A DNA stretch of 64,000 bases from Candidatus Methanomethylicaceae archaeon (GTDB lineage: Archaea; Thermoproteota; Methanomethylicia; Methanomethylicales; Methanomethylicaceae). How positions within the stretch are numbered: position 1 is the stretch's first letter; every line of letters begins with the position of its first letter. Positions 1-64,000 of this stretch are shown here, piece by piece. The DNA lies in the NCBI GenBank assembly GCA_026414165.1, contig JAOAJN010000003.1, forward strand, positions 579 through 64,578, in the 5' to 3' direction. The position numbers and the translations under genes were made by a program. The notes under the pieces are model-generated. The model was given only the letters and a program-made list of their open reading frames with translations. It did no database searches and was not told where the DNA came from.

Positions 1-2132
1 AGCGGTTTTGGATTCATAGGTGTTGGAGCGACTTTCCTCTCCTTGGAAAGGTCCTGCAGGTCTAGCACTATCTTGTTCATGTACCATATCTGTCTGTCCA
101 TAATTCTAAGTCTATCGAGGATTTCAGTCTTTGATTTTGGATCAAAATCAGCCTTCGTGATCTTTTCACTCAAGAGGTATACTATGTTTTTCATGACCTG
201 AAGTGGATTTCGGAGGTCGTGCCCCACCATGATCGCGGTCTGACCTATGGCTGCGAGCCTATCCTTTTCCCTCAACTCCTTGGTCCTCTCCTCAACAAGC
301 TCCTCCAGGTACTTGGAGTACCTCTCGAGCTCCTCCGAGTATTTCCTTATTTGTTCCTCCATCCATTTTCTTTCCGAGATGTCCAAAACTACGCCCTGGT
401 AATGAGTTACCAACCCCTCATCGTTCTTTCTTACCCAAGTTCTATCGTAAACCCATCGAATATCTCCCCCTGCGGTGACGATTCGGTACTCCTGTGCAAA
501 CTCCTCAAGACCCTTTAATGTGAAGTCTCTCACCTCTTCTGCTACCCTCTCAAGGTCATCGGAATGAATTATATGTGCGTATTTTATCTTCCCACTCGTG
601 AAGTCTTTGGGCATGTAGCCGAACTGCTGAATGTTGTTAGACACATACTCCACTGGCCAACCCTCCTCATTCTTCCAAACGAATGCAATGGCAGGGCTCT
701 TGTCGATGATCTCTCCTAACCATTTCAATTCCTCAAAAAGCTCTGCAAAGCCAACTTCCAATATCTTCCTTTTTGTAATGTCGGTGATCGACAATATTGC
801 TTCATTGATCTCTGGTACAATGCCGATAGAGATCAAACTAAATATTATATTCCCGTATTTGTCCTTAATTTTAGCCTCAAATGTAGCCAAACCTCTCTCT
901 TCCATAACCTTTTGATAATTAGAAAGAAATGAGAGGTAATCCTCATCATTTAGGAGGGCGGCACAATTTATCTTTCCTTCAGCTTCTTCTCTTGTATAGC
1001 CTGTAAGTTTTCCAAATAGATTGTTTGTAAGAGTTATTACCATGTCTTTGTTGACCATTGCAAGAGCAACTCCAGCACTTTCAAATATGTTACGAAACCT
1101 ATTTTCAGATTCCGTTAACTTCTGGGTCTCGGCGAGTCTGTTTAACATCTCATCAATAGACCGATCGAGCTCTGAAAGCTCATCGTCGCCCTTCAAAGTC
1201 AATCTATCTATTTGTTTTGGAACCCTTCTCACGCTTTTGACATAACCTTCTAGTTTCTTTAACTTTGAAAATACTGAAAAATTCATCAATGTGAGTATAA
1301 CAACTTCTAAAAATATATAGGATAAAGTAAATAAAATTAAAAACTGTGTTGCTACAAACCTCCCTTGCTGGTAAAGAATTCTTGGAATTTCGCCTTGGAT
1401 CGACAGTATCGGTCTGCCATAAATATCATTCATAGTAAATGTGCCAGCAACAAATCTCTCGTTTATAGGCTTTACAGTGATCACTCCTGTCGGAAGAGGA
1501 GTCGAATCTTTGATTATATGCGCTGAGGTTTTTACCCCAGCCATGTCCTCAACCCACTGTAGCAGTTTCTCGTCAAAGTACCTTCCGAATATCAAGAAAC
1601 CTCTGGGCGGACCATCTCTATTGCTTTTGAGAATGGGTTTTGACACGACCATCATTGGTCCGTTTTCGGTCATGATGAAGCCAGAGGTCCCGGAGCCGAC
1701 TATTAGTGGAGAGGTGCCCGAGTGGATCTCATATAGCAGATCGTCTGGTATAACAGACTCCCCCCCTTTGTAGAGGTCTAAAGCCTTGCCAAAAACAACA
1801 TCATTCGAGGAATTAACGAAGAGCATTAGATTCACATCAAGAGTTATAAAGGTGTCATCTGGAAGGTTGCTTCGGATATATTCTTCGTTTTTATCAACAA
1901 TAAACTGGTAGGTATCATCCCATGTACTCCAGTCAACCAAGCTTTTCTCTAAATAATCAAATTTCATATTAATTGTGCGAGCAACCTTCTCCATTTCGTC
2001 TTCTACTTCTATCGCTTCATTTTCCAAGAAACCCTTCATTACGAAAGCCTCGATATAAATATGAGTTACTCCTAAGAATAGGAAGGTCGTCACTAAGAAA
2101 ATGATTAATGTTTTATGCAGGACTTTCATCAT
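1..2132 (-). CDS. CHASE4-HAMP-PAS-PAS sensor histidine kinase (3' end runs off window)
   Basis: Not in ORF track; translated by hand from ATG ATG at 2132 (GGTG RBS upstream): N-terminal TM, CHASE4 motif DWSTWDDTYQFI..N.EYIRSNL, two PAS-like segments, HisKA H-box RLAAIGQTAIMVGHDLRNPLQVM with His codon at 219-221 in the same frame. Confidence 0.9.
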   Translation of the reverse strand, partial: MMKVLHKTLIIFLVTTFLFLGVTHIYIEAFVMKGFLENEAIEVEDEMEKVARTINMKFDYLEKSLVDWSTWDDTYQFIVDKNEEYIRSNLPDDTFITLDVNLMLFVNSSNDVVFGKALDLYKGGESVIPDDLLYEIHSGTSPLIVGSGTSGFIMTENGPMMVVSKPILKSNRDGPPRGFLIFGRYFDEKLLQWVEDMAGVKTSAHIIKDSTPLPTGVITVKPINERFVAGTFTMNDIYGRPILSIQGEIPRILYQQGRFVATQFLILFTLSYIFLEVVILTLMNFSVFSKLKKLEGYVKSVRRVPKQIDRLTLKGDDELSELDRSIDEMLNRLAETQKLTESENRFRNIFESAGVALAMVNKDMVITLTNNLFGKLTGYTREEAEGKINCAALLNDEDYLSFLSNYQKVMEERGLATFEAKIKDKYGNIIFSLISIGIVPEINEAILSITDITKRKILEVGFAELFEELKWLGEIIDKSPAIAFVWKNEEGWPVEYVSNNIQQFGYMPKDFTSGKIKYAHIIHSDDLERVAEEVRDFTLKGLEEFAQEYRIVTAGGDIRWVYDRTWVRKNDEGLVTHYQGVVLDISERKWMEEQIRKYSEELERYSKYLEELVEERTKELREKDRLAAIGQTAIMVGHDLRNPLQVMKNIVYLLSEKITKADFDPKSKTEILDRLRIMDRQIWYMNKIVLDLQDLSKERKVAPTPMNPKP

Positions 2133-2209
2133 AGTACACCAGTATGGTGCTGTTCCAAATCTTTATACAGACAATATTTTACGGTCATTTCATATATATA
2201 GAATAAGAT

Positions 2210-3064
2210 TTAGGAGACCAGAATAATCCCTGCGCCTATGAGGATCCCACCCGCATATCCTATGGGAGGGATCACTTCTCCCAAGAATATATTTGCGATC
2301 ACCACTGCCACCACTATCTCAAAGAGGAGTATGATGCCAGTATTTACCACTGTAAGCTCCCTTAGTGCCCTATAGAAGAGGTAGAAACCGAAGATCGTGC
2401 AGACTATCGCCAAGTATATTATGGAGGATATCGCGAGCGGAGAGATATTAAAAGTCCAAGTTGATAGGGATAGGAAGGGCATTAGTCCAAGAGTTGAGAT
2501 GAGGGTCATAGACTCTGTGACTTCCATAGGGCTCATTCCAAGTTCGGTCGCAGCCCTCTTGTTATATATGTTTGAGTATGCCCAGACAATGCCGCCCAAG
2601 AATACGATAAGGTCCCCCAAGACAGAACCGCCACTGAGACGTGATATATCTCCTTCGGTCGTTATGAGTGCGACACCAATAAGCCCCAAGAGAATTCCTG
2701 CTATTGTCCTAGCAGTCATCTTCTCATTTAGGAGGTGGGCTGCGAATATTGCCATAAAAACGACGTTCACGTTAACCAATAGTGATGCCTTTGACGCTGT
2801 CGTGAGGGTCATCCCGTAAAATTCCATTACAAATCCTATGGCGTTGGTTATTCCGAGCACCCATAATATCCTGCTGCGGAAGAGTTTGCGGAGATCTTTT
2901 TTAAAGATAATTGAGTAGCATAGAACTACTAGAGAAGCTATTCCGAACCTTAAAAATACAAATAGGAACGGATCCATCTCTCCAAGTGCAGCCTTTACCA
3001 CCGGAAAAGAGACGCCCCATATAATTGTTGATAGGAGTAGACCAGCAGTAGCGCCCGCTTTCAT
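2210..3064 (-). CDS. EamA/DMT-family transporter
   Basis: ~10 TM, IIWGVSF..VK motif, two EamA repeats; start ATG 3064 or TTG 3091. Confidence 0.9.
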   Translation of the reverse strand: MKAGATAGLLLSTIIWGVSFPVVKAALGEMDPFLFVFLRFGIASLVVLCYSIIFKKDLRKLFRSRILWVLGITNAIGFVMEFYGMTLTTASKASLLVNVNVVFMAIFAAHLLNEKMTARTIAGILLGLIGVALITTEGDISRLSGGSVLGDLIVFLGGIVWAYSNIYNKRAATELGMSPMEVTESMTLISTLGLMPFLSLSTWTFNISPLAISSIIYLAIVCTIFGFYLFYRALRELTVVNTGIILLFEIVVAVVIANIFLGEVIPPIGYAGGILIGAGIILVS

Positions 3065-3272
3065 AAATAACCGTACCCCGAAGAGCTTCAAATGATATTG
3101 GAGGAGTTATTCTTTTGAGTTATTTAAACAATTGGATGGTGTTTCCCCATCAAGAGGTTGGCTAGGCGGATACTTTTTTGAAAAGGATCGGCTAAGAGTA
3201 ATCCGATCATTCCATTCAATATGTTTTTATCGGTTAAGGCTCTCGCAGGACAAAATTCGGAACGCTTTCTCT

Positions 3273-4028
3273 TTACTTACTTTGTATTGGAGAAAGCCAA
3301 GTTTTTTCTCCCACAGGGCAGTTCCTTATGCAAACGCCGCATGCAGATCCCATGTCCCTGAGTTGGTTCCAGTAAACCCAGCACCTCCTCACGTCAGTGC
3401 CTCCCTCCACGCTAATCGCTCCTATCGGGCAAGACCTCACACACTTTTGACATGTATTCGACTGGATCTTCTCTAAGCAAATCTCCCCAGAGAATGCATT
3501 TCCTTTAACTAAAGGAGCCTCGGTGACTATGCTTATCCAGCGCACCCTCGGCCCATATTCCGGAGTCAGCAATACGCCGCATATGCCCTTCTTTCCGAGA
3601 CCCGCTGCCTCAGCAGCAGCCATGTGGTTGAATGATGGAACAAACTTCTGGTAGCCAGCTTCGTACTGCCTCCAGAGCACTTTGTAGTTGTCCGTCTCGG
3701 GGAAGTGTATGCTCTCATATCCGCTTCTCTTAAGAAACTTTGCGACCCCATAAGCCGCGGCGTTTAAACACTCGTTTATTGTATCGTAGTGTTTGCTGTA
3801 GATAGTGCTTGGTGTTGTATTGAGGACATGCTTTATTACAACCATCCCTAGGACGACTACGGACTTCGCTCCCTTTAGGTAGTCTTGCGGACGGTGTCCC
3901 TCGGGTGCCGCCTGAAGCAATCGGTTGAAGGGATCTGCAACGCCAAAGATGTCGGCACCCAAGGATTGTGCATAGTCCCTAACGGACTCTGTAAGCTTCT
4001 TTTTATCCCTCACTTTCACTTTTTGCAT
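3273..4028 (-). CDS. QueG/reductive-dehalogenase-like 4Fe-4S protein
   Basis: GADIFGVA, HMAAAEAAGLG..G..G.LLTPEYGPRVR, CxxCxxxCP and CGVCIRNCP clusters. Confidence 0.8.
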   Translation of the reverse strand: MQKVKVRDKKKLTESVRDYAQSLGADIFGVADPFNRLLQAAPEGHRPQDYLKGAKSVVVLGMVVIKHVLNTTPSTIYSKHYDTINECLNAAAYGVAKFLKRSGYESIHFPETDNYKVLWRQYEAGYQKFVPSFNHMAAAEAAGLGKKGICGVLLTPEYGPRVRWISIVTEAPLVKGNAFSGEICLEKIQSNTCQKCVRSCPIGAISVEGGTDVRRCWVYWNQLRDMGSACGVCIRNCPVGEKTWLSPIQSK

Positions 4029-4129
4029 TCCCTTCTCTGCATATTATATGTGGCAGCGGCATTAAAAGTGTTGTATAAAATATAATTGCAATTTTGAGCG
4101 GGCACTTCCAATAAAATGATCGGGGCAGG

Positions 4130-5155
4130 TTAGCCGCTTGTAGTTGCAACGAGGATGTTGTCCTTGACCCTCAAAAGCCTAACGTGTAATTCTGCTCCTA
4201 CAGGAAGCTCTACACCTACCACTGTTACGACCCATCTCTTGTCGCGGGTGATCGCAAGACTCTCCCCTTTGAACCAACCCGGCCCAATAACATTTACGGA
4301 GATCCTGTCCCATTTGCGGTAAGGAACTTTGAGGCTAATGGCGGGTCTTATCCCGAAGTCTGACGCCTTGAGTATGAGCTTAGTACCAGTCCTGAGCTCT
4401 AGTTCCCTGAGCCTTTTGTAGAACTCGTACCAAGTCATGAACCTCATCTCTTTAACCCTTCTTCCGAACTTGTGTCGTTCGCACTTTTGAATGCCCAGCG
4501 GCGGACAGTTTCTACCTGCGCCGAGCTCCTTGGCGAGTCTAATTATCTTTTCCATTTCAAGGTCGTTCAGTGGGTGAACCCAGACAGGCGCAATCAGCAG
4601 ATCGATTTTAGTGTTTTCGGTGATGTACTTTGCCATCTCGATAACTCGGTTTACATTGTAATCGTATGTCCCCGCAAGCCTCTTTGCAAGCAAGGGATCG
4701 AGCGCATCGATGGAAAGGTTTATCCTGGAAAGTCCCGCATCATCCAAGTCTTCGATTAATTTCTCGTTTAAGAGATGCCCGTGCGTCTGCATTGAGATTG
4801 TAGCGACTTCCCTGATTTCGCTTATTCTATGCACAAGGTCGACTATATTAGGGTAAGTCAGAGGATCTCCCACCGTGTCGATATGTGCCTCAACGCCCTC
4901 CCCTTTAATTTTGACGAGATTTCTTGTCCACTCCAATATATGGTCAAGCTCAACGAGGTACTCAGCCCTTCTCCTCTTGCTCTTTGGTCCAGCGTCCGTT
5001 GAGCAGAAGATGCAATTAAGCGGGCAACATGTTGTGGGTCTAATCTGTAGGACATTCGTTCCCCTGTCGATTATGCCGAAGTACACCGTCCCGACCAAAG
5101 GTATATCGTCGGGCACTTTGAATAGTTCAACCATCTCCATTCTCCACTTTCCCAT
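4130..5155 (-). CDS. Radical SAM protein with C-terminal TRAM-like domain (archaeal COG2100-like)
   Basis: CPLNCIFC motif, IIDRGTNVLQIRP, C-terminal OB/TRAM-like strands. Confidence 0.85.
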   Translation of the reverse strand: MGKWRMEMVELFKVPDDIPLVGTVYFGIIDRGTNVLQIRPTTCCPLNCIFCSTDAGPKSKRRRAEYLVELDHILEWTRNLVKIKGEGVEAHIDTVGDPLTYPNIVDLVHRISEIREVATISMQTHGHLLNEKLIEDLDDAGLSRINLSIDALDPLLAKRLAGTYDYNVNRVIEMAKYITENTKIDLLIAPVWVHPLNDLEMEKIIRLAKELGAGRNCPPLGIQKCERHKFGRRVKEMRFMTWYEFYKRLRELELRTGTKLILKASDFGIRPAISLKVPYRKWDRISVNVIGPGWFKGESLAITRDKRWVVTVVGVELPVGAELHVRLLRVKDNILVATTSG

Positions 5156-5224
5156 TTATTAAAAATCCCATAGGTAAGTTTATCTCTATAATTGGGGGGT
5201 AAATCTACCATTAGGTGCCATTAT

Positions 5225-6619
5225 ATGAATGATCTTAAGGCCCTCTTCTCCCCCAAGAGTGTTGCCATAATTGGTGCATCAAGGAACCCAAAGAAGATTG
5301 GCTATGAACTTGTGTATAATATCATCAGCGGAGGTTACGAGGGAAGAATTTACCTCGTTAACCCTGAGGGGGCAGAGATCATGGGCCTCAAGTCCTACGC
5401 CTCGGTAAGACTCATACCTGAAGATGTGGATCTAGCGGTTATCGCGGTTCCTGCAGTTTATGTCCCCGACATATTGGAAGAGTGTGGAGAGAAGGGTGTA
5501 AAGGCAGCGATCGTTATAAGTTCAGGATTTAGAGAAGTAGGCAATTTTGAACTCGAGGATAAGGTCTTATCGGCGGCGAGGAAGCATGGAATCAGAATGC
5601 TCGGTCCGAACGTCTTCGGACTGTACTATGCACCGTCCAAGATGAATGCCACTTTCGGGCTAGCTCGAGTTTATCCTGGGCGGATCGCGTTCGTGACGCA
5701 GAGCGGAGCCCTTGGTATAGCAATGATGGGATGGGCAAACTTGTACAAGATCGGTGTTTCCGCCGTGGTAAGCATGGGCAACAAGGCAGACCTTGACGAG
5801 GCAGACATGTTAGACTACTTCTCCTCGGATGAGGAGACCAAGGCAGTACTAATTTACATTGAAGGGGCAAAGGATGGGCGGCGCCTGATGTCCTCGCTCA
5901 GGGGCATAACATTGAAGAAGCCAGTAGTCGTCATCAAGTCGGGGAGAACAGAGAAGGGAGCCTCGGCTGCAGCGTCTCATACGGGCTCTCTTGCGGGCAC
6001 AGACAGAATTTATGATGTAGCTTTTAGGCAGGGTGGTGCTCTCCGCGCTATGGACCTGACAGAAGCATTCGATTGGGTCAAGCTGATGACTATGCAGCCA
6101 CCCCCTACAAATGAGAATTGCATAATTATTACAAACGGAGGCGGTGTCGGCGTCATGACAACAGACGCCTGTGAAGAGGCTGGCGTCAACATTATGCCAT
6201 TACCTGAAGATCTTCAGTTGGAGTTCAAGAAACTGATGCCGGTCTTTGGGAACTTTAGGAATCCTGTCGACCTGACCGGGCAGGCCTACGAGGATAGTTA
6301 TTACAGGTCTGTGGAATTGGCACTCCGTGATAACAGGATTGGTTCCGTTATCGTCCTGTATTGCCAGACCGCAATTACTGATCCGGTATCCATAGCAAAA
6401 GCCATAGCAGATGCCTGTGAAGGGCAAAGGTTCAGCAAGACTGTGGTGACGAGTTTCGTTGGCGGCGCACAGTGTGAGGAGGCTATGCGAAAACTCGACG
6501 AGCTCTCCATACCTTCATATCCGATCCCTGAGCGTGCGGTGTCGTCTCTGGCAGCATACTACAGGTGGCAGAGGTACAGGTCTATACGGGCAAAAATAGA
6601 TTCCCAAGAGAAAAGTTAA
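5225..6619 (+). CDS. acdA: Acetate--CoA ligase (ADP-forming) alpha subunit
   Basis: PKSVAIIGAS, QSGALG, SHTGSLAG phospho-His motif, TNGGGVGV, NPVDLTG. Confidence 0.9.
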   Translation: MNDLKALFSPKSVAIIGASRNPKKIGYELVYNIISGGYEGRIYLVNPEGAEIMGLKSYASVRLIPEDVDLAVIAVPAVYVPDILEECGEKGVKAAIVISSGFREVGNFELEDKVLSAARKHGIRMLGPNVFGLYYAPSKMNATFGLARVYPGRIAFVTQSGALGIAMMGWANLYKIGVSAVVSMGNKADLDEADMLDYFSSDEETKAVLIYIEGAKDGRRLMSSLRGITLKKPVVVIKSGRTEKGASAAASHTGSLAGTDRIYDVAFRQGGALRAMDLTEAFDWVKLMTMQPPPTNENCIIITNGGGVGVMTTDACEEAGVNIMPLPEDLQLEFKKLMPVFGNFRNPVDLTGQAYEDSYYRSVELALRDNRIGSVIVLYCQTAITDPVSIAKAIADACEGQRFSKTVVTSFVGGAQCEEAMRKLDELSIPSYPIPERAVSSLAAYYRWQRYRSIRAKIDSQEKS

Positions 6620-6665
6620 GGTCAAATGGGCAGAGGTCTAGGAATAAAAATTTTATTATTTACTT

Positions 6666-7280
6666 TCAGTCCCACCACTTTTTCTGGAGGGGCATTGCTA
6701 TGATCTCCCTTATCTCGAGACGCTTTTCATTCTCCTTGGAGAAGACTGTCCCTGGATAAGTTGATCTCACCACTATTGCGGTATCTGCGCCAACCCCGCT
6801 CCCTCCAACTCCGATAACGTCCTTGAAAGGTTCAAGAACCCCGCAGTCCACAGCAGAGAGCACAACCTCAACTGCGACCTTCATTCCCTGCCCAAAAGTG
6901 TAGAGGGTCTCCTTGAAAACAGTCTCAGGGGTCGGAAAACAGTACTTAGAGGTCTCGTATAGGGATCCGTGGAGCACGTAGGGGATCTTGTCCAAAACTA
7001 TGACGCCCAACCTCTCAAGCTCATCTTTAATTTTTGGATCAATGCAGGGGTATTCGTTGCCCCACTCCCTCCTAAATGGACTCTCAGAGACGCATATTAT
7101 CCGGGCCTCATCTTTAAGTGCCTTGGCGAACTTCAAAGCAGTAGCTCCGGATGTGCTGGCAACAACAACGTCCCTTATATCACTCCTCTCGATATACTTT
7201 GTGACGGCTTCTACCACGAGGTCGGTATTCTCCTCGCCAGGATTTAGAAAGTAATAAACTTCGCGCATTTTGAATGGCAT
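6666..7280 (-). CDS. Pyruvate-kinase alpha/beta domain protein (COG1751-like, uncharacterised)
   Basis: PGEENT, VVVASTSGATA, FGQGMKVAVE, GADTAIV motifs. Confidence 0.8.
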   Translation of the reverse strand: MPFKMREVYYFLNPGEENTDLVVEAVTKYIERSDIRDVVVASTSGATALKFAKALKDEARIICVSESPFRREWGNEYPCIDPKIKDELERLGVIVLDKIPYVLHGSLYETSKYCFPTPETVFKETLYTFGQGMKVAVEVVLSAVDCGVLEPFKDVIGVGGSGVGADTAIVVRSTYPGTVFSKENEKRLEIREIIAMPLQKKWWD

Positions 7281-7316
7281 GAAAACACCAGTAAAAAATC
7301 TGACGCTCCGCCCTCT

Positions 7317-9692
7317 TTAATTTTCCTCTTTTTTGGTAGGCGTTCGGTACCTCCTGAGGAGGAGCGAGTTTGAAACTACAGAGACCGAGCTTAAAGACAT
7401 AGCAAGGGCTGCGATCTCGGGCCTCAGGACCAGTGAAGGGTAAAGCAACCCAGCAGCAATCGGTATTCCAAGGGCGTTATAGATCAGTGCCCAGAACATA
7501 TTCTCCTTTATCTTTCTCATGGTCTTTTTGCTCAGTTCAATGGCGAGCACGACCCCTTCCAAGTCGCCTCCCGTCAAGATAATCTCACCCGCCTCCTTGG
7601 CGATCTCTGTACCGCTTCCAATGGCTATTCCAACATCTGCTTGGGTGAGGGCGGGAGCGTCATTTATTCCGTCCCCTACCATAGCCACAACTTCGCCCTC
7701 TGCTTGGAGTTTTGCTATGACTCTGGCTTTCTCATCAGGTCTAACGCCTGCCACAAACCTGTCTATTCCCAATGACTTGGCGATAGCCTTTGCAACCCTC
7801 TCATTGTCACCAGTCAGCATTATCACTTTTAGGCCCATGTTTTTGAGTTTATTCACCACATCCGTTGCCCCATGCTTCGGCTCGTCGAATATACCTATCG
7901 CCCCAACAACTCTCCCGTCGTAGAAAACGACCACGACCGTCATACCTTCTCCTTCCAATTCCCTAATGGCTTCGGGATCGGGAATGTTAATCCCAAGCCT
8001 TTCAAAGAAAGCTTTATTTCCAACCATTACCTTTCTCTCCAGAATCTTTCCTATCGCGCCCTCACCAGGAGATTCTTCGAATTCATCAAGCTTGTACAGA
8101 TCCGCCCCCTCGACCGCCTCGACGATGGCTTTTGCCAATGGATGTTCAGATCCCTTCTCCAACGAGGCAGCCACCCTTATCACCTCTTTCTCTCCCACAC
8201 CTGCGAGGTCCACGACCTTCACGACCCTAGGTCTTCCCTGCGTAAGGGTACCTGTCTTGTCGAAGACGATCGTCGTCAATTTCCTTACCTTCTCCAGGAC
8301 TTCACCGCCCTTTATCAGTATGCCCATCTCAGCACCTTTGCCTAGACCCACCATTATAGCAGTGGGGGTGGCAAGCCCCAAAGCACATGGGCAGGCTATG
8401 ACAAGGACGGATACAGCCATCATGAGCGAAAAACTAACCGTTCTACCTAAGAGGACCCAAGCGACGAATGTTATGAGAGCGATGCCTACGACAGTAGGGA
8501 CGAAGCGGGATGCGACTCTATCGGCAAACCTTTGGATCGGCGCCTTCCTAGCCTGTGCCTCTTCAACGAACCTTACGACCTGGGAGATGAAAGTGTCTTT
8601 GCCGACCTTTGTCGCCCTTATAGTGATGAGACCGGTCCTGTTTATGGTACCCCCTATGACGCTATCGCCCTCCTTCTTCTCGACGGGGATACTTTCACCG
8701 GTTACCATTGATTCGTCCACCGTTGCCCTACCCGATACTATTACACCATCAACAGGCACGGATTCGCCAGGTTTTACAATCAGAATATCGCCCACTACTA
8801 CATCGTCCGTAGCAACCTCTTGCTCCTTTCCATCTCTCAGGACCCTAGCGGTCTTCGGCCGAAGCTCCATTAGCTTCCTTATGGCGGAGGATGCCCTCGC
8901 TTTTGCCATCTCCTCAAGGTACCTGCCAAGAAGTACGAAGGTTATCAGTAGCGCGGCCACTTCGTAATAAATGTCTCCATGGCTGAAAAAGGTGTTAAAC
9001 ACGCTGAAGAGGTAAGCCGCGGAGACGCCAAGAGCGACAAGCACATTCATATCCGAATAGCCTCTTCTGAGGGATTTGTAAGCCCCTGTGTAGAAGCTCC
9101 TGCCCCCTACGACCAAGACTGGGGTGGTGAGTAGGAAGAGCACTAACTCTCTGTTTGGGAAATGCATCATTATCATGCTGATGGCGGTTATTGGTATAGC
9201 GAGAGCCAAGCTGACTATAAATTCCATCCTGTGCCTTGTTTTCTTTGACTCTGAGTCAAAAGGTAAAGCGTCTTCCTTCAATACAGGGGTGTAGCCCAGA
9301 TCCCCTATTATATCCTTCAAACGTCTCGGGCTAACTGCCTTAGGGTCGTATTCCACGACCACAGTCTTCGTTGCTAGGTTTGCGTTTGCGGCATAGACGC
9401 CCTCATATTTCATCAGCTCTTCCTCAATCTTGGCTATACAGGATGCGCACCTCATGTCATCGACGAAGATTACAGCCCTTTCCATCACCACCTTGTACCC
9501 TGCGTCTTCAACGGCTTTTGTAATACTTCTGAGGTTGACCTTGTCACCCTCATACTCCACTAAGGCGGAATTTGACCCAAAGCTCACTTCTACATTACTA
9601 ACGCCGTCTATCTGCCTTATCGACTTCTCAATAAGAGAGGCGCATGTTGCACAGTGCATTCCCTCAATTTCCATCACTACTCTCTTTCGCAT
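7317..9692 (-). CDS. copA: Cu(I)-translocating P1B-type ATPase
   Basis: Two CxxC HMA domains, [25 protein letters not shown] and MSLSS motifs. Confidence 0.95.
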
Positions 9693-9758
9693 GTGTATCG
9701 CCTAAAGATCGCGAAGTGAAGTTTTAACCTTTATTGTTATAAATTGCAATGAGCGATG

Positions 9759-10394
9759 TTAAAACATGTTTATTCTCCTAGATCCCAGTACGGTCCACAT
9801 GACCTTGGAGGGAGTAACTATCAAGTCAACGGGTACATCCCACTCGTCCCTCGGAACATGATCCAAAACTTGGAGGTCATGGACCGTGGTGATCGCGATC
9901 GTTTTTTCTTCTATCGAGCCCGCTTTTTTCCAAAGGTTGTATTCAGTATCTGAGTAAGCCGTCCCCTTGCCGAGCCTGTACCCCTCCCGGCTAACGGCTA
10001 CCGAGCCAGCTATGAAAAGATCGATTTTATAATCTCCAGGATTGACAGGTTTGCCCTTTTCCATGAGACCCCTTATTGTGGAGTCGTAGAATGGATCTTC
10101 TGACCGTTCTATTGCCATAAAGCCTTTCGACAGTCTGGGTGTGGCGACGATCAAGATCTTACCGTCTCGCAAGACCCTTTCCCTGACAGGCCTCTGGGGA
10201 GAGTCAGGGTTGCATAGGACGACCTTAGCGCTATCGTAGTTCTCTAGGCTCTTCAGCCTCTCGGCGGCCTCGCTGGCGCCCCTGAAGTTCGGGATCCTTC
10301 CAAAGACTGGGAAGGGCGGGAGGGCGGCGTTCTTCTCCATCAGAGCCCTCCAGACTTTCATCCTTATCTCATCTTTAAGAGACTTTGAGACCAA
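9759..10394 (-). CDS. 5-formyltetrahydrofolate cyclo-ligase family protein (MTHFSD-like)
   Basis: RIPNFRGA, NPDSPQ, GSVAV..G.RLGKG, D.PVDLIVTP. Confidence 0.85.
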   Translation of the reverse strand: MVSKSLKDEIRMKVWRALMEKNAALPPFPVFGRIPNFRGASEAAERLKSLENYDSAKVVLCNPDSPQRPVRERVLRDGKILIVATPRLSKGFMAIERSEDPFYDSTIRGLMEKGKPVNPGDYKIDLFIAGSVAVSREGYRLGKGTAYSDTEYNLWKKAGSIEEKTIAITTVHDLQVLDHVPRDEWDVPVDLIVTPSKVMWTVLGSRRINMF

Positions 10395-10539
10395 GCGGTC
10401 GCCCTATAATCATATTTTCCATTCAAGTATTATCCTTTTTCTTATTTCCATTGTGCAGTAGCATTTGGTTTAATCTTTTGAGAAAATAATGGCAGAAATT
10501 GTAATATAACACGAATGTGAAGATACCTTGGTGGTAGAT

Positions 10540-10680
10540 TTGGCAATAGACCCTATCTGCAAGATGGTGGTTGACGAAAGAACTGCCGAATATAAATCTG
10601 AATATAAGGGAAGAACTTACTACTTCTGCTCTCGTGGGTGCAAGAAAGAGTTTGATGCTAACCCAGATAAGTACGCTTGA
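10540..10680 (+). CDS. YHS/TRASH-domain small metal-binding protein (46 aa)
   Basis: Not in ORF track; TTG start after GGTGG: MAIDPICKMVVDERTAEYKSEYKGRTYYFCSRGCKKEFDANPDKYA. Confidence 0.9.
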   Translation: MAIDPICKMVVDERTAEYKSEYKGRTYYFCSRGCKKEFDANPDKYA

Positions 10681-10955
10681 AAAATAAAATGTCTAGAAGC
10701 CTATAAACGAATCTGTCCTGCAAATTGGAGGACATAGCCAGATTCAATTCTTATTTCAACTTTGCCTTAATCCTTCTTAACAGCCGCATAATACAACTAA
10801 CAAGAATTATTCCTGATAGTTATGCGGTTTGGATTTGCGAGGATGTCAAAGCATTCTATATAATGATCTAAAACGAACTCTGTCGGCAGATTTTTTATGA
10901 GCACTTCAAGCTTTTACTTCACAACTTCAGCGATCGTTAGAAAACTTTAATGCAG

Positions 10956-11885
10956 TCACTCTTCATTTACCTGTGATCTGTTTATTAGATCTGATGTACG
11001 CAAATTTTGTTTTGTCCCCGAAGATTCTGCACCATATAGCTCCCTCCTTCTCGCCTCCAGTAACTCGACCTCCTTTCCCATGTACTCGGCTGCGGTGCAG
11101 ATCTTTGCGTCTGGATGTTTATCTTCTAAATTCTTTATATATTGATAATAATTCGTGTCTCTTAGGAAGTGGTGATCTACGACCAATTCTTCAACACCCC
11201 CCTCCACGAGCCTGCCAAGGTTTCTCATTGAGGACTCCAGGTTCTCGTATGAGTAGCGGTAGCCTAGCATGTAGATCATAGGACCGTCTGCTATTACTAA
11301 GCGTGGTTTTTTATTCAGTAAAAACTCCATCTGATCATTAGAGATAGGACCTTGAACGTCAGATGTGTGAATGATCCTATCACCGTCCGCCTCCACCATG
11401 ACCTCAACGACATATCCCAGCAGGCTACTCGAGCCATGAAAGACCGCCTTGGAGAATTCTATCTTTGTCTTTCCGATTTGGAAGGACTTAGCATCCGCAA
11501 CCTCTACCCTCTGGGCTTTTTCTTTTATTATGCCTAGGAAAAGGGGAGCCCTGAAGTCGCATTGGCTTCGGTTGATGTTGTTCTTTGGATCCTTGATGAG
11601 GACAAACTTTTTGTCGTATATCTCCAGGGGGATTATATCCCCAAGATCGTGGTGGTCGTAGTGGTAGTGTGTTATAATTATCACATCAGATATCATTGCT
11701 TTCTCAGTGATGGCCCTTGCGAACTCCTCTAGCCGCTCAAGCTCCAGTCTGTGGGGCGGTAGCCCAAATCTCCTAGGTGCGAGCGAAACGCCTGGGTCGA
11801 TCATCACCCTTAGATCTCCGGTATCAATAAATGTGCACATGGATCTAACGCCCATGCTGTCGAATGCGAGTAGTTCTACATCCAA
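10956..11885 (-). CDS. Metallo-beta-lactamase fold hydrolase (UPF0282-like)
   Basis: DSMGVRSM, THYHYDHH, SDVQGP, DHHFLRD. Confidence 0.85.
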   Translation of the reverse strand: MDVELLAFDSMGVRSMCTFIDTGDLRVMIDPGVSLAPRRFGLPPHRLELERLEEFARAITEKAMISDVIIITHYHYDHHDLGDIIPLEIYDKKFVLIKDPKNNINRSQCDFRAPLFLGIIKEKAQRVEVADAKSFQIGKTKIEFSKAVFHGSSSLLGYVVEVMVEADGDRIIHTSDVQGPISNDQMEFLLNKKPRLVIADGPMIYMLGYRYSYENLESSMRNLGRLVEGGVEELVVDHHFLRDTNYYQYIKNLEDKHPDAKICTAAEYMGKEVELLEARRRELYGAESSGTKQNLRTSDLINRSQVNEE

Positions 11886-11989
11886 AGTGCTTACCCCTCT
11901 ACACTATTCGATCATACACAATAAAAAATTTTAGAACATACATGGAGTTCCAAATAAAATAAATACCGATCGATGAATAGGAATGATCG

Positions 11990-13288
11990 ATGAGAGATCG
12001 TTATACCTCGATGCTTCCAGAGTCCATAAAGGTAAGAGTGGCATCTAAGGCAGCGTCACTCTGCCTGCTTTGCAGGGGCGGGCGCCGCCTCTGTGGCAAG
12101 GCAGTTTGTCCCATAGATCTTAAGGCTAGGGCATTTGTCAAAAACATTAATGTCGTCGATAAGAAAGAATTCGTAGGGTCTTCTCCGCCGTCCGTATTCG
12201 TAGGTCGCTTCGGGTACCCGAAGGTGTTTGTCGGTCCCATGGTCCCCCCAATGTTGGGAGATACGGAGATCATGGACTTCCCAGAAAGATGGATTGGGGA
12301 GAGAGTTGAGGACATCGTCAGTTACAGATACGCTCTGATAAGGGGGAAGTTCTTAGTTCCCATCGAGTCCGCCAGAACTGGAGGGAGGTTGATCGAGACC
12401 CTCCAAGAGCTCGCGATGGGCGTATCTGCTGCAGACACTGAAGTGCAGTTCCTAAAGGTACCGTTCGGCTCACTCATAATAGATGACAACTCGCAGCCCT
12501 TTGGACCTTCCGCCCCATTAAAGCACTTTGAGGTCTCATCTGTGAAGGTGGATCACAGGATAGAGAAGGTGTATTACGACGGAGATTTAAGGGCAGGGGA
12601 CGCCGTCATGGATCTCTATGCAAAGGGCGCGCCCGTCTCAAAGATACAAAGGGCATTCAGTATGGGCATCTTTGGAACTCGTAGAAATAGGAGGCTTGTA
12701 CCAACGCGTTGGTCCATAACGGCCGTGGATAGTGTCATATCTCAAAGGCTCATTGAAGAAGTAAAGAGCTATGAAACTGTAGACAAATATCTAGTCTTCA
12801 TTCATTCTTACATGCACAACAACTTTGTTGCAATCTTCCTCCCCAGGAAGTGGGCTTTTGAGTGGATGGAGGCATGGTTCCCAGGAACCTTCTGGAATCC
12901 GTCCTCATCATCGCCTTCTGTAATCGGAGACTATGAAAGTTACTGGGGAAGGACCAATTATCCCGAGATTGGCGGGTGCTATTTTGCAACAAGACTTGCG
13001 GTGACAGAGTTCTTAAGGAGAATAAAAAGGCAGGCAACGGTACTGGTAATGAGGGAGATAATGCCCGAATTTCCTCTTCCGCTAGGCGTATGGTTCGTGA
13101 GGGAGAATGTCAGGTCGATGTTAAGATACAAGCCAGCAGTCTTTGAAGACCTCAGATCCGCACTTCTATACGTCAAGAAATTCATGAGGGTGCCAATTAT
13201 GAGGTGGGCGGAGAGAAGTGTCATTCTTAAGGACTCAATGCTTCAGAGACGGATTGACGAGTACATCAGAAGGGTAGATCTGCTTTGA
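11990..13288 (+). CDS. nreA: Nre-family archaeal DNA repair protein
   Basis: N-terminal CxxCRG..LCG..CP, GSSPPSVFVG, LVPTRWSITAVD, C-terminal PIP-like QRRIDEY. Confidence 0.85.
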   Translation: MRDRYTSMLPESIKVRVASKAASLCLLCRGGRRLCGKAVCPIDLKARAFVKNINVVDKKEFVGSSPPSVFVGRFGYPKVFVGPMVPPMLGDTEIMDFPERWIGERVEDIVSYRYALIRGKFLVPIESARTGGRLIETLQELAMGVSAADTEVQFLKVPFGSLIIDDNSQPFGPSAPLKHFEVSSVKVDHRIEKVYYDGDLRAGDAVMDLYAKGAPVSKIQRAFSMGIFGTRRNRRLVPTRWSITAVDSVISQRLIEEVKSYETVDKYLVFIHSYMHNNFVAIFLPRKWAFEWMEAWFPGTFWNPSSSSPSVIGDYESYWGRTNYPEIGGCYFATRLAVTEFLRRIKRQATVLVMREIMPEFPLPLGVWFVRENVRSMLRYKPAVFEDLRSALLYVKKFMRVPIMRWAERSVILKDSMLQRRIDEYIRRVDLL

Positions 13289-14070
13289 TAAGATCAAGGC
13301 CCTGCAAGACGGCACTTTCGAAGAGCACACTCCCGGGCTTGGCGTACTCCTTCAATCCATACTGGGGGTGTATGCATGGTTGCCTTTACTGCTATGTTCC
13401 AGACGTGATGAGAAATGTTATGCCTGACCTAAAATGGGGGCAGGAAGTCTTCGTTAAGGAAAAAGTGCTCGAAATATTGAGGTTGGAGGTTAAGAAGAAG
13501 ATCCCAAGAGTTGTTGGCGTGAGCACGGCTACAGATCCCTACCAGCCCATTGAGAGGGAGCTAGAAATAACTAGGAAGGCGCTAATAATTCTGAGCGGTG
13601 CGGGCTTTCCTGTATCCATACAGACTAAGTCGCCCCTAGTAACTAGGGACGTTGACTTGATGATGAATAAAAAATTTGATGTCGGGTTCACAATAACCTC
13701 AACTGAGAGAGAGTTCCAAAGAAAGTTTGAGCCAGGGGCTCCGCCTCCAGAAGAGAGAATTTCAGCTCTAGAGGCGATCTCCTCGCTTGGAATCAAAACG
13801 TGGATATTTTATGGACCTATCATACCAGGTTATAACGATTCTTATGAAGAAATGGAGCGAATCGTCCAGCTTGGAGCGAAAACAAAGAGCAAGATAATAT
13901 ACGACCGCCTAAACATAAAACCCATGGTCCTCAAGCGATTAAAGATTGTTATCAAGGAGGAGGAACTCAGCAATAGAGATAGAGACATATATTCTTTGCG
14001 AGAGCAGTTCGCCCGATTGGAGGCACTATGCAGGCAGCATGGTGTGCGTTGCGAGTTCGCATTTCCTTGA
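13285..14070 (+). CDS. SplB-like radical SAM protein
   Basis: NPYWGCMHGCLYCY, TDPYQPIE, QTKS; TTGA overlap with nre stop. Confidence 0.85.
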   Translation: MIRSRPCKTALSKSTLPGLAYSFNPYWGCMHGCLYCYVPDVMRNVMPDLKWGQEVFVKEKVLEILRLEVKKKIPRVVGVSTATDPYQPIERELEITRKALIILSGAGFPVSIQTKSPLVTRDVDLMMNKKFDVGFTITSTEREFQRKFEPGAPPPEERISALEAISSLGIKTWIFYGPIIPGYNDSYEEMERIVQLGAKTKSKIIYDRLNIKPMVLKRLKIVIKEEELSNRDRDIYSLREQFARLEALCRQHGVRCEFAFP

Positions 14071-14141
14071 TAAGACTTTTTCAGTGCATGAATCGATCCT
14101 AACACTTAAGGACAAAGCCGTTCGACTTTAATATAAAGAAA

Positions 14142-14179
14142 AAAAGGGAAAAGAGAATAGAAAAGGGAAAATAGAATAG
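14142..14179 (+). repeat. 19-bp tandem duplication, purine-rich
   Basis: aaaagggaaaagagaatag followed by aaaagggaaaatagaatag (1 mismatch). Confidence 0.7.
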
Positions 14180-14215
14180 TCTGAATAACTCTGGCATCAA
14201 TGGTAGGTGGCTTGA

Positions 14216-14755
14216 ATGGATGCCTTTGAGGCTATCACGAAAAGGAGATCAGTAAGGTCATACTTGCCAGATCCAATCCCTAAGAGTGTAATGGAGCGGA
14301 TTTTGGAGGCGGGGAGGCTTGCTCCCTCGGCCATGAACTTGCAACCTTGGCATTTTATTGTGGTCACCGACAAAGAAAAGCGGAGAGCTCTCTCCTCGGG
14401 GAGGTTTGCAAAATTTCTTTCGGAAGCTCCAGTCGTAATAGTGGGATGTGGAAACGAGAAGCTCTCACCCAGATGGTACGCCATAGATACTGCTATCGCG
14501 CTTCAGAATATGGTGATCGCAGCAACAAGTGAAGGTTTGGGATCTTGTTGGATAGGAAGCTTCGATGAAATTGAAGTGAAAGAACTATTAAAGATCCCAG
14601 AAGGGCACCGCGTAATAGCGATGTTGGCTCTAGGGTATCCTCGCGAAGGTACAGACATGATTAGAAAGATAGTTAATGTGGTGAGACCGAAAAAGAGGCT
14701 GAACGAGATAGCCAGCGCAGAAGAGTTCGGCGTGCCCTTCAATAAGAGCGGATGA
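14216..14755 (+). CDS. Nitroreductase family protein
   Basis: RRSVRSY, APSAMNLQPW, GLGSCWIG. Confidence 0.9.
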   Translation: MDAFEAITKRRSVRSYLPDPIPKSVMERILEAGRLAPSAMNLQPWHFIVVTDKEKRRALSSGRFAKFLSEAPVVIVGCGNEKLSPRWYAIDTAIALQNMVIAATSEGLGSCWIGSFDEIEVKELLKIPEGHRVIAMLALGYPREGTDMIRKIVNVVRPKKRLNEIASAEEFGVPFNKSG

Positions 14756-14801
14756 TCCAACTCAGCAACCTTAAAAGCTTGATTAAGTGCTAAATCATGG
14801 T

Positions 14802-16214
14802 ATGCAAGGACGCCCCACATACCGCCTCCAAAGAGAAGTCAAAATTGTAGCGCTCTTGACCACCACCGCTGCATCTTTTCTGACGCCCTTTATCTCCTCA
14901 GCGACCAACATAGCACTGCCGAATATTGGGCTTGAGCTTGGTCTAGACACCGTCATGCTTGGATGGGTCCAAACCTCCTTTCTGCTCACCACAGCCATCT
15001 TCCTTCTTCCATTTGGAAAGGCGGCGGATATTGTAGGTAGAAAGAAGGTCTTTCTTGTAGGGTTGGTAGTTTATACAGCGTCCTCATTCTTGGGGTCTAT
15101 CGCGAATTCTGCATCGGTACTGATCATATCTAGGATCTTTCAAGGTATAGGGGGGGCCATGCTTGCTGCGACCTCCGTCGCCATATTGAGTTCCGTTTTC
15201 CCACCTCAGGATAGGGGAAAGGTCTTGGGAATAAATGTTGCTTCGGTCTACACCTCTATAGCCTTGGGTCCATTTCTCGGAGGGATCTTGACCCAGTATT
15301 TTGGATGGAGGAGCATATTTTACACGAACGTTTTTGTAGGGCTTCTTACATTATTACTAGCGCTATGTCTGAGGCAGGAGTGGAAGGGCACTCCAGGCGA
15401 ACGTTTTGACATAATTGGATCTTTACTTTATGGAACCTCGCTGGCAGCAATCATGTGGGGAATGCTTTCAATCTCATCCTACGGCGGCTGGGTTTCCAGT
15501 CCGTCATTTCATGCTCTTTTAATAGGAACCTTCATTATGGCATGTCTAGTGGTCTGGGAGGGGAGAATTAAATATCCAGTACTAAACACTAGACTTTTTA
15601 TAAGTAACTTGAATTTCTCGCTGTCCAACATATCTGCCCTCATAAATTATGCGGCGACCTATGCACTCTCATATCTCCTCAGCCTCTACCTTCAGGTTGT
15701 AAAGGGTCTCAGCCCTCAAGTAGCTGGAACAATTTTGGTTGCACAGCCTATTGTACAGGCCTTGCTCTCACCAGTCGCAGGGTGGCTGTCGGATAGGATT
15801 GAGCCGGGCAAGGTCGCTTCCGTGGGAATTGCTCTGAACGCTATTGGTCTATTTGCCCTCTCCACTATAAACGGAGAGACAGAAATAGTATCTATAGTCG
15901 CTATGCTCATTTTGATGGGCGTTGGCTTTGCTTTGTTTAGTTCCCCAAATACAAACGCAATAATGTCTTCTGTTGAGAGAGAACTCTTCGGGGTAGCCTC
16001 CGCCACGCTCTCAACGATGAGAACTTTAGGGCAAACCTTTAGCATAGCAGCGGCTACACTTGTACTTTCGATCTTTGTAGGATCAGAGATCCTAAAGCCC
16101 ACCAATTTGGTCGATTTTATTTCAGGAATACATTTCGCATTTCTGATGTTTGGAGTGCTTTGTATCGTAGGGATTTTCACTTCTTTGTGTAGGGGCAGAA
16201 AGAAGATGATTTAG
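14802..16214 (+). CDS. MFS drug:H+ antiporter (14-TM DHA2/EmrB-like)
   Basis: NIALP, GKAADIVGRKK, RIFQGIGGA, FSSPNT. Confidence 0.9.
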   Translation: MQGRPTYRLQREVKIVALLTTTAASFLTPFISSATNIALPNIGLELGLDTVMLGWVQTSFLLTTAIFLLPFGKAADIVGRKKVFLVGLVVYTASSFLGSIANSASVLIISRIFQGIGGAMLAATSVAILSSVFPPQDRGKVLGINVASVYTSIALGPFLGGILTQYFGWRSIFYTNVFVGLLTLLLALCLRQEWKGTPGERFDIIGSLLYGTSLAAIMWGMLSISSYGGWVSSPSFHALLIGTFIMACLVVWEGRIKYPVLNTRLFISNLNFSLSNISALINYAATYALSYLLSLYLQVVKGLSPQVAGTILVAQPIVQALLSPVAGWLSDRIEPGKVASVGIALNAIGLFALSTINGETEIVSIVAMLILMGVGFALFSSPNTNAIMSSVERELFGVASATLSTMRTLGQTFSIAAATLVLSIFVGSEILKPTNLVDFISGIHFAFLMFGVLCIVGIFTSLCRGRKKMI

Positions 16215-16367
16215 AAACAAAAAGAGAGAAAGGAAAAAGCAACATTTAGAGTTTGGGCATAGAACTTGAAACTCGTAAACATGAATACTACATGCAACTA
16301 AAACTATAAAAATGGGCGCCTTATCCTGCAGATCTCGCTCTGGAGGATGGATGCGGGGTGGTCTGGC

Positions 16368-17504
16368 ATGAATCCTTTACTCTTTCGATTCTATATCGGG
16401 GTATTCTCCATATCTTTAGGCTTTGGTATAATGACCCCCGCCGTACCTCTATTTGCAACCCTAAAGTTTTCGGCTAATGAGTGGGAACTTGGCATCATAG
16501 GAACTCTAGTGGCCCTGCCATATTTTTTCGCACCTTTTCTATTTGGAAAGATGTCCGACAGGGTCGGGCGACGCCCACTTATATTGTCTGGGATACTGGT
16601 CTACTTTTTTACATCGTTTATGTATGTCATTTCCACAAGCATACATCAAATCGCCATACTTAGAATTTTTGAGGGCATATCCTTTTCCATGATCTGGCCA
16701 TCTACAGAGGCTTTTGTTGGGGATTTCGCGAAACATTTATCGCGAAACAGAGCCATTGGGCTGTACAGCGTTGCATGGAGCTCCGGTTATATGCTCGGAT
16801 CCATGACAATGGGGCTAATGGTCTATTTTATCGACCTCACACATCTGTTTTTTGTGGTTGGCTTTATTATGTTAGTAGGCATCTGTGCCTTCTTTTCTTT
16901 AAATATTAAAAACTCAGATCTTGAAGAGATTTCAACCGATAAACCCTCGAGATCGCTAGTGATCTCAGTCTCTTACGTAATGTTAATTTGGGGCGTCTCA
17001 GTACTTTCCTTCTTCTCCCTATTCCCCTCATATGCCACAAAGAAAGGCGTCTCTCCCTCTATGATAGGATACTTAATCGGCATTGTTGGACTCGTTAGGA
17101 CGCTAGTATTCTTTTTCTTCTCTAGGATAATGGCAATTATGGGGAGTGCGACGATGCCGATCGGTATGGCTCTGCTAAGCTTGTCGATGTTGATCTTATG
17201 GTTGGCTCCTTCAGAGATCGGTCTTTTGGCGTCTGTTTCTCTTCTAGGCTTATCGCTTGGACTTCTTTATGCCTATTCGCTCTTATTGATGCTTTCCCTT
17301 CCATCGAGAGGGCGGTATGCAGGTATTTTCGAGTCATCAATTGGTTTGGGAGAACTTGTAGGACCCATAATAATGGGTTATATGGGCTTTGTGATATCGC
17401 CATCATTCCCGTATATTTGCCTCTCTATATTGGGATTGATTTCTTCCATCGTATCTTTTTTACTTATCACATGTGGACAGAAAAAGCTCTTTGAGGTCTC
17501 TTAG
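16368..17504 (+). CDS. MFS transporter (12-TM)
   Basis: GKMSDRVGRR motif A, RIFEG. Confidence 0.85.
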   Translation: MNPLLFRFYIGVFSISLGFGIMTPAVPLFATLKFSANEWELGIIGTLVALPYFFAPFLFGKMSDRVGRRPLILSGILVYFFTSFMYVISTSIHQIAILRIFEGISFSMIWPSTEAFVGDFAKHLSRNRAIGLYSVAWSSGYMLGSMTMGLMVYFIDLTHLFFVVGFIMLVGICAFFSLNIKNSDLEEISTDKPSRSLVISVSYVMLIWGVSVLSFFSLFPSYATKKGVSPSMIGYLIGIVGLVRTLVFFFFSRIMAIMGSATMPIGMALLSLSMLILWLAPSEIGLLASVSLLGLSLGLLYAYSLLLMLSLPSRGRYAGIFESSIGLGELVGPIIMGYMGFVISPSFPYICLSILGLISSIVSFLLITCGQKKLFEVS

Positions 17505-17771
17505 CCTCAGCCCTTCCAGCGAGCTTACCCTTCTGATCTCTTTCCCATCTTTATACAGGACCGCGGTTGGAACAATATCAACATTAAATTCGTCCCAGCA
17601 ATTCTCATTGGAGATGTCCACCAATATTAGGCGCAGGCTATGGCTTGATTGATCGAGTTCTCGAATAAGATTTCTACAATATCCGCACCAGCTAGCAGTA
17701 AAGACCGCTATGAATTTGTCCCTTTCGTTCTTGAGGAGACTCTTAAAGGAGTCGCAGTCGACAATATCCAT
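17460..17771 (-). CDS. Thioredoxin family protein
   Basis: WCGYC active site, cis-Pro IVPT; ATG at 17771. Confidence 0.85.
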   Translation of the reverse strand: MDIVDCDSFKSLLKNERDKFIAVFTASWCGYCRNLIRELDQSSHSLRLILVDISNENCWDEFNVDIVPTAVLYKDGKEIRRVSSLEGLRLRDLKELFLSTCDK

Positions 17772-17839
17772 TGTTTTCACTGCCCTAAATGTCGTTTTCA
17801 ATCTTCGAAAATTTTTAGGAAGTGTTCCGTTATTAAGGA

Positions 17840-19117
17840 TTACTCGTAAATATCTAGGCTGACTGCGCAGGAGAGGCAAGGATCATAGGACCTTACCATA
17901 TCCTCAAGTATGAACCTTAGCTTTTGACTGCCCAAAGGTTTGAACCTCTTTACTAGCTCTATGGCATCGTTCTCTATGCTCTTTGAGTTTATGGCGGTTG
18001 GAGTGTAGACTCGGTAGTCCTTTATCTTCCAATCTTCGATCTCACAGTAATGGCAGAGTGTTCCGCGGGGTGCTTCTGCTACAAATAGTCCTACACCTTT
18101 ATCTCTGTGCGCCTTAATGTCCTCGGTTTTTAGATTTTCTGGTGGGATCTCTGCCAGTTCTCCTCCAAGCCTGATGAGCTCATCCAAATAATGCAGAACC
18201 TCAATAGCTTGAGCCTTTATGTTTAAAAATGGATTCGGACCCCATTCAATCTCTTCAGCCAACTCCCTAGCCCTGCTACTAAGGTATCTCTTGTTCAACA
18301 TTATCCTAGAGAGAGCCCCAACAGTGATCTCCGATTCTTTGAAATAAACATGCTTAGATGTGGAATAATCCTTTGTTACCTCCTCCAGACCTTCATAGTA
18401 TTCTGATGATGAGAGCACCGAACCGTCTGAGAGTGCAACGTTCGCCTCCTCTGCATAGATAGGGTATGATCCCGACCTCTTTAGAGCCACCAACAGTCGA
18501 TACCTCTCCATTTCAGGGAGTTCCAACTTTAGTGTGTATTTCACTAGGCGCTCGGCATCGTCTGAGAGGGCTGCGAGTTGATGTATTGGATGAAGCAGCT
18601 CCTTACACTTTATTGCTTTGCCAAAACCTCCAACAATGACGTTAGGGACGTGAACAGATCTCCCGCCCCAAACCTCTATGAGTTCTGTTGCCTTGCTAAG
18701 TATATTGGCACCCATACGAACAATATTAAGGTCTCTCATTCTGAGGGCGCTGATCAAGCCCTCGACAGGAGGGATAGAAAGGAACAGCAGGTGGATGAGA
18801 TGGCTCCTCAGGTTGTTTGCCATATAAAGCACATCCCTGAGTTTTCTTACATCTTCAGAGATCTTCATATCAAGCGCCCTTTCTACAGCCTCTGCTGAGC
18901 TTATTGAGTGAACAGTATAACACAACCCGCAGATCCTGGACGCGACCCTTGGAGCCAGATCGACAGGCTTCCCCTTTAGATATTTTGTTAGAAATCTGGG
19001 ACCTTCTAAATTATGGAACTCCGCCCTTAGTTTTCCGCCGTAGCTCTTAACAATTAACTGTCCATGACCCTCTATAAAGCGGAGGTCTCCGGTATCGATT
19101 ATGATGCTGTCGCTCAT
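17840..19117 (-). CDS. hydA: Group 3b NiFe hydrogenase large (alpha) subunit
   Basis: IEGHG, L1 RICGLC, EAPRG, L2 DPCLSC; last gene of beta-gamma-delta-alpha operon. Confidence 0.88.
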   Translation of the reverse strand: MSDSIIIDTGDLRFIEGHGQLIVKSYGGKLRAEFHNLEGPRFLTKYLKGKPVDLAPRVASRICGLCYTVHSISSAEAVERALDMKISEDVRKLRDVLYMANNLRSHLIHLLFLSIPPVEGLISALRMRDLNIVRMGANILSKATELIEVWGGRSVHVPNVIVGGFGKAIKCKELLHPIHQLAALSDDAERLVKYTLKLELPEMERYRLLVALKRSGSYPIYAEEANVALSDGSVLSSSEYYEGLEEVTKDYSTSKHVYFKESEITVGALSRIMLNKRYLSSRARELAEEIEWGPNPFLNIKAQAIEVLHYLDELIRLGGELAEIPPENLKTEDIKAHRDKGVGLFVAEAPRGTLCHYCEIEDWKIKDYRVYTPTAINSKSIENDAIELVKRFKPLGSQKLRFILEDMVRSYDPCLSCAVSLDIYE

Positions 19118-19851
19118 TCTTTGAGAACCTCCTTTATCTTCTTACCCATGAACATGTAAAGCAGCGGTTTAGCATCCTCGACTTTCAGTCCCTTCTTCTC
19201 CAGCGTCTTGAAGTACGCTTCTAGGTCAGCCTCGATATACGGTCCCCTACAGCCGAAGCAGGGCGATCCGACCGAGGTACAGGCAGCATCGCATCCTCCC
19301 ATTGCAATAGGTCCAAGACAGAGTTGCCCCTTATCTAGGAGACATGCGTTACCTGACAATTTGCACTCATAGCAGACACTAAAGTCAGGCTGAATTGGTT
19401 CAAGCCCGTTGACGAGCCTAAGAAGTGCATCTATGAACTCGTCAGCATTTACAGGGCAACCATTGAGTTCAAAATCTACTGCAATTACGGAAGAGAGCGG
19501 CTCAGCCTCGCGAACTTCCAATACTGAAAGGGCCTTCTTGCCAAGCTTTACATTCCTTGAGGCCGTGTAGGCTATATTTCCACTGGATGCACAAGTACCT
19601 ATAGCCACAACAAATCTCGAGTTCTTCCTAATCTCCTGCAGATGTTCCCTGTCTAGGTTTGTGACGACTGCTCCCTCCACAAATGCTATGTCCGCCTTCG
19701 GAAACCTGCTACCCCCTACTGGCTCCCTCACTAGCTTGAAGTAATCTATATCGAAATTGTTCCAAAGACCCTCTATATCAGGCCCTAGCTTGGTTATTAG
19801 AGTGGTAAGGCACCCTTCACATGAGGTTAAAGAATAAAATGCAAGCTTCAT
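19114..19851 (-). CDS. hydD: Group 3b hydrogenase small (delta) subunit
   Basis: SCEGC, VEGAV, GTCA, GCP, CYEC, CLGP, CFGCRG. Confidence 0.88.
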   Translation of the reverse strand: MKLAFYSLTSCEGCLTTLITKLGPDIEGLWNNFDIDYFKLVREPVGGSRFPKADIAFVEGAVVTNLDREHLQEIRKNSRFVVAIGTCASSGNIAYTASRNVKLGKKALSVLEVREAEPLSSVIAVDFELNGCPVNADEFIDALLRLVNGLEPIQPDFSVCYECKLSGNACLLDKGQLCLGPIAMGGCDAACTSVGSPCFGCRGPYIEADLEAYFKTLEKKGLKVEDAKPLLYMFMGKKIKEVLKE

Positions 19852-19852
19852 T

Positions 19853-20674
19853 TCACTCGCTGACCTCCTCCAAGTTTATCTCACTAGCGCTGAAGACAGG
19901 TCCGTCCTTGCAGACCATAAATCCGCCAGGAATCATGCATCTAGCACATTTGCCTATACCACACTTCATGTGTCGCTCCATTGATAGGTAAACATCCTTA
20001 CACTCAAGCCCTTTATCAATCAGAGTCTTCGCCACGCTGATCATAACAGCTGGCGAACCGCAGATTACCGCCAGCGAGTTCTTCCCGAGATTGATCGCGT
20101 CAAGATGGTCAGTAACCCTACCTTTAAGCCCCTTCCATTTTTCTGAGGGTTTGCTGAGGGTCACCATGACCTTTATCTTCTCAGCCCAGTTCTTCAACTC
20201 TTCCCTGTAAACTAAGTCTTCGACAAATCTTGCGCCATAAAGTAGCGCAATATCTCCAAAATCAGTTCTGTTCTCTATTGTGTAAAGTATCAGGGAGCGG
20301 AGCGCTGCTATTCCGATCCCTGTAGCAACCATAATTAAGTCTTTTCCCTTAAAGTGATCGACCGGAAAGGACCTACCGAAGGGACCTCTTATACCTACCG
20401 CGTCGCCAGGCCTTATGTAGTGGGCAGCGGTGGTGACCAACCCTCTCCTCATTATTGTTAATTCTAAATGCCTGGGATCGCTTGGTGAAGATGCTATGCA
20501 GAAGGGCGCCTCTCCAACACCAGGAAGCAATAACTGAACGAATTGTCCTGGTAAAAAATTCGCCCTCCAGTTGATAAGCGAAAGCCTGAGGGTTTTAGTC
20601 TCAAGACTCTCCTCCCTGACTGCATTGACGCTCGCAGGTTTTGGAAGATATGGGTTGTATTCCATAGACATCAT
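19853..20674 (-). CDS. hydG: Sulfhydrogenase gamma subunit (FAD/NAD(P)-binding, 2Fe-2S)
   Basis: PGQF, RGPFG, ERHMKCGIGKC..C, CKDGPVF. Confidence 0.88.
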   Translation of the reverse strand: MMSMEYNPYLPKPASVNAVREESLETKTLRLSLINWRANFLPGQFVQLLLPGVGEAPFCIASSPSDPRHLELTIMRRGLVTTAAHYIRPGDAVGIRGPFGRSFPVDHFKGKDLIMVATGIGIAALRSLILYTIENRTDFGDIALLYGARFVEDLVYREELKNWAEKIKVMVTLSKPSEKWKGLKGRVTDHLDAINLGKNSLAVICGSPAVMISVAKTLIDKGLECKDVYLSMERHMKCGIGKCARCMIPGGFMVCKDGPVFSASEINLEEVSE

Positions 20675-21750
20675 GCAACCCTCCTTCCTACGAATCCTCT
20701 AAAGTCTATCCTTGAAGGACAGAAGGCTATGCAGTTTCCGCAGCCCACGCACCCCAGCATGTTGTACATTTTCTCCGAGAAGGGGAATTTGTGCTTCATT
20801 CGCCATTTGAACCGTTCATTCTTCGTCTTTAGGAAAGTCACCCCGCCAGCTATGCTACTATAGCCCCTCCTTTGACACGACATTCTTATCCTGACCCTTT
20901 CCACATTACCTGGATCCATAAGGCTGAACCTATCCTGTATATCTGAACAGTAACATGTCGGGCATACCACAGTGCAGGAAGAACAGAGTGTGCAACTCTC
21001 CAAGAGATCAGCAGGGTCTTTGCTTTCTATGCTCTTCTCATTGGCAGTGTCTAAGATATACTCCTCCTTCATCTTTGGCGAAAACTCTTCGATCTCCTCG
21101 ACGCCCTCCTCCGTCAGGAGGTTGCCTCCAATCGGAGATCTTGCCGAAACAATAAAGCTGTCTCCGTCCTTCCTTATAGAAAGGTCCGCATAACCCTTCG
21201 GGACTTTGTCGCCATCAACACTTTTACAGAAACAGTATTCGTCGCCTTCTTCGCATTCGAGGACTGCAATAAAAAGACCTTCTCTTCTTGCCCTGTAGTA
21301 CGGATCCACAGGATCTGAGAGCATCACTTTGTCGAGGTATCTGATCGAATTTACCATGCAGGGATGGATCCCAAAGAACGCAAGTCTGCCTCTTGGTGGC
21401 GAATACTCTGGAACTATAGTGATCGGGCAAGGTCCTTCGACTGTGGGAAACCTTATCTTCAGACCATATGATGTTATTGTGGCAGTACTCTTGTATCTGA
21501 AGAGTCGCTCCTTGTTCGGGAGGAGGAAGTCCTTTGGAGAGTTTAATGTTCTAACATAATTGATCTCGAGCTTTGTGGCATCTTCGAGTGGGACCAGTTT
21601 GACAACGCCGCCCTCTGAGGACGGCCCCACCACCTCAAAGCCTCTCTTCCGCAGATCCTGAACAAGGTCCAAGATCTCATGCCAAGATAATTTAGCCAAG
21701 GATCCTCGTCTCGTGATGGAGATCGATGCGAGGCTAATATATTTTTTCAT
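20671..21750 (-). CDS. hydB: Sulfhydrogenase beta subunit (4Fe-4S, AsrA-like)
   Basis: DPYYRARR, CFC, CTLCSSCTVVCPTCYC, CVGCGNCIAFCP. Confidence 0.85.
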   Translation of the reverse strand: MKKYISLASISITRRGSLAKLSWHEILDLVQDLRKRGFEVVGPSSEGGVVKLVPLEDATKLEINYVRTLNSPKDFLLPNKERLFRYKSTATITSYGLKIRFPTVEGPCPITIVPEYSPPRGRLAFFGIHPCMVNSIRYLDKVMLSDPVDPYYRARREGLFIAVLECEEGDEYCFCKSVDGDKVPKGYADLSIRKDGDSFIVSARSPIGGNLLTEEGVEEIEEFSPKMKEEYILDTANEKSIESKDPADLLESCTLCSSCTVVCPTCYCSDIQDRFSLMDPGNVERVRIRMSCQRRGYSSIAGGVTFLKTKNERFKWRMKHKFPFSEKMYNMLGCVGCGNCIAFCPSRIDFRGFVGRRVA

Positions 21751-21898
21751 TCACAAGTTAATGCCCAAATACCATTAAATGACAGTCCTAAAGTGCTTTG
21801 GGTGAAGGGCTCACAAAATGTAAAACTTCGTGTATATATGTAAAGCAATACATTTTTAAATGTACACGCCTCTTTTACTCATTCTGTTGGTGTACGCG

Positions 21899-23302
21899 TT
21901 GCTCAAAGTCATAGATACAACCATCAGAGACGGTCAACAGTCTCTATTTGCTACTAGAGTAAAGATCGAAGATATTTTGCCAATACTGGATAAGATGGAC
22001 GAGGCAGGCTTTTATGGATTGGAGGCGTGGGGCGGGGCGACTTTCGACTCTTGTATAAGGTACTTGAATGAAGATCCTTGGGATAGGCTGAGGAGTATAA
22101 AAAGGAGCCTAAAGAAGACCAAGGTGGTAATGCTGCTAAGAGGAAAGAACCTTGTTGGTTACAAACATTATCCTGACGAAGTTATTGAAGACTTTGTGAA
22201 GAAGGCGTACGAGAACGGCGTGGATGTTTTCAGGATATTCGACGCTCTAAACGATGTCAACAATCTGAAGAAGGCAGTATCCTCTGCAGTTAGCGTCGGT
22301 GCAGAGGTCCACGGAGATGTTGTCTACACTCTCAGCCCTATCCATACGGTGGATCATTTCATAGAAGTTGCGAAGAAGATAGCAGAGCTTGGCGTGAATG
22401 CCATAAGGATAAAGGACATGGCAGGACTGCTGGCGCCGAGAGCAGCTTATGATATTGTGAGGGGCATAAGAAAGGAGACAGGTCTACCTGTCGGGTTGCA
22501 TTGTCATTATACTTGCGGACTTGCATCTCTTTCTTATATGAAGGGCATAGAGGCGGGTGCCGAATACATAGACACGGCGCTATTCCCTTTTGCTTTTGGA
22601 GCTTCCCAGCCAGCCATAGAGACTATATACGAGGCGCTACGTGGGACGGGGCATCTGAGTCATCTTAACATAGAGCTGATATATGAGTGCGCCGACTACT
22701 TTGAGAAGATTAGGGAAAAATACAAGGGATATACTTCTGAGGCCACAGAGAGAATTGATCCTAGGGCTTTGAGACATCAAATACCTGGAGGGATGCTCTC
22801 CAATCTTGTAGCTCAGCTTAAAGAGTACAACGCACTCTCAAAGATGGAAGAGGTTCTGAAGGAAGTTCCAATCGTCAGGAGAGATCTGGGCTATCCGCCG
22901 CTAGTGACTCCAATGAGTCAGATCGTAGGAACTCAGGCTGTAATGAATGTTATAATGGGTGCAAGGTACGGGACAATAATAAAGGAACTTGAGAATTACG
23001 TAAGAGGTTTCTATGGGAAATCTCCTGGTGAGATCAGTAGAGAGTTAATAGAGAGAGTCAAGCCAACAGACCCTCCAAAAGACTTATCGTTCAATAACAT
23101 TCCAGAGGATGTTAAAACATTATTTAGAAAAGAAGAGGACGTGCTTACGTATCTGCTCTTCCCTCAGATTGCCGTTCCATTCCTCAAGGGCGAAATGAAG
23201 TCTTTATTGCCCAACAACAAGGAGAAGAGGAAGGACATAAAATGGTTCAGAGTGAAAGTGGGCAACGAGGAGATAGAAGTCAAAATTGAGAGCGAGGACT
23301 AA
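21899..23302 (+). CDS. Pyruvate/oxaloacetate carboxyltransferase (PycB/OadA-type) without biotinyl domain
   Basis: DTTIRDGQQSL, WGGATFD, IKDMAG, HCH, HQIPGGM, YPPLVTP.SQ; no EAMKM motif; probable TTG start at 21899. Confidence 0.85.
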   Translation: MLKVIDTTIRDGQQSLFATRVKIEDILPILDKMDEAGFYGLEAWGGATFDSCIRYLNEDPWDRLRSIKRSLKKTKVVMLLRGKNLVGYKHYPDEVIEDFVKKAYENGVDVFRIFDALNDVNNLKKAVSSAVSVGAEVHGDVVYTLSPIHTVDHFIEVAKKIAELGVNAIRIKDMAGLLAPRAAYDIVRGIRKETGLPVGLHCHYTCGLASLSYMKGIEAGAEYIDTALFPFAFGASQPAIETIYEALRGTGHLSHLNIELIYECADYFEKIREKYKGYTSEATERIDPRALRHQIPGGMLSNLVAQLKEYNALSKMEEVLKEVPIVRRDLGYPPLVTPMSQIVGTQAVMNVIMGARYGTIIKELENYVRGFYGKSPGEISRELIERVKPTDPPKDLSFNNIPEDVKTLFRKEEDVLTYLLFPQIAVPFLKGEMKSLLPNNKEKRKDIKWFRVKVGNEEIEVKIESED

Positions 23303-23363
23303 CAGCAGAGGTATAAATATTCAAACACTAAATACTTGATTAATCATTACTTCTGAGTTTGGG

Positions 23364-24419
23364 GTGTTAAGTTTGGACATGGAGTTGCTGAGGAAAGTGA
23401 GCGAAGCGCCAGGCATATCGGGGTTCGAGTATGGTATAGCTGAGATCATCAAGAAAGAACTTGAAGGGCATACTGATAAAATAGAGGAGGACGCCTTTGG
23501 AAACCTTTACGTTCATAAGGGCAAGGGACCCAAGACCATAATGATAACAGCCCATACCGACGAAATAGGACTCATAGTTAAGCATATTGATGAAAAAGGC
23601 TTCATAAGGTTTGCAAAGGTTGGAGGGGTTCCAGACCATGTGCTCCTCGGTCAGAGGGTTCAAGTTCATGGGAAGAACAAAAAGCTAAGCGGAACTATAG
23701 GGTGTAAGGCCATACATGTGATGAAAGAGGACGAGAGAAAGCAGTTGGTGACCTATGACAAGATGTTTGTAGATACTGGTGCCACTAAAGACCAGCTGAC
23801 GAAATATGGAGTCAGGGTTGGCACCCCTATAACTATTGAGAGAGGGGTGACAGAGCTCGAAAATGGTCTGATAGTAGGAAGGGCAATGGACGACAGGGCA
23901 GGATGCTACATGCTTATTGAGGCTCTAAAGAATGCAAACCCCGTGAACAGAATCGTGGGAGTGTTCACAGTGCAGGAGGAGGTCGGACTGAGGGGAGCAA
24001 CAGTAAGTTCTTTTTCGGTGAGACCAGACGTGGGAATAGCCATAGACACAACAATTGCTGGGGATCACCCTGAGATAGGAGAGAGCGAGGCTCCAATTAA
24101 ACTGGGTTCTGGACCAACTTTGGTAGTTGCGGACGGGAGGCGGGACTCGCTCGGAGGAGGGCTCATAGCCAACCCGCTAGTCATCCAGTGGCTGACAGAT
24201 TTGGCAGAAAAGTCGAATATAAAGTGCCAGTTTGAGGTTTTGGAAGGGGGGACAACGGACGCGACCGCAATACAGCTTTCCAGGGAGGGCGTTCCTTCCG
24301 GCTGTATAGCGATCCCAGCTAGATATGTGCACAGCTTTAGTGAAGTTGTTTCCAAAAACGACATAGAGTCTGGTGTAAGATTACTGGTAAGCATTATGGA
24401 GAACCCAGTGCCATTCTAG
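23364..24419 (+). CDS. M42 family (TET/FrvX) aminopeptidase
   Basis: AHTDEIG, DDRAG, QEEVGLRGA, GTTDA, RYVHS. Confidence 0.92.
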   Translation: MLSLDMELLRKVSEAPGISGFEYGIAEIIKKELEGHTDKIEEDAFGNLYVHKGKGPKTIMITAHTDEIGLIVKHIDEKGFIRFAKVGGVPDHVLLGQRVQVHGKNKKLSGTIGCKAIHVMKEDERKQLVTYDKMFVDTGATKDQLTKYGVRVGTPITIERGVTELENGLIVGRAMDDRAGCYMLIEALKNANPVNRIVGVFTVQEEVGLRGATVSSFSVRPDVGIAIDTTIAGDHPEIGESEAPIKLGSGPTLVVADGRRDSLGGGLIANPLVIQWLTDLAEKSNIKCQFEVLEGGTTDATAIQLSREGVPSGCIAIPARYVHSFSEVVSKNDIESGVRLLVSIMENPVPF

Positions 24420-24420
24420 A

Positions 24421-25131
24421 GTGTCGAAAATGCCCATAGAGCGTGAACTTCACTTCGACAAGGTTAATGAGGCGCATGAGAAAGGTAGGATAGACGACAA
24501 TGTTCTGAAAAGCTTCTTCGAGAGATTGCCAATGCTTGAAAGATCAGTATCCTCAGTTGAGAGGGCTTTTGGTTTAGACTATCCGCCGATATCGTTTAAC
24601 CCGAACCTTGTTATAGTAAAATACCCCAATGGCTTCTCTCAAACAGTAATCTACGCGTCCACCCAGATCCAGAGATTGAACGGCAAATTTAGATTATGTG
24701 TCGAACTCACACTGCCCTTCCTTCTCTTTGCCAAAGAGGAACTCCTAAGGGCATGTTTGGCACATGAGTTTCTGCACTACATTTTCATAACCTTAACTCT
24801 TAGCAGCAGATCTCTTGAAGAACTTGCCCCCGAAAAACCAACAACCCCTGACCTTCAGCTCGCTTTCGATGAAGGCCATACGGTGAAAGCTGAAGAGTGG
24901 ATTAAAGATGAGGAGTTGCTAGGCCTAATTATGAAATATTTTACTCCAATGATATCAGACCAAGAATTGGAGGAGAGCATCAGAGAGAAGTGGGTAAATA
25001 GAATGCTCCCAATAAGAGAGATATCGGTAGACGATAACATGCTTAGAATACCTTTAATAGAGTTGGATAGGATTCCCTTAGACCAAAGGATAATAGAGGC
25101 CGCAAAGGCAAAATCCCATAGATCGAGGTAA
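24421..25131 (+). CDS. Hypothetical protein with HExxH zincin motif
   Basis: LAHEFLHY; operonic with the M42 peptidase. Confidence 0.6.
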   Translation: MSKMPIERELHFDKVNEAHEKGRIDDNVLKSFFERLPMLERSVSSVERAFGLDYPPISFNPNLVIVKYPNGFSQTVIYASTQIQRLNGKFRLCVELTLPFLLFAKEELLRACLAHEFLHYIFITLTLSSRSLEELAPEKPTTPDLQLAFDEGHTVKAEEWIKDEELLGLIMKYFTPMISDQELEESIREKWVNRMLPIREISVDDNMLRIPLIELDRIPLDQRIIEAAKAKSHRSR

Positions 25132-25268
25132 GGTAGCATACCGAGCGAGGATCCTACATCCTGTTTTTGGAGGAATTTTTCAATTTTATCTGCATTAGTC
25201 GCAAAACCTCATAATCCAAAGTCCATCTTTTTATACCATTTATTATTTAACGTAGTTAGGTGCCCAGT

Positions 25269-26516
25269 ATGGACTTCATGGTGAAGGATCTCGGATTGGC
25301 AGAGAGGGGAAGGAATTTACTAAAATGGGCAGAGGATCATATGCCCGTCCTAATGGAAATTAGAAGAAGATTCTCGGCGGAAAAGCCCCTTGAAGGGATT
25401 AAGATCGGTGCTTGTCTCCATGTGACAAAAGAGACTGGTGTGTTGATGAGAACTCTTAAAGCAGGGGGTGCCAGCGTTGCCCTCGCAGCATCCAACCCCC
25501 TTTCAACTCAAGACGAAGTTGCGGCAGCTCTGGCAGCCGAAGGCATAAATGTCTACGCTTGGAAGGGCCAGAAAAAGGAAGAATATTACAACTGTATTAC
25601 CTTGGTCCTTAAGCACAAACCCTCAATAACTATGGACGATGGTGCCGACTTGGTGACCGAGCTGCACTCTGGAAAGTGGGACTTCGGTGTGATAGGAGGT
25701 ACAGAGGAAACTACAACTGGAGTTATGAGGCTCAGAGCAATGGCTGACAGAGGAGTCTTAAAGTACCCCATAATTGCAGTTAACAATGCGGAGACAAAGT
25801 GGGATTTCGATAATGTGTATGGAACCGGTCAGAGCACGATCGACGGAATTCTGAGGGCTACCAATGTACTATTGGCTGGCAAAAAATTCGTTATTGCAGG
25901 GTACGGACATTGTGGGAGGGGGCTCGCAAACAGGGCAAGAGGTATGGGCGCACGCGTTATAATCACCGAGGTTGACCCGATAAAGGCGCTAAAGGCAGTC
26001 ATGGATGGTTTTGATGTTATGCCAATGGATGAGGCTGCAAAAGTGGGAGACATATTTGTTACCGCTACGGGGAATAAGAACGTCATAAGGAAGGAACATT
26101 TCAAGGTGATGAAGGACGGCGCGATCTTGGCTAATACAGGGCACTTCAATGTTGAGGTAGACTTGAAAGGGCTAGAAGAGTTAAAGGTTGGTAAGGCAAA
26201 AATAAAGGAATCCGTTGAAGAGTACGATCTGGGCGATGGAAGGAAGTTGTACCTGTTGGCTGAGGGGAGGCTCGTGAACCTTGCCGCTGCAGAGGGGCAC
26301 CCCAGCGAGGTGATGGACATGAGCTTCGCAAACCAGGCCCTCTCGGTAGAGTATATCTTGAAGAATTCTGGGAGTATGAGAGCGGCAGTTTACGACGTCC
26401 CAAAGGAGATAGACGAGACCGTAGCGAGGCTAAAACTCAAAATGATGGGAATCAGGATAGATGCCATGACCGATGAACAATTAAATTACCTCAGAGGCTG
26501 GTGGGAGGGGACATAG
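25269..26516 (+). CDS. ahcY: S-adenosylhomocysteine hydrolase
   Basis: [43 protein letters not shown]. Confidence 0.97.
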
Positions 26517-26518
26517 AC

Positions 26519-27295
26519 ATGGATATGAAAGAGGTAGCAGAAAAGATCTACAAATACATTAAACCAAAGTCCAAGGTTGTAGGTATAAGATTCTTCAAGA
26601 GCAGAACAGAAGCGGAGGGAATGCTTAAGGCATTAAGGAGACCGAGAAAAAGACTCACCATATGTCAGATTATAAATACAGCAAGGCTTTATGGATGGAC
26701 TTGGGCGGTATTCTCAGAGGACGTTGATTGTGTTCTTGGATCTTCGGTTCTTGGACTGAGGGAGGTTGATGAGAGCTTTAAAAGTGGAGAGATCTTCATA
26801 AAGCTTGGATATGTAACGGACAGGGATGCGGCAAAGAATTTTGCAGACTCTGTTCCAAAAATGAGGGATAGAGTTGAGGGGTTTGTTGTTGGTCCCTTGG
26901 AGGGGCTTGAAGTGCAACCCGATCTGGTAATCATATATGGTAACGGGGCTCAGATGATGAGAGTTATAAACGGGGCAGTCTATGCGACTGGAGAGAGGCT
27001 CAAATTCGGCGCGATAGGCGATATAGGCATCTGTGGCGATGGTATTGCTGAGGCTTATAACACACAAAAGCCGCAGTTAGTAGTTGCTTGCTATGGAGAG
27101 AGGAGGTTCGGACATACATCGGACGATGAAATAGCCATGGTCATACCATTCAAATATTTAGAAAAATTTGTTGAGGGACTTGAGAAGACACACAACGCAG
27201 GCATAAGATACCCTATTCCGATAGCCGCAACCATTGCCGAACTTGACATTCCTGAGGTTTTAAGAGTCCAGCCTAAGGAGAAAGGGCAGCCCTAA
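26519..27295 (+). CDS. DUF169 (COG2043) family protein
   Basis: CQ..AR..G, C..G..LG, PDLVIIYG...Q.MR, C.G.R. Confidence 0.8.
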   Translation: MDMKEVAEKIYKYIKPKSKVVGIRFFKSRTEAEGMLKALRRPRKRLTICQIINTARLYGWTWAVFSEDVDCVLGSSVLGLREVDESFKSGEIFIKLGYVTDRDAAKNFADSVPKMRDRVEGFVVGPLEGLEVQPDLVIIYGNGAQMMRVINGAVYATGERLKFGAIGDIGICGDGIAEAYNTQKPQLVVACYGERRFGHTSDDEIAMVIPFKYLEKFVEGLEKTHNAGIRYPIPIAATIAELDIPEVLRVQPKEKGQP

Positions 27296-28265
27296 CCATA
27301 GCCTTGATGTTCCTCGTAGGGGTTCGCGGGGCGATACCACAGCTCGGCGCCAATATGTCCACCCCGGAATCTATTGCCTGCTTTGAGGCTTTGAAGACCT
27401 CCTCCTCAGTGCCCATCAGAAGCACTCCTGCGGAGGGAACATTTCCAACTATTGCGACTCTTCTGTCTTTTAGTATAGATTTTGCGGTGTTCAAGTCAAC
27501 TTTCTCCTCTATGCTGAGAGCAGAGAAGCCACAGTCGGCCATATGACTCAAGATTGGGGTCGCATTCCCACAGATGTGGAGGATTGACGTCTTTGCCACG
27601 TTTGCAATGCTCTTCAGGGGGCTTTTGGAGAACTTTTCGAACATCCTAGGACTCAAAACCGAGGGCGATGCGGTAGGATCGGCAGGAGCAATAATATCGG
27701 CGCCCTCTTGTATCAGAGCTTTCGTATAAATAACACAAGCATCCTCTGCGGCCTCTATGTATTTCGCGACCTCGTCTGGTTTTTTGATCATCATCAAGCA
27801 GAGGCGCTCAACGCCAAGAAGGTGACCAGCCAATGTGGTAGGTCCTTCGAATCCCACGATTAATGGTACGTCAAACTTCATTTCCTTAATTTTGTGGATA
27901 GCATCAAATATTGTCTGGATCCTGGTACTTTCTAATAGCTTTTCAGTGTTTGGGGTTTTGCCTTGATCGTAAAGGGTTTTTGCAACTGCTGGTTGACGAT
28001 CGTTCCTACCCCGGTCTATGATGCAGCCCATCGACTCGGCCAAGACTGTTAGGCAGAACGGAATCCGGACACCCTCCAAGCCCGCCACGGTGTGTGCAGC
28101 CGAGGCCAATTTTGCCATCAGATCCGCATCAAAGCTCGCATCCGGCCAGTAAGCCCCAGAAGCCTCCATAAGTTCGCAAGTTCCAGTCTGGGTAGCTGAA
28201 AGAACAGACGGACGGTCGACGCGTTCATAATTTAAAATCTTGAGCGTCCTTTCTTTTGGGGTCAT
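27273..28265 (-). CDS. mtaA: MtaA/CmuA-family methylcobamide:CoM methyltransferase (UroD fold)
   Basis: ATQTGT, PFCLTVLAESMGC, GPTTLA, DPTAS, LHICG and PSCG zinc ligands; ATG at 28265 after GGTGAGGA. Confidence 0.88.
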   Translation of the reverse strand: MTPKERTLKILNYERVDRPSVLSATQTGTCELMEASGAYWPDASFDADLMAKLASAAHTVAGLEGVRIPFCLTVLAESMGCIIDRGRNDRQPAVAKTLYDQGKTPNTEKLLESTRIQTIFDAIHKIKEMKFDVPLIVGFEGPTTLAGHLLGVERLCLMMIKKPDEVAKYIEAAEDACVIYTKALIQEGADIIAPADPTASPSVLSPRMFEKFSKSPLKSIANVAKTSILHICGNATPILSHMADCGFSALSIEEKVDLNTAKSILKDRRVAIVGNVPSAGVLLMGTEEEVFKASKQAIDSGVDILAPSCGIAPRTPTRNIKAMVRAALSP

Positions 28266-28300
28266 ATTCCTCACCAAGGGAAAAAAGAAAAAGAAGTATT

Positions 28301-29977
28301 TTAGAATTCCTCGAACTTGAGGAACTTCTCCTTCTCCTCGGGCGTGTAGCCACGTCTCCACCTGCGCCTCGCCCACTCAAAGACGTATATTAAGGTCACC
28401 ACAGCAGCGATGAGCGAAACAGTTCCAGGAACGACGGCTCCCGCACTATAATTCCACCATGCGCCGTAGATGGATGCGGGAAGGGATATGCCGAGAAGTG
28501 TGACCAACATCGCGATCCTCCAGAATATAGGATTCTTGTCATGAAGTCTGCACCACTCTCCGACAATTATAAAGGAGAAGACCGCTAAGGATGTGGAGAG
28601 AATCGGAAATAGAGCCCATATCTGCAGGTAGGCGCCGCTCAGCGCAAGACCTATGACGAGACAGGCAGTAATTGTGGCAGCGATCCACCTTGAAGCAGAG
28701 ACATATCTTGTTATCTTCTTCTTTGTCACTAGTTGGACGAATTCTATACCTAGGACGCGCATGTTTCTGAAGCCCGAATAGAAAGTACTCATTATAAAGA
28801 CCATCACAACCCACATACCAAATACTTTCAGTAGTGTGGGATCCGCGAAAGGCATTATAGAACCTACGATCTTCGCGAAGCCGAGCCCAAAGGCAGCAGT
28901 CCATCCAGCCTTTAATGCAGGTATATATGTACTGACTGGTAGGACTAGCATCGCCAAGAATGCGGTCCAAAGACCAACGCTTTCGAGAACCTCTCCGCCG
29001 TATCCGATAATTCTAACCCACCTTTCCTCTGGGAAACGCTTACACGTGTAAGCACCTATCCAGAAAACATGCATACCAGTAAGAGCCCCGCATGACACCA
29101 TCATAGTTATTCCTGGATAGAACCACCCGCTGGGAGTCAATGCCTTGTCATAGAATAGGAGGGCAGGATAATCGGTTATGGGGAAGTTTCCCACCAGGGC
29201 GCCTAGAAACAGCAAAACAACTCCAGTAGCCATGTATAAGAACATCATGAAATTTGATGGTTCCGAGTAGAGCCAGTTTGGTAGACATGCCGCCAATATT
29301 CCAACTATCGCAAGAAACACGTACCATGCTTCAGCAGACATCTTAAACGGATAAAGTAGACCCACATAAATCGCGACAAGAAATATAATGTACTGGATGA
29401 TGCCGACCAGCCAAATCGGCCAACCCTTCCTATAAAGAAGGTAGCCGAAGGGAGGACCTATAACCGCAAGTAAAAGAACGGGGACAAATAGAGCAGGCGT
29501 AGAAGTGGTCCCAGCCACAACCAGTCTGACAAAAGCAGCACAGAAACTGACTATGGCAATATATCCAATAAATGTGAATAAAATTCCCGAGAGAGGTGTT
29601 ATCCACCTGTATGAGACCTCGCTGGCGGTCTGTCCACGCTCACGCATCATCACGAAACCTGTGGCGTAGTCGTGGACTGACCCCAAGAATATGTTAACCG
29701 GCAATACGTACAAAATGCCCGATGCCCAACCCCACTGGGCGATGGCCACACCCCCAGACAGCGGTGCGCCTCCCGCTGTTGCCGCCCAATGATCACCAAA
29801 TAGAGATATTGGATTTGCGGGGTAGAAGTCGAAGTCATCTCTAAAGGCGCATGCAGGAGTCTTTCTACTAGGATCTGGAGTGAAGTATGCCTTCTCAAGT
29901 CTCTTAGAAACAACGAAGACGCCAAAGAGATAGAACGCGATTGCTATTATCACTAGGTAGGCAGTAGTCATTTCCAT
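28301..29977 (-). CDS. Divergent CstA-family transporter
   Basis: TPA....D..D..P....LFG.H...AG..P, WGW, GSVHD, CGALTG.H, IGYGG..LES match CstA motifs. Confidence 0.75.
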   Translation of the reverse strand: MEMTTAYLVIIAIAFYLFGVFVVSKRLEKAYFTPDPSRKTPACAFRDDFDFYPANPISLFGDHWAATAGGAPLSGGVAIAQWGWASGILYVLPVNIFLGSVHDYATGFVMMRERGQTASEVSYRWITPLSGILFTFIGYIAIVSFCAAFVRLVVAGTTSTPALFVPVLLLAVIGPPFGYLLYRKGWPIWLVGIIQYIIFLVAIYVGLLYPFKMSAEAWYVFLAIVGILAACLPNWLYSEPSNFMMFLYMATGVVLLFLGALVGNFPITDYPALLFYDKALTPSGWFYPGITMMVSCGALTGMHVFWIGAYTCKRFPEERWVRIIGYGGEVLESVGLWTAFLAMLVLPVSTYIPALKAGWTAAFGLGFAKIVGSIMPFADPTLLKVFGMWVVMVFIMSTFYSGFRNMRVLGIEFVQLVTKKKITRYVSASRWIAATITACLVIGLALSGAYLQIWALFPILSTSLAVFSFIIVGEWCRLHDKNPIFWRIAMLVTLLGISLPASIYGAWWNYSAGAVVPGTVSLIAAVVTLIYVFEWARRRWRRGYTPEEKEKFLKFEEF

Positions 29978-30130
29978 AGGATTTTCACCTTTTTGCTCCA
30001 GTATTAAAAATATTTATGTTACTCTATATAATATTTTTGAAAAATTTTATATTTTGAGTGCCAATATAAATGTAATATATAATTGTGATATAAAATTTTA
30101 GTTTGTTCTAAGTAAAACGCTTAATAAAAA

Positions 30131-30769
30131 TCATGAAATTAAAAACCTTAAAATTATTATTAAAAACCAGAATAGTAAAACACCTATGGAGATCACTTCC
30201 ATATATTTTTCCAACTTCAGATGCCTGAATATTGCCTCAAAGACCTTACCACCGTCCATAAGGGGTGCTGGGATCGCGTTAATAGTCAAAAGCCAAAAGT
30301 TGGCAACGGACATTATGTGCAAATGGGGGCTCAAAGTTAGGAATGGGAGAAACAGCAAAAATAGCAATAAGTTGGATCCCAAACCGCTCGAATAAAATGG
30401 TAGCTGGATTTTAGAATAAGTTTCGGGGGTTATGTCAGCCTTAACGAATCCGCCCCAGATGCCAGATATAGAGATCCCCGTCGAGATGTTCTTGACCTCC
30501 CTGTTTGCGAGAACAACTATGTGAGAAAACTCGTGTATGAAAAGACCTAATATTAAAGCGATGATTAAAAATATGAATGTGAAGGAGTCTATGAGAAAAG
30601 GTAAGAAAAATTTTGGAATAGATCCACAGGCAAAGAATAGGGTTATACATGCGAGAACAAATGGAACAGATAAAAACCCAAGGCTGCAAACAACAACCTC
30701 ATAGGTTTTGAAGGCTTTTTTGTTCGATTTGCAGGTTTTCACTATTGCCTCTGTGATCAGAAGCCTCAC
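30131..30769 (-). CDS. Site-2 protease (M50) intramembrane metalloprotease
   Basis: IHEFSH in a TM segment and NAIPAPLMDGG. Confidence 0.88.
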   Translation of the reverse strand: MRLLITEAIVKTCKSNKKAFKTYEVVVCSLGFLSVPFVLACITLFFACGSIPKFFLPFLIDSFTFIFLIIALILGLFIHEFSHIVVLANREVKNISTGISISGIWGGFVKADITPETYSKIQLPFYSSGLGSNLLLFLLFLPFLTLSPHLHIMSVANFWLLTINAIPAPLMDGGKVFEAIFRHLKLEKYMEVISIGVLLFWFLIIILRFLIS

Positions 30770-30776
30770 TTTCCAA

Positions 30777-31103
30777 TCATGTTTGTTTCTTGTACTCTTT
30801 GTAAGCGTCCAGCCCAGCCTTAGTCAATGTGAGTTTTGATGTTATTAGTCCTTTCTTCTCTTTCAGATACCCCATCGCTACGAGATCCTTGACTGCTAAT
30901 CTGAACATATCAGCCCAACCTTTCGTGCCAGCGGCGGTGCCCTTTATTCCGCTGTCCTTCCTCTTCGTCATTTCACTAGAAACATATCCAAGCACATCGC
31001 CGCTACCAATTTCAACCGATTCTATTTTGCTCTCGTCCCCAACTTTTTTTAGTATTCCTTCGATTATCAGTTCTTGCATAACTGTAAATTTTTTCTTTTC
31101 CAT
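30777..31103 (-). CDS. Hypothetical basic protein, probable winged-helix
   Basis: C-terminal AVKDLVAMGYL...LTLTKAG pattern typical of wHTH. Confidence 0.55.
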   Translation of the reverse strand: MEKKKFTVMQELIIEGILKKVGDESKIESVEIGSGDVLGYVSSEMTKRKDSGIKGTAAGTKGWADMFRLAVKDLVAMGYLKEKKGLITSKLTLTKAGLDAYKEYKKQT

Positions 31104-31155
31104 TATGAAAACCCGAATAACTATATATTTGCAGAGAATATAAAAAAATTTTTAG

Positions 31156-32220
31156 TTGGGGAGGATCGTTATAGATTATTTTTCATTATTCAAGATTACC
31201 ATAGCCATGTCCTTTCCATCAGCAATAGTCGTTCACTATCTAATACCGTTGATTGTGTGGTTCAAGAATCAAGATTTGCTTATAGTGGCCCTAGCACTCA
31301 CCTCGTATTACGCAGGGTTTACGCTTGGGACGCATTATGGTCTTTGGTCGAGGGCGACTCTGTCAAGAATGGCCGGGACTTTCATGACTGCGCATGTAAT
31401 AACTACGCTGCTCCTTGGAGCCTATGGCTACGGCTATATGGCCCCAATTTTTTCAATGCTGGTAGGCGCAACCACAGGAGGGCTCCTTTCACTCCCATCT
31501 TCAAAAGTAATGAGTATCCCAACAGCATCTCTTCTCTCGGCATTTCCCCTTTTTGGGAGTATTTTAATGGAATTTTATGGAGCGGATTCAGTTTTAGTTG
31601 CATCAGGAATGCTGGCTTTTTTGTCTTCAGTTTTATTGCTGATCTCGATGAAAATAATCGTTCCAAAGCCAAAAATGGTGGAGGATGGGAAGTTAGGACT
31701 TTCCTTGGATGGATGGTTAATTGCACTTGGAATCGGCCTTGGGGGCACCATGGGAACGGTTTTGATGCCAGTTATAGCGGTTGTTGCTTTGGAAGTTGAG
31801 GTTATTTATGTGGGGCTGATAATCACAATATCGCTTGTAACAATTCAAGTAATTGCCTTGAGGTTGCGCAAGCAGAACGTGATCTACAAAAGCATCGGAA
31901 CTATCACGGCGTTGTCAATATTTTTTGTTTTTCTGATTATGGGGCTCCAAGACAATATTTTTATCTTCCTAGTCCTGTGGTTCTTGGCAATTGTAGACCT
32001 AAGTTACTGCAACTCCTTTTTGGTGGTCGCCAACAGAACCCTTAAGAAGTTTGACGAGAAAATTTTCATGTTAGTTTCAAATATTCTGTGTATGTTTGGG
32101 CCCTTACTCGCCGTTTTAATTTGGGCAATGGGGTCTTACCAATTAATTTTTTACTTTAGTGCCTTCTTAATACTAATTGGATGGATTGCAATGCGGAGGT
32201 TTCTGAAAGAGGTAAAATAG
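31156..32220 (+). CDS. Multi-TM membrane protein, distant MFS-like
   Basis: ~11-12 hydrophobic segments, GPLLA..IW near C-terminus; no clear motif A. Confidence 0.6.
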   Translation: MGRIVIDYFSLFKITIAMSFPSAIVVHYLIPLIVWFKNQDLLIVALALTSYYAGFTLGTHYGLWSRATLSRMAGTFMTAHVITTLLLGAYGYGYMAPIFSMLVGATTGGLLSLPSSKVMSIPTASLLSAFPLFGSILMEFYGADSVLVASGMLAFLSSVLLLISMKIIVPKPKMVEDGKLGLSLDGWLIALGIGLGGTMGTVLMPVIAVVALEVEVIYVGLIITISLVTIQVIALRLRKQNVIYKSIGTITALSIFFVFLIMGLQDNIFIFLVLWFLAIVDLSYCNSFLVVANRTLKKFDEKIFMLVSNILCMFGPLLAVLIWAMGSYQLIFYFSAFLILIGWIAMRRFLKEVK

Positions 32221-33144
32221 ATGGGGTTGATGGATGAGGTTTTGGACCCAAAGTCCTCTACAATACTCAGGATCGCATTGGGAAAAATAACACAAAGGAT
32301 TCCGCTGACTCTTTGCACGGTGTTAAGTGTGGCACTGGTAACCTACGCATTCATATTTGTAGAGGTGGCTGTTGAGGGGTTATCGCTTGCATCTATATTG
32401 TTGCTAACATTTTTTTTGGCAATAACGATGTCGTTTGCTCTGGAATACGACAGTAAAGACGAACTCATGGTTCTAATAAATCTGGGAGTTTCACCATCAG
32501 ACATTTTCAAACTCGGAATATTCAGGGTGTTGATCATTTCTTTCATGGGATACCTGATCGGTGTTTTAGTCTCCTTAATATGGCCACTCTCAGGAATAAA
32601 GAACGTTATGTTGTTTTATTCGTTTTTGATAGCGACTGCTTTAGGGATCATCCCCCCGATCTATTCCTCATTGAGATCTATGCGCGTAAGTCTTCTTGGA
32701 AGAGCTGCATTTAAGCCTTTGACAGAGAATGAGGTGCCAGTAGCATTATCGCCATCGGAATTGGTGGAGGTTAGAGAGTTCATTAAAGAGAGGTTAAAAG
32801 ACCGACAAGACATAACGATTGTAGACTGCTCAGTAGGTAATGGAACACTCAACCTAGTTTGTAGGTACCTTGGAGACTTTGGGAGGGAGACTTTTGCCCT
32901 ACTCGCAACCGTAGGCGTAAATCCAGACGAAGCTCTCAGAAACGATGATACTCTACCAGCAGTTAGGTTAAGGGTGAGAATAGAAGAGGGCAAAAATCCG
33001 GTCATTGAGTGTTGGGAAGGCAGGGATGAAAAACATAAGAAAAGGTCGGCTATTTCTTTGAGCTTCCAGAGCCTTGTCCGACAGCTATTAATAGAGTATA
33101 AGGTTTACAGGGGCAAGCTCAGAGGTATAGAGTATCGCACATGA
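32221..33144 (+). CDS. Membrane protein with FtsX-like permease segment and soluble C-terminal domain
   Basis: ELMVLINLGVSPSDIFKL resembles the FtsX/MacB permease motif; 4 TM. Confidence 0.55.
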   Translation: MGLMDEVLDPKSSTILRIALGKITQRIPLTLCTVLSVALVTYAFIFVEVAVEGLSLASILLLTFFLAITMSFALEYDSKDELMVLINLGVSPSDIFKLGIFRVLIISFMGYLIGVLVSLIWPLSGIKNVMLFYSFLIATALGIIPPIYSSLRSMRVSLLGRAAFKPLTENEVPVALSPSELVEVREFIKERLKDRQDITIVDCSVGNGTLNLVCRYLGDFGRETFALLATVGVNPDEALRNDDTLPAVRLRVRIEEGKNPVIECWEGRDEKHKKRSAISLSFQSLVRQLLIEYKVYRGKLRGIEYRT

Positions 33145-33159
33145 TCGATAAGATCAAAG

Positions 33160-33180
33160 ATTAGTAATTAGTAATTAGTA
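33160..33180. repeat. 3 x 7-bp tandem repeat (attagta)
   Basis: attagta attagta attagta between convergent genes. Confidence 0.7.
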
Positions 33181-33254
33181 AAAAATGGAAAATTTATGAG
33201 TGCTCCTTTTGCTTTTAGTAGATTTATCAATGAAATACAAATTCTGCAGTAGTG

Positions 33255-33995
33255 TTATAAACTGGGCCGAGATCTCCCTACCGGACAAACCTTAATACAT
33301 ATACCACAGACAGGGGCGGCGTATGCTGCTTGATAAGGTTTTTGGGCAAACATCTCCTTAAACTTATTCAATCTAGTAGCACATTTCTGGTGTTCAAAGA
33401 TCTCCTCCCTAGATGAAGGATATGACTCAAATTCTGAGTACTTTAAAGCACCCGAAGGGCACGAGTCGACACATAGCCGGCATTTACCACACTGGTTCTT
33501 AAGAGGTTTGCCCGGTTTTAGTGGCATATCTGTTAGTACAGTCCCCAAGCGAACTCTGGGACCATAAACAGGATTAACTAGCAGACCATTACGACCGATC
33601 CACCCAACTCCAGCAGCACATGCGAAAGCTTTATGGGAGGCATGACCCAGCTCCTTCAAGATGTCCACCCTAAGTGACGCGGGAATGACAAGAGTTGAAA
33701 ACCCCTTCTCTGCTATCCATCCAGACAATTTTAGTGTTATGGAGTCAATTAACGCATTAGCGGAGTGATAGGCGTGGGCGTATAGTATTCCAGGATCTTC
33801 GAGGCTTATTCTCTCCACTGCTATGTTGGGAAGCGGGACAGCTACAGATATTGCATACCTAAAATCTTTTAATAGAACACCGCCAAAGGTCGGGAGGTCT
33901 TTAAGTAGTAAGAGGTCTGCAACGCCAGCTACAGCAGCTCCGGATGACCTTGCGAGCGAGAGGATCTCCTCAGTATCTTTAATAGGATTTTTCAA
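33255..33995 (-). CDS. QueG/reductive-dehalogenase-like 4Fe-4S protein (second paralogue)
   Basis: SHKAFACAAGVGWIGRNGLL..P.YGPRVRL, CGKCRLCVDSCP, CGICIKVCP. Confidence 0.82.
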   Translation of the reverse strand: MKNPIKDTEEILSLARSSGAAVAGVADLLLLKDLPTFGGVLLKDFRYAISVAVPLPNIAVERISLEDPGILYAHAYHSANALIDSITLKLSGWIAEKGFSTLVIPASLRVDILKELGHASHKAFACAAGVGWIGRNGLLVNPVYGPRVRLGTVLTDMPLKPGKPLKNQCGKCRLCVDSCPSGALKYSEFESYPSSREEIFEHQKCATRLNKFKEMFAQKPYQAAYAAPVCGICIKVCPVGRSRPSL

Positions 33996-34144
33996 GCATG
34001 TCGCACCCCATAACTAATCTATTTGAAGAAGATTTATGCGTTTGTGAAGTTGGTTTTGATTTTCGTTTTTACCTTTTTGTGGCGAACGTTTGGTTTTGGT
34101 TTTATTTTTTATTTTTATTATTTTATATATTTAAACAAGTTCAA

Positions 34145-34822
34145 TTAGTCGATTTTGAGTAATCGTCCATTCATAAGGTTGATAATCATGTCCGCGTCCT
34201 CGATCAATGACTGCTCAAGGGTGGTGACTATATAAAGCGACTGAGTCTCCCTTTGCTTCTTCTTTATAATGTTGGCGATTCTTTTCGAGTTCTCAAAGTC
34301 AAGATGGGCGGTTGGTTCGTCCAGTATAACAATTGGTGGCGATCCTATGATTGTTTGGGCAAAACTGACACGCTCATACTCACCGCCACTCAGCTGTGTT
34401 GGTTTGTGGTTTATTCTATCAGAGAGTCCAACCTCTTCCAAAAGTCCTTTAGCAGATTTGATCGCTTTATCCCTGTCTACAAAATTGAAGAGTAGAGGCA
34501 GAGCGACATTCTCCAAGATAGTCAATTGTGGAATCAACACAGGATCCTGCGGCTTAAAGCCTATCTTCTTTCTCCTGAACCAAGCTAACTCGTAGGCACC
34601 TAGACGGGAAATCTCTACACCATCTATGAAGACAGAGCCCACTGTTGGACTCTCCAGCCCAGAAATTATACGAATTAAGGTGGTCTTGCCAGCCCCGGAT
34701 GGTCCGGCTATAACCACGATCCCTTTCTCAGGGAAATCAATAGTCAAAGAGTCCAGTGCAAGAACTTCCTTTCCCGCAACCTCATAAAGTTTTGAGACTG
34801 AGTTTACAAAGACCTTAGGTAT
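34145..34822 (-). CDS. LolD/MacB-type ABC transporter ATPase (probable non-canonical ATA start)
   Basis: GPSGAGKTT, LSGGE, ILDEPT; homologous N-terminus VSKLY..EVLALD extends upstream of the TTG at 34747 to ATA 34822 preceded by GGAGG. Confidence 0.78.
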   Translation of the reverse strand: MPKVFVNSVSKLYEVAGKEVLALDSLTIDFPEKGIVVIAGPSGAGKTTLIRIISGLESPTVGSVFIDGVEISRLGAYELAWFRRKKIGFKPQDPVLIPQLTILENVALPLLFNFVDRDKAIKSAKGLLEEVGLSDRINHKPTQLSGGEYERVSFAQTIIGSPPIVILDEPTAHLDFENSKRIANIIKKKQRETQSLYIVTTLEQSLIEDADMIINLMNGRLLKID

Positions 34823-34843
34823 AAGCCGTCCTCCAAAAAAAGT

Positions 34844-35488
34844 CTATTTGGCGGTTAGGCTCCTCACTATCCCAACCGCCTCAGAGGCGTCCTTCCCCCA
34901 GCTGTCTGCCCCTATGGACTTCGCATAGTCCATGGTCGTTGGAGCCCCGCCTATCATGATCTTAACCTTGTCCCGGTACCCCTCCTTGAGAAGGAGGTCA
35001 ACCACCTTCTTCATGCCAGGCATTGTGGTAGTCATTAGGGCGGACATTCCTATGACTTCGGCTCCATGATCCTTGACAGCCTTTACGAAATCTGACAATG
35101 GGACGTCCTTCCCCAAGTCGATTACCCTGAACCCAGCGCTGTCCAGCATTATCTTGACCAGGTTCTTGCCGATGTCGTGTATGTCGCCCTCTACCACTCC
35201 TAATACAACGGTTATAGGCTTCGCGGTCTTGTCCACCTTTATATGAGGTTTGAGTATTTCAACTGCCACATTCATGGCACTCGCAGAGAGAAGGACTTCG
35301 GGGACGTAGTACTCGCCCTTCTCGTAGAGCTCGCTCACGACCCTCATGCCCTCAGCGAGCCCTTTCATTATGGCTTCGTATGCGTCAATATTGTTCTTAA
35401 CGGCTTCCTCGGCCCATTTTTTTGCTCCTTCCTCATCGCCATCTACCACACATTTCGCAAGGTTCTTGAAGAGTTCCTCCTTATCCAT
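34844..35488 (-). CDS. Methyltransferase cognate corrinoid protein (MtaC/MtbC/MttC family)
   Basis: B12-binding DIHDIGKNLV, SALMTTT, GGAP; N-terminal four-helix cap; ATG at 35488. Confidence 0.93.
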   Translation of the reverse strand: MDKEELFKNLAKCVVDGDEEGAKKWAEEAVKNNIDAYEAIMKGLAEGMRVVSELYEKGEYYVPEVLLSASAMNVAVEILKPHIKVDKTAKPITVVLGVVEGDIHDIGKNLVKIMLDSAGFRVIDLGKDVPLSDFVKAVKDHGAEVIGMSALMTTTMPGMKKVVDLLLKEGYRDKVKIMIGGAPTTMDYAKSIGADSWGKDASEAVGIVRSLTAK

Positions 35489-35499
35489 ATATCCACCCC

Positions 35500-36546
35500 C
35501 TACTGGTAAACACCATACTTTTTGACGGCTTCTACCATGGCTAAAATATTCTCCTGAGGCACTGCCGCAGGGACTATGCATCCAGAGGCCAACACAAACC
35601 CACCACCAGTCATTGCCTTCTCCAAAGCTATTTTACATTCCGCCTCAACATCTCCTGGCGTCTTTTGTAGCAGCGTGACTCCTGGGCTGATGTTTCCCAT
35701 TATGCAGACTCTATTTCCAATAAGCGATTTTGCCCTTGCAAGGTCTACCTTTTCATCCACACTTATGGCATCTGCACCAGTATTTGCCATAACCTCTAGT
35801 CTGTCGTTAACGTTTCCGCAAATATGTAGAAAGACCTTCGTGCCCATCCTCTTTATTGCTCGTATCTCCCTTCTCAAGTAGGGAAATACGAACTCTTCGA
35901 ATGCCTTCTTTGAAATCATGTCCCCAGAAGATGTCGGATCCGAGACCCATATGAGGTCTGCTCCAGCTTCAACAACAGCCTCTCCATAAACTATAAGGCT
36001 CTCTGTGGCGATCTCTATTAGTTCTTTTAGTTGGTCAGGGTTCTTTTTCATATCCAGCAATGCCCTCTCTGTACCACGCATCATACAAGTGTGCCTCCAA
36101 CATGCCTGAACATAGCCCATCACGGGTATGACCCCACCAACAGCCTCCTTCATTCTAGAGATGCCCTTCAGTATCATCGGTAAGCGACCATCCTTTCTCG
36201 GATGCGGGATCTTTAGCCTAGGCAGATCCTTAGAGTAGTCATTCACCGCAGGTACATCTACGGAGGGAGGTGCATCAATAGGTATCTTGAGCACACTTCC
36301 CATAGCCTCAGACTCTGCATGTACAGCCAGAAGATCCAACACCATGTCGTAGCCAAACTTTCGTACCGCGTAAAGTTGTGAATAAACATACTTCTCCGTA
36401 TTTGTCATGACTTCAGAGAACTTATACCCAGCTTGACGGACGCACCATTCCCTCACGAATGGGGTTACAGGAACGCGATCTGGTTTTTTGAGCTCAAAAG
36501 CAGCCATAAGACGGTCGTAAGGAGTCATTTCCTCTCTTTGAGACAT
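35500..36546 (-). CDS. MtaA/CmuA-family (UroD fold) methyltransferase, second paralogue
   Basis: PDRVPV, ESEAMG, DPTSS, LHICG, GNI.P, SGC. Confidence 0.88.
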   Translation of the reverse strand: MSQREEMTPYDRLMAAFELKKPDRVPVTPFVREWCVRQAGYKFSEVMTNTEKYVYSQLYAVRKFGYDMVLDLLAVHAESEAMGSVLKIPIDAPPSVDVPAVNDYSKDLPRLKIPHPRKDGRLPMILKGISRMKEAVGGVIPVMGYVQACWRHTCMMRGTERALLDMKKNPDQLKELIEIATESLIVYGEAVVEAGADLIWVSDPTSSGDMISKKAFEEFVFPYLRREIRAIKRMGTKVFLHICGNVNDRLEVMANTGADAISVDEKVDLARAKSLIGNRVCIMGNISPGVTLLQKTPGDVEAECKIALEKAMTGGGFVLASGCIVPAAVPQENILAMVEAVKKYGVYQ

Positions 36547-36663
36547 CTTGCTTCCCGTATTTTATTTTAGCATAATTTATTTTTAAGGCTTGTTAGATAT
36601 TCTTATATAAAAATCAAATAAGCAAATTATATCAATAAATTATCCATTTTATTTTTATTGCGT

Positions 36664-36939
36664 TCATCCACCATCTACCATTGGTAGGATGCTTATCTCC
36701 TCTCCGCCCATAAGTACTTCTGACGAGATTGGTATAGGAGCCCGACCGTTGACTAACACTATGACAGCTGCCTTTTCTGTTTGCAGATTTTCCAATAATG
36801 GCTTAAGCTTCTCGAAGCGTCCGACAAGTTTTTTTAAAAAAAGAGGAAGCGGTGTGGGCCCTTCAATTTCGAGTTCCGCCAAGGATGTCCCCGCTGCATC
36901 TCTGATGTCTTGGTAGAACTTTACACTCACCTTTCCCAT
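36664..36939 (-). CDS. MoaD/ThiS ubiquitin-like protein
   Basis: beta-grasp pattern VLVNG, C-terminal PMVDGG; directly after AOR. Confidence 0.88.
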   Translation of the reverse strand: MGKVSVKFYQDIRDAAGTSLAELEIEGPTPLPLFLKKLVGRFEKLKPLLENLQTEKAAVIVLVNGRAPIPISSEVLMGGEEISILPMVDGG

Positions 36940-36949
36940 AGCAAACCCC

Positions 36950-38815
36950 TTAGCGCAATCTTCCCATCTTTTCTAAGTCATCAGCAATATCCTTTAGACC
37001 CAACTCTTCAAGCTTACCCCTTGTGGGCAGACCTGTTGCAACATCCCATCCTCTGGCTTGGTAGTATTCATCAAGCAGAGGCTCTAGTTCGAATTTCTGC
37101 CCTTTTGATGGTCCGTCGGGTATTGGCTCCTTGAGGAAGCGGGCAGGCAGAGTGTCGTGCCTTCTGTCAAAGCCTTCCCTGACGTTAAAGGCTTTCTCGA
37201 CGTTCCAGACCCTTTCTCCTATCTTGAGAGCTGATTCGAACCCTCCGAAATCTACTCCTGTAGCAGCCACAACTATTTTCGTTAATAGGTCGGGCTTATG
37301 CCATTCGGATCTAGTCGGGAATGTGCACCATATGCAGCACTCGCCCCATGTGAGACGGTCTTGGTTGAACTTTGTGAGTTTGCCCTTGCCCTCAAGAGTA
37401 TAACGATCCACCGGAGTGGGAAGTCCAAAGACTTCCTGAGTGCCGTAGCCCAGGGCATGGCTACCACCTATGTTTGAGGTAACCATACCTAAACCATGCG
37501 CCTTTACGGGACGAGGATCGTAAGCTGGTAGCTCGAGACCCTTTATGTGAGGGGCAAACTCCTCTGATCCCTTTCCAATCTTCTCTGAGGCGACCTTTAC
37601 GCCCTCTGCCAAGAGATCTCCGAACCCTTCCCTGAATGCTATCTTCTTTATGAGCTTCATCATTACTTCCTCATCACGCCACCTGAGCACCATTCCGTCA
37701 GTGTCTTTAGTAGTTATTATGCCCCTCTCAAAGGCCTCTATCGCAAATCCTATGGTGATCCCTGCGGAGATTGTGTCTATGCCATATAGATCAGCAAGTT
37801 GGTTCGCCGCTATTGTTGCATCCAAGTTTGAGATATCCAGCAAACCACCAAAGGTACAGAATGTCTCATATTCCGGTCCATCGACCCATGCCCCTGCATA
37901 AGGGCCCTCTTTAACGTAGGTGAACTTCCAGCAGTTTATGATGCAGTTCGGGCACCCTGCATTTCTTATGGTTTTCCTTACCCGTCCTTCACCATTTAAT
38001 TTCTCATGATCGGGGAAATAGGTGCTCCTGAAGTTCTTGTATGGATAGTCGCCTATTTGGTTTATGAGCGTATGTATAGCAGCAGTGCCATATCTTTGCA
38101 TCCTCTTGGTGCCGTGGGCTGCGGAGAGTTGGTTGATCTGCTCCTTGACAAGCTCTTTAAGGACATCCTCATTCGCTATTGGTATAGGCTTGTCTCCATA
38201 GACTGCTACGGCCTTCAGGTTCTTCGCGCCCATTATAGCACCCATTCCGCCTCTGCCAAGCTGTCTTGTGCCACATTGAACGATTGCATACTTTACAAGT
38301 CGCTCCCCTGCAGGACCTATGACTGCAGTCTCTACTCGTGGATTTCGTATCAAGTGGTTTTTGATGATGTATTCAGCCAAGTCGGTGGTTGTGCCCCATA
38401 AGGAAGAAGCATCCCCGAATTCCACATCTCCATTTTCAATGTAAATATAAGTGGGACTTTCAGCCTTGCCCTCAATTATAAGAAAATCGTATCCAGAGCG
38501 TTTCAGCATAATCCCAAGGTTGCTGACGCAACGTGATCGAAAATATGTGCCTGTAGCAGGAGATTTTGTTGTGACGACCCATCCGCTGGAGCAAGCTTGA
38601 ACAGGAAGACCCGTGAGGGGTCCAGTGCCCCAAACCATCTTGTTATCTGGTGACAAGGGATCTGTACCAGGAGTCATGATATCATAAAGAAGTCTTGCAG
38701 CGATGCCGCGTCCTCCAAGGTATTTCCTTATGTAATCTTCTGGCAGTGGGGACTCTGAGACTTTTTTTTCTGTGAGGTTCACTCTTAAGATTTTACCCAT
38801 GTATGCACCTTGCAT
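36950..38815 (-). CDS. aor: Tungsten-containing aldehyde:ferredoxin oxidoreductase family
   Basis: GKILRVNL, LGGRG, KSPATG, IGPAGE, GRGGMGA.MG.KNLKA, CxxCxxxC, GPEYET, DTIS.G, EYY..RGWD. Confidence 0.93.
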   Translation of the reverse strand: MQGAYMGKILRVNLTEKKVSESPLPEDYIRKYLGGRGIAARLLYDIMTPGTDPLSPDNKMVWGTGPLTGLPVQACSSGWVVTTKSPATGTYFRSRCVSNLGIMLKRSGYDFLIIEGKAESPTYIYIENGDVEFGDASSLWGTTTDLAEYIIKNHLIRNPRVETAVIGPAGERLVKYAIVQCGTRQLGRGGMGAIMGAKNLKAVAVYGDKPIPIANEDVLKELVKEQINQLSAAHGTKRMQRYGTAAIHTLINQIGDYPYKNFRSTYFPDHEKLNGEGRVRKTIRNAGCPNCIINCWKFTYVKEGPYAGAWVDGPEYETFCTFGGLLDISNLDATIAANQLADLYGIDTISAGITIGFAIEAFERGIITTKDTDGMVLRWRDEEVMMKLIKKIAFREGFGDLLAEGVKVASEKIGKGSEEFAPHIKGLELPAYDPRPVKAHGLGMVTSNIGGSHALGYGTQEVFGLPTPVDRYTLEGKGKLTKFNQDRLTWGECCIWCTFPTRSEWHKPDLLTKIVVAATGVDFGGFESALKIGERVWNVEKAFNVREGFDRRHDTLPARFLKEPIPDGPSKGQKFELEPLLDEYYQARGWDVATGLPTRGKLEELGLKDIADDLEKMGRLR

Positions 38816-38924
38816 TGTCTATCCCAATAGTTATAGGCTTTGACATTATTTAAGTTTTATTTTTACTAAAAATGCTTGAAATTTAAAAGATATTTTTATA
38901 AATGTATTATTTGTATTTACAGTT

Positions 38925-40145
38925 ATGGTCTGGTCTGCATTCGGCGCATTGTTTGACCCTGACGAGGGCAGAGATTCAATTCAAAGAAAGATAGAAGAGG
39001 TAATTAAAGGTATAAGACCAGCAAATCCATACAGGGCGGTGCTTTGCTCTGAAGAGGTTGTAGGGTTGAATATCAGAGATTGCGGGGAGGTTCCGATAGA
39101 GAGCTGGCTTTCTATATATCCAGTTCAGGATGACCTTTTCATGCTCACGAGTGCCAATTTCGGGATCTTCCTAGATTCTGATGGGTGCAGAGAGTATAAG
39201 GAGAAAGTGAGGGAGTATGCAAGAGGATTGGAAAGACCACTAATGATAGGGGGCGATCATAGTCTTACGGGCGGGGTCGTTGAAGCTTTAATTGATAAGT
39301 ACGAAGATTTGCTACTAGTTGTACTTGATTCCCATTTTGACGGTATACCCTCGCCGATAAGGAACGAATTGATCGGATATATGATGGAGAGCAGACCAGA
39401 TTATGAAAGGTTCGGATACAAGCCTTCTGATTATGTATTCAGTTCTGCGGGTAGGAAAAATAGCTACAATGGGGGATCATTCCTCTACCACTTAATTAAC
39501 GAAGGCATAATAAATGCTGAAAATGTTGTAGTCTTCGGCCCTTTGGACTATCCGACCGAGAAAATGGAGAGGATCCAGGATCATCGAGTGAAAGAATTTG
39601 TTCAGACATATAAAGCTCTAGAGAATGAGGGTGTCAAGATCGTTCATAGGGGAATAATAGATTCTCTTGGTCTCGAGAAGGTCATCAATGATTGCGTGGG
39701 TCCAAAATTTGCAGCCAGTAACATTTACATATCAGTTGATTTAGACATCGGCTCAAGATCGGCGCTAATGGGAGCTAAATTCACAGACATAGAGGGCCTT
39801 AAGGAGGCAAGCATTTACATGTTATTAAGAGCGCTATACAAAAACGCGAGTAACATAATAGGTTTAGATCTCATGGAGATAGATCCTTGGAGGGCAGGTC
39901 TCATCAGAGACGGTGTAAAGGATAGAACTTACAACATCTGTGGCAACATAATAAGAATACTAACTGATGGCAACATATATCTACAAAAAAGGTACAAGGA
40001 AGTTTTAGAAAAAATTTCTCCCAAGACTATGCTCAAAGAAATTGGTGATAAAAAATTGCTTGATGAGCTTATCAATATGGGATTCCTTGAATTATCTGGA
40101 AAATATTTGAATGTGCTTTATGATGGTGAAGTCTTATCCTCATAA
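38925..40145 (+). CDS. Divergent arginase/ureohydrolase-family protein
   Basis: GGDHS, DSHFD, SVDLD, DLMEID metal ligands; insertions and C-terminal extension. Confidence 0.8.
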   Translation: MVWSAFGALFDPDEGRDSIQRKIEEVIKGIRPANPYRAVLCSEEVVGLNIRDCGEVPIESWLSIYPVQDDLFMLTSANFGIFLDSDGCREYKEKVREYARGLERPLMIGGDHSLTGGVVEALIDKYEDLLLVVLDSHFDGIPSPIRNELIGYMMESRPDYERFGYKPSDYVFSSAGRKNSYNGGSFLYHLINEGIINAENVVVFGPLDYPTEKMERIQDHRVKEFVQTYKALENEGVKIVHRGIIDSLGLEKVINDCVGPKFAASNIYISVDLDIGSRSALMGAKFTDIEGLKEASIYMLLRALYKNASNIIGLDLMEIDPWRAGLIRDGVKDRTYNICGNIIRILTDGNIYLQKRYKEVLEKISPKTMLKEIGDKKLLDELINMGFLELSGKYLNVLYDGEVLSS

Positions 40146-40213
40146 TAAAAAGGGTCTGGATATTTGAAAGTTATTTGAAAAACTGAGTTGGTGAAAAAGA
40201 AAAAAAAGAGGAA

Positions 40214-40369
40214 TTATGCGTAAGAGACTACAAAGTCCTTAAAGACCTGCGAAGGTAGGAGCTTAGTGTTGTGAGATCCACAATTAGGACATTTTATCGA
40301 GGATGATATTTTGTTAGAGACCCAAGTGTGTCTGCAATCTCTACACTTTATTTTGTATTCAAAAGGCAT
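40214..40369 (-). CDS. Small zinc-ribbon protein (51 aa)
   Basis: Not in ORF track; AGGTGG RBS, MPFEYKIKCRDCRHTWVSNKISSSIKCPNCGSHNTKLLPSQVFKDFVVSYA. Confidence 0.8.
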   Translation of the reverse strand: MPFEYKIKCRDCRHTWVSNKISSSIKCPNCGSHNTKLLPSQVFKDFVVSYA

Positions 40370-40379
40370 GCAATCCACC

Positions 40380-41708
40380 TCATTTCATAGATCTTTCAAG
40401 TAGTTGCAGGATGTCTCCGATCTCAAGACCGAATTTTCCAGATTCTTCGTTGCGTCTAAGATTTAGCACACAGAAAGGACAAGCGCTGGATACATATGAT
40501 GCGCCCACCAGTTTCGCTTCCTTGAGTCTTTCCGTGGCTGCAAAATTGGCAAGCTCAGGGTAGGCAGACATTACGCCCGCACCCGCACCACAACACCATG
40601 CATGGTGCGCAGTCCTCTCAAATTCTACAAACTTTAACTCCGGTATGTTAGAGAGGATATCTCTGGGCTCATCGAACACTCCGACATGGCGACCCAAGTG
40701 GCACGGATCGTGGTATGTTACCACTTTATCGGTAGCTCTGCTCTTTGGTTTAAGCCTGCCGCTACTCAAGTACTCGCTGAATAGTTGTGAAGAGTGCAAT
40801 ACCTCAAATGAGGGCTTAGAACCACCGAACTTTCTGTATCCTTCGTGAAACTGTCGGAAGCAGCCAGCGCAAGAAGTTATCAGTCGCGTTATTCCGAGGT
40901 CTTCTATTTTGGCGATGTTGTGTTCATATGTCTCCTTAGCCTCTTCCCATAGACCAGTCATGTATAAAGGAGAACCGCAGCACCACTCGTCCCCCCCGAG
41001 TATTGTAAAGTCAGCGTTGGCTGCCGAAAGAAGAGAGACTGTGGCCTCACAAACATCCGGAGTTCTGTATGGACCCGTGCATCCTGCGAAGTACAAAATC
41101 TCTGCACCCTTCTTCTGGGGGGCCACGCTCTTCTTCAACCAAGCAAATCTTTTCTCTGGCGGTTCAGCGTAGGGGTTGTGGTACTCTTTTATATAGTTTG
41201 CAAACTTCTTGTGTGCGGCAGGGGGCGCTATGCCCATCTTAACGAAGGTCCTTCTGAGAGCCATTACGGATACTACTGGGTCGCTCCCAATTCCCATACT
41301 GCACTGCAAAGTGCAGTTTCCGCAAAGGTTGCAGAAGTATGCAACATCCACGAGTTCTGGCGTCGGCTTTATGAAGCCCTGCAAAAGACCCAAAACAGTC
41401 ATATGCTTCCCTTGTCCTCTGTACGCCGCCTGCCTGTAGTGTGCAGGGTATGTGGCAGTTGGGCAGTTCATAGCCCAATTCGCCATTGAGGACATTTCAC
41501 ACTGCCCACAGACCCAGCATCGGACAGCCTCAAATTTGGCTGCTGCGAGATCCGGGTACTCGTTATCCTTGGGGAAGGCTATATTCACCCATTCACGAGG
41601 CGTTTTATCCAGACTGGCGTGTGTTATGAACGGTACAAATTCTATGTTTTTATATATTAAGGGTATTTTTCTCTCTACCTCAGTCACTTGAACCACCCAC
41701 CTACCCAT
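40380..41708 (-). CDS. HdrD/GlpC-like Fe-S oxidoreductase with two CCG domains
   Basis: Two 4Fe-4S motifs; FAGC/CCGSP/SCAGC and HDPCHLGR/CCGAG/ACPFC. Confidence 0.88.
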   Translation of the reverse strand: MGRWVVQVTEVERKIPLIYKNIEFVPFITHASLDKTPREWVNIAFPKDNEYPDLAAAKFEAVRCWVCGQCEMSSMANWAMNCPTATYPAHYRQAAYRGQGKHMTVLGLLQGFIKPTPELVDVAYFCNLCGNCTLQCSMGIGSDPVVSVMALRRTFVKMGIAPPAAHKKFANYIKEYHNPYAEPPEKRFAWLKKSVAPQKKGAEILYFAGCTGPYRTPDVCEATVSLLSAANADFTILGGDEWCCGSPLYMTGLWEEAKETYEHNIAKIEDLGITRLITSCAGCFRQFHEGYRKFGGSKPSFEVLHSSQLFSEYLSSGRLKPKSRATDKVVTYHDPCHLGRHVGVFDEPRDILSNIPELKFVEFERTAHHAWCCGAGAGVMSAYPELANFAATERLKEAKLVGASYVSSACPFCVLNLRRNEESGKFGLEIGDILQLLERSMK

Positions 41709-43266
41709 ACTCGAAGGGTATGTTGAACCCTAGCCATGGAGCCATAATATTGTTTGGATCAACGGCACGTTTGATCCTCTGATATAGTTCAAAGAAGCCA
41801 GGGTCCATGTGCTGCGAAACCACTTTTGCACCAAGACCGAAGCACCTTGCAGGAACGAATCCGCCCTCACGTATGACCCTTGGGATGACCTCCCCGAAGA
41901 ATGCGGCATATTTCTTAACACCCTCGCCGTCGCCACGCTCGATTGGGACCATGTACCTCACATGGGAAACCCTTCCCTCGTTTATAGGTATCACATGTAG
42001 TGCTGGAACAAGTCCGTGCTTTCTGCCAACGCTCCAAGTTATATCATGAAGTTTGGGAAGGGCGCTGTTTCCCACGCTTCCGTAGAAGCTCCATATATGC
42101 CCTGGGACCCAACCGCAGTACCTTATGCGCTGGTTACCAGGTTCGCCTTCGCCTATGCCACCGTACATTTTTATTGATGCTTCTATCTCCCCGAACTTTA
42201 TGCCCGGGCAGTTATCAGGAGTCAACTCAGTAACCTCAGGGTGCGATGAGAGGTAGGCAGACCAGTATTTCTCCCAGAGCTTAGCCTCGTCCTCTGACTG
42301 GTAGTGTGGGGTGCAAGCGAGCATGTAGAAATACTGCGTACCTTCGCCTGGGAAGCCATAGTATTCCCGCATTTTGACTATATCATCATCAGTCAAGTCG
42401 TAGAGCTTCTTTTTCTGGTCGAAGCCCCAATACGGCGCTATATTAGTCCCGTGAAGTACAAATAGTAACCAGTGACCTCCTGAGGTATTAGGTGCCAATT
42501 TTGTATACATAACCTTTGAAAGATTCTTTGCTAGCTCATCACACTTTTTAATTCCCAGAAACTTGACGGTCAGTGCTTTTGGTTTTGGCCATAGTTTTAT
42601 CGCTGCCTTTGTGACTACCCCAAGGGTACCAAGCGCTCCGACAAAGATCCTAGTCAGTTGTGGACCAAAGCCCAGATCAAATGTGTATTTACATGAAGAT
42701 ATGGGTAAACTCCAAGACCCAGTATGTGCAATCTCTCCAGTGGGCAGGACTGCCTCCAGTGCCATTATTGCTTCTTGATTTCCATCACTTACCGAAGTCA
42801 TATTCATGCCTATGCCCTTAAACAGGAAGTTGGCAACTATGGAGGTGTTCGGAGGGGCAGTAGTGGTCGGAATTACTAGATCGATATTCTTCGAACGCAA
42901 ATATCTGTAGAACTGATTGAAGGTTACACCTGCATCTATAACGGCATATCCTTCCTCAACATTAACCTCATGGATTCTGTTCATTCTAACTGTTTGGAGC
43001 AGTATGCCGCTGTAACAGGGGAGTTTGTAGGAGTACGCACTAGCCACATGCACAGGTACCTTATATCGGTTTGCCATAAGGATAATGTCTTGAACCTCGA
43101 ATTCATTTGCAGGTCTTACGATGTAGTCGGGCATCTTTGGCGGTTTGCCCGGAAATATTTGGAGCCAAGCATCATATACCTCTGCGAAGATTCTGCCTGG
43201 ATCAGATATCACGTTTGCAGGACCAACGATAGCCTCTAACTCCTTAAGAACCAATTCGTTTGGCAT
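41701..43266 (-). CDS. FAD-binding oxidoreductase, GlcD/Dld-like
   Basis: PDYIVRP, RMNRI..V, AGVT, EAVLPTGE, GTLGVVTK, IKRAVDPNNIM. Confidence 0.85.
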   Translation of the reverse strand: MPNELVLKELEAIVGPANVISDPGRIFAEVYDAWLQIFPGKPPKMPDYIVRPANEFEVQDIILMANRYKVPVHVASAYSYKLPCYSGILLQTVRMNRIHEVNVEEGYAVIDAGVTFNQFYRYLRSKNIDLVIPTTTAPPNTSIVANFLFKGIGMNMTSVSDGNQEAIMALEAVLPTGEIAHTGSWSLPISSCKYTFDLGFGPQLTRIFVGALGTLGVVTKAAIKLWPKPKALTVKFLGIKKCDELAKNLSKVMYTKLAPNTSGGHWLLFVLHGTNIAPYWGFDQKKKLYDLTDDDIVKMREYYGFPGEGTQYFYMLACTPHYQSEDEAKLWEKYWSAYLSSHPEVTELTPDNCPGIKFGEIEASIKMYGGIGEGEPGNQRIRYCGWVPGHIWSFYGSVGNSALPKLHDITWSVGRKHGLVPALHVIPINEGRVSHVRYMVPIERGDGEGVKKYAAFFGEVIPRVIREGGFVPARCFGLGAKVVSQHMDPGFFELYQRIKRAVDPNNIMAPWLGFNIPFEYG

Positions 43267-43417
43267 TAAGATCGCCGTCCTATCCAATAGTTTAATATTT
43301 CTTTTTATAAATAACACTTACCATTTACTAATTATATTATTACATTATTTTTGGATTTTAAGAGGTAAGAAAACATTAAATACTGAACTAGCATATCTTT
43401 TGAACATATTTAAGGTG

Positions 43418-44308
43418 ATGAAGTTGGAGGAACAGTTGGTTTACATAGATGGAAGTTTCTTTCCAAGGTCTAAGGCTTTTGTCTCGGTGTTCGACCATGG
43501 TTTCTTGTATGGAGATGGCGTATTTGAGGGAATAAGGGCATACAACGGATACGTCTTCAAACTGAAGGAGCATATTGACAGACTTTACGCATCGGCGCAC
43601 ACACTAAAGTTGAATATACCCATGACAAAGGAAGAGCTCTCTAGGGCAGTCGTGGAGACCCTTAAGAAGAACTCTCTGAAGGAGGGGTATGTGAGGCTCA
43701 TTGTAACGAGAGGCGAAGGAGATCTGGGACTCGACCCGAGGAAGTGTAAAAAACCCAGCGTCATAATCATTGCAGGTAGCATAGCGCTACTTCCGAAGGA
43801 AGTGTGCGAGAAGGGCATAAGAGCCATAATCAGCTGGGTCAGAAGAGATCCCATAGATGCAACTTCGCATGAAGTAAAGTCCTTAAATTATTTGAATAGC
43901 ATATTGGCAAAGCTCGAGGCAAACACCTACAACGCCGATGAAGCGATATTGCTGACCCCAAGTGGTTACGTCTGTGAGGGGACCGCAGAGAACATATTCT
44001 TAGTCAAAAATGGCGAGATCCTAACACCACCGACCTACACCGGAGCACTCCCAGGCATAACACGACAAGTAATCATGGAGATAGCAAAGAAGAATGGGCT
44101 TAAAATCAATGAGAGGTTAATCACGGTTCACGAATTATTCAACGCTGATGAGATATTCTTTACTGGCACTGGTGCCGAGATAATACCCGTAGTGGAAGTA
44201 AATGGTAGGACCATAGGGGACGGGAAGCCAGGGAAGATCACTCATCTCATTAGGGAAGAGTTTCAGAAGTACACCGCCGATCCTTCGAATGGTGTTCCCA
44301 TAATCTAA
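43418..44308 (+). CDS. ilvE: Branched-chain amino acid aminotransferase
   Basis: DHGFLYGDGVFEG, KSLNYL, EGTAENIF, LPGITR, TGTGAE; true start 43418 or 43424. Confidence 0.95.
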   Translation: MKLEEQLVYIDGSFFPRSKAFVSVFDHGFLYGDGVFEGIRAYNGYVFKLKEHIDRLYASAHTLKLNIPMTKEELSRAVVETLKKNSLKEGYVRLIVTRGEGDLGLDPRKCKKPSVIIIAGSIALLPKEVCEKGIRAIISWVRRDPIDATSHEVKSLNYLNSILAKLEANTYNADEAILLTPSGYVCEGTAENIFLVKNGEILTPPTYTGALPGITRQVIMEIAKKNGLKINERLITVHELFNADEIFFTGTGAEIIPVVEVNGRTIGDGKPGKITHLIREEFQKYTADPSNGVPII

Positions 44309-44313
44309 ATCAG

Positions 44314-44871
44314 CTAAGCCTTCCACCAGTCAAACATATAGTAAATAACCTTTTTTTGGACCTCGTCAAAGGTTGCAAGGACGAACTTTTTTCTGACAGT
44401 ATGGGAAAGTCTGCCCGCCCGGACGATCTCTATAGGGTCAATCTCTGCAGAATTGGGCAAGACATGTATTATGAACGGGGCGTGATCTATGCCAGGACCG
44501 TACTGGTATACGGCAAAGTCGGCACCAAATTTCAGAGCAGGTCTCACGACGTAGCCTTTATCCCTTAGATCTTTGTATACAGCATAGAGCTCATTAAAGA
44601 GGCGATATTGTTTCTTTGATAATCTTAAAAGCTGTTCTCTGGTGAGGATCTTTTTGCCCATTTTTACCTTTATTAGTCCCTTCTCTAGGAGATAATTTGC
44701 CTCGAGTAATGAGAGTTCGAGATAGCTGTTAATCTCCGATGCGTCTTTTGGTTTGGAAACATTTATGGGTTTGCCATAAAAGCCAGACCTGTAGAGTTTG
44801 CCGCTGTCTTCCTTGGACCAAACCAATACCCTAGAGCCGTGAAGACTGGCTTCGACTTGGTTGCTATCCAT
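44314..44871 (-). CDS. endA: tRNA-intron endonuclease, catalytic subunit
   Basis: LSLLEA.YL, VYKDLRDKGY, KFGADF.VY..GP..DHAPF, GRLSHTVRK (Tyr/His/Lys triad). Confidence 0.92.
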   Translation of the reverse strand: MDSNQVEASLHGSRVLVWSKEDSGKLYRSGFYGKPINVSKPKDASEINSYLELSLLEANYLLEKGLIKVKMGKKILTREQLLRLSKKQYRLFNELYAVYKDLRDKGYVVRPALKFGADFAVYQYGPGIDHAPFIIHVLPNSAEIDPIEIVRAGRLSHTVRKKFVLATFDEVQKKVIYYMFDWWKA

Positions 44872-44956
44872 ATCTAGTACCCCAAATTTTAAAAAGGTAA
44901 GTTTTTAAAAGAACTTAGATTTGCCCAATTCATAAACTTTGTTAAAGTGAAGGACT

Positions 44957-46036
44957 TTGAGGAGACTTCCAATCAGTCTGACAAGCATCATGTTGATAGT
45001 CGGAGCCGTGATATTCATAATCTACCTCTATTTCGCAGATGTTACAGAGATCGCAGCGACTATTATGAGCCTAGATCTCAAGATCGCATTAACAGCAATA
45101 CTCATAGACTTGACATGTATAGGGTTATTTGTCCTCGGATGGTACGTTTTGCTGAAAAATCCAAGAATGAGCTTCAAGGAATGCTTTGAGATCGTTCTAG
45201 TCAGCATATTTGGAGATTTGATGATACCGACGGCCTCAATATCAGGGGAATTTTTCAGGGTGAGCCTAGCCGTTAAAAGGGGTAAAATACAAATCAGTGA
45301 GGCAACTGCGAGTGTTCTCCTCCATAGAATTTTGCTCGCTCTAACTTTTGGTGTTGTGTTACTGGTTAGTGTAATTAATTTAGCAGGATATCAGATCGCA
45401 CCTATTGCAGAGATCTACGCACTTGGGGCAATAGCTATTTTGGATCTGGTTTTGGGTATGGCTTCGATGTATATAGCTCTAAGAGCGCATCTCTTCGAAA
45501 AGAGTGTTGAGAAATTGGCCCTAAGAATTGGAGGGTTCTTGAGGCATTTCAGACCAAACTACGACCCTGATAGGTTGAGGGGCAACGTCTTGGAAGGTTT
45601 CAGAACTTTTGTCCAAGCAATAAAGAGTGTGAAGATGAAGACTTTTGTCGTATCTTTTTTGGTTCTAACTTTAAGGTGGTTTCTTATCGCGATGATACCT
45701 TACATTATGTTTATTTCTCTAGGTCGATCAGTGTCGTACTGGATCGTTCTTGGGGTGGCAGTCTTTGTCAGCATGGTTCAGATGATACCTATTGGGATAC
45801 CTGGCATGGTGGGGGTAATGGAGGTCTCCATGACAGCATTCTTCATGGGGTTTGGTATCCCTCCAGCACTTGCAGCCTCCGCGACAATACTAACTAGACT
45901 TGTCATCTTCTGGTTTGAGCTCGTAATAAGCGCCTTTGCTGCATCTTTGCAGGGGCTTAGGGGGCTCAGGATAAGTTATAAAACGAGAAATAATTCAGGC
46001 CACTCTGTGCAAGGCCAGAACTCTAAGGTCGTCTGA
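44957..46036 (+). CDS. UPF0104 flippase-like (lysylphosphatidylglycerol synthase TM) protein
   Basis: P.ASISGE, PIGIPGMVGVME, TRLVIFW. Confidence 0.85.
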   Translation: MRRLPISLTSIMLIVGAVIFIIYLYFADVTEIAATIMSLDLKIALTAILIDLTCIGLFVLGWYVLLKNPRMSFKECFEIVLVSIFGDLMIPTASISGEFFRVSLAVKRGKIQISEATASVLLHRILLALTFGVVLLVSVINLAGYQIAPIAEIYALGAIAILDLVLGMASMYIALRAHLFEKSVEKLALRIGGFLRHFRPNYDPDRLRGNVLEGFRTFVQAIKSVKMKTFVVSFLVLTLRWFLIAMIPYIMFISLGRSVSYWIVLGVAVFVSMVQMIPIGIPGMVGVMEVSMTAFFMGFGIPPALAASATILTRLVIFWFELVISAFAASLQGLRGLRISYKTRNNSGHSVQGQNSKVV

Positions 46037-46687
46037 TGCGTCCTCTATCAAGTCAGCCATATCCTCCAAGAGGCGCAGCAGGTCTCTGTATATCAATAGT
46101 TGTTCGATCTTTTTGACTTCCATTAGCAACTTGAAGTCCGCGTCGTAATATGAGCTGTCAACCTTCGATTCTGCCTCATGTACGCTGACTACAAGCCCTA
46201 TTGTCCGCTTCGGGTTCGATGGAAGGACCATTATTGCATCCCTTAAACGCTCGTATTCGGTCAACACTTCGCTCGAAACTCTTTCAAATAGTTCTCCGAC
46301 AACTGGACTCGGCACCCATCCGCTATCAGAAATTCTACTGAGCTGTCTAGATACGGACTGTGCCAATTCGGCTACTTCGTCTACACAGATAATTAGTCTA
46401 ATGAAGTCCTCCCTGTAGAGGAAGGCTGGAGCACTCTTCGTTAACTGCTCTATCAGCTCTCGCTTTATCTTGTCAGCGTCCTCCTCGACTGCAGAGATCT
46501 TCTCATAGATACTCTTCAATTCCGAGCGCTGCGAAGCTTTGAACTTTGAGAATGACTCCACCATCAAACGTACGGAGTCTTGTACTTTTCGGGCATGCTC
46601 AGTTATCAGATCGAGAGATTTGCGGTACACCTCATTTCCGAGGGTGTTGAGATCTTCTTGAGGGATTGTCAAAGTGGCACGCTCCAA
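45995..46687 (-). CDS. DUF47 (PhoU-like) phosphate transport regulator
   Basis: EEDADKIKR, REDF..L...DE, E..VD, LEDMADLIED. Confidence 0.85.
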   Translation of the reverse strand: MERATLTIPQEDLNTLGNEVYRKSLDLITEHARKVQDSVRLMVESFSKFKASQRSELKSIYEKISAVEEDADKIKRELIEQLTKSAPAFLYREDFIRLIICVDEVAELAQSVSRQLSRISDSGWVPSPVVGELFERVSSEVLTEYERLRDAIMVLPSNPKRTIGLVVSVHEAESKVDSSYYDADFKLLMEVKKIEQLLIYRDLLRLLEDMADLIEDASDDLRVLALHRVA

Positions 46688-46849
46688 TCATGGTTCTAAA
46701 ACGAAATGGGTTTTATAAATATTTGCAGATAGTCATCTATAAGTAATATAAGAATGGCGTGATTTTAAAATTATTTATTAAATTTTATTAAATATCATAA
46801 ATTCAAGAGAAATTATTTAAATATTTGTGGCAAATAAGTTTGGGGGTCT

Positions 46850-47764
46850 ATGGAAAAATACGATGTGGTTATAATAGGCGGAGGTCCTGCCGGACTCGCA
46901 GCTGCCATTTATTCATCAAGGGCAGGCGTCAGCACTCTGCTAATTGAGGGGAATATGCTCGGAGGGAGGGCAATATATGCCCGAGAGATTGATAACTATC
47001 CAGGATTTCCTGATGGTATTTCGGGGAATGAACTCGTACTTAGACTTCTCAAACATGCTGAAAAATTTGGTACTAAAATATTAGTTGGTCAAAGTGTAAT
47101 GGATATGTGGCTGAGTGGTAAGGTAAAGATCATAAAGACGATCAATAGCGAGTTTAAGTCAAAATCTGTTATAATCGCAACAGGACTTGCACAAAAAAAA
47201 CTGGGAATTCCATTGGAGGACAAGTTTGTTGGCAGGGGGTTATCTTATTGTGCAACCTGCGATGGCTTCTTTTTTAGGGGTAAAAAGGTTGCAGTTATTG
47301 GATCCGACGAAGATGCGCTCTACGATCTTAAGTACCTTTCATTAATGACCAAAGATCTAATATGGATCCCAAATGTTCTGCAGTGTGATAAGGAAAAGTT
47401 AGACTACGCAAAAGAATTAGGCGTTGAAGTACTAGAGGGCGTTAATGTAACGGAATTGTTGGGCGAGAATAGGCTCACTGGGATTAAAATTAAAGATAGA
47501 AGTGGAAAAGAAAGAGTTGTAAACTTGGATGGACTTTTTGTGGCTTTAGGCTTCACCCCTATCTCGGATCTGGCGAGGAGTACAGGTCTGAAGACCACTC
47601 AGGAGGGATACATTCTTGTCAATGAGGATATGAAGACCAACTTCGATGGAGTCTACGCGGCAGGAGATTGTACAGGAAGGAGCCACCAGATAATCGTAGC
47701 AGTTGGTCAAGGTGCTACTGCAGGCATAAATTCTTCCGACTATGCAAAGAGTATAGAATTCTAA
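46850..47764 (+). CDS. trxB: Thioredoxin-disulfide reductase
   Basis: GGGPAG, YCATCDG, GVYAAGD. Confidence 0.92.
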   Translation: MEKYDVVIIGGGPAGLAAAIYSSRAGVSTLLIEGNMLGGRAIYAREIDNYPGFPDGISGNELVLRLLKHAEKFGTKILVGQSVMDMWLSGKVKIIKTINSEFKSKSVIIATGLAQKKLGIPLEDKFVGRGLSYCATCDGFFFRGKKVAVIGSDEDALYDLKYLSLMTKDLIWIPNVLQCDKEKLDYAKELGVEVLEGVNVTELLGENRLTGIKIKDRSGKERVVNLDGLFVALGFTPISDLARSTGLKTTQEGYILVNEDMKTNFDGVYAAGDCTGRSHQIIVAVGQGATAGINSSDYAKSIEF

Positions 47765-47822
47765 GCGGCTCCTTCCGGTCTAAGATTTATTGTTAAAAAA
47801 GATAGTCAAAATAAATTTAGCG

Positions 47823-48092
47823 CTAGATCCTCGCTGCTCGGACGGTAGCTATGGAGTTGTCGGAAAGCCCAGCCGCCTTCATCTCATCAGAATTTATCCA
47901 AACCTCATTCTCCGGTATATCAGAGGAGGGGGATGCGATTAGCTCTAATTTTTTCTTTCCGGCGACCACGACCTCTATTTTTCCAGAGATCCTCAGGTAC
48001 TTGTAAGTAACTTCGTTCATTTTTGAGGTTCCCCGCTCTATACTTTCATTCCTTCTGAGGCGCAGCCTCTTCTCAGGAGGTCTTTGGGACAC
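47823..48092 (-). CDS. Small stand-alone double-psi beta-barrel (CDC48_N-like) protein
   Basis: Two pseudo-repeated halves (LRLRRNESIERGTSKMN / LIASPSSDIPENEVWIN); GTG start after GGTGA. Confidence 0.6.
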   Translation of the reverse strand: MSQRPPEKRLRLRRNESIERGTSKMNEVTYKYLRISGKIEVVVAGKKKLELIASPSSDIPENEVWINSDEMKAAGLSDNSIATVRAARI

Positions 48093-48155
48093 AATATCAC
48101 CACACAAGAGTTTATAGAACGCATTATTATAATTGACTGTACTGTTTTTAATTGA

Positions 48156-49874
48156 TTATGATGGATTACATGTTTTTGGGAAGTGGGCCCTTAGGTAATC
48201 TACAAGGTTGCTTATTGGAACCCTGACTTGATCCCATGTATCGCGGTCCCTTAAGGTAACAGTTCCATCTTCCATAGTTTTGTGGTCAATTGTGACGGCT
48301 AGAGGAGTCCCTATCTCATCGGATCTGGCATAACGCCTTCCTATGGATCCTGTATCGTCAAAATCAGCGAGGTATCCCTCAGATTTTATTAACTTGTAGA
48401 CCTCAAGCGATTTTTCGCGAAGACCGTCCTTATTAACAAGGGGAAAGACAGAGACCTGTATAGGTGCGATTCCCTTGGGTAATGCAAGGACAACCCTTCC
48501 ATCCCTCTCCCTATAAGCATACTCCATTGATACATAAACAAGCCTATCGGCACCAAATGAGGGCTCTGCAACATGTGGAACGAAACGTCTGCCAGTAATC
48601 ATGCGCTCCTCCTCAACGAATTCGACAAACTCAGGTCTTACCTCTACGCCATTGATCGAGGTTGTACCCTTGGACAGCAAGTCCTTCAGGTATAAAACAT
48701 CGGCAGCTTTTATCGTAGATAGGACCTTGCCTGTCTCCCTACCACATTTACTAGTAATGATGTCTACTTTTGGACGCGCGAGCAGAACCTTCTCCTTCAA
48801 AGGCTCATCAAACTTTTTGAAGACCATCAGATCCTGACCGCTGAAGCTTTGATGGCGGGATAGATCATAGTCTGTGCGGTATGCATGTCCAGAGACTTCA
48901 ACCCAGCCCCACCTCTCGAGCTTCACAAGTTGGTCAAATGTCTGTGCCGAATAGTGAGCACGCTCATTCTCCAGTTTTGCAATGAACATTTGGTTCTCTT
49001 TAGGTACGCCGAGATCCGATATAAAATCGGTCGAAAGTGCCATGAAATAGGCTTGCCACTCTGATAGTATAATCTTGTCTTTAACAGCTTCTCTTACAGT
49101 CACCTCGATCGGTTCGGGCGCTCCACTTGAGACCATACTTTCTGTTAGAAGGCGAATTTTTTTGTTGGCAACTTCGTTCAGCAGGTCACAATCTGGTGAC
49201 TTCGGATCAAAGAAGAACTCAATTTCCATTATTGTAAACTCCCTGAGTCGGATGGGCCCCTGTCTCGGAGATATTTCATTCCGCAGCACTTTCCCTATCT
49301 GTGCTAGACCGATTGGCAGCCTCTCTCGCATTGTGTTGTAAATGTTTTTGAAGTTTACGAACATTCCCTGTGCGGCTTCGGGGCGCATATAGGCAACGTT
49401 TTCCGCGTATGGACCTATGTAGGTCTTGAAGAGTAAATTGAATGTAGTTACTTGACCAAGCGAACCCTTACATTCGGGGCATCGCAAATTCTTCTCCTTG
49501 ATTATCTCGTCAAGTTCTCTTGGAGTTTTGCCCTCTATGCCTTGCACCTCGCCCAGTTGATCTACGATCAGATGATCTGCTCGAAACCTTTTGTGGCATG
49601 AGAGGCACTCCACTATTAGGTCCGTGAAGTGGTCTACATGGCCTGAGGCCTCAAATACTTTTGAGGGCATAACCACGGGGGTCTCTATCTCATATACGAG
49701 ACCATGGTGGCGATGTATGAACGTCTCCCTCCATTTCTTCTCGATATTTCTCTTTAGGAGTGTTCCCATGGGTCCAAAATCTAGAAAGCCAGCAACCCCC
49801 CCGTAGATTTCACAAGAGGGCGAAAAGAAACCTCTCCTTTTAGCAAGGTCCATAACTTTGTCGTATTTGTCCAT
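48156..49874 (-). CDS. glyS: Glycine--tRNA ligase (archaeal/eukaryotic type)
   Basis: RRGF, SGHVDHF.D, RPEAAQG, RNEISPRQG..R.REF, EPSFG, IGRRYAR.DEIG. Confidence 0.97.
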   Translation of the reverse strand: MDKYDKVMDLAKRRGFFSPSCEIYGGVAGFLDFGPMGTLLKRNIEKKWRETFIHRHHGLVYEIETPVVMPSKVFEASGHVDHFTDLIVECLSCHKRFRADHLIVDQLGEVQGIEGKTPRELDEIIKEKNLRCPECKGSLGQVTTFNLLFKTYIGPYAENVAYMRPEAAQGMFVNFKNIYNTMRERLPIGLAQIGKVLRNEISPRQGPIRLREFTIMEIEFFFDPKSPDCDLLNEVANKKIRLLTESMVSSGAPEPIEVTVREAVKDKIILSEWQAYFMALSTDFISDLGVPKENQMFIAKLENERAHYSAQTFDQLVKLERWGWVEVSGHAYRTDYDLSRHQSFSGQDLMVFKKFDEPLKEKVLLARPKVDIITSKCGRETGKVLSTIKAADVLYLKDLLSKGTTSINGVEVRPEFVEFVEEERMITGRRFVPHVAEPSFGADRLVYVSMEYAYRERDGRVVLALPKGIAPIQVSVFPLVNKDGLREKSLEVYKLIKSEGYLADFDDTGSIGRRYARSDEIGTPLAVTIDHKTMEDGTVTLRDRDTWDQVRVPISNLVDYLRAHFPKTCNPS

Positions 49875-49946
49875 ATGAATACCTCTGTGAGGTAGATTCA
49901 AGTAGTTGTTTAATGAAATAAATATATCTTGTTGTGGTGTATTAGG

Positions 49947-50837
49947 ATGAGCAGAAGCTTTTACGTGGACGATTTATCGAAACATTTTGGAGGGTTTAAG
50001 AGGGAGTATTCAGAGTCGGACTTTGTGTTGTTTGGGGTGCCTTTTGATAGCACTTCGAGCTTCAGACCAGGATCAAGGTTTGGACCTGCAGCCATCAGAG
50101 AAGCGTCCGCAAATATTGAGACTTGGTCATGGAGAACAGGCATGGATTTCGAAGAGATCAAGCTCCATGATCTGGGAGATCTGGCTGTCGTGCATGGTGA
50201 CGCGGCGGAGACGATAAGGAGGGTGAGAGAGGCGGTGGAGGACATAATTCTGTCAAAAAAGATCCCTGTCATGCTTGGTGGGGAACATATAATAACGCTG
50301 GGTGCTTTAAGGGGGGTCAGGGACACAACAGTAGTATCATTTGACGCCCACTTTGATATGCGCGACGATTACCTCTCCAATAAACTCTCTCATGCCTGCG
50401 TTATGAGGAGGGCTTTAGACGAGTTAGGGGTCAAAAATGTCGTAATCGTCGGGACTAGAGCCTCTTATAGAGATGAGATCGAGTTTGTGAAGAAGAGCGG
50501 GGTGAACTACATCTCATCGCAACGGATATTGAATGGCGGGGCTAAGGAAGCAGGAGCGTGGTTGAAGGAGGTTCTCGCAGATTCTAAGAAGATCTATATC
50601 TCGGTGGACATGGATGTACTTGATCCTGCTTTTGCTCCAGGTGTGGGAAATCCAGAACCAGAGGGAGTCCCAACTTCAACTCTTTTGGACCTAATAGAGG
50701 AGGTAGTCGACGAGAGAATTGTAGGATTTGATGTTGTGGAAGTTTCCCCAGCATATGATAGTGGAGTAACAGCAGTAACCGCTTCCAAAATAGTATATGA
50801 ACTCTGCTGCATGGTAGCAAAGTCTATCGGGCTCTGA
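49947..50837 (+). CDS. speB: Agmatinase
   Basis: GVPFD.T.SFRPG.RFGP, GGEH, DAHFD, SHAC, DMDVLDP..APG. Confidence 0.92.
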   Translation: MSRSFYVDDLSKHFGGFKREYSESDFVLFGVPFDSTSSFRPGSRFGPAAIREASANIETWSWRTGMDFEEIKLHDLGDLAVVHGDAAETIRRVREAVEDIILSKKIPVMLGGEHIITLGALRGVRDTTVVSFDAHFDMRDDYLSNKLSHACVMRRALDELGVKNVVIVGTRASYRDEIEFVKKSGVNYISSQRILNGGAKEAGAWLKEVLADSKKIYISVDMDVLDPAFAPGVGNPEPEGVPTSTLLDLIEEVVDERIVGFDVVEVSPAYDSGVTAVTASKIVYELCCMVAKSIGL

Positions 50838-50970
50838 TCTCCCTTACGACCTGAGATCGAGCCTTATAGAGGATCCTATGTCCGCATGCAGGACACCGTA
50901 TGCCAGGGAGTGCCAAAAGTTCTTTACTATCAATAACTTTTCTGCATCTCTCACAAATGTACTGCGCCAT
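50824..50970 (-). CDS. rpoP: DNA-directed RNA polymerase subunit Rpo12 (P), 48 aa
   Basis: Not in ORF track: MAQYICERCRKVIDSKELLALPGIRCPACGHRILYKARSQVVREIRAR matches YxCxxC...IRCPxCGxRILYKxR. Confidence 0.88.
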   Translation of the reverse strand: MAQYICERCRKVIDSKELLALPGIRCPACGHRILYKARSQVVREIRAR

Positions 50971-51089
50971 AAAAATCACTCTTCTGAGATAAAATAGACT
51001 TGCTTAAATATATTTTGTGAAAATGCTTCAATTTTCATTCTTCATTAATAGATTTCGGTTTTCTAAGATAAAAATAGGCATTTGTTCAA

Positions 51090-51716
51090 CTTATTTGTAA
51101 AGGATATTGCCAAGATCCCAGAAGATAAGTATGACGGCGGCTAGAGCTATGAGGAGCAGACCTGTGGCAGATGCCTATGACAGGAACAGTTCCCACAATT
51201 GGGAGGTGCGTCATTGAGAGGATAATCTAAGCTATGAGAAAAAGGATTTCGAAAATTGTCCTCTTGATGAGAACCACATGATCCATTGTCCTCTTCTTAG
51301 ATCTTACACGGATTACCTTAATATAAGGTTCAAAAGGAATAGTATGTCTGCAAGTATTAGGGATATAATTATGCCTACCATGGCCAATATTGTGACGGTC
51401 CTAAGGTAACCAAAGGTATGTTTAGGATCGGGATTATGATATTTAGTTTCTGAAATTAAGGCACGATAAATCAAGCTTTTGGATGGTGATACATGGCTCC
51501 AATTCAACAATGTCTATTAGGTTGCCGAGAAGGTCATAAATATAATAAAGAAACCGCAGATCAGAAAATCATGGGCATAAAGTCAAAAGAGCGTGTTAGA
51601 AAGAACTTCCTGACTACCAGGCGCCCAATAGAATATGGTGGTCTTCTGAAAAGACTTGAAGAGTTTTAGGATCCAAGGATCTATGGTTAGGATATATCTA
51701 CAACCTGAGAATCCAT
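51090..51716 (-). pseudogene. Degraded membrane-protein gene(s), cation-efflux (CDF)-like remnant
   Basis: Fragment HNPDPKHTFGYLRTVTILA resembles CDF PDxxHPFGYxRxE; flanking hydrophobic fragments broken by stops and frameshifts. Confidence 0.4.
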
Positions 51717-51717
51717 A

Positions 51718-52329
51718 TTAAAATATTTGCATTCTGCGCATCATTTCGAGATCATCAAGTGTTATCTTAAATTCCAATAACGCATTCAACTGTTTTTGGA
51801 AAATTCTTGCAGCAATATAAGCGTCGCTTAGGGCGTTATGTCTTGATGTTCCTTCTATTTGATACTTATGGAGAAGATCCGAAAAATCGATAAAAGGAGT
51901 TACAGGTATGCCAGCCCTCAGTAAGATCAAACCCTCAATCTCTTTAATATCGAGATATTTAAGCTCAAATTTTTTGTGATGGTTTTTTTGTAATTTTTTA
52001 GCAGACTCCTTTAGAAAAGCGATGTCGAAAATTACGTTAAACCCAACAATTATCCTATTATTCAACATGCCGAAAATTTTCTCAAATATCATTTCGAATG
52101 TAGGGGCTTGATCCAAGTCACCTCGGCAGATCCCGTGTATTTTTATGGTTCTTTCATGAAACTTTTTCGGTTTGATTAGTGAGTAGAAAGACTTTCCAAA
52201 ATGAATTTGTAGTCCGGTCATTGGGATTATCGCTATCGATATGATTTCGTCCATTTTTACATCCAGTCCTGTTGTCTCAAGGTCCAATACGGCAAACTCA
52301 GTACTTTCCAACCCTAACTCTACTCCCAA
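51718..52329 (-). CDS. DnaQ-like DEDDh 3'-5' exonuclease
   Basis: LDLETTG, IHGI, FDIAFL, RHNALSDA. Confidence 0.9.
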   Translation of the reverse strand: MGVELGLESTEFAVLDLETTGLDVKMDEIISIAIIPMTGLQIHFGKSFYSLIKPKKFHERTIKIHGICRGDLDQAPTFEMIFEKIFGMLNNRIIVGFNVIFDIAFLKESAKKLQKNHHKKFELKYLDIKEIEGLILLRAGIPVTPFIDFSDLLHKYQIEGTSRHNALSDAYIAARIFQKQLNALLEFKITLDDLEMMRRMQIF

Positions 52330-52345
52330 TCCGATTCTTTTTCTA

Positions 52346-53992
52346 CTATCCCCATCCCAACAAATCTTTCATCCATAACTTGTACTCCATAACAACTTTA
52401 ATGATTTTTTTATAAATGATCCTATCCAATAGCTCTTTTTTGGTATCCGTCTTTATGCTCAATTCAACAGTTCTCAAGGTCAAATATGCCTCCGTCAAAT
52501 CTTCCGCTAATTCTTTTTTCATGATTCCGCGGGATTCGAAGACTTTTAGTCGCTCCCAAGTTGGTCTGGATACCGGATCTCCATAGATATAACCCGCTAC
52601 TTTGATCCCATTTGAAATTAGCTGCACAATACCTCTGTATTCTATTGTAGAATCTCCAAAAAGAGTTTTGACTTTGGCTAGGAACGTATTTTGTTTAGGA
52701 AGGTCTTTGAGTGCGTTCTTGAATTTTATGTACATAATACGATCCCCAAATATGAACCTCGCATCAAGAATTTCTAGTAGCTTAGAGAAAGGTAAGGAGT
52801 TCAAAAATTTACAGGGATCATCAAAGCAGAGTTGGACATTCCCAATTTGGAGGCCGCTATTAGACAAGATCTCGATGTAATTTGAAATAGTGCCTTTGAA
52901 TTTTTCATCGCCGATTATCAAGAGATCAATTGTGAGAGGAATATCAAATTCTCTTTTCCCGTAATCCCCAGTCAGCACAATAGCCATCCCAGAGCAAGGC
53001 TCAAATCTTGAGAGGGCTTTCCTTAAAACAGCGTCAACTATTGTTGTCACTAAATAGGATATAGATGGGTAGCTAAAGCCATAAGCAGAGGCGTTCTTTA
53101 TTAATGAGTTTATTCGAATCGATAGGTTCTTTAGCTCCTCCAAGTCCTTAGAGCGAATAATATCTTTTGATATTTTAAAAAAGTGGCTGCGAGATTCAAG
53201 ATTGTAGATTAAGTCTTTGATAGAGATTACGCCGACCAATTTTTCATTGTCTACCACGGCAAGATGATTAATTCCATGGGATAGGAATTTTAAATATGCA
53301 TCCATAATGGACTCTTCAGATTCGATCGTTATTACTGGGCGCGACATCACCCTTTCGACGGAGGTTGTAAGGGGGGTCTCCTTTTCTATCGAACGAAGTA
53401 TATCCGAGTGTGTAAGGATGCCGATGGGTCGCACCTCTGGGTCAACAACAATTACGCTGCCAACATCATTTCTATTCATGAGTTCGATTGTCTCTCTCAG
53501 AGTCTGGTCCTTAAAACAAAAGACAGGGCTCTTATTAATTACAATACTGACGCGTTTCTCGTAGATGCTAGATTCCGACATATCAGCCAATTTGAGGAGC
53601 GAAAGGAGCTTCCCAGAAATCAGTTTCTCAATAAATTCTTTGAACAGCAGGTTTTTCTGGAGTATCTTTTCTACCCTCGTGATGTCGAATTCAAAGATAA
53701 TGGAGTCCTCCAGCGCCCTCGCAGAGTGTTCGGTGGTAATTTTGGAGAGAGAGGTGCTCGCCTCGATTATTTCATCCTTTTCCGCAGTCCCCACAAGGTC
53801 AGAGTCGTCGAATAATCCGACTTTTCCTTCTCTTACGAAGTAAAATTTTTTTATCCTCTCATTTGACTCGAAGATCGCCTTTCCTTTCTTATAAAGAACC
53901 ACATCCATTCCGCTAAGGAGTTCCGACATTTCAGTCTCGGAGAGAAATGAAAATGGTTTTAATCTGGAAAGGTATTGGGCAGGGGGTAACAC
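52346..53992 (-). CDS. cNMP-binding + CBS + degenerate DUF294 nucleotidyltransferase protein
   Basis: PFSFL/cNMP N-terminus, CBS pair, GDYGKRE..LTIDL, DUF294_C-like TWERL. Confidence 0.8.
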   Translation of the reverse strand: MLPPAQYLSRLKPFSFLSETEMSELLSGMDVVLYKKGKAIFESNERIKKFYFVREGKVGLFDDSDLVGTAEKDEIIEASTSLSKITTEHSARALEDSIIFEFDITRVEKILQKNLLFKEFIEKLISGKLLSLLKLADMSESSIYEKRVSIVINKSPVFCFKDQTLRETIELMNRNDVGSVIVVDPEVRPIGILTHSDILRSIEKETPLTTSVERVMSRPVITIESEESIMDAYLKFLSHGINHLAVVDNEKLVGVISIKDLIYNLESRSHFFKISKDIIRSKDLEELKNLSIRINSLIKNASAYGFSYPSISYLVTTIVDAVLRKALSRFEPCSGMAIVLTGDYGKREFDIPLTIDLLIIGDEKFKGTISNYIEILSNSGLQIGNVQLCFDDPCKFLNSLPFSKLLEILDARFIFGDRIMYIKFKNALKDLPKQNTFLAKVKTLFGDSTIEYRGIVQLISNGIKVAGYIYGDPVSRPTWERLKVFESRGIMKKELAEDLTEAYLTLRTVELSIKTDTKKELLDRIIYKKIIKVVMEYKLWMKDLLGWG

Positions 53993-54005
53993 GCCACCAT
54001 CCTCA

Positions 54006-55379
54006 CTAAATGAAGGTTCTTTCGATGTAATCTTGAAAGAATTTTATGTTTTTTATTGCATTTTTAAGGAGATCTTTCTCAACAGATGTTAGGGATGAAA
54101 AATCCAGTAAGTGCTTAGAATCGAGTTGGCTTGAGATCTTGAATCGCATAATAATATTGTAGGTTTGCAAGAGTGTATGAGAAAGTTCGTCTGATATTAT
54201 TTTGTTTCTTCTTAATGACTCGATTCTATCAGTGGTGGAAGTGGACAAAATCTTGTTAGTAATCGCTAAAGCTCTAATAGGATATTCCAGAGGAGCGATT
54301 AATTTGGATTTAAGGTCGAAAGATTTAGGTAATCCGAATAGCAATTCGGGCGGGCGATAAATGAGGGACTGTACTAAGAGAAGTCTGTTTTTGTGAAGCT
54401 TATTCACCAACTTCTCCTTTATTCTTTCAAGCATCTCGCTGCTACCGAACAGGGCTCTAGCATCCGCAATGAGAGAGATCTTGACTGCAAACTTTTGGGG
54501 ATCATCCCCCCACATCTCAATTAGTTTTGAAAGCTCGTTGAATTCGAAGATAAAATTTCGAGCAGTGTAGCCATGTTGGCAGGGGGGAAGACCAGCCTCG
54601 TCTAGAGAATCTTCGAGCCGAGAGACGAACGATTTGATACTATTTTTATTTTGGAAGGTTGATTCTTTATAGATAGCCATAGTATCGCGATCAGTTAGCA
54701 GAAATTGCTCCCTTCTTCCCCAGCTACCTGTTGCGGCGTAAACCATACCCTCGGGAAGACCCCCTCTTATATCAACAATGGTCTTTAATGCCGTGTCGAC
54801 TACGCGACTAATAGTCTCGAAGAAGTATCCAGCTCTGCCTAACTCTGGCTTTTTGGAAAATTTTACTGCGTGTGTGATTAACTCACCCTTAAATTCAGAA
54901 ACTATGTTTTTTATCTCTTCAAGATCTTTTGCCTTCCTCAACTTTATTATGTAGTGCACATAAAAAGGGCTTAGACTGTAAGCGATGTCGCCTATGGTAA
55001 CCATGCTGATAGGCCTTTCAGATTCCATTACTATGGCGTGTTTAATTCTATGTTCAAGCATCTTAGATAGTACATCATAGAGGCTCTCATGGATGTCTGC
55101 GGTCACCAATGTTGCTACTCTTTTAGGCTTGTGCTTCAAAAACTCGTCGAGTTTCAGATTAACATCAATGCCGTCAGCAATGACTCTTCTGAGATCCGAG
55201 TCGGTAATAATCCCAACAGGGACGAGGTTTTCCATAATGACTACCGAGGAGACTCCCTCCCTATGCATCAACTCCGCTGCGTTCTTTATAGAGGCTTCCG
55301 AAGTTGTCCAGACGAGCTTGCGCCAAATTATTTTATCTAGTGTGTCTGCACTTTTGTCCAACTCATCTTCAAAATTCAT
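54006..55379 (-). CDS. CBS + DUF294 putative nucleotidyltransferase
   Basis: CBS pair, GSWGRREQFLLTDRD, G.PPC.HGYTA.N, DAR..G, FDLK, TTDRI. Confidence 0.85.
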   Translation of the reverse strand: MNFEDELDKSADTLDKIIWRKLVWTTSEASIKNAAELMHREGVSSVVIMENLVPVGIITDSDLRRVIADGIDVNLKLDEFLKHKPKRVATLVTADIHESLYDVLSKMLEHRIKHAIVMESERPISMVTIGDIAYSLSPFYVHYIIKLRKAKDLEEIKNIVSEFKGELITHAVKFSKKPELGRAGYFFETISRVVDTALKTIVDIRGGLPEGMVYAATGSWGRREQFLLTDRDTMAIYKESTFQNKNSIKSFVSRLEDSLDEAGLPPCQHGYTARNFIFEFNELSKLIEMWGDDPQKFAVKISLIADARALFGSSEMLERIKEKLVNKLHKNRLLLVQSLIYRPPELLFGLPKSFDLKSKLIAPLEYPIRALAITNKILSTSTTDRIESLRRNKIISDELSHTLLQTYNIIMRFKISSQLDSKHLLDFSSLTSVEKDLLKNAIKNIKFFQDYIERTFI

Positions 55380-55417
55380 TATTATCAACCTTAAATCTAC
55401 TTCAAAAAATTAAAAGA

Positions 55418-57187
55418 TTATTCGGGGGTCTTGAGTGCATCAATAAACCTGAGCACTTCAGGAGTGTTGGCTTTTCTGCCACCTGTTGCCAGCGTGACAG
55501 CAATGGTGATCATTATGTTGACCAAAAATGCGATCGTGCCCCACGCGATTGTCCCGATTTTGCTGCCGAAGATCATTATTGGGGGAGCGCCATATAGACC
55601 GACCCAGAGAACATACGGGAGTGCTGTGAACATTCCACATATCATCCCAGCAATCATTCCATATTTGTTAAGATCCTTCCAAAAGATACCTAGAATAACA
55701 ATGGGAGTGAATGAGGATGCTGCGAAGACAAACGCCCAGCCAACAAGCAAAGCTACATATGTGGAAAAAGTAGGATCATCCAGCGCCCTAGCACCAAATA
55801 TACTGGAAACTACTGATAGTACAACCAGCATGATTCTTCCAATCCATATCTCCCTCCTTTCAGAGGCGTTCGGGTTTATGAATCTCTTGTAAATGTCCCT
55901 TGTTGCGCCGACCGCCATAACCATAATAAGACCATTTGCCGTGCTCAATGCTGCAGCGAGACCTCCAATCGCAACAATCGTTGTGAAAAACCATGGAAGA
56001 CCGAACATGTCAGGCATGCCAACCACGACTATATCATTGTGAAACGAAAGCTCGAGGGGTTGCAGTAGACCGTCGCCATTTACGTCAACGACTTTAATCA
56101 GCCCGGTAGGGACCCACTTTTGTATCCAAGACAAGTTAATTACCTGATCTACTGGCATTCCCCACGCTCCTGAGAAGGCAGATCTTGCAAGCACGGCATA
56201 AACCGGGGCGGTAATATAAAGCAGTGCAATGAATGTGAGGCCCCATCCAACGCCATATCTTGCAGTTCTAACGTCCTTGACCAAATAGAACTGCGAGAGG
56301 ACGTGTGGTAGCCCTACAGTGCCCAGCATCAAACATAAAGCAGAGAGAATCCAATTTGCTTGCCCTGTGCCACCGCCAAAGACCCTGACAAAGGGTTCAG
56401 TGAACGTCTTCAAGTTGAAAAATGCCTCCTTAGCCTCCAATTTAGTCAGGAGTTCGCCGTAGCCTATATGCGGCCATGGATTGAAGATCCCAGCGACGTA
56501 AGCGGCCGCCATAAAGGCACACCAGTATGCGATTATGAGGATCCAATACTGTGCAACATTAACCCAGACTATAGATTTCCAGCCACCAGAGCCAGCAAAT
56601 GCTACTACTATTACGGAGGCGATTATGGCGCCGAGGATCGCTGGGAGACCCAAGAAGCGCCCTACAATAACCCCTGTAGCTACAAGCTGGGCGACAAGAT
56701 ATGTAAAAGAGACGATGAATAGCATTATTACACCTATGAGGCGAGCAATTGACCAGTAGCAGGCTCGGACTTCAATGAATTCGGGAATCGTGTATGTGCC
56801 AGATTTTCGTATGAATGGAGCGATCATAAATGCGGCAATGCAATAACCCAAAGTCCAGCCAATTATGTATGGTAAACCATCAAAGCCTAGCAAGGCTATC
56901 GCACCAGCCATTGAAACGAACGAAGCACCACTCATCCAGTTGGAGGCTATGGATGAGCCTATGGGTATTGCGCCAATACTCCTTCCTGCAACGTAGAATT
57001 CGCCAACATCCCGGGTTCTCATTATAAAGGCTATGAGAAGGTAGAGAAATAAAGATCCGAAGACTGCGACCCCCGAAGCTACGAAGGTATTGCCAAGCAA
57101 GGCGAGCACTATTATTAATAGCGCATATAATATGGAGAAGAGAATGATTGAAATTTTCCCATAAGAAAGATTCAACCCCTTAACCAC
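55418..57187 (-). CDS. actP: Cation/acetate symporter (ActP-like, SSS family)
   Basis: FYVAGR, WMSGASF, YTIPEF, GTVGLPH, AAALSTA.GL. Confidence 0.85.
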   Translation of the reverse strand: MVKGLNLSYGKISIILFSILYALLIIVLALLGNTFVASGVAVFGSLFLYLLIAFIMRTRDVGEFYVAGRSIGAIPIGSSIASNWMSGASFVSMAGAIALLGFDGLPYIIGWTLGYCIAAFMIAPFIRKSGTYTIPEFIEVRACYWSIARLIGVIMLFIVSFTYLVAQLVATGVIVGRFLGLPAILGAIIASVIVVAFAGSGGWKSIVWVNVAQYWILIIAYWCAFMAAAYVAGIFNPWPHIGYGELLTKLEAKEAFFNLKTFTEPFVRVFGGGTGQANWILSALCLMLGTVGLPHVLSQFYLVKDVRTARYGVGWGLTFIALLYITAPVYAVLARSAFSGAWGMPVDQVINLSWIQKWVPTGLIKVVDVNGDGLLQPLELSFHNDIVVVGMPDMFGLPWFFTTIVAIGGLAAALSTANGLIMVMAVGATRDIYKRFINPNASERREIWIGRIMLVVLSVVSSIFGARALDDPTFSTYVALLVGWAFVFAASSFTPIVILGIFWKDLNKYGMIAGMICGMFTALPYVLWVGLYGAPPIMIFGSKIGTIAWGTIAFLVNIMITIAVTLATGGRKANTPEVLRFIDALKTPE

Positions 57188-57530
57188 CTCCTGAATTCCG
57201 ACCTCCTTTAAGCATCTTGTCAGTTTTGTCCATCACTAATGCATATAGAAAGATGAGAACTACCCCGACAAGTATGGATAACAGAGCGGCGTTAAACCAG
57301 TGCAGCGGTATGCCGTTCAGGATCTTTATGGAGGAGGTCATTGATACAGGAATGTGAAGGAGTATCGCGGGAAAAATCCAAGCGGACATCCAAATTGCAG
57401 TTATCTTCTTTAATCGCATCCAGTACCTTTGGGAAATTCCATCTTCTGTCTTATTTTCAATAGGAGTTTCATTAGAAGAGTTTTTGTCAGAAATTTCGAT
57501 ATAGTCGACTCTCGAATTCATTTTTGGCAT
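57180..57530 (-). CDS. DUF4212/DUF485-type small membrane partner of ActP
   Basis: YW..., GIPLHW, two TMs, LYALVMDKTD; immediately upstream of the symporter. Confidence 0.75.
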   Translation of the reverse strand: MPKMNSRVDYIEISDKNSSNETPIENKTEDGISQRYWMRLKKITAIWMSAWIFPAILLHIPVSMTSSIKILNGIPLHWFNAALLSILVGVVLIFLYALVMDKTDKMLKGGRNSGGG

Positions 57531-57609
57531 AACGATCACCAATTTCTACAAAGCAATTTTTGAAAAAGAGATGGGCTTTGAGACGCCTATTAGAATAAAG
57601 TGGAAGACC

Positions 57610-59571
57610 TTAGGCTTCAACACCAATGCCTCTTTCCATCTCAAGTTTTAGTTCCTCGTACGCTCTTCTTGCTTCTTCGACGCTCGTCTCGTCCTCCAGT
57701 GTTGTTGTATCTCCTATACTCTTTTCTTCCACAACTGCCCCTATTATGCGTCTCATGATCTTGCCGCTTCTCGTCTTCGGCAGTTTGCTGACGAAGTATA
57801 TTGTCTGTGGTGCTGCAATTGGACCTATTGTCTCTCTTATGTGGTTTATGAGTTCTATTCTTAGCTGTGGTGAAGGGGAGTATCCAGGTCGAAGAACTAC
57901 AAAAGCAATGGGAACCTGCATTTTTACTGGATCTGATTTGCCAATAACTGCTGATTCAGCGACTGCAGGATGCGAGATGAGAGCGTCCTCCAATTCTATA
58001 GTTCCGATCCTGTGTCCTGCCACCTTGAGAACCTCATCTGCCCTACCCAATAGCCAGAAGTAGCCATCTTCGTCTTTGACGGCGAAGTCCCCTGTGTAGT
58101 AGACTCCAGGGAATCGTGAGTAGTAAGATCTCTTGAAACGCTCCGGGTTCCCCCAGAGGGTTATTAATGTGCCAGGCCAAGGTTTTTTGATCACCAGCAG
58201 ACCTTTTTCATCAGGTCTTGCACTTCTTCCATCTTCTGTGTAGACATCTGCATCGACTCCTGGAAGTGGAAATGTAGCAGATCCAGGTTTGAGTGGGACA
58301 AGGGCCAGACCTGGCTGTGGAGAGATCATAATTCCGCCAGTCTCCGTCTGCCACCAAGTATCCACTATTGGTGCTTTTTCGTTTCCTATGTGCTTGTAGT
58401 ACCAATTCCAGGCTTCAGGGTTTATTGGCTCGCCCACAGTGCCAAGTATCCTCAAGCATGAAATATTGTGCTTCTTAGCCCATTCTTCTCCGTTCTTCAT
58501 GTGCATCCTTATAGCAGTGGGGGAAGTGTATAGAATTGTAATGCCGTACCTCTCAATCATGCTCCACCATCTGTCGGGCTGGGGAAAGTCAGGAGCGCCT
58601 TCGTAAAGGAATGAAGTGGCACCCGTCAGCAACGGCCCGTATACGACATATGTGTGACCAGTTATCCAGCCAATGTCTGCAGTGCACCAGTATATGTCCT
58701 TGTCATTTATGTCAAACACGACCCTCTGTGTGAAGTTGGCCCATACCATATACCCTCCAGTCCCATGTGTGACCCCTTTTGGTTTTCCGGTTGTTCCAGA
58801 GGTATAGAGGATAAAACTAGGGTGAATGCCATCAAGTCTTTCGGGCTCAACATAAGAGTCCGAGAAACTAACGAGTTCGTGATACCAGTAGTCCCTATCC
58901 TCAATCATGTTGACGTTGTTATTTGCCCTCTTTATGACCAAAACTTTTTCAACAGTCGTTGTATGTTTAAGGGCTTCGTCAACTACCCTTTTGACATCAA
59001 AGAGGCGCCCCCTCCGGAAGGTCCCATCAGCTGTGACTACAACCTTGCTTTGAGAGTCGTTAATTCGTTCTGCAAGTGCATATGCCGCAAAGCCTCCAAA
59101 GACTACAGAATGAATTGCCCCTATTCTGACCGCAGCTAGCATGCTTATCGGTAATTCAGGCACCATGGGGAGGTAGATCGTTATTCTGTCTCCTTTTTTT
59201 ATGCCAATATCTTTCAGAAGGGAGGCAAACCGATTGACTTCTTTATAAAGATCATAGTATGTGAGTGTTTGTCTCTCTCCATTTTCCCCTTCCCAGTAGT
59301 AGGCGACCTTGTTTTTCCTCCAACTATCCACATGTCGGTCAAGTGCATTGTAGGAGATGTTAGTCTTCCAGTGGGAGAACCAAGCAGCGTATGGAGGCTC
59401 AGGGAGGGGATCGTATGCGGGACCATTCTTCTCATACCAAAAGAGCTCTTCAGCCATCTTTCTCCAAAAAGACTCGGGGTCTTCTAAGCTCTGCCTATAA
59501 ATGGCCTTGAGGACGTTTATGTCAGGATGTATATTTTTAGAGGTCGGGAGAACCTTCAGGAGCTGCTCCAA
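57610..59571 (-). CDS. acs: Acetyl-CoA synthetase (AMP-forming)
   Basis: YTSGTTGKPKG, CTADIGWITGH, DTWWQTETG, PKTRSGKIMRR. Confidence 0.97.
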   Translation of the reverse strand: MEQLLKVLPTSKNIHPDINVLKAIYRQSLEDPESFWRKMAEELFWYEKNGPAYDPLPEPPYAAWFSHWKTNISYNALDRHVDSWRKNKVAYYWEGENGERQTLTYYDLYKEVNRFASLLKDIGIKKGDRITIYLPMVPELPISMLAAVRIGAIHSVVFGGFAAYALAERINDSQSKVVVTADGTFRRGRLFDVKRVVDEALKHTTTVEKVLVIKRANNNVNMIEDRDYWYHELVSFSDSYVEPERLDGIHPSFILYTSGTTGKPKGVTHGTGGYMVWANFTQRVVFDINDKDIYWCTADIGWITGHTYVVYGPLLTGATSFLYEGAPDFPQPDRWWSMIERYGITILYTSPTAIRMHMKNGEEWAKKHNISCLRILGTVGEPINPEAWNWYYKHIGNEKAPIVDTWWQTETGGIMISPQPGLALVPLKPGSATFPLPGVDADVYTEDGRSARPDEKGLLVIKKPWPGTLITLWGNPERFKRSYYSRFPGVYYTGDFAVKDEDGYFWLLGRADEVLKVAGHRIGTIELEDALISHPAVAESAVIGKSDPVKMQVPIAFVVLRPGYSPSPQLRIELINHIRETIGPIAAPQTIYFVSKLPKTRSGKIMRRIIGAVVEEKSIGDTTTLEDETSVEEARRAYEELKLEMERGIGVEA

Positions 59572-60350
59572 TTAAATCCCCCCAATTTTACAATTTGATA
59601 ATTTAAACTTTCTATTTGTAATGGTTTCAATTGATGTTCGACAATTAAAGGTTGGCATAGGCAAAATCTTCTATCATAAGCGATATATAAAAGTTGTTAA
59701 TAATTATAATTATTTATAATTATAGATTGAGGCGAGTATGTAATAAGTTTTGATCATGCCGAAGTGAGAGGCGAATGATAATAGAAAATAAGGATTATGT
59801 TGCAGGGATATAAGCATAAAAAATATGAAAATTGGATGCGGTGCCAGAAAAAGACTGAAATCGTAGGATACTTTCCTATCCTGCGTTGGATTTAATGGTG
59901 TTACTCGAGTCACCGAAAATCCTTGAAAAAATGAAGCTTATTTGGCTTTATGGGTTGGGATAGGAAAAATCAATTCCCTGTATACGATTTACTATTCGAT
60001 TTATCTTATTCGTGGGGAGAATTTTTATTGCGAAAATGGCAAATTTAACAACATTAGAAGCATAGTTAAAGATTTTATCGTAAGAAAAATAAGTAAACAA
60101 GAAAAAAGAACGCGCCCTCGTAGGAGCTTTCACAACTTCAGGAGTAAAGATCACCACGGCTAATCTTGGCTAAGGAAAGTTAATGGTTATTAAAGATGAA
60201 GACGACAATATGCTATTCGAGATCTCAGATTTTAGGGCGGCTATCGGTAATGTGGTACAAGAACTTAAGAAGATGGCAGACATTATATGCAAGGAAGACA
60301 ACGGAAAAGGTGTGAGTGGTGCTGAATAGCCTTTTGGGGGGTTTAACTAA

Positions 60351-61616
60351 GTGGTTACAGATTCGAGAATATCAGGATTTTATAAGATGTCCATAGAGGA
60401 AAGAAGAAAGATATTAATTGAGAAAGCAGGTCTTTCTGAGGAGGACCTGAAGGTTTTGGATTGTGGGCTTGAAATCTCACTTGCGGACAAAATGATCGAG
60501 AACGTGGTAGGAACGATCCAGATCCCGCTAGGGATCGCGACAAACTTCAGGATCAATGGAAAGGACTACTTGATACCTATGGCAACCGAAGAGCCCTCCG
60601 TAGTTGCTGCGGCAAGTCATGCGGCAAAGCTCGCACTTCCAGAAGGATTCACTGCAAAGAGCACCTCGCCAGTTATGAGGGGGCAAATACAAATTTTGCA
60701 GGTTAAAGATCCAGAGGAGGCAAGGAGCAGAATTTTGAAGCTTAAAGATGAGTTGATCCAAAAGGCGAACCGATTCGCAGATATCTTGCCCAAAATAGGA
60801 GGCGGGGTGAAGGACTTGGGTGTAAGAATCATTGGTCCGCCAGAGGATAGCATGTTGGTGGTAGAGTTCTTCGTTGATTGCCGAGATGCTATGGGAGCAA
60901 ATACCGTGAATACGATTTTAGAAGGGATCACACCAGAGGTTGAGGAGGTGGTGCGGGGGAAGGCATTATTGAGAATTTTATCCAACCTCGCCACAGAGAG
61001 AATGGTAAAAGCCACAGTGTTGTACAAAAAAGAGAACATCGGCGGGGAAGGGGTCGTCGACAGTATTGTGAATGCCTACAGATTCGCGTATTATGATCCC
61101 TATAGGGCGACTACCCACAACAAAGGAATAATGAACGGCATCACGGCGGTTACGTTAGCAACAGCAAACGACACTAGGGCAATAGAGGCAGGGGCACATG
61201 CTTATGCGTCACTCACTGGAAGATATCTGCCGCTCTCTCGATGGTATAAAGGCCCCAACGGCGATCTTTTAGGGGAGCTTGAGCTACCAATGGCGTTGGG
61301 CATAGTAGGAGGCGCAACGAAAACACACCCTGTGGCACAGTTAAGCCTTAAAATATTAGGAGTGCGGACCGCCAACGAGTTGGCAGAGATTGCCTGTGCG
61401 GTGGGTTTGGCCCAAAACTTTGCGGCCCTGAGGGCTCTTGCTACGGAAGGCATACAAAGAGGGCATATGGAACTCCATGCTCGTAACATAGCCATAATGG
61501 CGGGGGCCAAGGGCGATCTTGTAGATAAAATCGCGGAGCAGATGGTCAGAGAGAGAAATATCAAAATCACTAGGGCGAAAGAGTTGCTGGAATCTATGCA
61601 AGGAAAGACGGGTTGA
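60351..61616 (+). CDS. mvaA: HMG-CoA reductase, class II (bacterial/degradative type)
   Basis: ENVVG, ATEEPSVVAAAS, DAMGAN, THNKG, GIQRGHMELH. Confidence 0.93.
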   Translation: MVTDSRISGFYKMSIEERRKILIEKAGLSEEDLKVLDCGLEISLADKMIENVVGTIQIPLGIATNFRINGKDYLIPMATEEPSVVAAASHAAKLALPEGFTAKSTSPVMRGQIQILQVKDPEEARSRILKLKDELIQKANRFADILPKIGGGVKDLGVRIIGPPEDSMLVVEFFVDCRDAMGANTVNTILEGITPEVEEVVRGKALLRILSNLATERMVKATVLYKKENIGGEGVVDSIVNAYRFAYYDPYRATTHNKGIMNGITAVTLATANDTRAIEAGAHAYASLTGRYLPLSRWYKGPNGDLLGELELPMALGIVGGATKTHPVAQLSLKILGVRTANELAEIACAVGLAQNFAALRALATEGIQRGHMELHARNIAIMAGAKGDLVDKIAEQMVRERNIKITRAKELLESMQGKTG

Positions 61617-61619
61617 ATT

Positions 61620-62591
61620 ATGAAGATAAATAAAAGGAAAATAATAATCATCTTATTGTCTTCCTTTTTGTTCGTATTTTTTGTTTTTCCTTACTTGATC
61701 CCAGTACCAAAAATCCCAGGAACATTTCCACCATACATGCTTGGGAAAGAAGACAGTAAGTTCATGACCGTCAATGGATTAAAGGTGCATTACAAGATTT
61801 ATGGTTCTGGGGAGCCCACGATTATCCTTATGCACGGTTTTGGTGCATATACCTTTTCTTTCGATCCTATTATTAGAGACCTTTCCAAGTATGGTACTGT
61901 CATAGCTTTTGACAGACCGGCTTTCGGCTTTACCGAAAGGCCTTTGCTCGAGAATTGGAAAGGTCCTAACCCATATACCAACGAGTTTGCAGCAGATTTG
62001 GTAGCGAACTTGATGGACGAGTTGGGCATTAGTAAAGCGATAATTTTGGGGCACTCCGCGGGAGGGGCGGTAGCATTACTGACATACTACAGGCATCCAG
62101 ACAGGGTTGCTGCCCTCATTTTGGAAGACGCTGCAGTATACGGAGGAGGGGCACCTTGGTATGTAGGAATTTTTCAATATTTGCCCCAATTCCAGAGGCT
62201 TGGACCGCTACTGATTAGGAGCATAGCAGGGGATCTTGGCATCAACACCATATACTTAGCATGGTATAATGATTCCAAGATCACTCCAGACATTATAGAG
62301 GGGTATCGGAGACCTCTCATGGCTGAGAACTGGGACTACGCACTCTGGCAGTATACATTAGCATCGAGGGATCTCAGGTTATCAGAAAACTTGAGCAGAA
62401 TTTCGGTGCCAGTCTTGATAATTACTGGAACAGAAGATCAAATAATCCCCCCATCTTATGCAGAGCGCCTCGCAAGTGAAATACCTGGAGCACGACTTGT
62501 GAAAATAGAACAGTGCGGGCACATCCCCCACGAAGAGAAGCCAAAAGAATTCTTGAGCGTGGTAACAGCATTTTTAGGGTCAGCGGATTAA
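61620..62591 (+). CDS. Membrane-anchored alpha/beta hydrolase
   Basis: N-terminal TM, HGFG, GHSAG nucleophile elbow, D, GHIPHEE. Confidence 0.9.
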   Translation: MKINKRKIIIILLSSFLFVFFVFPYLIPVPKIPGTFPPYMLGKEDSKFMTVNGLKVHYKIYGSGEPTIILMHGFGAYTFSFDPIIRDLSKYGTVIAFDRPAFGFTERPLLENWKGPNPYTNEFAADLVANLMDELGISKAIILGHSAGGAVALLTYYRHPDRVAALILEDAAVYGGGAPWYVGIFQYLPQFQRLGPLLIRSIAGDLGINTIYLAWYNDSKITPDIIEGYRRPLMAENWDYALWQYTLASRDLRLSENLSRISVPVLIITGTEDQIIPPSYAERLASEIPGARLVKIEQCGHIPHEEKPKEFLSVVTAFLGSAD

Positions 62592-62647
62592 TAGGAGGGG
62601 GTTTAATCAGTTATTGTAAGATTGTCAAGTCAATTTTCAATTGAGGT

Positions 62648-63208
62648 TTAAAAAGTCAAACTTCTCAGGATATTAACTATGGATTCGTCCTTTATTTCCT
62701 TCATGATCTCTGCTAACTCCTTTTGGCAACTATCTATAATGTCTTCTACGCGATAATTCATTTCCGCGTACTCTAGAGCTTGCCTCAGGGTCGCTATCAA
62801 GTCAGCAGCTTTTGTGACAATTGATTCTTGAGTGCTTTGTTCCTCGTATTCTTCAAATAGCTTGAAGAGCTCCGGGAAACCGCTAATCGAAGAGAGCTCC
62901 TGCATTATCCGTGTTTCTGTAACTTTTTTCATCTCCTTACCGATTTTCTTTGTAAGGGATCGGGGGATGTCGCCTGCCACAGATTCTCCCCAATCGTGAA
63001 TAATCCCCATGAGTAGTAATTTTTTGTTATTCAGAACGTCTCCTGCATGCATCACAACGGTCGCAAGTATAGAGGTTACCTCAAACGAATGTTCTGCAAC
63101 AGTCTCTGCTATGGATGGAGGAATTCCACGCTGTAGCCAACCAGTCCTAGGAATGTTTTTAAGAATTCTGACGGTCTCGGCCACAACTTTTGTGTCCAAA
63201 GAGGTCAC
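62648..63208 (-). CDS. HD-domain hydrolase (YfbR/HDDC2-like 5'-deoxynucleotidase)
   Basis: LKNIPRTGW, ETVAEHS, IHDWGE...GDIP, AAD. Confidence 0.88.
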   Translation of the reverse strand: MTSLDTKVVAETVRILKNIPRTGWLQRGIPPSIAETVAEHSFEVTSILATVVMHAGDVLNNKKLLLMGIIHDWGESVAGDIPRSLTKKIGKEMKKVTETRIMQELSSISGFPELFKLFEEYEEQSTQESIVTKAADLIATLRQALEYAEMNYRVEDIIDSCQKELAEIMKEIKDESIVNILRSLTF

Positions 63209-63371
63209 CTCGTTATTTTTATTTTTTAAAAGTTTTAACTGTATCGCGGAGAATGCAAATCGATTTCATATACGACTGGATTTAATGTGGTGTGTTAAGG
63301 GTTATAAAAAGAAAATTTCTTGAGGGCAGTATATATATCCCAAATTATAAAGAAAAGTAGAGGAACGACTT

Positions 63372-63776
63372 ATGGTGTTGATATCCTCAAAGTATAACCC
63401 AGAACTCGCAGAATATATAAAATCGGTTGGGGGGAGGTGGAGGCCAGAGATCAAGGCTTGGGATGTCCCTGAAGATTCTTACGATGATGTCAAGTATAAG
63501 GCGATGGAGCTCGGCATTACTCTGGAGACACATGCCCAGAAAGGTGACAGAGTTGGCGTGGCTGCCCAATCCAGTAGAGAGGGTTCAACTCCAAGCAGGT
63601 ACGACGCTCAGAAAAACATGCAAGGTACTATCAGGTTAAGGAGATCAAGGGACGGGAGATTTGTAATGGTCAACATTAACCTAATAGCGTTTTCAGAGGA
63701 TGTGGAGAAGCTCCTGAAGGGAGAGGTAAATAGTGTCAGGTTCAGGGTAATGAGACCCAGACCTAGACAGACTTGA
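63372..63776 (+). CDS. Hypothetical protein with N-terminal HARP-like domain
   Basis: YNPEL..YIKS.GGRW.PE.KAW.VP; linker; basic beta-rich C-terminal domain. Confidence 0.6.
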   Translation: MVLISSKYNPELAEYIKSVGGRWRPEIKAWDVPEDSYDDVKYKAMELGITLETHAQKGDRVGVAAQSSREGSTPSRYDAQKNMQGTIRLRRSRDGRFVMVNINLIAFSEDVEKLLKGEVNSVRFRVMRPRPRQT

Positions 63777-63782
63777 ATATAA

Positions 63783-64000
63783 TCAATACTCGACCCTGTT
63801 ACCTGTTATTAAATAGTTGGTTTCGTATCCAATGTAGCACGCATGATCCGCCATGCGCTCGATTATCCTTGCAGTGAGTCCTTTGAAAAGGATGCAAGCG
63901 CCATTATAGTTTCCACTAGCAAGTTTTCTTAGGATTGCCCTATATCTTTGATCAATAGAGTCGTCAGCCTTTATGAGGTCCCTTGCCATTTTCAGATCTC
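63783..64000 (-). CDS. PhoU-domain phosphate uptake regulator (C-terminal part; 5' end off window)
   Basis: DDSIDQRY, RIIERMADHACYI. Confidence 0.8.
   Translation of the reverse strand, partial: DLKMARDLIKADDSIDQRYRAILRKLASGNYNGACILFKGLTARIIERMADHACYIGYETNYLITGNRVEY

Follow-up and report, generated by a model that had tools for sequence, protein, structure and literature searches.

A conserved gene cluster in the genome of a methanogenic archaeon of the Methanomethylicaceae probably harvests methyl groups from a methylated compound by means of an unusual methyltransferase, a B12-binding carrier protein, and associated redox enzymes. The reading that we favor, with moderate confidence, is that this cluster (here called the island) serves methyl activation in an accessory type of methylotrophy, specific to one substrate, of the Methanomethylicaceae, in which the UroD-fold protein UroD2 would act as an MT1 that methylates a corrinoid protein, from which MtaA would take the methyl group. 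UroD2 falls in a clade of its own, its gene is followed by the corrinoid gene in relatives, the island genes co-occur across the family, and a paralogous cassette repeats the linked redox genes.

Gene content of the island

The assembly (1.19 Mb, 85.7% complete) encodes McrA. The window, a stretch of 64,000 nucleotides, contains the island at positions 27273 to 43317. Profile searches located there every gene inventoried in a preliminary description of this DNA (two UroD-fold proteins, a corrinoid protein, CstA, AOR with MoaD, a ureohydrolase, a QueG-like protein, an ABC/S2P module, and an FAD protein with an HdrD-like partner), as follows.

27273-28376, minus strand: MtaA paralogue (MT2); PF01208, 249.9 bits; NF040654, 401.1 versus cut-off 400
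28301-29977, minus strand: CstA-family transporter; PF02554, 199.3 bits
30131-30769, minus strand: small M50/S2P-like membrane protein; PF02163, 32.4 bits; 4 hydrophobic segments
30777-31103, minus strand: 108-aa soluble protein with a weak winged-helix match; PF24409, E 0.0053, below cut-off
31156-32220, plus strand: MFS-fold membrane transporter, 354 aa; MFS clusters match its Atlas structure at TM 0.83 (feature score, 0.98)
32221-33144, plus strand: weakly FtsX-like membrane protein, 307 aa; PF02687, E 0.0011, below cut-off; C-terminal half soluble
33255-33995, minus strand: QueG/reductive-dehalogenase-like Fe-S protein, 246 aa; TIGR02486, 77.3 bits, and TIGR00276, 67.2 bits, both below cut-off
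34145-34747, minus strand: ABC-type ATPase (LolD/FtsE/MacB-like), N-terminus short; PF00005, 108.2 bits; TIGR02211, 168.8 bits, below cut-off
34844-35581, minus strand: corrinoid (B12-binding) protein; PF02310, 105.1 bits, and PF02607, 81.2 bits
35500-36546, minus strand: UroD2, second UroD-fold protein, zinc-motif methyltransferase; PF01208, 266.7 bits
36664-36939, minus strand: MoaD/ThiS-family small protein; PF02597, 23 bits; TIGR01687, 45.9 versus cut-off 49.5
36950-38815, minus strand: tungsten-type aldehyde:ferredoxin oxidoreductase (AOR); PF01314, 431.2 bits, and PF02730, 228 bits
38925-40145, plus strand: divergent arginase-family ureohydrolase with an insert; PF00491, 84.3 bits
40380-41708, minus strand: HdrD-like Fe-S protein, two CCG domains; PF02754, 120.8 bits; CCG at residues 243 and 372
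41701-43317, minus strand: FAD_binding_4 oxidoreductase, VAO/PCMH superfamily; PF01565, 64.9 bits

The likely true starts of MtaA, the corrinoid protein, and the FAD protein are Met38 (28265), Met32 (35488), and Met18 (43266), respectively. The MFS-fold protein has about 9 hydrophobic segments and gave no match in a Pfam search. The FtsX-like gene directly follows the ABC ATPase gene on the same strand in two related loci (L041 and L042), and its product is a probable partner of the ATPase. The 108-aa protein is 75 to 97% identical to its counterparts in relatives, and the Atlas places the QueG-like protein next to "epoxyqueuosine reductase family" clusters (0.95). The CstA gene is present in a single copy in the genome, and in five loci (L034, L036, L038, L041, and L109) it lies between the M50-like gene and the MtaA gene.

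UroD2 and the other methyltransferases of the genome

As previously stated, no classical MT1 or RamA is recognizable within the island. Outside the island, RamA is encoded on the same contig (C33:77014-78939), about 12 kb past the window end, and contig C22 carries a pair of MtmB homologues that are MT1 candidates and contain no in-frame stop (non-pyrrolysine), along with a corrinoid protein of their own. MtaB, MttB, and MtbB gave no match in a search of the whole genome (assembly 85.7% complete), and MtaB was absent from all five genomes of the genus. Three URO-D matches were found in the genome, none of them of the long MtoB/CdmB kind.

The preliminary description supposed that a UroD-fold enzyme of the island demethylates the substrate. 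By its equivalog score, the protein at 27273 to 28376 classifies, if only just, as canonical MtaA; in a 61-row tree, it lies in the MtaA-type clade (12 rows, support 99), together with a relative's MtaB-linked MtaA, to which it is only about 38% identical. The idea survives for UroD2 (348 aa), which does not qualify as a canonical MT2 and is the leading candidate for the substrate-specific methyltransferase. UroD2 scores below all four MT2-type NCBIfam cut-offs (TIGR01463, 214.9 versus 235.4; PRK06252, 210.4 versus 244; MtaA, 183.5 versus 400; MtbA, 161.8 versus 600), and its family (38 rows, SH-aLRT 99) stands apart from the MtaA-type clade as the sister of a group termed UroD-X (84), in a tree that leaves out named MtsA, MtpA, MtoB, and CmuA sequences. 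UroD2 has the HxC...C zinc motif, the His and two Cys of which are invariant in an 18-member family alignment; since the motif is identical across all UroD-fold clades examined, it cannot tell MT1 from MT2.

An alternative, which we regard as unlikely but as the foremost of those considered, is that UroD2 works as a bifunctional enzyme of the MtsA kind or as one more MT2 isoenzyme and, with its corrinoid protein, handles methyl sulfides alone or serves an MT1 elsewhere (e.g., the MtmB-like pair), so that no new MT1 would be involved. The zinc motif shared with MtaA agrees with this, as do the closest solved relative, Methanosarcina mazei MtaA (141.7 bits), and the pairing of a UroD-fold gene with a corrinoid gene, which matches the mtsA/mtsB layout; MT2 enzymes are also described as promiscuous (10.1101/548461, in excerpt), and mtsA and mtaA are given as core genes of the lineage in metagenome papers (PMC6783470, in excerpt). 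On the other hand, UroD2 is under every MT2 cut-off, whereas the third UroD-fold paralogue, on contig C38, passes PRK06252 (327.8 versus 244), adjoins a corrinoid protein, and is the better MtsA-like candidate. The UroD2 clade is mostly bacterial, and a dedicated MtaA paralogue, superfluous for a bifunctional enzyme, is found in 17 of 18 UroD2-bearing genomes. Moreover, the MtmB-like pair is present in 28 of 32 family genomes and is kept where UroD2 is absent, indicating that the pair does not depend on UroD2.

Conservation of the island in relatives

A gene-neighborhood comparison, as called for in the preliminary description, showed the island to be a conserved unit: in all 12 Methanomethylicia loci that have downstream flank, the gene right after UroD2 is that of the corrinoid protein, and the remaining 4 loci either truncate UroD2 or stop no more than about 110 bp from it. 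The encoded corrinoid protein has DxHxxG at residues 133 to 138 and scores 212 against TIGR02370 (cut-off, 215.3). In one lineage, the locus comprises UroD2-corrinoid-MtaA alone; the gene order at L044 is IlvE-UroD2-corrinoid-MtaA-SAHH.

Co-occurrence was surveyed in 32 genomes of the family and in 30 genomes of the class from outside the family. UroD2 orthologues were found in 18 of the former and in none of the latter. Within the family, UroD2-bearing and UroD2-lacking genomes differed in orthologues of the island MtaA (17/18 versus 2/14), of the corrinoid protein (15/18 versus 1/14), and of the window's AOR and FAD protein (11/18 versus 0/14), counts that overstate independence because genomes of one family are kin. 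By synteny and these counts together, the island gene arrangement exceeds chance. In the three UroD2-bearing genomes without a corrinoid orthologue, UroD2 sits at a contig end.

Redox genes and a paralogous cassette

The earlier proposal of a link between the methyltransferase and both AOR and the FAD/HdrD-like pair is supported by the nested co-occurrence given above and by a cassette in which all five gene types return as paralogues. This cassette (cassette C), with the order AOR'-MoaD'-FAD'-HdrD'-UroD-X and thus a MoaD paralogue beside the AOR paralogue, occurs in three genomes (G018, G028, and G041) and is 33 to 39% identical to the window set. In G041, it is co-directional, with gaps of 13 to 24 bp, and abuts a block that matches the island's (corrinoid [93%]-ABC-...-CstA-MtaA [90%]), the distance between UroD-X and the corrinoid gene being 15 bp. 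Because G041 is a metagenome bin and its UroD2 is on a contig of 1.5 kb, the swap of cassettes may stem from a mixture of two strains. Cassette C has no adjacent corrinoid gene in G018 and G028. Similar links were seen in bacteria: an FAD/CCG pair lies 4.5 to 6 kb from the UroD2 homologue in Syntrophaceae (L047, L048, and L068), a CCG protein gene adjoins it in L054, and an AOR gene occurs in the vicinity at L055, L057, and L068.

These recurrences bear on the least probable of the readings considered, that the island is a set of unrelated modules (the methyltransferase set, a transporter/protease set, AOR, the ureohydrolase, and a general HdrD-GlcD heterodisulfide reductase) lying side by side and co-inherited only through close kinship. 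The island flanks are indeed variable, the AOR-to-FAD side is missing beside UroD2 in L036 to L038 and in L044/L026, and the QueG-like gene shifts position between related loci. HdrD-GlcD pairs of Methanomethylicia, at 1 to 3 copies, are described as general heterodisulfide reductase candidates in excerpts of two reports (10.1101/2022.08.18.504445; PMC6783470), and a second FAD/HdrD-like/ureohydrolase triplet forms an operon on C22 with no methyltransferase nearby. Against co-inheritance alone stand the return of five gene types as diverged paralogues in one tight, co-directional G041 cluster, the bacterial links, and the nested co-occurrence. In a motif alignment, the metal motifs GGDHS, DSHFD, and SVDxD are intact in the ureohydrolase, for which the preliminary description suggested a possible part in processing an imported, larger methylated compound. 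It travels with FAD/HdrD-like pairs and not with the methyltransferase.

The best solved relative of AOR is 1aor (437.7 bits), and the best NCBIfam match of the HdrD-like protein is TfrB (178.6 bits, below the cut-off of 385). For the FAD protein, the label "GlcD-like" was imprecise, as both profile and fold are nearer to vanillyl-alcohol oxidase/p-cresol methylhydroxylase (PCMH) than to GlcD or D-lactate dehydrogenase (D-LDH). Among the matches listed for its predicted structure (pLDDT 78.1), Foldseek ranks 1 to 47 (41 rows) are all 4-phenol oxidases or dehydrogenases (TMq 0.71 to 0.81), the closest being vanillyl-alcohol dehydrogenase and PCMH (0.78 to 0.80), with D-LDH next (0.65 to 0.66). 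In alignments, the phenolate-binding Tyr residues are not conserved, the GxNxGYG tyrosine is absent, Ala-Arg replaces the Tyr-Arg of PCMH-type sequences, and the EHGxG stretch of the GlcD-type row is also missing. The protein thus matches neither the canonical GlcD/D-LDH enzymes nor the canonical 4-phenol oxidases; it belongs to neither characterized subgroup and therefore gives no clue to the substrate.

UroD2 homologues outside Methanomethylicia

Relatives of UroD2 at 40 to 67% identity come from Hadesarchaea, Methanolliviera, Desulfobacteraceae, Syntrophaceae, Spirochaetes, and Clostridia. Most of their hosts are non-methanogens. Among the 14 loci from outside Methanomethylicia that span about 11 kb or more, only 5 have a corrinoid gene near the homologue (L055, L057, L065, L067, and L069); a sixth case, not counted among the 14, is the short Hadesarchaea locus L045, where the homologue adjoins an MtaA-type::corrinoid fusion. 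In Spirochaetes (L055, L057, and L069) and Clostridia (L067), the homologue and corrinoid genes are accompanied by a different second UroD-fold gene. UroD2 is thus constant while its partner varies with the host, which fits the pattern expected of a substrate-specific MT1 working with a host-specific MT2.

Since few of these loci have a corrinoid gene, the UroD2 family need not always be corrinoid-dependent. We give a small chance to the possibility that the family acts, free of corrinoid, in organic-acid catabolism alongside AOR, the FAD/CCG pair, carboxylate transporters, and enzymes of the PrpD and AcnX types; UroD2 could then be, for example, a zinc-dependent alkyl/thiol transferase or a decarboxylase, and the corrinoid protein and MtaA of Methanomethylicia would belong to another system. 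Many bacterial loci conform to this, with the homologue beside TRAP or TAXI transporter, GntR regulator, MmgE/PrpD, AcnX, creatininase, or amidohydrolase genes and without a corrinoid gene within 8 kb (e.g., L046, L047, L049, L051, L054, L058, L060, and L068). Likewise, cassette C lacks an adjoining corrinoid gene in two of three genomes, the UroD fold includes true decarboxylases, and UroD2 outscores its paralogues on the hemE profile (95.1 bits versus 57.3 and 49.1). What speaks for a corrinoid partner is its adjacency in every Methanomethylicia locus with flank and in the six loci from other groups, the 15-bp spacing between UroD-X and a corrinoid gene in G041, and the invariant zinc-site His and two Cys. 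True UroD is not known to have such a His/Cys zinc site.

Comparison with known systems

The division of labor proposed for UroD2, the corrinoid protein, and MtaA resembles that described for MtpA and MtpC. In excerpts of 10.1101/548461, MtpA of Methanosarcina acetivorans is an MMPA:cob(I)alamin methyltransferase that was first taken for an enzyme acting like MtsA, an MT2 homologue, and proved to be a specific MT1, which pairs with a dedicated corrinoid protein (MtpC), does not methylate coenzyme M, and requires a second methyltransferase. In the present case, the MT2 gene lies within the island, to which AOR and the flavoprotein/HdrD-like pair are linked. MtsA/MtsB of Methanosarcina barkeri (methylthiol:CoM) likewise set an MT2 homologue that acts directly on its substrate beside a corrinoid protein, but MtsA, as described in the same excerpts, performs both half-reactions alone; UroD2 is accompanied by a dedicated MtaA, and it is the C38 paralogue, not UroD2, that exceeds an MT2 family cut-off.

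The MtoABCD and MtvABC systems, the Odm/Vdm O-demethylases, and the CdmBCA chloromethane dehalogenase also follow a three-component logic, in which a UroD-superfamily MT1 operates with a corrinoid protein and an MT2, joined by a RamA-like activase and often near MFS transporters (PMC13222342 and PMC8359953, both in excerpt). Their acceptor enzymes are H4MPT or THF methyltransferases and here it would be MtaA (CoM); UroD2 matches CdmB (429 aa) only over residues 156 to 347, with 65.2 bits versus 141.7 to MtaA. With the methanol:CoM system MtaABC, the organism shares an MtaA-equivalog MT2 and RamA but not MtaB, which had no match here and is lacking in all 5 genomes of the genus. The order of an FAD_binding_4 flavoprotein and then an HdrD/TfrB-like two-CCG Fe-S protein recalls TfrAB, GlcDEF, and HdrD-GlcD.

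Proposed role in methylotrophy

In the pathway that we favor, UroD2 would move a methyl group from a methylated compound to the Co(I) form of the corrinoid protein encoded directly downstream, and the island MtaA would then hand it to coenzyme M for reduction to methane, with RamA, about 40 kb off on the same contig, maintaining the reduced corrinoid. The MFS-fold protein and CstA are candidate importers. The linked redox enzymes (AOR and MoaD, the VAO-like flavoprotein and the HdrD-like protein) would most likely oxidize the substrate or its demethylated skeleton and pass the electrons to ferredoxin and a disulfide, which is plausibly CoM-S-S-CoB. As for the substrate, we would guess first at a small carboxylate or aldehyde bearing an O- or S-methyl group. 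Since the genus lacks MtaB, and two closed genomes of another genus have MtaB and the MtmB-like pair without UroD2, the UroD2 system looks like an accessory route of methylotrophy in the Methanomethylicaceae.

Gene content of the island and its surroundings

The source genome (G000) is an archaeal assembly of 1.19 Mb in 42 contigs, is 85.7% complete, and encodes McrA. ORF calls and profile searches of the window recovered all of the genes that the preliminary description had named in the island, arranged in four groups:

Group 1, minus strand: MtaA (27273-28376), CstA, a small M50-like protein and a 108-aa protein
Group 2, plus strand, divergent: a 354-aa MFS-fold protein and a 307-aa weakly FtsX-like protein
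Group 3, minus strand: a QueG/RDH-like Fe-S protein, an ABC ATPase, the corrinoid protein, the divergent UroD-fold protein UroD2 (35500-36546), MoaD and AOR
Group 4: a ureohydrolase (plus strand), followed by the HdrD-like/FAD-protein pair (minus strand)

Intergenic gaps in the run AOR-MoaD-UroD2-corrinoid-ABC-QueG-like were 10 to 149 bp; the overlap of the UroD2 and corrinoid genes is only apparent and vanishes with the likely corrinoid start at Met32, and 8 bp are shared by the FAD gene and the HdrD-like gene. The ABC ATPase ORF (34145-34747, minus strand) begins only about 15 residues ahead of the Walker A motif, and this short N terminus is conserved, relatives aligning over the same 196 to 199 of 200 residues. 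Other features observed in the window were as follows:

3273-4028 and 4130-5155, both minus strand: a gene for a protein paralogous to the QueG-like Fe-S protein (27% identity), adjoining a radical SAM gene
17840-21750, minus strand: NiFe hydrogenase large and small subunits, an NAD/FAD-binding Fe-S subunit and a 4Fe-4S subunit, in a sulfhydrogenase-like layout
26501-27295, plus strand: a DUF169 protein gene adjoining MtaA
55418-59571, minus strand: an acetyl-CoA synthetase-type AMP-binding enzyme, DUF4212 and a sodium:solute symporter, a set that looks like acetate uptake and activation

A second DUF169 gene in the genome (C11:201785-202552) is separated by about 2 kb from a further gene of the AOR family, which has a polyferredoxin neighbour.

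The two UroD-fold proteins belong to different families

The island MtaA scored at or above the MtaA equivalog, although only at the border for NF040654 (401.1 bits versus a cut-off of 400), and well above PRK06252 (380.4 versus 244) and TIGR01463 (307.4 versus 235.4). UroD2 fell below all of the cut-offs of the MT2 (methyl-corrinoid:CoM methyltransferase) type (TIGR01463, 214.9 versus 235.4; PRK06252, 210.4 versus 244) and far below the MtaA and MtbA equivalogs (183.5 versus 400 and 161.8 versus 600). Compared with solved structures, UroD2 gave 141.7 bits with MtaA (4ay7), 77.2 with true UroD and 65.2 with CdmB; the last match (9rui) covered residues 156 to 347 alone, so that full-length similarity to MtoB, MtvB and CdmB was not found. 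Methyltransferases of that type, which are MT1 (substrate:corrinoid methyltransferase) enzymes, have roughly 400 to 430 aa and N-terminal extensions, whereas UroD2 has 348 aa. A third UroD-fold gene of the genome (C38:74056-75800; L016:8056-9800), accompanied by a corrinoid protein of its own and by divergent Fe-S proteins, scored 327.8 with PRK06252 (cut-off, 244), 219.7 bits with 4ay7 and 39.5 with true UroD, and had no match to CdmB at an E value of 0.001 or better. Nearly every family genome has matches of similar identity at corresponding positions, and the C38 gene is probably the one annotated mtsA in earlier literature.

Phylogeny separated the two island proteins. The tree (61 rows, quick IQ-TREE, SH-aLRT support only, midpoint root) was anchored by NCBIfam equivalog scores and solved-structure matches in place of named MtsA, MtpA, MtoB, CmuA and Methanosarcina MtaA or MtbA sequences. 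The island MtaA belonged to an 8-row clade of its orthologues (support, 100) that joined the MtaB-linked MtaA of G030, a closed relative (92; NF040654, 419.8 bits), inside an MtaA-type clade of 12 rows (99) that also held the C38 paralogue. UroD2 was placed in a 38-row family (99), whose sister group (84) had three rows and is termed UroD-X; the archaeal members of the UroD2 family, from Methanolliviera, Hadesarchaea and Methanomethylicia (15 rows; support, 99), were nested among bacterial sequences. A third group of 8 rows, joined at 81 only, comprised second UroD-fold genes of bacterial triads. Grouping with canonical MT2 enzymes, an outcome considered beforehand for both paralogues, was therefore found for MtaA and not for UroD2, which forms a separate family below the MT2 cut-offs.

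H241, C243 and C323 of UroD2 (the HxC...C zinc motif) aligned with the corresponding stretch of 4ay7 and were invariant across 18 family members. The motif was rejected as a discriminator between MT1 and MT2 because it was found in every clade examined. An Asp-Arg pair behind HxC was common to UroD2 and UroD-X and absent from MtaA-type rows.

Methyl-transfer genes in the rest of the genome

The corrinoid protein (34844-35581, minus strand) matched PF02310 (105.1 bits) and PF02607 (81.2 bits), carried DxHxxG at residues 133 to 138, and scored 212 with TIGR02370, slightly below the cut-off of 215.3. The reported lack of a classical MT1 in the island was confirmed, as Pfam matches to MtaB, MtmB, MtbB and MttB were absent from the ORFs of 27273-43317. 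A profile search of the whole 85.7% complete genome also returned no MtaB, MttB or MtbB, and MtaB was found in none of the five genomes of the source genus. Two MtmB-like genes were present, both on C22 (8921-12369; L017:6921-10369), where a corrinoid protein gene precedes two MtmB homologues in tandem (PF05369, 366 and 345 bits), with no in-frame stop; in an alignment to solved MtmB, the pyrrolysine position of the first copy was Ile. Such a pair occurred in 28 of the 32 family genomes, and TAG-containing MtmB (about 530 to 600 bits) in only 3. RamA was encoded at C33:77014-78939, where its neighbors are methanogenesis marker genes, McrC and an A2-like ATPase. A cluster at C37:51620-53714 (L019) combines a gene of the MtrH family and a MetE-like gene of the methionine-synthase type with a B12-binding match; clusters of this kind have been cited in earlier papers for "unknown methylated substrates" (10.1101/2022.08.18.504445).

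UroD2 is linked to the corrinoid protein and MtaA across the family

The neighborhood of UroD2 was compared at 16 Methanomethylicia loci. The loci 83 to 94% identical to UroD2 came from Methanomethylicaceae, Methanomethylicia and Methanosuratincola bins. Synteny in relatives was retained: the corrinoid gene lay directly behind UroD2 at all 12 loci with a downstream flank, and at the other 4 the contig ended within about 110 bp of UroD2 or UroD2 itself was cut short. MtaA lay downstream at all five loci that reached that far (L034, L036, L038, L041 and L044). The upstream side was more variable. The order IlvE-FAD-HdrD-ureohydrolase-AOR-MoaD-UroD2-corrinoid-ABC-... was present at L034, L035, L039 (partly rearranged), L041 and L042, and AOR-MoaD-UroD2 additionally at L033 and L040. 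The minimal locus, L044, consisted of IlvE-UroD2-corrinoid-MtaA-SAHH, and IlvE was likewise directly upstream of UroD2 at L026, where the contig stops about 100 bp beyond UroD2. At L036 to L038, the AOR-to-FAD side was swapped for another UroD-fold and corrinoid pair. The UroD-fold gene of this pair (L036:6027-7112, L037 and L038; Methanosuratincola type), upstream of UroD2, is very divergent (PRK06252, 71.7 bits; MtaA 4ay7, 41.4 bits) and groups with the second UroD-fold genes of bacterial triads, with a support of only 81 and long branches.

UroD2 orthologues (at least 83% identity, plus one 95% fragment) were found in 18 of the 32 family genomes and in none of 30 other genomes of the class. 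The distribution of the other genes was compared on this basis.

Table. Genes in family genomes with and without UroD2 (32 genomes; because these are kin, the counts are not independent)
Gene: with UroD2; without UroD2
Island MtaA orthologue (61% identity or more): 17/18; 2/14
Corrinoid protein orthologue (73% identity or more): 15/18; 1/14
Orthologue of the window FAD protein: 11/18; 0/14
Orthologue of the window AOR: 11/18; 0/14
MtaB: 2/18; 9/14

Stops in several of the MtaA matches all lay in the upstream extension of the query, ahead of Met38. Three genomes had UroD2 but no corrinoid orthologue, and in each of them UroD2 was at a contig end. MtaB was present in 11 of the 32 genomes and had no match in 21, and five genomes carried neither MtaB nor UroD2. 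In another genus, two closed genomes of 1.5 Mb had MtaB and lacked UroD2.

In one genome, a paralogous cassette joins the same block to another methyltransferase

A paralogous cassette, AOR'-MoaD'-FAD'-HdrD'-UroD-X (cassette C), was carried by three genomes (G018, G028 and G041), its proteins being 33 to 39% identical to those of the window (cassette A) and 61 to 87% identical among the three. In G041, of the same genus, the order was MoaD'-transposase fragment-FAD'-HdrD'-UroD-X-corrinoid (93%)-ABC-QueG-like-...-CstA-MtaA (90%)-DUF169-SAHH, with gaps of 13 to 24 bp between the first genes. This order, together with the 93% corrinoid protein and 90% MtaA, indicated that the same constant block is joined to another methyltransferase and redox set. 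G041 also carried UroD2, on a 1.5-kb contig ending right behind the gene, and a further contig held AOR and FAD genes of the window type; this pattern fits two strains as well as a duplicated block. The DDE transposase fragment (L109:17727-18113; G041:C12), between MoaD' and FAD' at the edge of the alternative cassette, hints at how cassettes are exchanged.

A second operon of the source genome (C22:69416-73280; L116:6416-10280) encodes a VAO-like FAD protein, an HdrD-like protein and an arginase-family ureohydrolase, with 24 to 37% identity to the window set. The ureohydrolase is therefore a companion of the flavoprotein pair and not of the methyltransferase. In the window ureohydrolase (38925-40145), the GGDHS, DSHFD and SVDxD columns were invariant relative to the window's canonical family member, and every arginase/agmatinase equivalog score was below its cut-off. 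That it might be a pseudoenzyme was rejected since the metal motifs are intact.

The flavoprotein is related to vanillyl-alcohol oxidase

The pair of a "GlcD-like" FAD protein and an HdrD-like partner proposed for the island was present, but its assignment to GlcD did not hold. The best matches of all three paralogous "GlcD-like" proteins were vanillyl-alcohol oxidase (VAO), eugenol oxidase and p-cresol methylhydroxylase (PCMH) enzymes. The family profile gave 322.9 bits with vanillyl-alcohol oxidase versus 236.4 with D-lactate dehydrogenase and 220.3 with glycolate oxidase. A model of the window flavoprotein (41701-43317; 27-row alignment; pLDDT, 78.1; pTM, 0.81) was searched with Foldseek, and the 41 matches listed for ranks 1 to 47 were all of the 4-phenol-oxidising VAO/PCMH subgroup (TMq, 0.71 to 0.81), compared with 0.65 to 0.66 for D-lactate dehydrogenase. 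The protein has 538 aa versus about 455 to 480 aa for GlcD or D-lactate dehydrogenase, and its TIGR00387 score was 70.4 versus 567.9. In the alignment, the EHGxG stretch, which we take to mark the C-terminal part of GlcD-type proteins, was present in the GlcD-type row P0139 and absent from paralogous sets A to C. Relatives outside Methanomethylicia were at best 37% identical.

The VAO/PCMH matches prompted consideration of a methoxylated-aromatic (phenolic) substrate. Entries titled as VAO Y108 and Y503 mutants were among the structure matches, and a Tyr/Tyr/Arg set presumably binds the phenolate in VAO/PCMH enzymes. In the flavoprotein, the stretch of the first Tyr (GxNxGYG) was absent, and at the Tyr-Arg position set A had Ala-Arg, whereas Tyr-Lys stood there in sets B and C. 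A phenolic substrate is unsupported, as the phenolate-binding tyrosines are not conserved. We therefore assign the flavoprotein to a branch of the VAO/PCMH superfamily that has yet to be characterised, a placement that implies nothing on its substrate. For the HdrD-like protein, the best family match was the thiol:fumarate reductase subunit TfrB, below cut-off, which would fit an exchange of electrons, in either direction, with CoM and CoB as thiols or as the disulfide.

UroD2 homologues outside Methanomethylicia

Homologues of 40 to 67% identity occurred outside the class in several gene contexts. Methanosarcina was not among the 80 loci kept of the 116 relatives that a pattern-based search gave. 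A Hadesarchaea homologue (L045) adjoins an MtaA-type::corrinoid fusion. Spirochaetes loci (L055, L057 and L069) had DUF169-UroD2-corrinoid-UroD, and a Clostridia locus (L067) had PrpD-PrpD-UroD2-corrinoid-UroD-EamA. In Syntrophaceae (L047, L048 and L068), an FAD/CCG pair lay 4.5 to 6 kb from the homologue in a GntR/TAXI/PrpD cluster, with AOR nearby at L068, and in a Desulfobacteraceae bin (L054) the homologue was flanked by a CCG protein and DUF169. DUF169 was thus directly beside the homologue at L054, L055, L057 and L069. Among 14 outside loci of about 11 kb or more, a corrinoid gene was found at 5, an HdrD-like gene at 4, AOR at 3 and DUF169 at 4. Carboxylate-type transporters and regulators were frequent neighbors.

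Discussion

The adjacency of UroD2 and the corrinoid gene, their co-occurrence with MtaA, and the constancy of UroD2 beside a host-specific second methyltransferase point to a system in which UroD2 would be the MT1, acting with the corrinoid protein, and MtaA the MT2. Biochemical precedent comes from Methanosarcina acetivorans MtpA/MtpC, where a methyltransferase of this sort is reported to be a specific MT1 and to lack CoM-methylating ability (10.1101/548461). The island had been described as a candidate pathway with two UroD-fold methyltransferases for a methylated substrate; the separate UroD2 clade and the redox linkage bear this out in part, and the other paralogue proved to be MtaA by equivalog. 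The paralogous cassette and the nested co-occurrence link the redox genes to the methyltransferase; their chemistry is inferred. The transporters and bacterial gene contexts suggest a carboxylated substrate, and S- or O-methyl donors would suit the thiolate-type zinc site of UroD2.

The system is a new form of the corrinoid methyltransferase theme. In the published literature searched, there was no account setting the UroD2 clade apart or tying UroD2 to AOR and the flavoprotein pair. In metagenome papers, mtsA, mtaA and an hdrD-glcD pair are counted among the core genes of the lineage, with one to three hdrD/glcD copies (PMC6783470; 10.1101/2022.08.18.504445); mtoABC homologues are reported for one Verstraetearchaeota bin (PMC8359953), and UroD-superfamily MT1 clades of unknown substrate are on record (PMC13222342).

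A further reading, which we consider rather unlikely, is that the island encodes self-contained H2-independent methyl-reducing methanogenesis, with one organic compound giving both methyl group and electrons. UroD2, the corrinoid protein and MtaA would make methyl-CoM, and the VAO-like flavoprotein with its HdrD-like partner and AOR would oxidise the same substrate or its demethylated skeleton, with CoM-S-S-CoB and ferredoxin as electron acceptors. On this view the corrinoid protein, the transporters and MtaA would form a fixed core, and cassettes A (UroD2) and C (UroD-X) would be exchangeable modules joined to it, each specific for its substrate. If true, this would account for the living of the Methanomethylicaceae genera that lack MtaB.

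Methanomethylicia are among the first cultured methanogens outside the Euryarchaeota. With H2, the isolate reported to date grows on methanol and monomethylamine, and it does not use methanethiol (PMC12244365). The latter result cannot be transferred to UroD2, since two closed genomes of the isolate's genus-level group lack UroD2. The absence of an MtaB match from 21 of the 32 family genomes, including all five of the source genus, raises the question of which methyl donor those organisms use. The locus names a concrete methyl-transfer candidate: a small methyltransferase, a corrinoid protein and MtaA, together with a defined set of redox enzymes linked to them. Should AOR and the flavoprotein/HdrD-like pair act on the same substrate, methyl transfer and electron supply would be combined in one gene cluster, and the list of methane-yielding compounds in hot springs, oil reservoirs and digesters would be longer. 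Because the UroD2 family is also found in sulfate reducers, syntrophs and spirochaetes, its substrate may matter beyond methanogens.
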